The translations under genes were made by a program, and so were the position numbers. This document shows, piece by piece, positions 1 through 42,519 of a stretch of DNA of 42,519 nucleotides (within the stretch, counting starts at the first letter, position 1; the number at the start of each line of letters is the position of its first letter). Source of the DNA: Jimgerdemannia flammicorona. Its lineage: Eukaryota. The notes below the pieces were generated by a model, which saw nothing but the letters and a program-made list of their open reading frames with translations, was not told the DNA's origin and did no database searches. The stretch covers positions 1-42,519 of the forward strand of contig RBNJ01000088.1 in the NCBI GenBank assembly GCA_003990765.1. The letters are read 5' to 3'.

Positions 1-1020
1 CTTAGTATCAAAGTTGTCATTCTCAACCAATTGCAGTTGATATAATTGCAAACGTCACGCGGTACAAGGGTCTAGACCTCTATTTATACGAGTTTTATTA
101 TTATCATGAGATTCCAAATATACTGCCCCACACTTGCGTATTTGCTAGAGAACTTTATTTTATACACCTAATGTGATCAAATGTCTATGGTGGCAACAAA
201 CAATGCTCAATATTATATATACTGGCAGATCGAAACAAAGCTCTCAAGCTTGTATTTTTATCACTATCGTTTCCACGTGCTTCCCTAACACCAATCGATT
301 GGCTATCAGTATATACACATCAACCAATCACAATTTGACGCATAAAAATGTCGAGTCTAGCATTTTTATGCGTCAATCTTAAATTACACTTCCATGTAAA
401 ACTATTATAATCAGCCACTTTCAAAAATCGAGCATAATATACAATTTGAGTGCTTGGAACATATAAAGACCTATTATGATTATCGCACTCACTTACTATC
501 CAACATCTTTCTTTAAAGGCTGTCCATATTGCTTTTCGGTGATCCGAATTATCAAATCTAATATATATGCACCAATCACAATATAATTCGGAGGATTGGA
601 GAGTTCCACTGTAAGTAGAATAAATGCAATCTGAATTTGATGATGGTCATGGAAAGATGCATATGATTAATTCACCATAATTAGCTATTATTAAAATGTA
701 ATTAACTCACCATTCGAGATCCAATATATATTTGATGATGAATATTTGCGAATTGACACAGCATTATCTCCGCCTCCCCATCCCATGCCCTGCGCCCGCC
801 GTTAGAGAATTTCGGGTGATCCGAATTGTTGGTATCAAATTTAATACACAATTTGACGCATAAAAATATCGAGTCTGGCATTTTTATGCGTCAAATTGAT
901 ATGGATGCGAATTTTATTAACTATAAGAAAATACTCTTTGAATATGCTGGCAACAACTTCCTACTCCTTTCTTAATATCTTTAATTTATATATAATTAGA
1001 TACAAATAATCGCACTTAAA

Positions 1021-1670
1021 AATTGTGTTACCAAATCAATCACCTGATCGTGTGCCCATATAGTAATCGTGTGCCCAATATAAAATTTACAATAAGATCA
1101 TATGACCATTGCCAAATGCCTTTTACAAACCAAATAAATTTGACGCTAGACTAAGCGTTAAATCTTAATTATGTTGATATCGAAACTTACCTATTTCATA
1201 TTTGTTAAAGTATTTGTTGTACAGTTGCATCTCAAATATAAGCTGGAATCTCCAGTTTCAAACTAGATAACAAAGCTCTTAAGTATTGTACTAATATGAA
1301 AGAATCTGTGAGATTATTAATACGAGTTGAATTATTTAAACTTAAGTAATTCGAGCTTTGAATATGCAGTTGAAATTTATTCTAGCAAGAGTAATATGTA
1401 AGAGCTTTCTCTTAACTACACTGCATATTCCCAGGACTTTTTTGTTTATTGATTCTGAAGACTATCACTCACTTTACTTGAGTTTGTCTTAATATATGAC
1501 TTCAGTACATTATTATCTATCTCTAAGCCTTTAAACTTCCAATTTTCAATTCTGGCGGACAAAACGCATGGGGTAGATGGAATGGTCATGTGATTTTACT
1601 ATAAAATTTATATTGGGCGCACGATTATTTTATGGGCACACAACCAGACGATTATTTTTAGTCGCATGAT
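1021..1670. mobile_element. MITE-like module: ~90-bp imperfect inverted repeats around a non-coding core (copy 1)
   Basis: The left arm ~1021-1112 (acctgatcgtgtgcccata...gtgcccaatataaaattt...atgaccatt) is the approximate reverse complement of the right arm ~1579-1670. No target-site duplication or transposase was identified. Confidence 0.5.
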
Positions 1671-1908
1671 CCCAAATCAATATGATGCAATTATCGATCT
1701 ACCAGTATATGTAAAAGATGATATATTAGTTATTGCGAGCAATTCAAAAATTACGATATTTGATCACAATAATAACATCCGAATTCTAATAATTTTAGAA
1801 TGTGCTTTAAATATTCTATCCATTATTTTAAGATGGGGATAAAGTAAAAGCTAGATTGTTTACAGGAGACCATGTAAACTTGTTTTGCATAATATATCGC
1901 AAAGCAAT

Positions 1909-2052
1909 TTGACGCATAAAAATGCTAGACTCGACATTTTTATGCGTCAAATTTCAATAATCATGTGATAACATCATTAAACCAATCAGATATTAGCGCA
2001 TAAAAATGCTAGACTCGACATTTTTATGCGTCAAATTTTTTAATAATCATGT
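1909..2052. repeat. 84-bp-period tandem array of palindrome plus conserved linker
   Basis: Palindromes at 1909 and 1993 are separated by tttcaataatcatgtgataacatcattaaaccaatcagata. Confidence 0.9.
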
Positions 2053-2187
2053 GATGTAGTAATATTGTTGGTTTTGATACCGATCACTTGAAATTTATAT
2101 TGGGCACACATAACACATGAGATTTTGAATCATAACGCTCTGTCATTTTTAATTATAATTATATGTACTATTTACAGGAATATACAA

Positions 2188-2901
2188 TTATTGAAATATA
2201 CACTGTACTACTGTTGTCTGTTTTTTTCGACTATAAGGCCATTTCAAATCTCGTCGTGTTGGTAAGATCATCTTCCCACCCCCACATATCCGCACGGCAT
2301 TCGCAATCAAAGTCACCCTCCGGAGACTATCACCACTCCACCGTTTGTTGAATATATTCAAAGTCTTTTTTTGCGAGAGTGCTAGCATACCTTCAATGTC
2401 GCTATTTTGCACCCCAGATAATGATGGTTCGGGTGGGATATCTGCGAGCGGAATATTGATGATGTCAGAATATGATAATAAATTTGGTAGTAATAACCCA
2501 GCCTCCTCACCTGCGAGCGCTTGTGCAGTCAATTTAGCAATGGGTTTGGTGTATCCAATAATGACGTGGATGTGCTCATCGTTGAGAGGATCGGGGAAGC
2601 ACCTCTGTACTTTGAATAATACTGGTAGCTTTTCACCACACAATACATCGGCGATGGCAGAGTTGGGGTTGGCTTTTAATGTAGTGAGCACATCGTTTGG
2701 TGTATAAAGAGGTATATCGACTTTCCAAAGAGCAAGGTTTGTGATCACGATGTAGTCAAAACGTGGTTTCAACTTCTCTTTCATACGTTCTCTCAGATCG
2801 TCAATATTAGCACTTTGGTGAATCTTGACAGAAAAAACATGGTTGGAAGGTGGAGTGTCACCATGGACAAGACAGTTGAGCGTGATATTGTCGGTTGACA
2901 T
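2188..2901 (-). CDS. Crinkler (CRN) N-terminal ubiquitin-like domain protein, C-terminally truncated
   Basis: ITLNCLVHGD..HVFSVKI...IDDLRERMKEK...LALWKVDIP...HIHVII matches the fungal/oomycete CRN N-terminal domain. There is no recognisable full effector domain downstream. Confidence 0.85.
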   Translation of the reverse strand: MSTDNITLNCLVHGDTPPSNHVFSVKIHQSANIDDLRERMKEKLKPRFDYIVITNLALWKVDIPLYTPNDVLTTLKANPNSAIADVLCGEKLPVLFKVQRCFPDPLNDEHIHVIIGYTKPIAKLTAQALAGEEAGLLLPNLLSYSDIINIPLADIPPEPSLSGVQNSDIEGMLALSQKKTLNIFNKRWSGDSLRRVTLIANAVRICGGGKMILPTRRDLKWPYSRKKQTTVVQCIFQ

Positions 2902-2902
2902 T

Positions 2903-2973
2903 CTGTGTACAAACAGTTGTTAGTGTTAATATAATGGTTCTGATGGAAATGGTGTTCAGTTCATACAACTTAC
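2903..2973 (-). other. Spliceosomal intron in the 5'UTR of the CRN gene (71 bp)
   Basis: Minus strand shows a GTAAGT donor (2973-2968), ACTAAC branch point (2924-2919) and CAG acceptor (2905-2903) one base before the ATG. Confidence 0.75.
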
Positions 2974-3046
2974 TGTGGTTGTGATTGTCGCGTTATCAAA
3001 CAGATGTGGATTACGCGTTATCAAATGGATAACTAAGGTGGCTTGG

Positions 3047-4060
3047 TCATTCTCAACCAATCGCAGTTGATATAAATTGCGGTACAAGAGGGTCTAGACC
3101 TCTATTTATATATTACCCTTAGTTTTATTATTATCGCAAGGTTCCAAATAAATGTACATATACTGCCATCACCACCCCCTCCCCCTTCCCCGCCCCACAC
3201 TTGCGTATTTGCTAGAGAACTTTATTTTATACACCTAATGTGATCAAATGTCTATGGTGGCAACAAACAATGCTCAATATTATATATACTGGCAGATCGA
3301 AACAAAGCTCACAAGCTTGTATTTTTATCACTATCGTTTCCACGTGCTTCCCTAACACCAACCGATTGGCTATCAGTATAATATATACGTTAACCAATCA
3401 CAATTTGACGCATAAAAATGTCGAGTCTAGCATTTTTATGCGTCAATCGTAATTATGTAGTCCGATTACACTTCCATGTAAAATATTCAAAATTTGAGTG
3501 CTTGTTATTAAATGGAACATATCTTATAAAGATCTATTATATTTCTCTTATGATTATTGCACTCACTTACTATCCAACCTCTTTCTTATAAATTGTATGC
3601 TTTTCGGGTGATCCGAATTATCAAATCTAATATATATATGCACTAATCACAATATAATTTGGATATTACATGGGTCCATCAGGATGAAGTAGAAGAAATA
3701 CAATCTGATAATAAATTTGATGATGGTCATGGAGTTGACACTGAAGATGCATGTCCATATGATTAATTCACCATTATACTACTCAATTAGCTATTATATT
3801 AAGGTAATTAACTCACCATTGTACTGCCGAGATCAAATATTTTAATAATATGCATTTTTGATGGTGAATATTTGCGAATTGACACCACATTATCTTAGAG
3901 CATTTGCTAGAATTTCGGGTGATCCGAATTACTGGTATCAAATATACCTGCAGAGTTTGAGCTAAATTTACCTCGTGATAGTAAGATCATTTGTGCTGGA
4001 ACTAAATTTAGCACATAAAAATATCGAGTCTGGCATTTTTATGTATCAAATTATTTATCA
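3047..4060. repeat. Copy 2 (partial) of the ~2-kb repeat unit
   Basis: Near-identical to ~16-900, including palindromes at 3405 and 4008. Confidence 0.9.
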
Positions 4061-4134
4061 ATACCTGGCAACCCGATACATTAAATACCCCACACTAAAT
4101 TATCGCTGCTCCCCTCTCCCACCCTGCACTTATC

Positions 4135-4955
4135 ATGAATCACCAACTCATCGCCATCTGTTCTAATACAGATAGCAGTGCATTTACAGAGCCATAGGCA
4201 TTAGCTATATGCGAAGCTTTCAGTGCTGAAACTTCTGGAATTGTCATGAGCATCAGACAAAATATATCCTTTGGTGCCAGAATTTCCGACTTGCCTAGTG
4301 CAGTATTTGTAATGCATCTATGGTCATGGCTTCACGAATCAGACTTAGCCAGTATTGCAACACAAAATTTGTATATAGTGTGGCAAGATAACCAATCATT
4401 TCATCGATATCAGCAGACCATTGCACATGAAAATGATCAAAATTTGCAGTGTCATCACAGCCACGCGTCCCCCAGCGCTGGTCCCTCGACAATATACACA
4501 ACAGTGATTTGTGCAGACGGTATTTCTGCTCCTTGTATCTGCCATCGATAATGCTGCTGTCGAGATCGCTGACAGTTTTCCGCTCGATAACGATATCAAG
4601 GACAAATTCGTGGCCATCTGAACTCTTGGCAACAAACATCATGTCCCCCGAGCGAGTTTTCGCATGGATGTTACATCTGTGTAAGTTGTCTATCAGAAAG
4701 TTCTTTTATAATCAATGTGATTTCATAAGGCGGATCGGATTCAATCAATGTATCCCATTGGTGGAACATCTCGGGGGATGTGGTGGTGGTGGTGATAGTT
4801 GTTTTGGTGGCGAATTACACAATGGGACATATGACAATTCTTTCCTCAGCCATACTGCTATCTTTGGCCCAATACCATTGTTTGTTTGTTTGAAATAGGA
4901 TTTTATTCCCACCCCCGTTCCACGGTTACATCTCCAATATCTCGGTGTATATCAT
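4135..4955 (-). pseudogene. mus81: Frameshifted Mus81-like ERCC4 structure-specific endonuclease
   Basis: N-terminal HhH NGIGPKIAVWLRKEL (~4835-4880). ERCC4 core GDMMFVAK..EFVLDIVIERKTVSDLDSSIIDGRYKEQKYRL (~4510-4650). C-terminal HhH KDIFCLMLMTIPEVSALKASHIANAY (~4190-4272). The pieces are in different frames with stops between them. Confidence 0.85.
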
Positions 4956-5046
4956 AATTTGATTCTTATAAAAAAAAGATCAATAAACATAACGAAACAA
5001 ATGCATATACCCACACACCATACAAAAACACTACTACTTTACAATA

Positions 5047-6574
5047 ATGATTGAGGAAATAACTACTGAGAATATGTTCAGCATGTTTGAAGTTGTAGAA
5101 CACATTGATATGTTCTGCAATCTTGATCCATTATTCGGTGATCAGCATGATTATGTTCTATCCGACCACACAACGCCAGAACTTCAAGCTATGCCAGGCA
5201 CACTGAAACAATCGTGTGATGGTGAAGATGATTTTTCCAAACAAGCGAGCAAAATCAGAATCGTGCTTTGAAGCCATCATAGACGGCTACGCTGTCATGG
5301 GTTACCCTATAGGGTACAGCATCCTGGAATTCCTTGGCATCCTCAAGGCCAGGGGAGTTATAATCAAGGCTACGACAGATACTATTACATTCAGTATCTT
5401 TCCTGGTGAACCCATTGTATATAATACAGCAGATAAAGGTGAATCCAGCATCCGAGTTGGCGAAGTAGAAATGCCCGTAACACCGCCTACGGAAACCGAA
5501 AATCTGTTATATACAAACTCTGGGCCTTCTTCCGCCTCTGCTGGCTCTGGGTTCGCTCCCTTGGCTCCTGCTGGGCCTTCTTCCTCCTCCGATTCTGTAA
5601 TATCGTCGGCGACATCTCCTGTACCATGTACGGATTCCGAAACATCATCGGTGACATCTCTCAGACGCTCTTTACGGATACATCATCAAACCCCAACTGA
5701 AGATATGGTGGCTAAAGAGGTATCAGCCGCACGAATACCTTGCCTCTCGGGTGTGGCTACCTCATCACCTGTGCCCATTTCAAATGCAGTGAAACCTTCA
5801 CCTGCAAAAGCAACGAAAACTTTTAAGGACCGCAAAACGGGAGCTCCAAGCCTCATCGTAACCTTAACTGACCGTATTACAAAAATAGTAAGTGGCGAGA
5901 TTACTGCTGATACGCATGTTCAAGGTCTGATTATAGATGATGAATCAGAATCAGATGGTGATGAATCAGATGATGATGAAAAAGATAAACGAGAACCAGT
6001 TAATGATTCTACTGTCGAAAAAATGGAGAGAACAAATAATACTTGTAACAAGTTAGGTAAAACGGAGTCTCGTGCGATTGCATCATGGTTGGTCACAAGT
6101 GCAATCACGAGTGCATACAGAGTGAGTGGAGATGCATCGGTGCACAAAACTCATCAAGTCAAGCAATGTGGTGACATGGTATTTGTCTCAACGGCTTGCC
6201 AGAAACGAAAATTGAAAGGTTCAACACGGGAATATAGCAATAACTATAGAGTTGGACGACGAATGATGATTCTGAAAAGGATCTTCAATAATTGGTCTAT
6301 TTTTAGTTGTGGGCTGATTACTTATTCATTTCTGTTAAATTTGAATGTTTTCGAGTTTGAAAGAACAGTTGATTGGTTACTAGAAGAAAATTCAAAAGGC
6401 CTTATCACAGATTTTAATGAACATTACCCGTCAAGTAGGGATAGCCTGACAAATGCATTAGTTGAATTTGGGGAAAATAGGGACATAAGTGAGCAAGATT
6501 TAACATATTTAGATAGCGCGATTAATAATTTAGATTTGGGTTGTAACAAAGATATATTCGAAAGTCAAGTATAA
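5047..6574 (+). CDS. Hypothetical protein, probably one gene split by a 1-nt frameshift (5047-5271 plus 5216-6574)
   Basis: The two ORFs overlap at the T5 run gatttttcc (~5233-5237), and removing one T fuses them. The downstream ORF lacks a good ATG start. It has Ser/Pro-rich and acidic low-complexity tracts. Confidence 0.6.
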
Positions 6575-6959
6575 TTTTGTAACATAGTATTTATTTTCAT
6601 AGTATTGCTAGTTTTAAAAATATTAAAAAATTATAAAACATATCAATCAGCAGCATTCCAAAAATCGTTTGCATGGAACTGACTATAGTTGGGCAAAATG
6701 AAAATTGGATTGTAGACAATTTCGAACAATTTCTACGAAATATAACCAACTAGTTTCGCATCAACTATATTTTAGGTATGGATTCGCCATAGAGCCAAAC
6801 AACGGCTTGGCCTACTTCCAATTTCCCATTGTATAATTGTTGTAGGACCTGGTCAAAGATATTTAATGGTGCAGCGCCAAAATTGGCATGACCATTTAAA
6901 AGATATACCAACCCAAGTCATCTTTACCCTCTGGTATTAATGATGGCAATCTCCCACCA

Positions 6960-8652
6960 TTTATAACATATACGAGTTTTATTATTATCCGGCTAAATGT
7001 ACATATACTGCCATTGCCACTCCACCCCCCTCCCCCCCCTCCTCTCCATCTGTTAGAGTGTTTGCTAGAGAACTTATTCATTTGAGGTCATCCAGTCTTC
7101 TGGTTGTGTGTCCAGTATAAATTTCAGGTGATCTGAATTATTCATATGTGCGCCCAATAGTCACATGATTGTGCGCCCAAGATTCGGGGAGTTCCGCTGT
7201 TGAAAGTATATCCATGAATTTGATGATGGTCATGGAGTAGACGCTGGAGATGCATGATTAATTCACTTGATTAGCTATTATTAAAGAGTATTAGGGTAAT
7301 TAACCCACTATTATACTACTCGAGATATAATACGTATTGAATAATTGCATGAAATTGACACAGCATCCCCGTCCAATCCTACGCACAATTTCAGGTGATC
7401 CAAATTACTGGTATCAAATATACGTGCATCAAATTATATGGATGTTGAGTTTATTAACCATTTTAACATAAATGTAATAAATCTTTGAATAGCTCCAACA
7501 TACTGGCAACAACCTCTCATCCTTTTCTTAATATCTTTAATTTATAAATCCTCTTAATCTACAGGAAGCAAAATGTTATTATATAATGACAACCTTCTAA
7601 ACTTGTAGGGTATTCTTTGAATTTGATTCTAATAATTGTGCCATATATTGATTTAAAAATTGTGCGACTAAAGTTAATCACCTGATCGTGTGCCCATATT
7701 ATAAATTGTGTGCCCAATATAAATTTTACATTAAGATCATATGACCATTCCATCAGCTTGCCAAATATCTTATTACAAACCAAATAAATTGATATCGAAA
7801 CTTACCAATATTGCGCCTATTTTATTTTATTAGAGAATTTTGTACAGTTGCATCTCCAATATAAGCTGGAATTGCTAGATAACAAAGCTCTCAAGTATTG
7901 TACTAAATGAAAGAATCTGTAAGAGTGTTAATACGAGTTGAATTATTTAAACTTAAGTAATTCGAGCTTTGAATATGCAGTTGAAATTTATTCTAGCAAG
8001 AGTAATATGTAAAAGCTTTCTCTTAACTACATTGCCTATTCCCAGGACTTTTTGTTTATTGATTCTGAAGACTCACACTCACTTTACTTGAATTTGTCTT
8101 AATATATGACTTCAGTATATTATTATCTATCTCTAAGCCTTTGAACTTCTAAAACTTAGTAATTTTCAATTCTGGCAGACAGGTTGATGAAATGGTCATG
8201 CGATCTTACTGTAAAACTTATATTGGGCGCACGATTATTTTATGGGCACACAATCAGATGATTATTTTTAGTCACATAATTTCAAATATAATGGTTGAGC
8301 ATTATTAGTACTTAATATGTAAAAAAATTGCAACATTTGATCATGATAATAAAATCTGCATTCTAATAATAGAATGTGCTTTAAATATTCTATCCAATAT
8401 TATAAGCTAGATTGTTTACAGGAGACCATGTAAACTTGTTTTGCAAAGTAATTTGACGCATAAAAATGCTAGACTCGACATTTTTATGCGTCAAATTTCA
8501 ATAATCATGTGATAATATCATTAAACCAATCAGATATTGACGCATAAAAATGCTAGACTCGACATTTTTATGCGTCAAATTTCAATAACCATGTGATAAC
8601 ATCATCGAACCAATCAAATATTAACGCATAAAAATGTTGAGTCTAGCGTCAA
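6960..8652. repeat. Copy 3 of the ~2-kb repeat unit, ending in a three-palindrome 84-bp array (8453, 8537, 8621)
   Basis: Colinear with ~600-2050. Confidence 0.88.
7658..8280. mobile_element. MITE-like inverted-repeat module (copy 2)
   Basis: Arms 7658-7751 and 8189-8280 are approximate reverse complements. The core is nearly identical to ~1180-1560. Confidence 0.5.
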
Positions 8653-10455
8653 TCTTAATTATACACTTCATCGGCCACTTTCAAAAATTGAGCATAATAT
8701 ATAATTTGAGTGCTTGCTAATAAGATATTATAAAGACCTATTATATTTCTCTTATGATTATCGCACTCACTTACTATCCAACCTCTTATAAATTGTATAC
8801 TTTTCGAGTGATCCGAATTATAATTGGAAAGTATCATGATGAAGTAGCAATCTGAATTTGATGATGGTTGTGGAAATTATTAAAAGGTAATTAACTCACC
8901 ATTGTACTACAAATATTTAATAATACGTATTTGATGGTGAATATTTGTGCATTATATCCGCCTCCCCACCCCCTGCCCCGTACCCGCCATTAGAAATTAC
9001 TGATATCAATTTGACGCATAAAAATGTCGAGTCTGGCATGCGTCAAATCATTAACTATGAAAATACTCTTTGAATAGCCCCCCAGCATGCTGGCAACAAC
9101 CTCCTACCCCTTTCTTAAATATATTTAATCCCCAAATCTACAAGAAGCTATATCAAAGAAAAGTTATTATATGATGGAAACCTTGTAGGGTATTCTTTAT
9201 GTACTTGGCGTAATTTAAAAATTGTATTACCAAATCAGTCACCTGATCGTGTGCCCATATAATAATCGTGTGCCCAATATAAAATTTACAATAAGATCAT
9301 ATGACCATTGCCAAATGCCTTTACAAAATTTGACGCTTAAAAATGCTAGACTCGACATTTTTAAGCGTTAAATCTTAATTACGTCACATCGATTGAAACT
9401 TGCCAACACAATTATTCACCAATATCGCCAAATATAATATTTGGATCTAATATGAAGACAATGTTCTCCAGAATACTTTATTTATCTGTAAGAATCTGTG
9501 AGGAGTGTTGATACACGTTGAATTATTTAAACTTAAGTAATCCAAGCTTCGAATACTATAATGCAGTTGAAATTTATTCTTGGGAGATTGTTATAAGCGA
9601 GAGTAAAATCATTTGGTACATATCTTTTGTGCAAATTCAATTTATATTGGGCACACGGTTTTACAATACAATCAGGTGATCAAACATAGATTAAATAATA
9701 GCCAAAATTTAATTGTGTAGAGATAACTCGATATGCTCAGAACTTGGGTTTTGTAATATTATTAGCAATTTTCTAGTTTATGTGAGAATAGCACTAAGTA
9801 AAATCATTTATTTCAAGCAATATCATAATTGTACTACATAATTCAGATTTAACATATAAAATGGCATATATTCATAAAATAACTATCAAGCTAGTATTTG
9901 AAGGAGTGTATGTATCGATAAGAATTAGTAATTTTTAATTCTGGCATATAGACAGAAAGATATAAGCCAAACGCTGGAATGGTCATGTGATCTTATTGTA
10001 AAATGTATATTGGGCCCATGATTGTTAAATCGATGCAATATAATGTTGAGAATTATTAGTACTTGATATGTAAAGAATGATATATTGCCAGCAATTACAT
10101 CTGATCACCATAATAAAATTGGTATTTTAATAATTGAACATTTAGAACATGCTTTAATTTTAATATTCTATCCAGTATTTCAAGATGAAGATAAAGTAAA
10201 AGCCAAATGGTTTACAGGAGACCATGCACGACATATTGTAAAGAGACGCATAAAAATGCTAGACTCGACATTTTTATGCGCAAATTTCAATAATCATGTG
10301 ATAACATCATTGAACCAATAAAATATTAACGCATAAAAATGTCGAGTCTAGCATTTTTATGCGTCAAATTTCAATAATCATGTGATAACATCATTGAACC
10401 AATAAAATATTAACGCATAAAAATGTCGAGTCTAGCATTTTTATGCGTCAAATTA
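8653..10455. repeat. Copy 4 of the ~2-kb repeat unit, ending in a three-palindrome array (10245, 10326, 10410)
   Basis: Begins with sequence matching 377-560. Contains the left IR arm at ~9219-9312 and right-arm copies at ~9640-9680 and ~9976-10025. Confidence 0.85.
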
Positions 10456-10921
10456 TCCAGCCTGGCGATAGTCAACAAGTACACCGATTCAAAAAATTGA
10501 TTGAGATCATAAGTGAGAACAACTTATTGCGTGATTTTATTGTGGGCACATGATTGAGGGATATGTGCACCAATAGTATGGTAAAATTTGACGCATAAAA
10601 ATGTCGAGTCTAGCATTTTTATGCGTCAAATTTCAACATGCATGACATTTTTTTTTTATATCTGACTCAAATTTCATTGTAAAATACGAAATCTTTATTA
10701 TATGCTGTTCAGAGCTGGATAATTATCGAGTTAGATAAATGTGCATTGTCGCTAATGATGGATTGTTCAATGCTATAAAATTCTATCGTTATTGACAAAT
10801 AGACTCTAATTCATTAGCTGAACATTCTTTCTTGCCATTTCGTCAAGCACCAATAAATCGTGTATAACATGCAAATCACAATTACATGTTCCAAACCAAA
10901 TAAAGTCTGATTTCTCACACA

Positions 10922-12460
10922 ATGCTCAAAAATATCGCCACCATGTTCGAACGCTTTGAAGATAACGATGTTGTACACCACATTGCTCACATTACAACTG
11001 GTATCTATTTCGCAGCAAAGGTCAATTATCAAGGAACGGCGCAAATATATATTATGAAAGGTGTGGTCAGCATTGATGACTACGATCCTAAACAATGCAC
11101 ATGGAACTATTGTCCACACAGAGGGGGTATAGAATATGGAGAATCTATGATTTCACGTAAGCCCGATCCATCAGATGAATTTAAGTTTGGATTTGAAACC
11201 ACAGAGTCGGGAACCCGGATTGTTGTTGCGGGAAACGACAATATCGAGCACAGATTTGCACACGATGAATTTGCTCCAATGTGGATGATTATCATCTGCG
11301 ATAACAATACCAATATTCGGCTAATCGATGTGGTTGCACACATTCCAGAGAATAACTCGCGTGTTGTCAGTCTGTATGTTAGACCTATCGAATATGTCGC
11401 AACGTCCCAGGATGGCTGTAGCTGTGTATGTATCCAGAATCAGACGCTGATTGTATGGAATACGAGTAGCAAATTGCGGATTGCACATTCAACTCAGGTA
11501 CCGGAGTGCGTGGGGGGTCGGGTCAGCATGGCGATTTCGGATGTTGGAAGTGACGGATTGCCCAATTGGATCGCGTTGAGCTGCGACAACACGATAACTA
11601 TTTTTTCGGGTTATGAACGTGGTGAATATACCAGAACACAGTCGGAGTTGTTGGGCCTGGTATATTGTATCAATGGAAACACTTTAATCATTGATGATTT
11701 CAGTGCACTGCATGTATCCATGCGTTCCTCTATATGGAAATTCAAGACGGTTCCTGTACCGAACAGCGAGAGATATCCTCTCCGACCATTAAAATTCAAC
11801 AAGATTCTGTGTGCATTGGGGGTAGTGGATGTGGATTCAGGCGAAATTAAACCACAGCTTGATTTTCGTTCTCGCGCTCACTATAAAGGCGATACCGATG
11901 CTGATGGACGAATTGTGATATACAACGATGATGCATTACACTACTACTATTCTAAGGATAGTGGACGGCATTTTATTCGTTCAGAGCTGTTGGAGAGATT
12001 CACCCTGTCTGATCTTCCAATGACAGTTATCGGAGTGGAAATTGTCATGTTGGATGGCGATAAATTTGCATTGACTATCGATGCCAATAACGATTTTGTG
12101 TGGTTTGGCTTGCTCAATCTGCGCACAAAAGCGCCAATGCAATATGTCAAGATGCCACATAACTATAGGGCTGAATTTAGACGTGCTGTTGCACACATTA
12201 TCGAGCACAACCAAATTCGCTTTATAATTCCAATGAAGGCTGATATTGGTGTGTGGAATGTTAATATTCCCGAATTCAAAATTCCTGAATTCGAAATCCG
12301 CGAATTCAAATGTGCCCAATTCAAAATTTCCGAATTCGAAATCCGCGAATTCCACAACCAACGCTTCACTTCATATTTGCTACATCCTGTATTCATTAGT
12401 TTATATGGAATTGCTATATGGTATATTTTGCACAATTTTGTATACGTGGTAAATACATAA
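10922..12460 (+). CDS. Hypothetical beta-strand-rich (propeller-like) protein with C-terminal transmembrane anchor
   Basis: 512-aa ORF with many short hydrophobic strand patterns and a hydrophobic C-terminus (LLHPVFISLYGIAIWYIL). The fold is a guess. Confidence 0.75.
   Translation: MLKNIATMFERFEDNDVVHHIAHITTGIYFAAKVNYQGTAQIYIMKGVVSIDDYDPKQCTWNYCPHRGGIEYGESMISRKPDPSDEFKFGFETTESGTRIVVAGNDNIEHRFAHDEFAPMWMIIICDNNTNIRLIDVVAHIPENNSRVVSLYVRPIEYVATSQDGCSCVCIQNQTLIVWNTSSKLRIAHSTQVPECVGGRVSMAISDVGSDGLPNWIALSCDNTITIFSGYERGEYTRTQSELLGLVYCINGNTLIIDDFSALHVSMRSSIWKFKTVPVPNSERYPLRPLKFNKILCALGVVDVDSGEIKPQLDFRSRAHYKGDTDADGRIVIYNDDALHYYYSKDSGRHFIRSELLERFTLSDLPMTVIGVEIVMLDGDKFALTIDANNDFVWFGLLNLRTKAPMQYVKMPHNYRAEFRRAVAHIIEHNQIRFIIPMKADIGVWNVNIPEFKIPEFEIREFKCAQFKISEFEIREFHNQRFTSYLLHPVFISLYGIAIWYILHNFVYVVNT
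12266..12352 (+). repeat. In-frame 15-bp minisatellite encoding (I/C)xEF(K/E) pentapeptides
   Basis: About six units, most centred on GAATTC, with a higher-order 45-bp duplication. Confidence 0.85.
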
Positions 12461-12535
12461 AAAGTAATTTTAACACATAAATGCTAGACTCAACATTTTT
12501 ATGAATTAAAATATTATGCAAACGATTTATTGCTG

Positions 12536-13951
12536 TTAATATATGATTTCCCAAATAGATTTAAATTCAACAATATTGGTAATGTATTCATCGATTTTCG
12601 CACGTTCATTACGTTTGTACAAAGTATCACAAATAATTTCTACCACATCTTCCTTAAATTGACGATTTCCTGTCAACAGCCACCCAACATGGTTTGCAGT
12701 GAGATCAAGACCCAGAGAGATATATTCTCTAACGATAATATCTGCAATCCATTCTTCATCAAATCTCAAATTGTTTAAATCATACCGAGTGAGATGATTC
12801 ATTGCATAAACCTTGGGATCGCTAGATCTGTTGCTTGAATCGGATTTAAAATCTATCCTAAATATCATATATATGATTTCCTGCGTCATTCTGTCAGCGG
12901 ATGATGCACTCCAACGTTTTTGTATTTTATTTCGGACTCGATCGTTGATTGGGACCGAACTCGATGTTTGTGCGTGAAATGTTCGGTAAACATTAGGCAA
13001 CCAGTAATCCATTGAGTAATCCATAGGCAAGTATTTCTCAAAATTAGTATCGGTAAGAGCCCCCACGATAACATCGCGTGCCATGTCGACAATGCGGTTA
13101 TATCCAAAAATTCCCATTACATCGTTTAAATCATCGGAATGTAGATCATGTGCCTTCAGTACAATAGATATCCGTGAAAGCGACACGATGCCACTTTCTA
13201 CAAAATAACGCAGTATCTCAGAATGTTCGACTAGTTCACCAAGGTCTTCGCGAAAAAATTCGTGTAGATCATCCACATTCCAAACATGTTGTAGACGATA
13301 TCCTTGCACGACAGCACTTTCCAGATATTCCCTGTTATTGATATATACTATGAGCAGTGGAACTGCAGTACTGATATATTGTGTGTCAAGATCATAAAAA
13401 TCTTCTGTACCTATACTTTGAATTTCATATCGAATATTTGATCTGGGTAGAAATTTACACGTTTTCAGGTGCGGAATTGTTTCATCTTCCAATATGATAT
13501 TACTACCAAATCTTTCTGCCACATGAAAAAAGTTCTCAGATAGATGTCTTATGATCTGCCAACAATCGTGATTGTAGGTTTTTGGATAGTTTTTGTGCAT
13601 CTCAGAATACAGTACGATCATGGTATCATACCGGATTGATTTGCTAGATGCAACATGTACCAAATGGCAAGAAAGATGGGCACCTCTTCCAATAAGCATG
13701 GTTACCAGGTCTGGTGTTAAGATCGTTGGATAGTTGATTATCGCACACTCGAGTGCATTAAATTTGCCAAACTCGTTGGACAAGAGTGCCGCAAAGGCGT
13801 GGGGGGCTGAGAATATGATGGCGTGCCACTGTTTGTTGGCCAGAGACATTTCTTTGAGGGTTTTCACTGTTGTGAATGACAATATGATGATCTGCACTTC
13901 GATCGCCAAACTATCCAATGTTAGCATTTTTTGTTTTGCATACATTGGCAT
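12536..13951 (-). CDS. F-box-like domain protein
   Basis: N-terminal LDSLAIEVQIIILSF....LKEMSLANKQWHAII fits the F-box pattern. Confidence 0.75.
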   Translation of the reverse strand: MPMYAKQKMLTLDSLAIEVQIIILSFTTVKTLKEMSLANKQWHAIIFSAPHAFAALLSNEFGKFNALECAIINYPTILTPDLVTMLIGRGAHLSCHLVHVASSKSIRYDTMIVLYSEMHKNYPKTYNHDCWQIIRHLSENFFHVAERFGSNIILEDETIPHLKTCKFLPRSNIRYEIQSIGTEDFYDLDTQYISTAVPLLIVYINNREYLESAVVQGYRLQHVWNVDDLHEFFREDLGELVEHSEILRYFVESGIVSLSRISIVLKAHDLHSDDLNDVMGIFGYNRIVDMARDVIVGALTDTNFEKYLPMDYSMDYWLPNVYRTFHAQTSSSVPINDRVRNKIQKRWSASSADRMTQEIIYMIFRIDFKSDSSNRSSDPKVYAMNHLTRYDLNNLRFDEEWIADIIVREYISLGLDLTANHVGWLLTGNRQFKEDVVEIICDTLYKRNERAKIDEYITNIVEFKSIWEIIY

Positions 13952-14012
13952 ATTTTTTTTTCATTTTTATATCAAAATGGCAGTTGTACTACACACATGA
14001 TCACGCTTAATT

Positions 14013-14020
14013 TATAAAAA
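14013..14020 (+). promoter_or_regulatory. TATA-like TATAAAAA element (representative; also at 4967, 18682, 21992, 23952, 26420)
   Basis: Mostly found ~26-45 bp upstream of plus-strand start codons, with similar motifs upstream of minus-strand genes at ~13970 and ~30865. Confidence 0.55.
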
Positions 14021-14051
14021 AGTTGTTATTGTTATTTTCCACATTATCACC

Positions 14052-14984
14052 ATGAGTTCTTCTTCTTCCTCACGGCCGCAGAAACTGGGTCGCATTATCA
14101 TAAATAGATTCACTCTACCAGATGGAATGTCCATATCCATGGGTTTGCACCGAAATGATACATTTCAGAAAGTAATTGATGCTATTGATAGTTCACACAA
14201 TCCCCATAAAAGGGAAATTCAGTTTTACAACGCTGCCGGACGGAGATTGACAATTGATGAGAATCCATGCAGATTTCCCGGTGATATACGTATAGAATTT
14301 AAAGAAGATAATGACACCGATTCTGTCACATCGGTGACCAATCGTAATGGTAAACGGTGGCGAGACGACGGTTGTGCCGAATCGTCGACAACGAACAAAC
14401 GTTGCAAGAGCGATTTAATAGATATATGGCGGTCATTTGTTGGCGATCCGTCAACTAGCGATGTTTGTTTCAAGGTTGATAATGGCGATCACATTTATGC
14501 CCATTCGAAGATATTGTCTGCGAGATTGGAGTATTTCAAAGCCTCACTCACATCGGGAATGAAAGAAAGTAATATGGTAAGAGACAAGACTTTGAAGAGA
14601 AACGTTATGATGATTGAAACACCAGATTTCTCATATGATATTATGAAGCTGATGTTGGAATTCCTTTATACCGGCGAGTTGGAGGAACCAGACCTTTACT
14701 CCATTGATATCTGCCGTGATCTTTATCGCATTTCCGACAAATACTTTATCGCGGAATTGGGTACAGTGGCTATAACCGAGTATAGAAAATTGCTTACTCC
14801 CCAAAATGTCATAAAAGAAGTGTTTGAATTTGGGCATTTATATCCTGAATTGGTTGAGCAGTGCGCATCTGTTATACAACTAGCGAAGAAAGAAATCGAT
14901 CCCAATGATATAGTTAAATTAGTAACGCACGAAGCACACTCTAATCATGCATTGATGGTTATTCTCCAAGCCCTAATTCAATAA
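14052..14984 (+). CDS. BTB/POZ protein with N-terminal ubiquitin/SUMO-like domain
   Basis: SDVCFKV..GDHIYAHSKILSARLEYFKASLTSGMKES...MLEFLYTG is a canonical BTB. The N-terminus resembles a SUMO/Rad60 beta-grasp fold. Confidence 0.88.
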   Translation: MSSSSSSRPQKLGRIIINRFTLPDGMSISMGLHRNDTFQKVIDAIDSSHNPHKREIQFYNAAGRRLTIDENPCRFPGDIRIEFKEDNDTDSVTSVTNRNGKRWRDDGCAESSTTNKRCKSDLIDIWRSFVGDPSTSDVCFKVDNGDHIYAHSKILSARLEYFKASLTSGMKESNMVRDKTLKRNVMMIETPDFSYDIMKLMLEFLYTGELEEPDLYSIDICRDLYRISDKYFIAELGTVAITEYRKLLTPQNVIKEVFEFGHLYPELVEQCASVIQLAKKEIDPNDIVKLVTHEAHSNHALMVILQALIQ

Positions 14985-14990
14985 ATTTTA

Positions 14991-17696
14991 TTATTGTACA
15001 ACAACCGTTACATTCGGTGGTAATAACGAAACATCTACATGCAGAGGGGGGATAGTGAGAGTCTGCAATTTGGGACAGCAGTTGCGTAGTATTCTTATGG
15101 TATTATCGTCGACTAATGCGATCTCACATATAGGTGTATCGATTTGCAATTCTACAAGATTGGGACACAATTCCAGTAACTCGTTCAGAGCTCGGGTGCA
15201 ATGCACATCGCTGGCAATCCGGATTCGCTCGAGTTTGCTGCATACTTTTAGCTGGTTCAGACAAGTGGATAGGTGTCCACCGTGCCCAAACAGCCCCACC
15301 TCCCGCAGCTCCGGCCACATTGACAGGACTTTGTGGTAAGTTCTGTTTTGAGGCGCACTGCCCGAACCATAGAGAGTGACCGATCGGATATTGGCACATT
15401 TTGCAAGTGCGGACGAGAACTGTGTAGTGTCGTTGTTGGCAAAATCGATCAAAGTGATCTTTACCAGTGTCTCCCGAATACGTTGCACATAATCATATCT
15501 AGAGTCGTATCCATTTGTTAGCAATTCTTCGACATTGGTTGCAAATCTTAAAACCTGTTTCAATGCTGCATCTTCCATACGCTTGTGTCGGTCGGTCCAT
15601 TCGCTTTCCCGATCATAGAATATTCCCAATCTGTATGGTCGAGATATCCGAATTATGCTAGACAGATCTTTTACATCGTCCTTGACTATATGTATCTCCT
15701 TGCCATCCGAATCTATCAGATTGTTTACAGTGATGATGACGGTATCGGTGACAAGGTGTGAGTCGGGGGTGGTGCGCAGCAGCCTTGCCAGCAGATTCAT
15801 GTTCGCGGGATAATCGATGTTGTAGATAAGGAATTGATGGTATGCGATGCACGCCTTCGCCGACATCCGCCACTGCATGCAAGCCTCCGACGCCTGTAGA
15901 AGTTCACTCAAACTGCTATTGTTGTAAAAATGGCGAAATACTTCACTCCATACCTCTGGTGGAAATATTGGCGATTTAATAAGTTTTTCATATTGTATGC
16001 TGGGCTTGGGTCTGCGTGGTTGCAGTAGACAGAATTCGATAATTGCCCATTCAGTCATGCAATTGCCAGCTGCCAACAGAGGAGTGTTTCCATGTATATC
16101 TCTCGAAGCAAGATTGGCGCCCAGAATTCGCAGCTCGAGAATAGCGCCAAACAGGTTTTCGGAAATGGCGTGGTGCAATAGCGTGCATCCATCGCTATCA
16201 ATAGCATTGATATCGGCTCCAAATTTATAGAAACTGCGGATCACCATTCTGTCACATCTGGATTTGATCAAATTCATCAATAGCGTATTGCCATCATTAT
16301 CAATCTCGTGGATATCTGCTCCATATTCTACCAGTGTTGAAATAACTTTGTCGGCGATCGCGCCATCGATTCGCCAGATGCGACTGAGCACCGTTTTGCC
16401 GTCTAAATTTCGTTGATTCACATCAGCACCGTGCTCGCAAAGCACCTGTATAGCACAGGAAGTATTTGCAAGATGCAATGCCGAATTGCCTTCTCCGTCA
16501 TCTGTACTAGCATTGGCATTTGCACCACGCTTCAGCAAATATGCAACGGTTGGTCCAAGGACGCCTCCGAAACTCAATGCAGCGATTAGTATTCTATCAA
16601 GATCGTATATTGTATCGTTGTCCCAAATAAGCTCTGCGATATTAATACGGTTGAATACCATTGCCTGCATCAATGCACCATTATCGCTAAACTGCACATG
16701 ATACTCCTTCATAAGAAGGGCTACCGTATCCACATATCCACCTATAATTGCCTGGTCCGCCAAATACTTTAGGCCATGACCATCTAAGCCGCCCGTTTCA
16801 ATTATATATCTAACACACGTTATATGATTGCCGTTCATGGCGTGATGAAGCACATTTTTCACATTTACGTACTGTCCAGTGGGATAGCGAAAAAACATGG
16901 TGGCTACGGAGATGGCATCATCGTTTTGCAGTAGCAAACTTTCCAGCAATTTCATCACACCGCCATTCACCCCCTCGCCCGTACAGGCAAATTCTTCGGC
17001 CTGTTTACCCATGATCTCGGCCACTTGCGGCATTGTTACAAGTCGCATAATTTTTTGTCCTCTTCGGACTGTAGAACTGACATTACCTCTAAAATTGTGT
17101 TTGTGAATACTGCGGGCCAGATTAAATAAACTATATGCAACAAGTATATGGTTCGATCCCAGATGGGCTTCTATCACATACTCGGCAGATCTCAACAGCT
17201 CGTGATTGCGATTGCCATGTCTATAGCCGATATCATGTCTTGCCAACAGTGCGACAATCGTGCAGAGCAATACAATAGATTCATCTGTATGCTGTTTTAC
17301 AGACAGTAGATACTGCGCGATTTGTTGGACAGGGAAGATGGCGTGTTTAGCTAATGCCATGGCAATTCGTTCGATATGTGGTATATCACATCCAATCCGA
17401 CATTGTAAGAATTTTTGAACCGCAGGATCGATGTATAGTGGATGATCTGACCGTGTAATATTGATAGGAGACCCATGTCTATTGGTAAGACACTCTCTCT
17501 CAATGAATGATACCGCGGAAAGTTCGCCAATCGCATCTTCGATACAGTCGTCAGAAAGTTGCAACGCCTCGTGTACAAAATGAAGCAACCCTGCATGTAT
17601 TCCATTTGCGAAAGCCAAGATATGGAGAATCTGCATTGCATGGCTCCCAAGAGCATCGATTGCTGCAGCCCACATAGATTCGTCTTGACTGACCAT
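14991..17696 (-). CDS. Multidomain TPR-like / ankyrin-repeat / F-box / LRR protein
   Basis: Ankyrin motifs (GNSALHLA, GADVNQRNLDGKT, GCTLLHHA), an internal F-box (FPPEVWSEVFRHF...ACMQWR) and a C-terminal LRR (CPNLVEL, CPKLQTL). Confidence 0.88.
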   Translation of the reverse strand: MVSQDESMWAAAIDALGSHAMQILHILAFANGIHAGLLHFVHEALQLSDDCIEDAIGELSAVSFIERECLTNRHGSPINITRSDHPLYIDPAVQKFLQCRIGCDIPHIERIAMALAKHAIFPVQQIAQYLLSVKQHTDESIVLLCTIVALLARHDIGYRHGNRNHELLRSAEYVIEAHLGSNHILVAYSLFNLARSIHKHNFRGNVSSTVRRGQKIMRLVTMPQVAEIMGKQAEEFACTGEGVNGGVMKLLESLLLQNDDAISVATMFFRYPTGQYVNVKNVLHHAMNGNHITCVRYIIETGGLDGHGLKYLADQAIIGGYVDTVALLMKEYHVQFSDNGALMQAMVFNRINIAELIWDNDTIYDLDRILIAALSFGGVLGPTVAYLLKRGANANASTDDGEGNSALHLANTSCAIQVLCEHGADVNQRNLDGKTVLSRIWRIDGAIADKVISTLVEYGADIHEIDNDGNTLLMNLIKSRCDRMVIRSFYKFGADINAIDSDGCTLLHHAISENLFGAILELRILGANLASRDIHGNTPLLAAGNCMTEWAIIEFCLLQPRRPKPSIQYEKLIKSPIFPPEVWSEVFRHFYNNSSLSELLQASEACMQWRMSAKACIAYHQFLIYNIDYPANMNLLARLLRTTPDSHLVTDTVIITVNNLIDSDGKEIHIVKDDVKDLSSIIRISRPYRLGIFYDRESEWTDRHKRMEDAALKQVLRFATNVEELLTNGYDSRYDYVQRIRETLVKITLIDFANNDTTQFSSALAKCANIRSVTLYGSGSAPQNRTYHKVLSMWPELREVGLFGHGGHLSTCLNQLKVCSKLERIRIASDVHCTRALNELLELCPNLVELQIDTPICEIALVDDNTIRILRNCCPKLQTLTIPPLHVDVSLLPPNVTVVVQ

Positions 17697-17869
17697 TATT
17701 AAATTTGGCGCATAAAAATGTCGAGTCTAGCATTTTTATGCGTCAAATTTTTGATTATGTAATACAATTGCGGTAATCATTTGACCGTGTGCCCATATTG
17801 TAAAAATCGTGTGCCCAATATATTGAAATTGTCTGACCGTATAGCATCGATTTAAAAACGTTAGACCTT

Positions 17870-18298
17870 ATGATTGTAAATACGGATTTGTGTATGATTA
17901 TCATGTTGATTGGTGCACTTGAAATATTAGTTGGATTCTCCGATTTATTTCTTGGATTGTTCTCAGATGGTTTCTTATTGGTATATGAATGTGGACTTGG
18001 GTTCAATCACCCACACCATCCCCCCATCATGTGTACCCAGGCTCAAATCATTGCCAACAATGCTCGACAAGGCATTCTCAATCCATCCTTGGGGATGGCT
18101 CTACAACAGCTTACAATTCTTCACAATGAACTTTGCAATAATAAGTGTGCAAACAATGACGAAATATATTATGCCATTGGTTATATACACAGTACAATCA
18201 AAGATCAGCCTTGGTATTCTTATATTCGTTTTACAGATAGTGATGTAGATAAGCAAAAATGTCATGCTATTCAAATATACAATAGGCATATGAAGTAA
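17870..18298 (+). CDS. Small hypothetical protein (true start possibly ~18029)
   Basis: ORF between two palindromes with no recognisable domain. Confidence 0.4.
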   Translation: MIVNTDLCMIIMLIGALEILVGFSDLFLGLFSDGFLLVYECGLGFNHPHHPPIMCTQAQIIANNARQGILNPSLGMALQQLTILHNELCNNKCANNDEIYYAIGYIHSTIKDQPWYSYIRFTDSDVDKQKCHAIQIYNRHMK

Positions 18299-18719
18299 TA
18301 AACTATCAAAATTTGTTTGCAGACCCTAATATAAATGTACAATTGCGTCTTGCTTGTGAATACAAACAAATTCTTGCCACATCCATCCATCTGATACCCC
18401 ACCTGTACAGCACGCTGAGCCGTCCATGGTTACTGAGGATGAACCAAGGATGGCAACGTCCACCACTACTACGCTTCCACCGATCGATAATTTTACAAAA
18501 TTGGATTTACGCGTCCAATGCAATCTGAGCATACCGAACAGATATAAAAGTTATCAAAACCAACTTTAATGCCCGTGTGTACCAATGCACTCGATTGACA
18601 TGTGACCTTAAAATTTGACGCATAAAAATGTCGAGTCTAGCATTTTTATGCGTCAAATTGTTATTGGATAGGCGTTAAAACTATAAAAAATGTCTTTTTT
18701 TTTTATTACTATTTCCAAA

Positions 18720-19538
18720 ATGGATAAGCTTGATGAATCAAACAGTGAGTTTATCCTCAAGTTGGTTGGGAGCGTAAAGCTACCAAGAGGAGCAAAAAAG
18801 AGGCCTAGCACAGCTGATATAAAAGAAATTAATCGAGCATTTATCTCACCTTCGGCAAAACAGTTTTTGGGGGAGGATATACAAACGAACAAGATGTATG
18901 AATCTATCGGCGATGCCCGATTGTACCTATTTGCAACCACGTTTCTGTACCATCGCTATGGAGAAGACTTATCCGAAGGTCAACTCACCGAATTGCGAAA
19001 GTACATGGTGGGTAATGACTTTGCGGTGATGGATATGGCGAAGCACCTCGGCCTGGCGGAGAGGACGCGCGGCATGACGGGAAAAAAGCTGCTGCCAAAT
19101 ACAGCGGAGAGCATAATTGGAGTATTGTTTAAGCTATATGGATACACCTTTACCGAAGTTTTCCTAAAACAATTATTCGATGCAAACTACAAAAACTGGT
19201 GCGAGGACAAGCACACCGACAAAACTAAAGAATATATTGCCAACCTCACCAAAATCAAGAAATCGACCAAGCTAACCCCGCGTAGTTTATTAAACGAACA
19301 CGTCCAAAAACATCCTGAAAGTTGTCTTTACAAATTCACACACGAAACGCACGAACATGGATGGATTGCTATTGTACAATATGGCAGACTCAGTTGTAAA
19401 TCCAAACCCTGTAGGACCAAAAACGCTGCTAATGATCATGCTTGCGAACTCATGCTAGAAAAACTGAAGGGAAAGTCTAAAAAGAGACCATTGGATGTTC
19501 CGGATATAGCTTCGGTCAAGAGACCACGTAAGAAATAA
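18720..19538 (+). CDS. Ribonuclease III family protein with dsRNA-binding domain
   Basis: YESIGDARL...LSEGQLTELR..MVGN signature, NTAESIIG second motif, dsRBD (PRSLLNEHVQK...KNAANDHACELMLEKL) and C-terminal NLS-like KRPRKK. Start placed at ATG 18720 (38 bp after TATAAAAA); the ORF track starts at 18690. Confidence 0.9.
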   Translation: MDKLDESNSEFILKLVGSVKLPRGAKKRPSTADIKEINRAFISPSAKQFLGEDIQTNKMYESIGDARLYLFATTFLYHRYGEDLSEGQLTELRKYMVGNDFAVMDMAKHLGLAERTRGMTGKKLLPNTAESIIGVLFKLYGYTFTEVFLKQLFDANYKNWCEDKHTDKTKEYIANLTKIKKSTKLTPRSLLNEHVQKHPESCLYKFTHETHEHGWIAIVQYGRLSCKSKPCRTKNAANDHACELMLEKLKGKSKKRPLDVPDIASVKRPRKK

Positions 19539-19542
19539 AGTA

Positions 19543-20169
19543 TTATTTGCTATACACTCCAGGCGCTCTTTTCTTGAGCCCGCCCTTCTTTACCAAGCGT
19601 TCTAGTGCATTTCGGATTGTATTGCGATCGCTACTGCTACAACATATCATATCACATGTAAATTCGTCATATTGTTCTGATACATTCAATACATATTGTT
19701 CCCAATCGGTCGAAAGATTCAGCAATTTCTCAATCTGCACGATAAACTTGTGATCGTGCAATGATGTATTCACAAGTGCCAGAACCGTGGATGGATCAAT
19801 ATTCTTGAATGTAAATTTGATCGAATCTATAACCGATACATCCACATTCATTTTGCATGTTGGTAATTTCACTTTAAATTTCTTGGTAGATTCTCTGCCT
19901 ATCTGTTTCAAAATACCCCGTTCTGCGCGTTTTCTCCGCGTATTCAGCAAATGTATTATATCGGTTCGGAATTCACAGTTTTTTGACATGGAATAAACGA
20001 GTGCCAAAACAAAATTTGGGTCAACCTTATCAATTGTAAATTTCATGTCGGTATTTACAACTACGGCATCTACAGCCATCGTGCAGGTTGGAAATTCGAC
20101 AGTTGGTGCAGCAACCACAGCTTTAGTTATTGGATCTCTTTTGCGTAGCTTGCGTTTAATTTTAGCCAT
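19543..20169 (-). CDS. Hypothetical basic protein with tandemly duplicated domain and C-terminal winged-helix-like segment
   Basis: FPTCTMAVD...MKFTIDKVDPNFVLALV is repeated as LPTCKMNVD...IKFTFKNIDPSTVLALV. The C-terminus is NTIRNALERLVKKGGLKKRAPGVY. Confidence 0.75.
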   Translation of the reverse strand: MAKIKRKLRKRDPITKAVVAAPTVEFPTCTMAVDAVVVNTDMKFTIDKVDPNFVLALVYSMSKNCEFRTDIIHLLNTRRKRAERGILKQIGRESTKKFKVKLPTCKMNVDVSVIDSIKFTFKNIDPSTVLALVNTSLHDHKFIVQIEKLLNLSTDWEQYVLNVSEQYDEFTCDMICCSSSDRNTIRNALERLVKKGGLKKRAPGVYSK

Positions 20170-20254
20170 TTTCAGATGATGAAAATATTTCGGGTATAGA
20201 CAATTATATATACTTTTTAAGCATAGAGATTTTATTAAACATATTTCTCATAGT

Positions 20255-20737
20255 TTATACTGAAGATGTAATATTACAACAAACTCCAATAAAACACGTA
20301 CAGATTAAAATCAACACAACAATAGTTGCAACTTCATTGATCCATAAAATGATAAGCGACTGAATATAGATCTCAATTAAATGAGGAACAATCGTTTGAC
20401 AGGGGTGAATGTATGAAATCCAAACCGATCCTAGAATGGGCCATACAAGACCAAAAATACTAAATAATGTGCTAACACCTGCATTGGGTGATCCTTTGTC
20501 ATCAGTCGAGCAGAAAATTATAAAGATACTGATCAAGAATATCCCAGAGCAAACGATTGCGCCAATCAAGAAGATGTGTATGAAATTGCCGCCTGTGCAG
20601 AGTCTGTCATTTGGACTCATGGAGAGACCCTGCACAGCGTTTACGATATTGTAGATATTGAGACCAACGTATACACACAGTGCGATCGCTACAAAACAGA
20701 TAACACCGCAAGCAGCTCCAGCTAATATGTCAAACAT
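20255..20737 (-). CDS. Four-pass membrane protein (TMEM272-like pattern)
   Basis: Four hydrophobic helices, a WPILGSVWI motif and Cys residues in the loops. Confidence 0.75.
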   Translation of the reverse strand: MFDILAGAACGVICFVAIALCVYVGLNIYNIVNAVQGLSMSPNDRLCTGGNFIHIFLIGAIVCSGIFLISIFIIFCSTDDKGSPNAGVSTLFSIFGLVWPILGSVWISYIHPCQTIVPHLIEIYIQSLIILWINEVATIVVLILICTCFIGVCCNITSSV

Positions 20738-20890
20738 CGTGTGGTAATGTTGGATGCTTTGTATTGGAAATGGCGGTTTTATATAATAAGTGTAATTTTG
20801 AGTTTAGCCGTCGGATCGTGTGCCCATATTGTAAAAAATCGTGTGCCCAATATAAATTGCTAAGCTATTTTTAAGTCGAATTCAACATTT

Positions 20891-21100
20891 TTAAGCGTTA
20901 AAATGATTACACTTCTTTTTTTTAGTTTTGCATCCCCGACACACCGTTCCAGGCTTCCGCCGCTTGCCAATATTCGTGGTGGCATGGGCAGTACATTTTT
21001 GCCTACGTTTACAAGCAGTACATTCATCTCTTTGCACCGTAACAATTTTGCACGTATAGTCACCCCCTTTGGGTAGTATTAGCCGATTTTTTTGTGACAT
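20891..21100 (-). CDS. Small basic protein with two half-Zn2Cys6-like Cys3His motifs
   Basis: CTACKRRQKCTAH and CRGCKTKKKKCNH, similar to the N-terminus of the adjacent gene. Confidence 0.65.
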   Translation of the reverse strand: MSQKNRLILPKGGDYTCKIVTVQRDECTACKRRQKCTAHATTNIGKRRKPGTVCRGCKTKKKKCNHFNA

Positions 21101-21128
21101 TTTTTTTTGATAATGAAATCTGGCGGGC

Positions 21129-21914
21129 TTATTTATTTATAGTAATTTTGTTTGCTATTTCAATGACATTTGCTGAAAAATTGTCACAATTAATTGAATG
21201 CTCACCATCGCACACGCTGCCCTGCACGCAATCATACCATTCTAGTATGCGCAATATCATATAGCTCCGAAAGATATTTTCGCAAACTTCAGGGATATCG
21301 GCACCAAAGAAATTGTCGGAACATTTGCTGCAAATTACTATTCTGAAAACAGCTTGGATATCTTTCAAAACCTGCATAAACGTTTGCACATTAAACTGAT
21401 TTTGTTGGGTATAGACATTTTGCAAAACAAATCCCATGCGACATGCTGTATCGAGAATTGCAGATGCGGAATTGTCGGAGGCGGCGATGAGAAAGCGTGT
21501 GTTCATTTTTAGGTTCAGCCATTCACATTTTATCACGTGTGGCGTAAAAACGGTGGCAAATGATCCAATATTCGATATTGGAAATAGCATCTGAATGCAG
21601 CTTGTGATTGAAGCGAAGACAAACTGAATCTGTGGACCGATGTTTGTCTGCAAATTTGAGCATAGTTTTGCATTCGGTCGTTGAGCGGGATTTCGTTTGT
21701 TTGTTTGTGATTGACACGATTCTCCTGCACTCGTACAACGCTTGCAAGGAACCCCTTGACACGTCTTTTTCAAAACTTTGCATCGTGCACACACCACGCC
21801 GTTCTTACTCCGTTTGCTAGAATTTTCATTCCCATGTGTGCATTTCTTCTTTTTTTTGCGACATACAGAACATGCCGTGTGGACAGGGGCGGTTGTCGGG
21901 GCGGGTGTGTCCAT
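21129..21914 (-). CDS. Fungal-type Zn2Cys6 (Gal4-like) DNA-binding protein
   Basis: CARCKVLKKTCQGVPCKRCTSAGESC is a six-Cys cluster, preceded by the half motif CSVCRKKKKKCTH. Likely ATG at 21914 (the ORF track extends to 21968). Confidence 0.82.
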   Translation of the reverse strand: MDTPAPTTAPVHTACSVCRKKKKKCTHGNENSSKRSKNGVVCARCKVLKKTCQGVPCKRCTSAGESCQSQTNKRNPAQRPNAKLCSNLQTNIGPQIQFVFASITSCIQMLFPISNIGSFATVFTPHVIKCEWLNLKMNTRFLIAASDNSASAILDTACRMGFVLQNVYTQQNQFNVQTFMQVLKDIQAVFRIVICSKCSDNFFGADIPEVCENIFRSYMILRILEWYDCVQGSVCDGEHSINCDNFSANVIEIANKITINK

Positions 21915-22017
21915 CAGCAGCCGGGGTTGTTGAGTAAATATTATGTAACGTGATATATATACAAACACAATATCAAACTGCGGATTTTTAGTATAAAAAT
22001 GATTTAAAAAAAAATAT

Positions 22018-22281
22018 ATGTATGTTCACAAAATGATTCCAAAGTGCCAATTGTGTGCTAAAGATATGACAATTCCCATATACCACCAGTGTCAATGCTG
22101 CTACCGTTGCTTTTGGCTATATTGCGATGTCTGCGACAAATTCAGCCATTGTGTCGGATGTGCATTTTCCATTAATTGCAAAACATGTCAAAATTCAAGA
22201 ACGAACGAGCTGTGTCACGAATGTCAGATCACTCGCGATAAGTTTGCACACATTAACCAAGTACGCCTAAAATCACAGTAA
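22018..22281 (+). CDS. Small Cys-rich (multiple CxxC) protein
   Basis: Six or more CxxC pairs in 87 aa, with TATAAAAA at 21992. Confidence 0.6.
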   Translation: MYVHKMIPKCQLCAKDMTIPIYHQCQCCYRCFWLYCDVCDKFSHCVGCAFSINCKTCQNSRTNELCHECQITRDKFAHINQVRLKSQ

Positions 22282-22570
22282 ATATGTATCAACACGCCTT
22301 TACTTTGTAAATATGTTAGATTTCATACTTGATATGGACAAATAGTATAGCTATTACATTCTATGTATTGGAATTTTTTTACATAACTGACTATTTTGAA
22401 CCAAGTGTTATTATTTCTACACACGCTAGGCTGATTATTGTAAACACGTGATGAGCGATTTATGCGAATTTTGACGCATAAAAATGTCGAACTCGACATT
22501 TTTATGCGTCAAAATGTGATTGGTAGTTGTATTATATTGTCGGAGTATAGATTTATACTATTCTGGAACG

Positions 22571-23767
22571 TCATGCAATCCGTTTGTAGCCTATGCCATC
22601 TGGTGTATTACTAAATTCGAACTTCTCTAACATTGTTGATAATCTTTTCGTGTGTACCAACTCCAGTTTCGGACACTGTGATATTACCACATGAACAAAT
22701 GTTTCTGTTAATTTGTAGCAATCCTCTACATTCAACAGCTTTAGTTGGGGTAAATTCACTTGGAAAATATCCTGTCCGACGATTTGGGTGCATCTGGCAA
22801 TATTCAAAGTTTCCAATAGAATCATATGTTTGCATATGCAATCAAGAACAGCATCGGTGCCAACTGTTCCAGATCGAAAATTGATTGTTCGTAGCGTTTT
22901 TTTGCGAGCCAACACCAGAGTTTCCAGCGATTTGGAAACTACCGGAATTTCTCCGCTGAATCCTAGCAGTTCCAAATGTTCGAGGAGGGTACAATGCTGT
23001 GAAACCATTTCCAAGAATGTAACCGTGTTTGATTTGTTAAATCCACGATTGTAATTTACTATGAGCTTGCGCAAATTTTGCCATTGTTCAGCGCCTTTTG
23101 AGAATTCCAATACATTCATGTCAAACAACACCACGACAAGCATGGTGCGGAGTTTCGGACATTGCATATTCTTTGTAATAATAGCATCCACTAGACATTC
23201 CTTATTATTGTGTGCACAATACCCATATTCATATCTTTTAAAGCCCCATAGCTTCGTCGCATTACGTATCAAGTTTGCAATAGCATCGATAACCTGGCTG
23301 TAAAATCGTCCGTTTTCACAGCAGAGATTGTGAATGCCCGAAATTTTGAGATGTTTAAGTTGACCGGCACAAGGTGCAATGGCATTGATGAACATGGCGA
23401 CATCCTCTCGAGCAACCTTGTATGGAAAATACGACATGTCGACGCTTAGAGCCATGAATTTTAGATATTTGATTATCGCGCAGATAGATCTAGCCCGATC
23501 ATGGTTGAAAATACCACCCCCAATATCAACCAGATCCGTAATGGTTAGATCGACTTTATGATAGTGGGTTGTGAAGAATCCGCGGGCCAGCAGATTTTCG
23601 ATGCTCTGAAGATCTGCGATCGTGTATGTGTAGAATTGTATACAATGTGGTGATAATCGCATCACACAGTCGTTCCACAGACGTGAAACTATTCTAAATT
23701 GGTCGCGTTCATCAAGCCAGTACAAGATGGATAACACAAGTTCTGACATTCCCATTACACGCTCCAT
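22571..23767 (-). CDS. F-box/LRR protein
   Basis: N-terminal MSELVLSILYWL...VSRLWND and C-terminal cysteine-containing LRRs (LETLNIARCTQI, LKLLNVEDCYKL, CPKLELV). Confidence 0.85.
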   Translation of the reverse strand: MERVMGMSELVLSILYWLDERDQFRIVSRLWNDCVMRLSPHCIQFYTYTIADLQSIENLLARGFFTTHYHKVDLTITDLVDIGGGIFNHDRARSICAIIKYLKFMALSVDMSYFPYKVAREDVAMFINAIAPCAGQLKHLKISGIHNLCCENGRFYSQVIDAIANLIRNATKLWGFKRYEYGYCAHNNKECLVDAIITKNMQCPKLRTMLVVVLFDMNVLEFSKGAEQWQNLRKLIVNYNRGFNKSNTVTFLEMVSQHCTLLEHLELLGFSGEIPVVSKSLETLVLARKKTLRTINFRSGTVGTDAVLDCICKHMILLETLNIARCTQIVGQDIFQVNLPQLKLLNVEDCYKLTETFVHVVISQCPKLELVHTKRLSTMLEKFEFSNTPDGIGYKRIA

Positions 23768-23981
23768 GTTTTAAGAGGGTTCATATTTTTTTTTTTTACA
23801 ATAATATATAACACGTCAATATGTGTAATGATGTAATCAGGAATTCCCCCCTGAATACCCCCCACCCCACCCCACCATGCCCCTATTCCATAAGAGTGGT
23901 ATTCTAAAATGCGACAGTTCTGAGAATGCTGCTTCTGAGATGTATAGCGATTATAAAAAAGATGGAATAATTAACTGAAGA

Positions 23982-24692
23982 ATGTCTATGTCTACAAAGA
24001 TGTCTCACTATTCTTCTACTCATTATAAGGCAATTGTGAATTATAGAAATGGTAGACAGCAGACAAAACATATAATTGAGATGCCGTCATTGGACTATTT
24101 TAGAGAAACTCGCGGATCATGTCGTGCTATGAAGAATAGCAATTATTGCATTATATGTAGAGAATTTACAGTGCGTAGAAAACACGAGTGCAGCGAGTAC
24201 GATTACGACGAGTTTGATCCGGGTTCAGACAATGAAACTAATCGGCTTGTATTAAAATTGCGAAAGGAGAATTGGTTCGTGCTTGATGCCGGTTTTATCA
24301 AGATCACTGACGATATCCAAAAATCGCACAACATTTCTCGACTGACCGATATGATTCGCACTGAAATCCCACTCCATCCGAAAATCAACGAGCTCTTTGA
24401 TGCCACCAGATCACCTATTAGCTCTGTGCAGGAAATAATTCGTGGTTTTATTGTTGAATTTTTTAATTCACGTGATATAATCAACATTCGAATTGATGAA
24501 GACAGCTTCAAATACATTTATTTTTATGGTGATTTAGATGATGAAAGTCTGGTCTTGTATGCTATATGTCTTGTATTATTATATGAACGCGGTTCCATCC
24601 GCGATGATTTTATACATGTATGTTACTTTCGGCTGAAGGATTGTGTCTTTGACAACCTTCATATTCTCACCGACGTTCCATGGTGGAAATAA
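23982..24692 (+). CDS. Hypothetical protein
   Basis: 236-aa ORF with upstream TATAAAAA (23952) and a CxxC...H.C motif. Confidence 0.7.
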   Translation: MSMSTKMSHYSSTHYKAIVNYRNGRQQTKHIIEMPSLDYFRETRGSCRAMKNSNYCIICREFTVRRKHECSEYDYDEFDPGSDNETNRLVLKLRKENWFVLDAGFIKITDDIQKSHNISRLTDMIRTEIPLHPKINELFDATRSPISSVQEIIRGFIVEFFNSRDIINIRIDEDSFKYIYFYGDLDDESLVLYAICLVLLYERGSIRDDFIHVCYFRLKDCVFDNLHILTDVPWWK

Positions 24693-24703
24693 AATATTAT
24701 ACA

Positions 24704-25090
24704 TCATCCAATTCTATACAAAATATCACCACTAAATATACAAGATATCAGATAGTTTAGAACGATGGAAAATGTTCCCAATATAATCGTTCTAAACAAT
24801 AGAATAAATGCCAGATTAACATTTAGAGCCAAAAATACTCCACAGTAAAGAATCATAAGCACAAGAGCGATATCAATAAATACTATGATATAGATTGCCT
24901 CGGTGATATTAAATGGCTCGCTGTCTCCCATGTGAATGCGTCGGGAGATTGCGCTATTGAATTGATTCATTGCAGATATCGAAATATCCTTAAAGCTGGT
25001 AAATGCATCAACAACATCGCTTGGATAGCATATTACAAAAAAGCCTGCAATCGTTAGAAGTATTACAATATATAAAATAGTATAATACAT
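24704..25090 (-). CDS. Small membrane protein
   Basis: Three hydrophobic segments. Likely start MYYTILY (ATG ~25090). Confidence 0.55.
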   Translation of the reverse strand: MYYTILYIVILLTIAGFFVICYPSDVVDAFTSFKDISISAMNQFNSAISRRIHMGDSEPFNITEAIYIIVFIDIALVLMILYCGVFLALNVNLAFILLFRTIILGTFSIVLNYLISCIFSGDILYRIG

Positions 25091-25221
25091 TGTCTGCTCG
25101 CACCGCCACCACCCCCCCCCCACACCCCTTTTTAACCATCGGTAATGATGTGATCATGATTATAATATAGCCGTATATTACCGGATGTACATCGATCTTC
25201 CTACCAAAAAAAAAAAACACA

Positions 25222-26379
25222 ATGTCGATTCCATTTGATATATTGATAACAATATTTAGTCTATTAGACGATCCGGTCGACAGGATATGCTTTTCAGCTG
25301 TGAATCGGGCCTGGAACGAATGTGCCAAATCTCGAAAGAAATATACACAATTTTGTCTGTGTGTCGGCGATTACTCATTCCTCGATTTGTGTCGAACTGC
25401 CTCTGCTCTTATCGGATTAGGTGCTGGTCATTATAGAGACGAAAGTCTGGTTGCAATAGACATGCGCGCACGCGATATTCTAGAGCTGGATAGACGTGGT
25501 TTATTCCGCTATACGGTAGACGGGTCGTACATCTACTCCAATCTTGTTGGATCGGTTGTGCAGACAATTATTGAACACGCACGATCCTTGAATGATGTGC
25601 GCATCGATTTTGGCTCGATCCGGGATCGTGGACGGCCGGTGCAACTTGGTAATTTTCTGGCAGTAATTCTGGCTACTGTGGATCGATTGTCGCGACTTAC
25701 CGTTAACGATTGCATGCTTGCATATGCTATAATTCCCCGATTGTGCCAGCCCAGCACATTGACACATCTGAATCTCCGATACGGAAATCACCGATTTGAT
25801 ATACGGTGGTTGTCGCGGATGGCCGACCATCTAAAATACAATACAACGTTGCGACAACTGAATCTCCAATGGAATTGTATCGGCGACGATGGTGCATTCG
25901 CTATTGCAAAATCGCTTCGGACGAATACGACTCTTACAAGCCTAAATCTTGGATGGAATCGAATCCAGGATAGAGGTGCAGTCGAACTAGCATATTTAAT
26001 CAGCGGTATGTGCCAGTTGCAGGAGTTGAATATCGAGGGAAATTGCATCAACACCGTTGGCGCAACCGCCATATCCGAGAGTTTAAAGACAAATCAGTCT
26101 TTGCAGATTTTAAATCTGAGCTCGAACAATATTCACAAAGATGGTGCAATAGCTCTTGCTCGATGTCTGGTTCACAATTGCACATTGAAACGGCTGTACA
26201 TATATGGAAATTATGTTGGCGATGAATGTGCAATCGAATTCGCAAAATCGTTGATGGTAAACACGACCCTGTCAAACATTGTTCTTAGTTGGTGCGAATT
26301 GAGCAATGTTGGAATTACCGCACTGGACAAAATGCTAATATTGAACAGACACCTGACAGTTTCATATTTCGACATATAA
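25222..26379 (+). CDS. F-box plus RNI-like LRR protein
   Basis: IPFDILITIFSLL...FSAVNRAWN F-box and repeated NTTLxxLNLxWNxIxDxGA motifs. Confidence 0.9.
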   Translation: MSIPFDILITIFSLLDDPVDRICFSAVNRAWNECAKSRKKYTQFCLCVGDYSFLDLCRTASALIGLGAGHYRDESLVAIDMRARDILELDRRGLFRYTVDGSYIYSNLVGSVVQTIIEHARSLNDVRIDFGSIRDRGRPVQLGNFLAVILATVDRLSRLTVNDCMLAYAIIPRLCQPSTLTHLNLRYGNHRFDIRWLSRMADHLKYNTTLRQLNLQWNCIGDDGAFAIAKSLRTNTTLTSLNLGWNRIQDRGAVELAYLISGMCQLQELNIEGNCINTVGATAISESLKTNQSLQILNLSSNNIHKDGAIALARCLVHNCTLKRLYIYGNYVGDECAIEFAKSLMVNTTLSNIVLSWCELSNVGITALDKMLILNRHLTVSYFDI

Positions 26380-26463
26380 TTATACCCCCTACCTCCCTTT
26401 TTTTTTCAGGGATGTATAATATAAAAAAAAAAGTATGAAATCGGAAAATAACGGCATACCAAA

Positions 26464-27669
26464 ATGTTACCGGACGAACTGTTGTTCGAGATTGCAATAT
26501 TCTGCAATTCTAAAGAGGATACAATCGCATTTCTATTAACATGCAAAAGAATATATTCAATCGTCTATAACCGACGAGTCGGATACATCTCTAAAAAGTA
26601 TGGCGCGAATTTACATCGGGCAATGCGCGATGTTCCGCAATTTTTCGACCTGCATGCCACGCGCCAGATCATTCAAAACAATCTAATTAATAATACAAAT
26701 GGACACCAGACATTGCTGCACCAGGCAACTCGACAGGGTCTGGCCGATGCAGTAGATGTGCTGTTGAATGTGATTTCGGTGAATTCAACGAACTTGTACA
26801 GCGCAACTCCGCTGCATATCGTCGCCCACACTGGCGCTCTTGACATTTTCAACCGATTGATCCAAGCTCCTGATGCCGATTTGAATGCACGCGATAATTT
26901 CGGTGCCACGCCACTGCATGTGGCTGTATCCATGCGTCACCACGGCATTGTGCACCGACTGTTAAACATACATGGAGTGCGCACTACGATCAAGAATGTC
27001 CGTTGCAGGACTCCGTTGCAAATAGCTATTGAACAGGGCGATTTAGATATATGCCGTCTGTTTATGAACCGCGGTCAGATCATACACCGAGTGGCAAATC
27101 GGGGAACACTGCTCCATATTGCTGTGGATGCAGGGAAAGACCACATAGTCCGCGAACTGGTTAGCCACATGGGCGCCGATGTGAATGCGATTGATATGGT
27201 GCACCAACGACCAATTCATCATGCAGTTGTGCGGCAAAATACGCTGATAACGGCAATGCTGATTCACGAACTCGGAGCCGATATCAATGCTAAAGACCAG
27301 TATGGATGGACTCCTCTTCACCATGCTGCTGTAGCCCAACGATCGGATTGCACACACATTTTGCTCCAACATGTCCAAATCGATCCCAATGTGCAAAATT
27401 ACAAAGGATACACGCCTCTGCACATGTCGGTGCTCACGGGAAGCGCAGTGAATATGCAGATACTGTGTGAGCATCGTGATATCGACGTTGACAGACCCAA
27501 CAACAAGCTGGAAACTCCACTGATAGATGCTATAAGCAGCATACAGTTTGATACCGTTCGGCTGCTGGTCAGCAGATACGGAGCACAAATTACAAATAAA
27601 ACAATATTTGCAGCTATACACTGTGGAAATGCCGATATTCTCCATTTTTTACAAAATTTTATTCAATAA
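26464..27669 (+). CDS. F-box plus ankyrin-repeat protein
   Basis: MLPDELLFEIAIF...FLLTCKRIY and many TPLH motifs. Confidence 0.92.
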   Translation: MLPDELLFEIAIFCNSKEDTIAFLLTCKRIYSIVYNRRVGYISKKYGANLHRAMRDVPQFFDLHATRQIIQNNLINNTNGHQTLLHQATRQGLADAVDVLLNVISVNSTNLYSATPLHIVAHTGALDIFNRLIQAPDADLNARDNFGATPLHVAVSMRHHGIVHRLLNIHGVRTTIKNVRCRTPLQIAIEQGDLDICRLFMNRGQIIHRVANRGTLLHIAVDAGKDHIVRELVSHMGADVNAIDMVHQRPIHHAVVRQNTLITAMLIHELGADINAKDQYGWTPLHHAAVAQRSDCTHILLQHVQIDPNVQNYKGYTPLHMSVLTGSAVNMQILCEHRDIDVDRPNNKLETPLIDAISSIQFDTVRLLVSRYGAQITNKTIFAAIHCGNADILHFLQNFIQ

Positions 27670-27806
27670 CATAATTTATACAATAGAAACTGTAATTACA
27701 CTAATAGCGATTTTCTAAAATTGACGCATAAAAATGTCGAGTTCGACTTTTTTTATGCGTCAAATTGATAATTCGGATCTCCCGAAATTTATATTGGGCA
27801 CACGGT

Positions 27807-28982
27807 TTATAATATGGGCACACGATCAGATGGGGAAATTTTTCGTCTCCATGAACAACCTGAATATCGAGTAAATCCACGATTTTCTATCTCTGATACA
27901 TCAATCCCATTGTATAATATATTTATCATGTCTGCACTCAGGATTCGGTTCCAAAACTGATCGTCGATATGAATACAATCCATAATACATATATTATGTA
28001 TCTTCGATTCGGTAATCTCTTTTGGTATAGATATGTTTGTGCATTGTGTCAATGACAATGATACGAGTGCTCGTCCATGATACAAGATTTTTTCCAATGT
28101 TTGATATTCTTGAAAATCTATTCCACCTAATGACACGCGTTTTAGAAGAATGCACCGTTGCACAATTTGCACGATTGCATCTTGCTCTTGCTGTTTATGC
28201 AGCCCACCGCTATCACATCCACGTGTAAATTCTAAAATAGTGAGATGGTTACATGTTTCTGCAACCTGGACAAACAATGCATGGCATTCGTTTCTGAGAT
28301 CGTGAATACTGAGTGAGCGTAGATTTGACCAATTTTTAACGCATAAATGCAATTCTGGGAATTTTGATTCCCGGATTGAAATGTGATGCATATTGCGGGC
28401 TGAAAGTGCTGAAACAAGATCGGGATACTGATCAGTACTACACATATCTAACCATTTGAGTTTTGGTAGACTGCGAACTAAATCGGTAAGTCCATCGTCA
28501 ACTAGCCGGTGTGTGTGTTTCAAAACGATCAGATTCTCTATGGTGCGGTAGCACGGGGGGAGGATGTTGTATGGGGGCTCGCATTTGGTTGCTGCGAGAT
28601 ACCACTGATCTGAAAATTGGATCTTGAGTGTTTTCACGTTTTGCGCAAGCGATAAAATCTTGGGGAGGTAAGTTTGATTATGTATATTTCTAAACCAATC
28701 GTCGCACACATAAATATGAATGCTCTTGATAATGTGTGCATCGTTAAGCAGCAATTTGTGCGATTCTTCAAGCAAAGAACACATTCTTTCGATCTGGTGT
28801 GGAGTATGGTTACCGTAGTAAAATAGTTCTTGAAGCGATGTATTATCAACCTGGCGGCGTGACATACAACGCCATTGTTTACACACCAATGAAATTGAGA
28901 ATAAATCATATTTAAACGAACGCTGATTACAATACGCAAATATTTGCAAGAGCAACTCTGTGGGAAGTGATTGTATTGACAT
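27807..28982 (-). CDS. F-box/LRR protein
   Basis: IQSLPTELLLQIFAY...ISLVCKQWR is a canonical F-box, followed by an LRR-like C-terminus. Confidence 0.9.
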   Translation of the reverse strand: MSIQSLPTELLLQIFAYCNQRSFKYDLFSISLVCKQWRCMSRRQVDNTSLQELFYYGNHTPHQIERMCSLLEESHKLLLNDAHIIKSIHIYVCDDWFRNIHNQTYLPKILSLAQNVKTLKIQFSDQWYLAATKCEPPYNILPPCYRTIENLIVLKHTHRLVDDGLTDLVRSLPKLKWLDMCSTDQYPDLVSALSARNMHHISIRESKFPELHLCVKNWSNLRSLSIHDLRNECHALFVQVAETCNHLTILEFTRGCDSGGLHKQQEQDAIVQIVQRCILLKRVSLGGIDFQEYQTLEKILYHGRALVSLSLTQCTNISIPKEITESKIHNICIMDCIHIDDQFWNRILSADMINILYNGIDVSEIENRGFTRYSGCSWRRKISPSDRVPIL

Positions 28983-29103
28983 TTTTAAGTATCACGTAAT
29001 ACATGTTGGATTCTATATACAAGTGTCTTGCATTTTTAAACCGTTGGATTTATTCAGTTCAAAATAGTTTTCGCGTGGCTGATTAGTATTATGCAATCGA
29101 GAT

Positions 29104-29422
29104 TTGACGCTTAAAAATGTCGAGTCTAGCATTTTTAAGCGTCAATTAAATAATCGTCTATTACAGCACGTGTATTACGTAATCACAATTGGCGCTTAAA
29201 AATGTCGAGTCTAGCATTTTTATGCGTCGAATTTGCACTGTTCAACGACAGAATGACAATTTTCAATAATAAACTATTAATTCACGAGATGGGTTTTTGG
29301 CTGAGATTACATGGTGCATAAAATGGCGGGTCTAGAATTAACGTTATCCAGTTGACTTCATGTTTAACGAGTTTATAAATTTGACGCATAAAAATGCTAG
29401 ACTCGACATTTTTAAGCGTCAA
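29104..29422. repeat. Intergenic cluster of three palindromes plus one degenerate copy
   Basis: Copies at 29104, 29189, ~29312 (degenerate) and 29381, between divergent genes. Confidence 0.9.
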
Positions 29423-29501
29423 ATATGGATGCTAGACTAAAATGGGTAGCATAAAATAGCGAGGGATGGGGGGGAGGGTAGCTGTGTGTGGGCATCAAAC
29501 C

Positions 29502-30098
29502 ATGTTCTATTATATTGATGATGGAAGATACTCGCTTACATCTGGTTCATACAGCTGGAACTTTGACTATGAAAAAGCATTGTTTATACAAGCAGCAATA
29601 AAATACCTGCAGATAGATTTACCCGAATACCAACGAATGCGACGCCCAAATTGCATTGCCGATAATACTCGGAGCAAACGACAAAAGCACGACGACGAGA
29701 GTTACTGGTATATCAGATCAACAGACAAAATACCACATACTGAACAAGACAAAGCTGTGCTGATCATCGGCAGCTGGTTGCGACCATACGATTCTGAGTC
29801 GCGTTTTTATTACAGCGCCAACTTTATCAATTACGAGGCGATTAACAAACACCCAGTTCATCCAATTCCCGAGCTTGTCAATGTCGGACTTGCGGGTTTG
29901 GAATGGTTTGTCAGCTACCGCGTATCTGGCACAAAATTGAGTAACGGACAGAGTATCGATATTGCAGACACAATTATGAAAATATCGCCATATATGGACG
30001 AAAGTGTTGGCGATCAACGATATTTCATGGCGAAACATCTGAAAAGATCTGCAAAAAATAACCGTTTGGTCATGTTTATCACAGAGTATGATTATTAG
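29502..30098 (+). CDS. Hypothetical protein
   Basis: ORF 29466-30098 with the probable start at the second ATG (29502). No domain recognised. Confidence 0.65.
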   Translation: MFYYIDDGRYSLTSGSYSWNFDYEKALFIQAAIKYLQIDLPEYQRMRRPNCIADNTRSKRQKHDDESYWYIRSTDKIPHTEQDKAVLIIGSWLRPYDSESRFYYSANFINYEAINKHPVHPIPELVNVGLAGLEWFVSYRVSGTKLSNGQSIDIADTIMKISPYMDESVGDQRYFMAKHLKRSAKNNRLVMFITEYDY

Positions 30099-30841
30099 AC
30101 ATAGCCTCCAAACTTTGTTATGCTCATACGTAAATCTGTCAATAGATTTCGAAATCCGTTTTCAAATACATCTATATTAACATTTTCACCACGATTGATC
30201 AATTTTTGCATTATAACAATGGAGTATTCGATTTCAGAGATTGTGGCGCTGATGTTCTTCCTCACATTTTCCAATCTATATTTATCAAGTTTGTCCATGT
30301 TTTTGCGACAGTATTCCACATCATTGGGTTTTATAATTGCATCGCAGTACGATTTAAGTTGATCTAAACAACCAGAAATTTCCAAGCAAACTCGGTTTAC
30401 GCTGGCAGCCCGATCGTTCACCTGCACCAATTCTATTTTAATGGCATCCATAATTGGCGGTGAATATACTCCGACTGTCTGCAGTTTCAAAGACTTGGCG
30501 TCCCACAAACGCAGTGTATTTTCTATACTATGCTCCAGCCAAATTGTCGCATTTCGGCCACGCATAATCGTCTCGAGCAAATTTGTAAATGGTTTAATCC
30601 GCATATCTTTGGTCTTTGGATCGGTATCTATATAATATTCGGTTTGCAATATTAGGCTTCCAACTGTCCAACACATTGATTCGAAATATTTTCTGATCGA
30701 ATGAACGTTGGATCGAGAATCGGTAGTTATTTTTTTGTAATGAATATCATTGTGTCGCCAGCTGTATCCGTAGAAAATAGCAACAGACAGTGCGAGTATT
30801 ATGGAAATCGTGTGTGTCAATTTCATTTTGCGGTTTGCCAA
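30095..30841 (-). CDS. Hypothetical N-terminally anchored helical/coiled-coil protein
   Basis: Hydrophobic N-terminus (ISIILALSVAIFYG) and a 4-bp overlap with the convergent gene. Confidence 0.7.
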   Translation of the reverse strand: MANRKMKLTHTISIILALSVAIFYGYSWRHNDIHYKKITTDSRSNVHSIRKYFESMCWTVGSLILQTEYYIDTDPKTKDMRIKPFTNLLETIMRGRNATIWLEHSIENTLRLWDAKSLKLQTVGVYSPPIMDAIKIELVQVNDRAASVNRVCLEISGCLDQLKSYCDAIIKPNDVEYCRKNMDKLDKYRLENVRKNISATISEIEYSIVIMQKLINRGENVNIDVFENGFRNLLTDLRMSITKFGGYV

Positions 30842-30943
30842 TCTAAAAGGTTGGGCGCATTTTTTATATATTTATGTTACACAAATTTTCATAATCATTT
30901 AGTCATATTTATTAATAAATATTGTCAATACATATATAACAAA

Positions 30944-31720
30944 ATGTATAGAATGAATCCAACAGATATATTCGCATGGTGCGGTGTTACAATCGCTATT
31001 GTTGGCTGCTACATTACTGGATACCAAGCATTTGATAGATGGAAACGAATTGGAGTTTATTGTTTTGTAGTCAGTTCTATGACATTTAGTCTTGGAATTA
31101 TGAATGCATTCCGGACCGAATCAATGATCCTGGAATCGACATTTAGCATAATCAATGCAGCACTATTGATTATATTTGTTAATCTGATCGTTTTTCTCAC
31201 AATCAGCATTGGATATGGATTCTATCAGGACAAGGCTATCAACCGACTATGCATACTCTCCATCACAGCTACCATATTTGCAAATCTGGCAACGATTGCA
31301 GATCTCGTATTGTCACATGCATTCCAACTAGTGTATCCAAGCCACGTAGTGAATAACGTATCATACGTGCTTTTGATGTTATCGTTGAGCCTGGCATTCA
31401 TATATGCATTTCAACCATTGGTTCGACGCAACACAAATGCAATAGTTGCGGTATATGGATGGTGGAATCTGCTGGGACTATTATTTTTTACACTCCTTCA
31501 TACAATTCCCATCGTAGTTAACATCGTCTACCCTGCGGACCAGAACAAGACAATTGCAATAAACATAACCACCACAGCCATCATACTACGAATATCAATG
31601 ATGTGTTTCTACAGCACCCGGCCACCCAGAAAATTTATGGCATATGTAGCCAATAGACACTCGCGCGCATTCCCCCCACCGCCCGACCGCATATTCCATT
31701 TAACACGCCCAATTGTTTAA
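30944..31720 (+). CDS. Seven-transmembrane (GPCR-like) protein
   Basis: About seven hydrophobic segments and a Pro-rich tail. Start placed at the in-frame ATG 30944 to avoid overlap with the divergent gene. Confidence 0.7.
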   Translation: MYRMNPTDIFAWCGVTIAIVGCYITGYQAFDRWKRIGVYCFVVSSMTFSLGIMNAFRTESMILESTFSIINAALLIIFVNLIVFLTISIGYGFYQDKAINRLCILSITATIFANLATIADLVLSHAFQLVYPSHVVNNVSYVLLMLSLSLAFIYAFQPLVRRNTNAIVAVYGWWNLLGLLFFTLLHTIPIVVNIVYPADQNKTIAINITTTAIILRISMMCFYSTRPPRKFMAYVANRHSRAFPPPPDRIFHLTRPIV

Positions 31721-31726
31721 TAGGGA

Positions 31727-33197
31727 TCACTGTCTACATTCAGAACACATGCATTCCAATCCAAATATGGTTTTCAATTCATGCTTCCGGTTCAAATACG
31801 ATTTTCCGGGATTGACGTAGGCGATGGTAAGCTCCTCGCCTGCATTTATGGCTCGCTTAGTCTTCAAATAATTGCCTGAGCGACAGCAATTTGGTTTGCA
31901 CGAATGGTTGATCCACGAAATCGTTTGGTATAATTGCATACCAGTCTGTGTTTCGCCGTCGAAAATGCTAAATCCATTGACACTTTTATAGATTTAGTAA
32001 ATGTGTAATAATATATATCAGATGCAGAATAAATACTTACATCACAATCCGGCATAGCGTTTCATATATGTGATAGTCGAAATGTAGCACGAATTTCATA
32101 GTAACGTCAAATACATCGCAGGTAATTTGATAATAGTCACTAATGTATGGAATAACCACATACGATTTGCTATTCATGTCGGACGGGCTCCAAGGTCGAA
32201 GGGGCTGTATGCACGGAAGCTCCAGAACAGAGACTTTCATTACTATAGACATTGCGAATAATTTGACAATCATCATTGGAAACAGGTATGATTCGGCGCA
32301 GACGGCCGCAAACGATCTTTTAAACACTCTCTCACGATCACCACATAATATTATGTGGTATAGTGTGTTAGCTTCTACTCGGCATCGGTCAGAGCAATAT
32401 GCGATTTGACATTCCTGACATCTGACAATGTGGATGCAAATAGTACCACAATGCTCGCACACATTTCTAGATCGTGTGTTGACAACTACCGACGGAGTTT
32501 CAGTTATTACAATATTTCCCGCACGGATTGGCGTCTTTGCGAAAATTCCTGCCTGCAAGCCATTTCTCTGTATCGAGAATTTAACTTCCAGTGCATATGT
32601 CTGCACCATGTCATTATATCGTCTTTGTATATCGGGCAATCCTCTACTATCCGACGTATCCCATGGATATCGCCCATTGATCATGATTCGGTCAACGAAT
32701 TTTATCGATCTATCATATGCAGCAACGTCCTCGTCCGATCTAAATAGCTGATTGCATACAATATCACATTGTCGTTGGATGTTCTGCACCCTCTCTACAA
32801 ACCCATTTTCATCGTATGGAATTTTCAGCACCATGTCCAATACCGATTTACACATTGTAATATACTGGCTCTTGAACCGACATGCGAATAAGGTGTAGGC
32901 AAACGTATATACGATCTCACAGTACAGCTGTTGTGCAGCCTCAAACGGAAATACTTTCAATGTTACCGCGCTGATAAATTTACAACCATCTGCATCGCAA
33001 ACCCGTTTTATGAGGTGATATGCTCGGGTAATATCGTATATGGCGTGGTCTGGATATCCCATAAAAATGAACATAACTGCGCGATCGTACCAGGTGGCGG
33101 GGTTGTTGTGGTAGAGTAGGGTGCGGTTTGTTAAAAGATCAAATTGATCTTTGGGTGACAGAATTGGCGTGGCCATTGATAGAGAGGCATTTTCCAT
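31727..33197 (-). CDS. SMYD-type SET-MYND lysine methyltransferase with N-terminal TPR-like segment, two exons (33197-32041, 31982-31727; 470 aa)
   Basis: GIFAKTPIRAGNIVITE (SET-N), CEHC..CQEC..YCSDRC...H...C (MYND), and INHSCKPN, GEELTIAY and post-SET CMCSEC in exon 2. Splicing restores the frame: CRIVI-VNGFSI. Confidence 0.9.
31983..32040 (-). other. 58-bp spliceosomal intron in the SET gene
   Basis: GTAAGT donor (32040-32035), ACTAA branch-like motif (~31998-31994) and AG acceptor (31984-31983). Removal joins the two ORFs in frame. Confidence 0.88.
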
Positions 33198-33260
33198 TAG
33201 AAATTAATTTATAATTGTAAATTGTGTAACATTTATTGATAATCGTGATATACAAATTTA

Positions 33261-35735
33261 TCAAATCAGTTTTTGAAGATGATTGATGATATTGCCAAAA
33301 TCACCACCAACATGCTGTTCTTCCAACCATCTCATCGCCTTGTCCTCAATCATTTCCCACTCATTCCTAAATGCACTCATCTTCGCCCGCAGATATGCGA
33401 TAACATACAAGGTGGTCCACACATACTCAGTAAAAGTTCTGCTAACCGTTGGACTAACTTGGCCAACGATCGAGTCACGACATTTCATTTCAGGGATTTT
33501 CTTCATATTTTCCACAAACTCAAAATATCCATCAAATTTCTGCAATTCGATCAGTGCGTACAATTTCTGTTCGTTGTTGGCATTCGATTGTAGGGTATCA
33601 ATCTTGGATTTTTTGTTTGATGCATGATCACCACTATCATCACAACCCAACGTAATTATATTATCGCGTCCATGCTTGCGACTACTCACGCTTCCACGCA
33701 AAACAGTATCATTATGTGCATCCCAATATTGATAAAACGGTGATCTCGAATGCGGCTGCTGCTGTTGAGGTTCGGTATACGAACTCTGCTCTCCAGGTAG
33801 TGCGGATGGAACATTGATGGATGTACACATTTGACGACTTTCATAATTCCCCCTTTTATGCACTGCGATAAAAGATGTTTGGGATGTGCACAAGCCAAAG
33901 GTCACTCCAAGCCGCCCAACCTCCTGCTTTTTATCTTTGAGGGAAATTTCTCTTCTAATGCCGTATTCATCGCGATCAAGATACGATGTTCCATATTCGA
34001 TTTCTTCAATCATGCGGCGAGCAGCCAGCGTGTGAACCAGCATGCCATCACACAATCTTTCAAGTTTAACATCGATCGTGATGAGTCCTTCAACACTGTC
34101 TCCCGTCAATCTAATCGTTTCACGCGAAACTTGACCTGGGGCCAGAAAACAAAATACGACCAATCGTGAATGTGGCATGATAACTGGGATTACATTAGGC
34201 GATTGTTGGCGATTTGATGCAATATTGGTTGTATGTACCATATCATTGTTGATATGGTGAATAGGAGTGAAAAAGCTAAGCGTCTTGGTATTTGTTGTCT
34301 TTTTAGTATCGCGCCCAGCCGATCTGCTGTGTTCAGTGTCTGGAGTCCATTTCACATTGTAATTCGTTATAGGAGGTTTCACTGCGTTCTTCAATATTTG
34401 CACAACCTTGCCGTTAAACGTGTCGCGATCACCAATATATTGTGCAAATCCCCGTCCAACTCTGGCGATACCATCCACAAGATGATGACTCGCTGAATTC
34501 CCAAGTCCCAATGTATACACACGTGCACCATATTTTGGATTTTTGCGTTTCCTTATCTCGGTATCAGTAAGTTTTATCAACTCTTCCGTATTGTTCACAT
34601 CTCCATCTGTCATCATAATGATTGTCGTGGGCATCTCATTTTGCGCATGGTCGAATGCCCAACGAAGTGGACTGTAAATTTGGGTACCTCCCATATCAGC
34701 AGACAAATTGTCCACAAATTTGAGAGCTTTATCTGAAATACCTTGGCTATTACATCGACTCTTATCGAAGAGAGTTAAATATTTGGTCCCGAAAAGTATG
34801 ATGTTAAAATAGGTTTCATTTGGAATGGATCGTATAAAAATATCAAGAGCTGCCTTTGTATTCTCCATCTTAGTTCCACGCATAGAACCAGAACAATCGA
34901 CAATAAAAATCAGTTCGGTCTTATAGTGATTTTCGAATGAAAATCGTGGAACCATGGTCAGCATTACGCAGTTCGTATCCGTCTCCGGATTGTATTCAAC
35001 AAATGCGCGAGGATTATCTGATCCGTCAGATTCAATGAGCATAACGAAATCCTTATCCAGAACCTCGTCTGAATTTGTCAATCTCGTGCGAGCTACATTG
35101 CCATCGTTACCGATATTTAATTCGGTGGTAATAACATGGGAATCGGACGTGATATTTGTTACACGCCCACTCATTCTGCACGAAACATCGATTTCCAGAG
35201 TGTACACATATGCGTCTTTGCTGTACGAGACGTGAGTTGCTTTGAACGGAATACCGGGTAGTGTATATCTTGGGGCGATCGTCAGTGGAAGTTCGAATCG
35301 TACAAGATTGTCCATTTTTAGATCGTTGGTAAGTTCTTGAACATAGCCGATGTGCACGGTAATAATTTGCATACTCTGTAAATTTCCCACTTTGATCTCA
35401 AAGACTTCAGGAGTCTTTTCTTCCAATAGATAGGCGCTAAACCCTGACTTTACAGCGCTGTTGTAAATACTGGAAGCAATTTTCTTTTTTTCCACCTTGG
35501 CTACAATCTTAGTACCATCATCCCATAGAACCTGGAAATCGTTGACTGCAGCCGATGGAGGGAGTGGAAACTTGTAGATAGCATCGACTGTGAAGTTGTT
35601 ATCATTTCGATAGCATTGTATGAGCTTAACACGAGCCGCCGTATCGATCACATCGGCAGATACCTTTACGCCAATAAATGGTATCTTAACGCATTTACTA
35701 CCGTTGTTGTATTGAAGACCTTCCAGAACTGTCAT
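33261..35735 (-). CDS. VIT-vWA domain protein (vWA5A-like)
   Basis: VIT domain (YKFPLPPSAAVNDF, FEIKVGNL), vWA MIDAS (IFIVDCSGSM, MGGT, MTDG) and the C-terminal EWEMIEDKAMRWL. Confidence 0.93.
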   Translation of the reverse strand: MTVLEGLQYNNGSKCVKIPFIGVKVSADVIDTAARVKLIQCYRNDNNFTVDAIYKFPLPPSAAVNDFQVLWDDGTKIVAKVEKKKIASSIYNSAVKSGFSAYLLEEKTPEVFEIKVGNLQSMQIITVHIGYVQELTNDLKMDNLVRFELPLTIAPRYTLPGIPFKATHVSYSKDAYVYTLEIDVSCRMSGRVTNITSDSHVITTELNIGNDGNVARTRLTNSDEVLDKDFVMLIESDGSDNPRAFVEYNPETDTNCVMLTMVPRFSFENHYKTELIFIVDCSGSMRGTKMENTKAALDIFIRSIPNETYFNIILFGTKYLTLFDKSRCNSQGISDKALKFVDNLSADMGGTQIYSPLRWAFDHAQNEMPTTIIMMTDGDVNNTEELIKLTDTEIRKRKNPKYGARVYTLGLGNSASHHLVDGIARVGRGFAQYIGDRDTFNGKVVQILKNAVKPPITNYNVKWTPDTEHSRSAGRDTKKTTNTKTLSFFTPIHHINNDMVHTTNIASNRQQSPNVIPVIMPHSRLVVFCFLAPGQVSRETIRLTGDSVEGLITIDVKLERLCDGMLVHTLAARRMIEEIEYGTSYLDRDEYGIRREISLKDKKQEVGRLGVTFGLCTSQTSFIAVHKRGNYESRQMCTSINVPSALPGEQSSYTEPQQQQPHSRSPFYQYWDAHNDTVLRGSVSSRKHGRDNIITLGCDDSGDHASNKKSKIDTLQSNANNEQKLYALIELQKFDGYFEFVENMKKIPEMKCRDSIVGQVSPTVSRTFTEYVWTTLYVIAYLRAKMSAFRNEWEMIEDKAMRWLEEQHVGGDFGNIINHLQKLI

Positions 35736-35893
35736 GGTGTGTTTGAGTTTTTTTTTCGATTCAAAAAATACGGTCGAATAAATATGTGAAGAATACTCAA
35801 ATGAGGGATATGTGCACCAATAGCATTATAAAATTTAATGCATAAAAATGCTAGACTCGACATTTTTATGCGTCGAATTTTGATTGGTCTCTC

Positions 35894-36223
35894 ATGAAGT
35901 CAGCAGCTCGTCTCACCACCATCCATGATTGGAGTCAATTTATACCTATACAAAAAGCTCACTCTTTTATCGAGCAATCTCGATTCATTGACCATTGGCA
36001 ATGTGGTGGGTGGGTGTGGCCGGGTGTGGATAAAGATTGCAGCCGGCTTGAAAACTCACTTACTTTAGCAGAATACAATCGATTGGATGCAATATCTCCG
36101 AACGTTATGTCGGTCTACACGATTCAACCGAGTGGAAACATACTCAAACATCTACTCTTTGGTGATTGTGGGCTATTTATTAATATGATTGGCACAAAGT
36201 ATCAAACATCGAAATTTTACTGA
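35894..36223 (+). CDS. Small hypothetical protein or gene remnant
   Basis: 109-aa ORF starting ~18 bp after a palindrome. No domain recognised. Confidence 0.35.
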   Translation: MKSAARLTTIHDWSQFIPIQKAHSFIEQSRFIDHWQCGGWVWPGVDKDCSRLENSLTLAEYNRLDAISPNVMSVYTIQPSGNILKHLLFGDCGLFINMIGTKYQTSKFY

Positions 36224-36230
36224 ATATTTA

Positions 36231-36473
36231 TCACTGTAAAAGAACCAGAAACATCACCGTTACAAGAAAAACAGAAATTGAAAATTCGATAATATCTTTG
36301 ATCATATCTATAGTCCATCTGACAACAACAACAAGAACGATATTGATCACGTAGAAGATCATTAACGTGAACACCATATAGACGATGTTTGTCTCATCTT
36401 GGTAGATTGCTAAAACCTCAACAGATGAACTGTATTTGGTGGGAATCATGTTGTGTGTGGTCTGGCAACACAT
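36231..36473 (-). CDS. Small membrane protein
   Basis: Two hydrophobic helices and a tight convergent junction with the neighbouring ORF. Confidence 0.45.
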   Translation of the reverse strand: MCCQTTHNMIPTKYSSSVEVLAIYQDETNIVYMVFTLMIFYVINIVLVVVVRWTIDMIKDIIEFSISVFLVTVMFLVLLQ

Positions 36474-36664
36474 ACGATTGCATATTTAAATGTGCTATCA
36501 AATGGTTTGTACAACATAAAATTATGTTTGACAACAATAAATTATTTGGTAATCAGATTTCGACGCATAAAAATGTCGAGTCTAGCATTTTTATGCGTCA
36601 AATTTATGGTTAAAATAGTTCGTCTAAATACTTGATTATTGGGTCTGTTTACTTCTCAATCATG

Positions 36665-37123
36665 CTACACTTCCAACGCCCCGTCTCCCCCCTCCCCACG
36701 GAATACGACACTGTTGCGGTCCGTCTCATGTAACCGAATCTCGTACAACGCCACTTGATTGGCAGCTGCTAAAGAGGCGAAATGGTAGCTAAAGTTTCTC
36801 CAAATGAAGAGAGCGAGATTCTCGGTTGTGCTTGGAATTTTAGAGAAATATGGCACATCAAGGTCCAGATTCTTGTGGTCTAGCACGTCCATTATGGCAA
36901 CTTGCATGCATTGCTTCAGGTCACTGATATTGATAACCATGCCTGTCTGTGGGTGCACATGACCCTGTATTGTCACCTCGACTTTATAGTTATGTCCATG
37001 GAAGTTGGAATGGGTGCATTTCCCGTACAAGGTCACGTTGTCTGCGGTGTTCATGAACGGTGAGTGCAGGCGATGTGCGGACGAAAATGACTCGATCCTA
37101 GATACGTATGCGATAGGGCTCAT
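36665..37123 (-). CDS. PTS: 6-pyruvoyl tetrahydropterin synthase (eukaryotic type)
   Basis: FSSAHRLH, YGKCTHSNFHGHNY, GMVINISDLK, LDHKNLDLDVPYF, STTENLA and LHETDRN. Start at ATG 37123. Confidence 0.95.
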   Translation of the reverse strand: MSPIAYVSRIESFSSAHRLHSPFMNTADNVTLYGKCTHSNFHGHNYKVEVTIQGHVHPQTGMVINISDLKQCMQVAIMDVLDHKNLDLDVPYFSKIPSTTENLALFIWRNFSYHFASLAAANQVALYEIRLHETDRNSVVFRGEGGDGALEV

Positions 37124-37200
37124 GCTGGCGATACAATATACAATACTAATAAAAATATTGGTCTCGCCTAAAAATATATTGATTCGGTTAAAGTCAATCA

Positions 37201-37435
37201 CATGATTGTGTGCCCAAAATTATTGTGTGCCCAATATAAAACTATTGTATTATCATAATATATTGATGCAGTAAGAATCAATCACCTGATCGTGTGCCCA
37301 TATAATAATCGTGTGCCCAACATAAAACTATTGTATTATTCGTCGTTGTAAATTTCAATATATTGATTAAGTAAGAATCGCATGATTGTGCGCCCCAAAT
37401 ATATCGTGTGCCCAACATAAAACGATTGTATTATT
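37201..37435. repeat. Three tandem copies of the paired GTGCCC(A)ATATAAA motif
   Basis: (gat)tgtgtgccca...tgtgtgcccaa(t/c)ataaaac(t/g)attgtattat at ~37203, ~37287 and ~37383. Confidence 0.88.
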
Positions 37436-37473
37436 CAGTATATACATGAGTCATGTTACTAAAGTAATATTAT

Positions 37474-38751
37474 TTACAACTTTTTCGACCAATATGTGTC
37501 TATTCTATGCTGATTTTTAAGCGCAAACACTTGTCGCATGTATCGGTTTTTGTGTGCAATACCATATGGAGTTTGGTGGTTCCTATCACCGAGCTCAAAA
37601 TCGGCACCCAGCAATACCAGCAACTCCGCCATCATATTCCACCTATTTTTAACACATATATGGAGAAAGCTCTGTTTGTCTTCATCTCTATGAGCGATAA
37701 TTGACTCTGGATTGGCATTAAACTGTCGGATCAGTAAATGCGCAATGCGAAAACAATTACTTGAAACAGCCATATCTAGAGCTGTTTCGCCTGATCTGTT
37801 TCGAATATCGACATTGGCCCCATGTGTGCATAGAATTTTCACATGGCTAGATCTTCGATATAGTACAGCAAGATGTAAAGCTGTATCTCCGAGATTGTTT
37901 ACCCGGTTAATGTCAATGTCTTTCCGTAATAGGAGTATATTTAAAAAAAATGTGGGACCACATATAGCTGCTTCATGAAATGGTATTTCTACACTATTAA
38001 TGTTTATATTCTCTGTTTCCAAAAGACTTTTAAATGTTCCACGCATATTCTTCTCGATCATCCTCGATAAAAGACTTTTGTTTAAATCAGAATAATTTAT
38101 ATTGGCTCCAAAATCGCAGACGAGCATTCTTACAGTATCGTCTAGAAATTTAGTGCTGTATGATTTCTTAATCAGAAATACCAGAAATTTAGTTGTGAGA
38201 TTGCAGCTTGATACACATTCCAAAATTGTTCTGATTATTTCGATATCAAATCTAGAATAGGCTTTTATCAAAGCAATTATTGCCGAATCCTTCAAAAGTG
38301 ATATGATTTGCGGATTTTTGCATTGTAAGAGCGATCTAACTGTAGCCACTCTTCTTATTTGTACGGCATCAACCAACGGCGAATCTTCTGGATTTATGTA
38401 TTTGGGAATAAATGGTATCGACTGCATTGCAAGCATTCGCTCTACACACACCGGACTACCAAACATCACAGCCCAGTGTATGGGCGAACATGGAATCCAC
38501 CGCCTTCCACATGTATTCTTGATTACATGCCAATATCTTTCGAGAAATTGTTCTGTTACCATGAAGGGCATCTCCTGCACAGCATCCGATATGTTGCATC
38601 CATATCTCCGCACTAAACAATCATCGTTTTCCTGTAGGAGAAATCGACATGCTTTGCAGGAGTTCCATAAACTTTTTATATCGTGTGGATTTCGGATCAA
38701 ATCGCAAATGATTAAAAATATTTCAATGGGTATGTTGTGAGGAAAATTCAT
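37474..38751 (-). CDS. F-box plus ankyrin-repeat protein
   Basis: IPIEIFLIICDLI....IKSLWNSCK and the ankyrin motifs GDTALHLAV and GETALDMAV. Likely start MNFPH at 38751. Confidence 0.88.
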   Translation of the reverse strand: MNFPHNIPIEIFLIICDLIRNPHDIKSLWNSCKACRFLLQENDDCLVRRYGCNISDAVQEMPFMVTEQFLERYWHVIKNTCGRRWIPCSPIHWAVMFGSPVCVERMLAMQSIPFIPKYINPEDSPLVDAVQIRRVATVRSLLQCKNPQIISLLKDSAIIALIKAYSRFDIEIIRTILECVSSCNLTTKFLVFLIKKSYSTKFLDDTVRMLVCDFGANINYSDLNKSLLSRMIEKNMRGTFKSLLETENININSVEIPFHEAAICGPTFFLNILLLRKDIDINRVNNLGDTALHLAVLYRRSSHVKILCTHGANVDIRNRSGETALDMAVSSNCFRIAHLLIRQFNANPESIIAHRDEDKQSFLHICVKNRWNMMAELLVLLGADFELGDRNHQTPYGIAHKNRYMRQVFALKNQHRIDTYWSKKL

Positions 38752-38806
38752 TGTTTTGTGAGATTTAAAGAAAAAATAAACACCCATTTTATTTATGTTT
38801 ACATTG

Positions 38807-40384
38807 TTACACTATCCTAGTATGGTTTCGAACTGACACACACGTTTGATTTCCTTGGAATGCAATGCCAAGAAGATGCACCTTCGCAACACTGTCATGC
38901 AGATCAACCACTTCTTGATCAGACACATTCTCCCCCAAAGTAACACGTATATAGAATTGTGTGTCTTGTGTTTTAGCACTAATGTGGCACTGCTCCGCTG
39001 TGTATGTGCCTGTAACCGCATAACCTCTACGACGCAGATCGGAATCTACGCCAAAACAGAATGCGTGATAATATATGTCCATCCACATTTCGGGCAACCA
39101 TCCGCACACATGTTCGATGGTGATGGTGCCCAATTTCCTGTGGAATGCCTCGATTTCGCTCGCGACGAGCATATCAAGCAGAGCCTCGTACAAGGATGGT
39201 TCGCTCAAGTCCGGAGCCACACAGCTAACCCACTGCATGTACACGTGTGCATTTGGAATCTCGAATTGGCCCTCGCGCATGGTGATGTAGCCAGCATGAT
39301 ACAGAAACGTCCACACTGTCGCATCGTCTCGCTTGCAAAGCCGGTCAAATTCAATGCTGTCTCTGCGGTCTAATTGCAGACGCCCCCTGTTAAGCAGCAC
39401 TATTATTTTTGCGCTGTCGATGTGTGCAATAATCTGTCTTATCGTGTCCGCAAAACCGTTCTTGTTGTATTGTGGACGGTGCAGCTCGACACCCCCGCAC
39501 CAGTACCCTCCTCCGCGCGCATCACCTTTATCTCTTTCGGTAAATCCAAACCGGGTTGAAAAATCGCCATGCGCCATTGAATGGATACCGAAGTCGTTGC
39601 AGCCGGAAAATAGCACGTGTGTCTCCACTGGGAGAATGCCGACCATGAAAGCTTTGTGAAGATATGGGTTATCTCCAAGCAACGACGAATACACGCGTGT
39701 CAGAATTCCAATCATAGTGCGGTAGTATGCCCCATTAAACTGCTGTGAAATTGGGACATCAACCCTGTCAAATGCCGGAGTCTCGTATTCATCAACCAAC
39801 ACAACACACTTGGCACCGTGGAAGCGATGCAGATACATGGATAGTTTTTGCAATGCCGAATCGTATTCCTGGTACGAAGTGTCCTTCTTCTCAATCACTG
39901 TAAATTCATCTTTTTCCGCCCCAGATAAACACTCAATAACATACCGGTGTTTTCGAAATATCTCGCCAATAACGTCTCGAAGTTTATTCAACGATCCTTC
40001 CCATGTACATTTGGTAACATGGCGGAGATTTAGGTGTATAATCGGATAGCGTCCAAATTCAGTATCAAGTAATGTCGGATGATGGGTTCCGATACACAAT
40101 CGTTCAAACAATTTTCTGCGATTTTTTTTTTCAATAATGCTTTCATCGTGAACAAGCTCGAAAAACGTTCGTAACATCAATAAATTGGTTGTTTTTCCAA
40201 ATCCGTGTGGACGTAGTACAAGAGTAACAGTGCTATCGGTCTGACACAAGTCGTGAATAAGCATTGTTTTGTCCACATACCATGGTTTTTGAGCCATTTG
40301 CATGAATTCTTCTGTTTCTATAGATGTGTTCGATCGTTTGACTCTAGGGGAGGTTCTGGTTGGCAATCTTCGGTTTGGCGGCAT
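38807..40384 (-). CDS. AAA-ATPase-like (PF09820-type) protein with eroded C-terminal region
   Basis: YVDKT..I..L, Walker A-like RPHGFGKTTNL and Walker B VLVDEYE, followed by GFTE and WTFLYHAGY...IPN. Confidence 0.85.
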   Translation of the reverse strand: MPPNRRLPTRTSPRVKRSNTSIETEEFMQMAQKPWYVDKTMLIHDLCQTDSTVTLVLRPHGFGKTTNLLMLRTFFELVHDESIIEKKNRRKLFERLCIGTHHPTLLDTEFGRYPIIHLNLRHVTKCTWEGSLNKLRDVIGEIFRKHRYVIECLSGAEKDEFTVIEKKDTSYQEYDSALQKLSMYLHRFHGAKCVVLVDEYETPAFDRVDVPISQQFNGAYYRTMIGILTRVYSSLLGDNPYLHKAFMVGILPVETHVLFSGCNDFGIHSMAHGDFSTRFGFTERDKGDARGGGYWCGGVELHRPQYNKNGFADTIRQIIAHIDSAKIIVLLNRGRLQLDRRDSIEFDRLCKRDDATVWTFLYHAGYITMREGQFEIPNAHVYMQWVSCVAPDLSEPSLYEALLDMLVASEIEAFHRKLGTITIEHVCGWLPEMWMDIYYHAFCFGVDSDLRRRGYAVTGTYTAEQCHISAKTQDTQFYIRVTLGENVSDQEVVDLHDSVAKVHLLGIAFQGNQTCVSVRNHTRIV

Positions 40385-41780
40385 TGTTTACAAGAAACAC
40401 CGAGTTTGAGAAATGATCGTAGGATACCACAAATTCAGAGTGAGTGTGAATATATATCGGACCTGTGATGCGAAGTGTTTCAATGTTTGGCCAGTATGTC
40501 GACCAATTTTCAATATTTAATGTGTGGGCACCGAACCATTCAACAAATCGGATTTGATCACATTCCCGAAGACTGAGTTCAGATAGCAGATTGGGCTGTC
40601 CGATAAGCGTGACATGTGTCAACGTTGATTTAATAGAGTAGATGAAATCTGCAAGGTCGGAGTCCCATCGTCCAAATTCTGGAAATCGTATCAACACGTT
40701 GCACATGTTTGTAAGATTTTTGAATAGATGAGCTCGAAAGTAATATATGTCTATTTGCATGTGTGGTATTAAATCTGCAAGCTTTAATAAACTATCGCGT
40801 TGTGCAATGGTTTGAATTTCATTGGTGTACACAATTCTTATCTGTCTGTGGTAATGGAGCCCAAATTTCATTGATTCGCGTATTAAATCTACAAATCGCT
40901 CGCTACACATGCTTATACAGCGGATATATCTATCCGTCAAATGGCCGATAGAGTTGTTCCAATCTACACATACCATAGCCATCGATAACAGATCTTCGAC
41001 AGAAAACTGACGCCCATTTACGATCGATTTGTATACTTCCATTATAATTTCCGGAGGTAATTTCTGCTGCACCCCTTGCCGCACTGGCTGTTGTACACAT
41101 TGCTGTGTTAAACGTTCGATCAACACACACATGTCGTGATTCTCACGATTGATTGCGTACTTGTGTGGCGATAAGCCATCGTTGTCGGTCTCGGTCATAT
41201 GTGCTCCATTGCAATAAAGCCATTTCACCATGTGTAGATCTCCGTTCATTACAGCGTAGTGCAGCGGTGTTTGTCTACGATTGTTTTTTCCATTTATATC
41301 TGCACCACCAGCAAGTAGAACTCGGGCTAGTTGATGGTGTCGGTGGAAGGATGCATAGTGGAGTGGCGTTACTCCATCATCATCGCGGATATCAGCATCG
41401 ATTTTGAGTATTTGACATAGATCTGATCGACTTGTAAGACTGTTGCTCCTGTACAGCCTCCACTCCATTGCCAACGTCTCGCCAGCCAACATGTGTAAGA
41501 TGGATGTATTGTATTCGTATCTGATATGGACATTTGCCCCTTTATCAATAAGGTATTTAGCAATGTCAAAATGGCCATATTCTACTGCTGTTCGCAAATA
41601 CAGCGTTGCGTCTACAATATACTCATCCAAAACATTTTTTAAAATATTGATATAGCCTAGTTTCACCACAAATTCAATGGTTTCATTTGACATATTTAAC
41701 TGATCGACTAATACTGCCACATCACATTCATTGTTTTCTACGATCGCATCAAATAGTCGATCGGCAATGGTACTGTCCAT
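40344..41780 (-). CDS. Ankyrin-repeat plus internal F-box / LRR-like protein
   Basis: GVTPLHYA and QTPLHYAV, then LPPEIIMEVY...MAMVCVDWN F-box. Confidence 0.88.
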   Translation of the reverse strand: MDSTIADRLFDAIVENNECDVAVLVDQLNMSNETIEFVVKLGYINILKNVLDEYIVDATLYLRTAVEYGHFDIAKYLIDKGANVHIRYEYNTSILHMLAGETLAMEWRLYRSNSLTSRSDLCQILKIDADIRDDDGVTPLHYASFHRHHQLARVLLAGGADINGKNNRRQTPLHYAVMNGDLHMVKWLYCNGAHMTETDNDGLSPHKYAINRENHDMCVLIERLTQQCVQQPVRQGVQQKLPPEIIMEVYKSIVNGRQFSVEDLLSMAMVCVDWNNSIGHLTDRYIRCISMCSERFVDLIRESMKFGLHYHRQIRIVYTNEIQTIAQRDSLLKLADLIPHMQIDIYYFRAHLFKNLTNMCNVLIRFPEFGRWDSDLADFIYSIKSTLTHVTLIGQPNLLSELSLRECDQIRFVEWFGAHTLNIENWSTYWPNIETLRITGPIYIHTHSEFVVSYDHFSNSVFLVNNAAKPKIANQNLP

Positions 41781-41830
41781 GTTTATTATAGTATGATTTT
41801 CTTGATTCAGAATTTTGTCTGTATTACGTT

Positions 41831-42519
41831 TTGACGCTTAAAAATGCTAGACTCGACATTTTTATGCGCCGAATTTTGATTGGTGTTAGCCATTATCGAA
41901 TCAAAAATTGATGCGTCGAATTTTCTTGATTCAACAAGTTTCAGTACAATAAACGAGAAAAGAACTTTTTGTCCAGATCGCTGCTGTATTACATGATCAG
42001 GAATTGGCGCATAAAAATGCTAGACTCGACATTTTTATGCGTTAATATTTTATTGGTTCAATGATGTTATCACATGATTATTGAAATTTGGCGCATAAAA
42101 ATGCTAGACTCGACATTTTTATGCGTCGAATTATAATTGGTGTTAGCCATTATCGAATCAAAAATTGATGCGTCGAATTTTCTTGATTCAACAAGTTTCA
42201 GTACAATAAACGAGAAAAGAACTTTTTGTCCAGATCGCTGCTGTATTACGTGATCAGGAATTGGCGCATAAAAATGCTAGACTCGACATTTTTATGCGTT
42301 AATATTTTATTGGTTCAATGATGTTATCACATGATTATTGAAATTTGGCGCATAAAAATGCTAGACTCGACATTTTTATGCGTCGAATTATAATTGGTGT
42401 TAGCCATTATCGAATCAAAAATTGATGCGTCGAATTTTCTTGATTCAACAAGTTTCAGTACAATAAACGAGAAAAGAACTTTTTGTCCAGATCGCTGCTG
42501 TATTACATGATCAGGAATT
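41831..42519. repeat. 257-bp tandem repeat array (~2.7 copies, running off the window end), two palindromes per unit
   Basis: tggtgttagcc recurs at 41881, 42138 and 42395. Palindromes lie at 41831/42088/42345 and 42004/42261. Confidence 0.97.

Follow-up and report, generated by a model that had tools for sequence, protein, structure and literature searches.

Short palindromic repeats recurrently fill the spacers of large DNA viruses and organelles. The hrs of baculoviruses are dispersed in non-coding DNA with one to several direct-repeat units per site, and each unit is centred on an imperfect palindrome whose centre is conserved. Their function has been shown experimentally, as they bind IE-1 and act as enhancers and origins, and hr-like arrays are also present in nudiviruses, ascoviruses and white spot syndrome virus. 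Mimiviridae follow a 'hairpin rule', by which a gene-specific palindrome lies just downstream of most genes. According to the description of Pithovirus repeats by Rigou et al. 2023 (PMC10664404), two families of palindromic repeats, M1 and M2, occur together in non-coding spacers, either singly or in clusters. They are about 140 nt long with 47-54-bp inverted ends and a putative TA duplication, no transposase was found for them in that description, and satellite-like change in copy number and a recombination-based, non-transpositional spread are discussed there (PMC10664404). The giant-virus MITEs referred to in the same source include the Pandoravirus 'submariner' family (PMC4495683; cited in PMC10664404).

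Here, we analysed a contig of 42,519 bp, the whole of which is the window. Judged by its sequence, it is a Jimgerdemannia-like contig (Endogonales, soil fungus), and its proteins are 89-94% identical to J. flammicorona proteins. Jimgerdemannia genomes are given as ~240 Mb with >77% repeats in a review (PMC10386755). The gene block at 10922-41780 is 87% coding, and the left 10.9 kb is gene-poor. The genes are almost without introns, with a spliceosomal-type intron in one of them, and include many ORFans as well as ankyrin, F-box and BTB genes. No viral hallmark gene was found on the contig, which looks giant-virus-like and whose viral nature is putative.

The spacers of this contig contain a 42-bp palindrome. 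Compared by description, it is like M1 and M2 of Pithovirus, as far as these are described in the source above, in being intergenic and clustered, with a second family nearby and no transposase found. Unlike them, it has a 42-bp unit (84 bp in arrays), shows no duplication, is better conserved in the centre than at the ends, and is carried by a fungal contig of putative viral nature. The initial annotation had pointed to a likeness to baculovirus hrs. This stands for the layout, since a palindrome within a direct repeat, dispersal in non-coding DNA and a conserved centre are common to both, but it does not go beyond architecture; the present family is known from sequence alone, no IE-1-like protein is known for it, and its replicon is only putatively viral. 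Fungal mitochondrial hairpin clusters and bacterial REP/BIME elements (PMC3733652) are likewise very short, non-coding spacer hairpins found as filled and empty sites and in either orientation. These are, however, GC-rich and organellar or bacterial, whereas the palindrome here is AT-rich, has a conserved asymmetric centre and lies in intron-bearing DNA.

Copies, arms and core of the palindrome

When up to two mismatches were allowed (<=2), the 16-nt arm TTGACGCATAAAAATG gave 56 matches on both strands, compared with 0.08 expected from shuffles, and 0 of 100 shuffles reached 56. Pairing of the arms yielded 26 intact palindromes of 42-43 bp, the first at 335-376 and the last at 42345-42386. Together with five degraded copies (at about 4008, 8621, 9011, 12470 and 20862) and one shortened copy (1139-1173), they agree with the about 30 copies initially counted. 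The copies and the sites of a second repeat family, built of a doubled CGTGTGCCCA motif (the doublet repeat), are as follows; the strand is given where one is assigned.

335..376, intact copy; perfect arms, core TCGAGTCTAG; inside a ~540-bp segment duplicated at 3192-3733
853..894, intact copy; one change each in arm and core
1139..1173, shortened copy; 10 bp deleted from each arm in mirrored positions, 13-nt tail; 35 bp missing from the paralogous site 7788/7789
1909..2034, two palindromes 84 bp apart, core CTAGACTCGA in both
3405..3446, intact copy; paralogue of the copy at 335
4008..4049, degraded copy
8453..8652, 84-bp array; two intact units and a third without 10 bp of its right arm; core flipped in the third
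9011..9046, degraded copy; right arm without 6 bp
9330..9371, intact copy within a copy of a ~660-bp inverted-end element; mirrored A/T arm variant
10243..10451, 84-bp array of three units; core CTAGACTCGA in the first unit and TCGAGTCTAG in the other two
10588..10629, intact copy; lies 293 bp ahead of ORF 10922-12460
12470..12509, degraded copy; convergent spacer of 75 bp
17705..17746, intact copy; divergent spacer, with the ATG of ORF 14991-17696 at a distance of 9 bp
18615..18656, intact copy; precedes the RNase III-like ORF by 34 bp
20862..20901, degraded copy; a doublet repeat is 11 bp away; the small ORF 20891-21100 takes its stop codon from this copy
22471..22512, copy with variant core TCGAACTCGA; almost perfect palindrome of 23+23 nt around a 2-nt centre
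27721..27763, 43-bp variant; convergent spacer, doublet repeat 30 bp away
29104..29230, pair of units with a spacing of 85 bp; divergent spacer; here a relative from a soil metagenome has an extra 162-bp tandem copy
29381..29422, intact copy; 44 bp upstream of ORF 29466-30098
35835..35876, intact copy; divergent spacer, ATG at 35894 lying 18 bp away
36560..36601, intact copy in a convergent spacer
41831..42386, five palindromes; 257-bp super-unit (spacings 173 + 84 bp); the array enters the contig end
17780..17819, minus strand, example of the second repeat family with the doubled CGTGTGCCCA motif
1047-1079, 7685-7718, 9246-9278, 20815-20851, 27793-27826 and 37205-37416, other sites of the second family

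The geometry is 16-10-16 nt (arm, core, arm), with inverted-repeat arms of 16-20 nt. The arms had been called perfect, which is true of just 9 of the 26 intact copies. The 10-nt core is TCGAGTCTAG in 23 of 26 when orientation is disregarded. It had also been described as directional, but its two orientations on the plus strand are found 13:13, it flips within arrays, and it has no direction relative to anything nearby.

Conservation is highest at the centre. The outer 4 nt of the arms carry 25 changes in 208 positions and the inner 12 nt only 11 in 624 (Fisher P = 1e-8), and the inner 34 bp, in which the asymmetric core and the CpGs lie, are about 7 times less variable than the arm ends. In this AT-rich family, the non-palindromic core varies as little as the inner arms, and each arm keeps its two CpGs. 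The borders are fuzzy, and conservation tapers gradually into the flanks. Stable hairpins were predicted when four copies were folded as DNA (-19 to -24 kcal/mol; z-scores between -8.5 and -10 in three of them). Since 32 arm changes affect one arm and only 2 are mirrored, however, stem pairing is not kept up by covariation. The arms of neighbouring copies are no more alike than those of distant copies (identity 0.933 vs 0.932), which argues against concerted local evolution. No target-site duplication and no direct repeat were found in the flanks of the 26 copies, and the AAT/ATT flanks of the palindromes are inverted, not direct.

Among the contigs of IMG/VR and of JGI metagenomes and among prokaryote genomes, the motif had no match, and a literature search returned one chance match only (a glioma paper), in agreement with the view that the sequence is not a described family. 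The palindrome is a genuine, non-chance and strictly intergenic family that matches nothing described.

Position relative to genes

None of the 31 copies (26 intact and 5 degraded) overlaps an ATG-started ORF of at least 100 aa, and reading through a copy gives only spurious ORFs of 50-62 aa. The copies thus lie outside credible CDSs as the initial annotation had stated, and random fall inside CDSs was not seen. Because the gene block is 87% coding, the probability that all 10 independent loci in it are non-coding is P ~2e-9. The loci are dispersed through the block as claimed, while the gaps between them, measured for intact copies only, are 0.7-7.1 kb instead of 1-6 kb. Of the 24 block spacers, 15 have no palindrome; those occupied are 3 of the 7 convergent, 3 of the 7 divergent and 3 of the 10 tandem ones. 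Relative to the gene closest to it, the core points in either direction. Since divergent, convergent and tandem spacers are all occupied, the palindromes are neither promoters nor terminators.

The product of ORF 21129-21914 may be a DNA-binding protein of the zinc-cluster type. In the PDB it matches AlcR best (E = 0.026), and the alignment includes all six cysteines; a second zinc-cluster-like motif adjoins the ORF; Pfam called no zinc-cluster domain in the protein, and its structure model, with a pLDDT of 33.6, is too low for use. The AflR sites of the aflatoxin cluster are a precedent for co-regulation, and the palindromes could in the same way be binding sites of a fungal cluster-specific transcription factor, such as this in-block zinc-cluster-like protein, which would co-regulate the gene block. 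The presence of this ORF and its adjoining motif, the palindromes located 9-51 bp upstream of five ATGs and the variant core, which reads TCG-N4-CGA, are consistent with such sites. However, three loci lie between convergent genes, the many empty spacers would be left without a site, near-identity over 34-42 bp is far beyond the need of a factor, and many copies are located in the gene-poor left region and in tandem arrays, so that we consider this reading very unlikely.

An RNA-level signal, that is, a transcript 3'-end or processing hairpin perhaps cut by the RNase III-like enzyme encoded at 18690-19538, would account for the stable predicted hairpins and for the four loci 10-64 bp downstream of stop codons, and the enzyme gene is at hand. 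This is extremely unlikely, since copies lie at only about 6 of the roughly 26 gene 3' ends, no strong hairpins were found at the remaining gene 3' ends, divergent spacers hold as many copies, and the arms show no compensatory change. In addition, the alignment of the RNase III-like protein shows Asn in place of one catalytic Asp. Unlike the gene-unique palindromes of the Mimiviridae hairpin rule, one sequence is found at every site, at few gene 3' ends and in divergent spacers equally.

Arrays and other signs of dynamic DNA

The copies had been described as single or in arrays of 84-bp period. Tandem Repeats Finder indeed detected 84-bp arrays at 8453-8636, 10246-10454 and 42002-42425 as well as a 257-bp super-unit reaching the contig end, and there are palindrome pairs with spacings of 84 bp (1909/1993) and 85 bp (29104/29189). 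The usual layout is a 42-bp palindrome within an 84-bp unit; a site has 1-3 such units, and the array at the contig end is longer. When the orientation of the 42-bp array spacer was fixed, the core of the unit before it was CTAGACTCGA in 4 and TCGAGTCTAG in 3 cases, that of the unit after it was CTAGACTCGA in 2 and TCGAGTCTAG in 5, and opposite cores flanked two array spacers. These mixed orientations indicate that the centre inverts, or is inserted, independently of its flanks.

This bears directly on the loxP/dif reading of the initial annotation, by which loxP/dif/attC-type sites of a site-specific recombinase would shuffle or resolve gene cassettes. The palindrome is like loxP, FRT and dif in having inverted arms around a non-palindromic spacer, here of 16-10-16 nt, and four single genes are bracketed by copies. 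However, no tyrosine or serine recombinase, integrase, resolvase or transposase was found among 36 contig ORFs searched with Pfam and 16 searched with PHROGs, so that the enzyme sought on the contig is missing from this set. Recombinase-binding elements have arms of 11-13 bp, and those here are longer. Unlike loxP, FRT and dif, the family has a core that flips, with no fixed orientation relative to its flanks, and about 30 copies with arrays and decayed members, which is atypical. We could not uphold this reading, which is the least probable of all.

The contig contains three paralogous copies of the ~660-bp inverted-end element, and a clean 35-bp indel (palindrome and tail) distinguishes them: the site is filled at 1139-1173 and 9330 and empty at 7788/7789, with a junction ambiguity of just 2 nt. 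This comparison is between paralogues within the contig, and the single filled/empty site could represent a deletion instead of an insertion. Decay of palindrome type is visible as mirrored deletions in the 1139 copy and one-arm deletions in the 8621 and 9011 copies; in total, 6 of the 32 copies are decaying, and some lie inside other repeats of the gene-poor left 10.9 kb.

The doubled CGTGTGCCCA motif has 21 matches, compared with 0.41 expected. It lies 11-60 bp from palindromes at five loci, without regular alternation, forms the inverted ends of the 660-bp element, builds an 84-bp array of its own and supplies the 3' end of ORF 27807-28982. A soil-metagenome relative, 95-99% identical, shows a 162-bp tandem gain at 29086-29247, and its contigs have the palindrome in common followed by different flanks. 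The depth of its palindrome contig is 11, compared with 2-3.7 for unique contigs; depth is not copy number, and taken at face value this is a rough hint that the family is not a high-copy genome-wide repeat. The filled/empty site, the mirrored deletions, the variation in array length and the linked second family show that this DNA is dynamic.

Some of these features would also be expected of a cut-and-paste MITE mobilised by a DDE transposase encoded elsewhere in the fungal genome. The palindrome is small, non-coding and entirely inverted repeat, it belongs to a repeat-rich fungal lineage, and it has one filled/empty paralogous site and a bona fide inverted-end element alongside. Like the MITEs of giant viruses and fungi, it is small inverted-repeat DNA gathering between genes. 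A transposase-driven element is nevertheless disfavoured, because the arm ends are the least conserved part, the opposite of what is expected, and because target-site duplications are absent and the borders are fuzzy. MITEs are typically larger than the 42-66 bp seen here. No partner transposon was found on the contig, and the core flips in arrays remain unexplained unless each array junction was hit separately. Based on these observations, we regard a MITE as unlikely.

Possible selfish propagation or docking sites

We favour the reading, at a probability of roughly 0.43, that the palindrome is a selfish repeat, similar in kind to M1/M2 of Pithovirus and propagated through hairpins and recombination. 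Lineage-specific, short interspersed repeats capable of hairpin or cruciform formation would have colonised the spacers of a gene-dense contig, which may belong to a Jimgerdemannia-like fungus or to a large DNA element resident in it. They would be non-autonomous selfish DNA, akin to M1/M2, to the MITE-like hairpins of giant viruses and to mitochondrial hairpin clusters. The replication and recombination machinery of the cell itself, acting at the palindrome centre, may seed, homogenise and rearrange the copies, by template switching or arm-to-arm copying within a copy, by gene conversion between copies and by unequal exchange in arrays, and a dedicated recombinase or transposase would be unnecessary. 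First, the absence of positional logic relative to genes is in favour of this reading, as are the core flips, the filled/empty site, the palindrome-type decay, the tandem gain and differing flanks in the soil relative, and the lack of covariation in the stem. Second, Jimgerdemannia host genomes are rich in repeats according to the review mentioned above (PMC10386755). Third, by analogy, the pairing of the palindrome with a second family resembles the M1-M2 pairing described for pithoviruses (PMC10664404). On the other hand, the conserved core and CpGs fit protein recognition at least as well as neutral selfish DNA.

The main alternative, which we put tentatively, is that the palindromes are an hr-like cis element, in which position- and orientation-independent docking sites for a sequence-specific dimer would serve a large DNA element as enhancer, origin or genome-organising site. 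The dispersed, non-coding 84-bp direct-repeat units with their 42-bp palindromes, 1-3 per site, and the low variability of the inner 34 bp would suit such an element, and the sites lie beside 5' and 3' gene ends alike, as enhancers and origins can. Since the 84-bp period corresponds to ~8 helical turns, the array units would face one side of the helix. A candidate protein is encoded at 21129-21914, and the depth in the soil relative weakly suggests a low copy number confined to the element. Gal4-type zinc-cluster proteins recognise CGG-type half-sites, however, and the palindrome has none, while the lack of a Pfam domain call also speaks against this candidate. The decaying copies, the copies inside other repeats, the failure to find a hallmark gene and the spliceosomal-type intron are further points against docking sites. 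A more specific version is rather doubtful: a giant-virus-like element, integrated or episomal, in Endogonales would carry the palindromes as helically phased hr-type modules that dock an element-encoded dimer, perhaps the zinc-cluster-like protein, and act as origins and/or enhancers, with the centre selected yet freely flipping.

The family is unusually small, conserved at its centre, flipping in its core and free of target duplication, a pattern that speaks less for a transposase than for a bound protein or for propagation by hairpins and recombination. The palindromes mark a gene-dense, almost intron-free and ORFan-rich block in an unculturable fungus related to mycorrhizal fungi, and this block may be the relic or resident of a large DNA virus. 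If the block is viral, the motif would be a cheap probe with which Endogonales assemblies and soil metagenomes could be searched for the remainder of the element. If the hr-type modules are real, hr-like systems would for the first time extend beyond the large DNA viruses of arthropods and algae, and the modules would provide a handle on DNA-virus biology in mycorrhizal fungi.

Anatomy and placement of the palindrome family

The window makes up a complete contig of 42,519 bp, on which its own RNase III-like protein is recorded in the database. In the window, the 16-nt arm TTGACGCATAAAAATG was matched 56 times with at most two mismatches, whereas 0.08 matches were expected from shuffled sequences. 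When arms facing each other were paired into copies, we obtained 26 intact palindromes of 42-43 bp, the first at 335-376 and the last at 42345-42386, confirming that the dispersed family proposed in the initial annotation is real. Five degraded palindromes are located at about 4008, 8621, 9011, 12470 and 20862, and a sixth non-intact copy (1139-1173) is strongly shortened. Arm-to-arm complementarity is perfect in 9 of the 26 intact copies, and the 10-nt core between the arms reads TCGAGTCTAG in 23 of 26 when orientation is ignored. As a degenerate pattern, the family can be written ACGC[AT]TAAAAATG-N10-CATTTTTA[AT]GCGT. Tandem Repeats Finder revealed 84-bp arrays, in which each unit is a palindrome plus a 42-bp spacer, at 8453-8636, 10246-10454 and 42002-42425, together with a 257-bp super-unit reaching the window end, and a centre-to-centre spacing of 83-85 bp was observed in seven instances.

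When each copy was split into two half-sites, the consensus was ccAAT.aaAAT-TTGACGCATAAAAATG. Arm positions 5-16 contain 11 changes in 624 positions, seven of which are a single A/T polymorphism, while the outer four positions contain 25 changes in 208 (Fisher P = 1e-8), and conservation is thus weighted towards the centre. The CpGs of the arm are essentially invariant (CpG observed/expected in the gene-dense block, 10922-41780, is 1.11), and the AAT flank and the CCAAT box 7-11 nt outward are retained in part only. The strongly conserved inner 34 bp including the asymmetric core, with weakly conserved ends, and the 84-bp phasing of about eight helical turns would be best explained by a cis element bound by a protein, comparable to the baculovirus hrs, a reading that we regard as possible if somewhat doubtful. 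Among the copies, 32 one-arm changes stand against 2 mirrored changes; the changes are uncompensated, and therefore stem pairing as such is not the maintained feature. When four copies were folded as single-stranded DNA, three gave -19 to -24 kcal/mol with z-scores of -8.5 to -10 and the fourth gave -11.5 kcal/mol (z = -3.3). That the family acts as an RNA hairpin is highly improbable.

All 31 mapped copies are clear of ATG-started ORFs of at least 100 aa. Since the block is 87% coding, the location of ten independent loci all in non-coding DNA has a probability of about 2e-9, and the earlier statement that the palindromes lie outside credible CDSs holds. In the block, copies are found in three of the seven convergent spacers, three of the seven divergent ones and three of the ten tandem ones, and 15 of the 24 spacers carry none. 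A start codon follows five copies at a distance of 9-51 bp, and four loci come 10-64 bp after stop codons. Apart from this family, no strong short-range inverted repeat was found in the block, including at the remaining gene 3' ends. This spacer distribution and the bare 3' ends indicate that the palindrome is neither a general promoter nor a general terminator or hairpin signal: a promoter is ruled out because convergent spacers carry copies too, and a terminator because divergent spacers do. A site for a transcription factor of the gene cluster, to which the copies upstream of ATGs could be assigned, has quite a small chance of being correct. Finally, the internal copies are too many for a telomere or concatemer junction.

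Repeat dynamics and core orientation

A second dispersed repeat, the doubled CGTGTGCCCA motif, was matched 21 times against 0.41 expected. It forms the inverted ends, of about 80 bp, of a MITE-like element of about 660 bp present in three copies, and also occurs as solo pieces in gene spacers.

Copies of the MITE-like element and further sites of the doubled motif
1016-1677, MITE-like element of about 660 bp
7653-8287, MITE-like element of about 660 bp
9215-9660, copy of the MITE-like element
17780-17819, doubled CGTGTGCCCA motif
20815-20851, doubled CGTGTGCCCA motif
27793-27826, doubled CGTGTGCCCA motif
37173-37436, doubled CGTGTGCCCA motif

The doubled motif forms its own 84-bp array (37173-37339), provides the final codons and stop codon of ORF 27807-28982, and at five loci is separated from palindromes by 11-60 bp. 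C-rich CCCCACCCC-type tracts, a third intergenic motif, recur in spacers at 23768-23981, 25091-25221, 26380-26463 and about 770-800.

The three paralogues of the MITE-like element differ by a clean 35-bp indel, consisting of a palindrome and a 13-nt tail. The filled state is seen at 1139-1173 and at 9330 and the empty state between 7788 and 7789, with a junction ambiguity of 2 nt. Compared with the 9330 copy (9330-9371), the 1139 copy lacks 10 bp from each arm, at mirrored positions, and retains the core, implying that one arm served as template for the other. The 8621 and 9011 copies carry a deletion in one arm. No direct repeat was found at the palindrome borders, and these missing target duplications are again best explained by the hr-like element; that the family is itself a classical MITE seems unlikely.

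The initial annotation regarded the core as directional and the palindrome as a possible loxP/dif-type recombination site. The + strand reads TCGAG... at the core of 13 copies and CTAGA... at that of the other 13. With all seven 42-bp array spacers aligned to the same orientation, the preceding unit carried the core CTAGACTCGA four times and TCGAGTCTAG three times, and the following unit carried them two and five times, respectively; two of the spacers, 8579-8620 and 10284-10325, are each flanked by cores of opposite orientation. The core likewise points in either direction with respect to the nearest gene. Template switching or arm-arm recombination may invert the centre within its own arms, or each unit may have arisen independently in random orientation. 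Under both explanations the core orientation is free, and the main argument for a loxP/dif-type site is gone. In addition, searches of 36 ORFs by Pfam and 16 by PHROGs revealed no recombinase, resolvase or transposase on the contig, and such a site is now scarcely credible.

Two readings survive, the hr-like element and a selfish repeat. We tentatively favour, at a probability of roughly 0.43, a selfish repeat propagated through hairpins and recombination, of the kind of the Pithovirus M1/M2 repeats. First, this reading explains the absence of a positional rule. Second, it explains the decayed copies and their nesting in other repeats. Third, it explains the filled and empty site and the mirrored deletions. 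Finally, it explains the variation of the arrays and the free orientation of the core. The M1/M2 repeats are likewise palindromic and intergenic, are paired with a second family and have no known transposase (PMC10664404), and their multiplication by recombination is discussed by Rigou et al. (PMC10664404). The selfish-repeat and hr-like readings are not mutually exclusive. Centre-weighted conservation would also result from conversion aimed at the centre and initiated by a nuclease specific for structure or sequence.

Genes and affinity of the carrier DNA

The AAA-ATPase-like ORF 38807-40384 is 94% identical to a protein of the Endogonales fungus Jimgerdemannia flammicorona, and the next-best among the matches listed show 22-31% identity, the named ones being bacterial. 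The RNase III-like ORF 18690-19538 (+) is 89% identical in J. flammicorona, with one further match (E = 9e-4); close relatives of both ORFs were thus found in this species only. The RNase III-like protein is very divergent, with a weak C-terminal dsRBD-like region, and keeps the E..GD signature, with Asn at the aligned bacterial second catalytic Asp. No homologue was found for ORF 12536-13951 (-), an ORFan, and ORF 10922-12460, with 2 weak matches only, was counted as another. No relatives of the RNase III-like and VIT-VWA ORFs were found in IMG/VR viral contigs, and in the PHROGs scan of 16 ORFs just one was matched, weakly and to a family of unknown function. Pfam domains were assigned in 13 of 27 long ORFs: four ankyrin, three F-box, BTB, Crinkler-N, RNase III, VIT-VWA, PTPS, AAA-ATPase-like and a weak MYND. 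The Crinkler N-terminal (ubiquitin-like header) ORF, 2188-2901 (-), with E = 1e-16, lies in the repeat-rich left part. By eye, ORFs 12536-13951 (-) and 22571-23767 (-) have F-box-like N-termini, with no significant Pfam match; with ORFs 25222, 26464 and 27807, the F-box genes would number five in 17 kb. The sequence TATAAAAA lies 8-44 nt upstream of seven ATGs (13951(-), 14052, 18690, 22018, 23982, 26464 and 30826(-)), accounting for 7 of its 11 occurrences outside palindromes; this A-rich box is promoter-proximal, and the leaders are very short. Rfam gave no match and the tRNA scan no gene in the window.

A canonical 73-nt GTAAGT...TAG intron at 31968-32040 (-), the only convincing candidate in about 27 genes, splits a SET-plus-MYND (SMYD-like) gene, 31727-33197 (-), and its removal fuses the MYND ORF and a SET C-terminal ORF in frame. 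A remnant of a MUS81-type ERCC4 structure-specific nuclease at 4298-4705 (-) (Pfam 9e-10; human MUS81 structure 5e-10), its frame broken mid-way, adjoins a degraded palindrome in the repeat-rich left part. The neighbouring ORFs 21129-21914 (-) and 20891-21100 (-) contain the pattern C-x2-C-x6-C-x16/17-C-x2-C-x6-C, like fungal Zn2Cys6 DNA-binding domains. For ORF 21129-21914 the best PDB match is AlcR (E = 0.026, on the cysteine pattern), Pfam did not call a zinc-cluster domain, and the predicted structure has a mean pLDDT of 33.6, too low for use. The small ORF 20891-21100 has its stop codon within a degraded palindrome.

The gene-dense, nearly intron-free and ORFan-rich style with repeat-protein genes looks like that of a giant virus, but no viral hallmark gene was found on the contig, and the intron, the MUS81-type remnant and the zinc-cluster pattern argue against a free virus or bacterium. 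A bacterial endosymbiont was rejected in view of the spliceosomal-type intron, the upstream sequences, in which no Shine-Dalgarno-like leader was seen, and the fungal-type genes. For these reasons the carrier is described here as a Jimgerdemannia-like contig that may form part of a resident large DNA element. Giant-virus fossils have been reported from several fungal phyla (Gong et al. 2020, PMC7017919); by term search, the main text of that paper mentions neither Endogonales nor Jimgerdemannia, and a literature search for Jimgerdemannia with 'giant virus' or 'Nucleocytoviricota' found no paper. A review gives a genome size of about 240 Mb and a repeat content of more than 77% for Jimgerdemannia, the sequenced material being field-collected fruiting bodies (PMC10386755).

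Occurrence beyond the window and meaning

Exact and degenerate scans for the palindrome gave no match in IMG/VR viral contigs or prokaryote genomes, and the 28 loci from the JGI metagenome scan were all other palindromes. One of these chance finds is another dispersed family, an unrelated 32-bp perfect palindrome, GCATAAAAATG-AAATTAATTT-CATTTTTATGC, found in 3-5 copies on each of several metagenome contigs with a GC content of about 38-44% (e.g. Ga0307951_1000087, Ga0307960_1000072 and Ga0307964_1001102). As a letter string in the literature, the palindrome retrieved one paper only, a glioma study, by chance. The sequence family is thus new with respect to the collections and literature searched, in agreement with the initial annotation. 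When 12 kb of the block was compared with the phage collection, no match was found.

Among the matches listed, the sole sequencing run came from soil-metagenome DNA, with 5% of words in common, and no RNA run appeared. From this run, 26 short low-depth contigs corresponded to the window; they are 95-99% identical to the block, and no orthologous spacer was readable across a palindrome. One contig has an additional 162-bp tandem copy at 29086-29247, and others join the palindrome to unlike flanks. A palindrome contig had a depth of 11 compared with 2-3.7 for unique contigs, depth not being copy number. This is a weak hint against a high-copy repeat spread over the whole genome; such a low copy number would be best explained by the hr-like element.

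The kind of repeat is already known from pithovirus repeats, viral MITE-like hairpins and hrs. Three aspects of the present family are unusual. Its unit is very small and conserved at the centre, with a core that flips; its arms show mirrored deletions; and its carrier is a block, possibly a resident large DNA element, in a mycorrhiza-related fungus.
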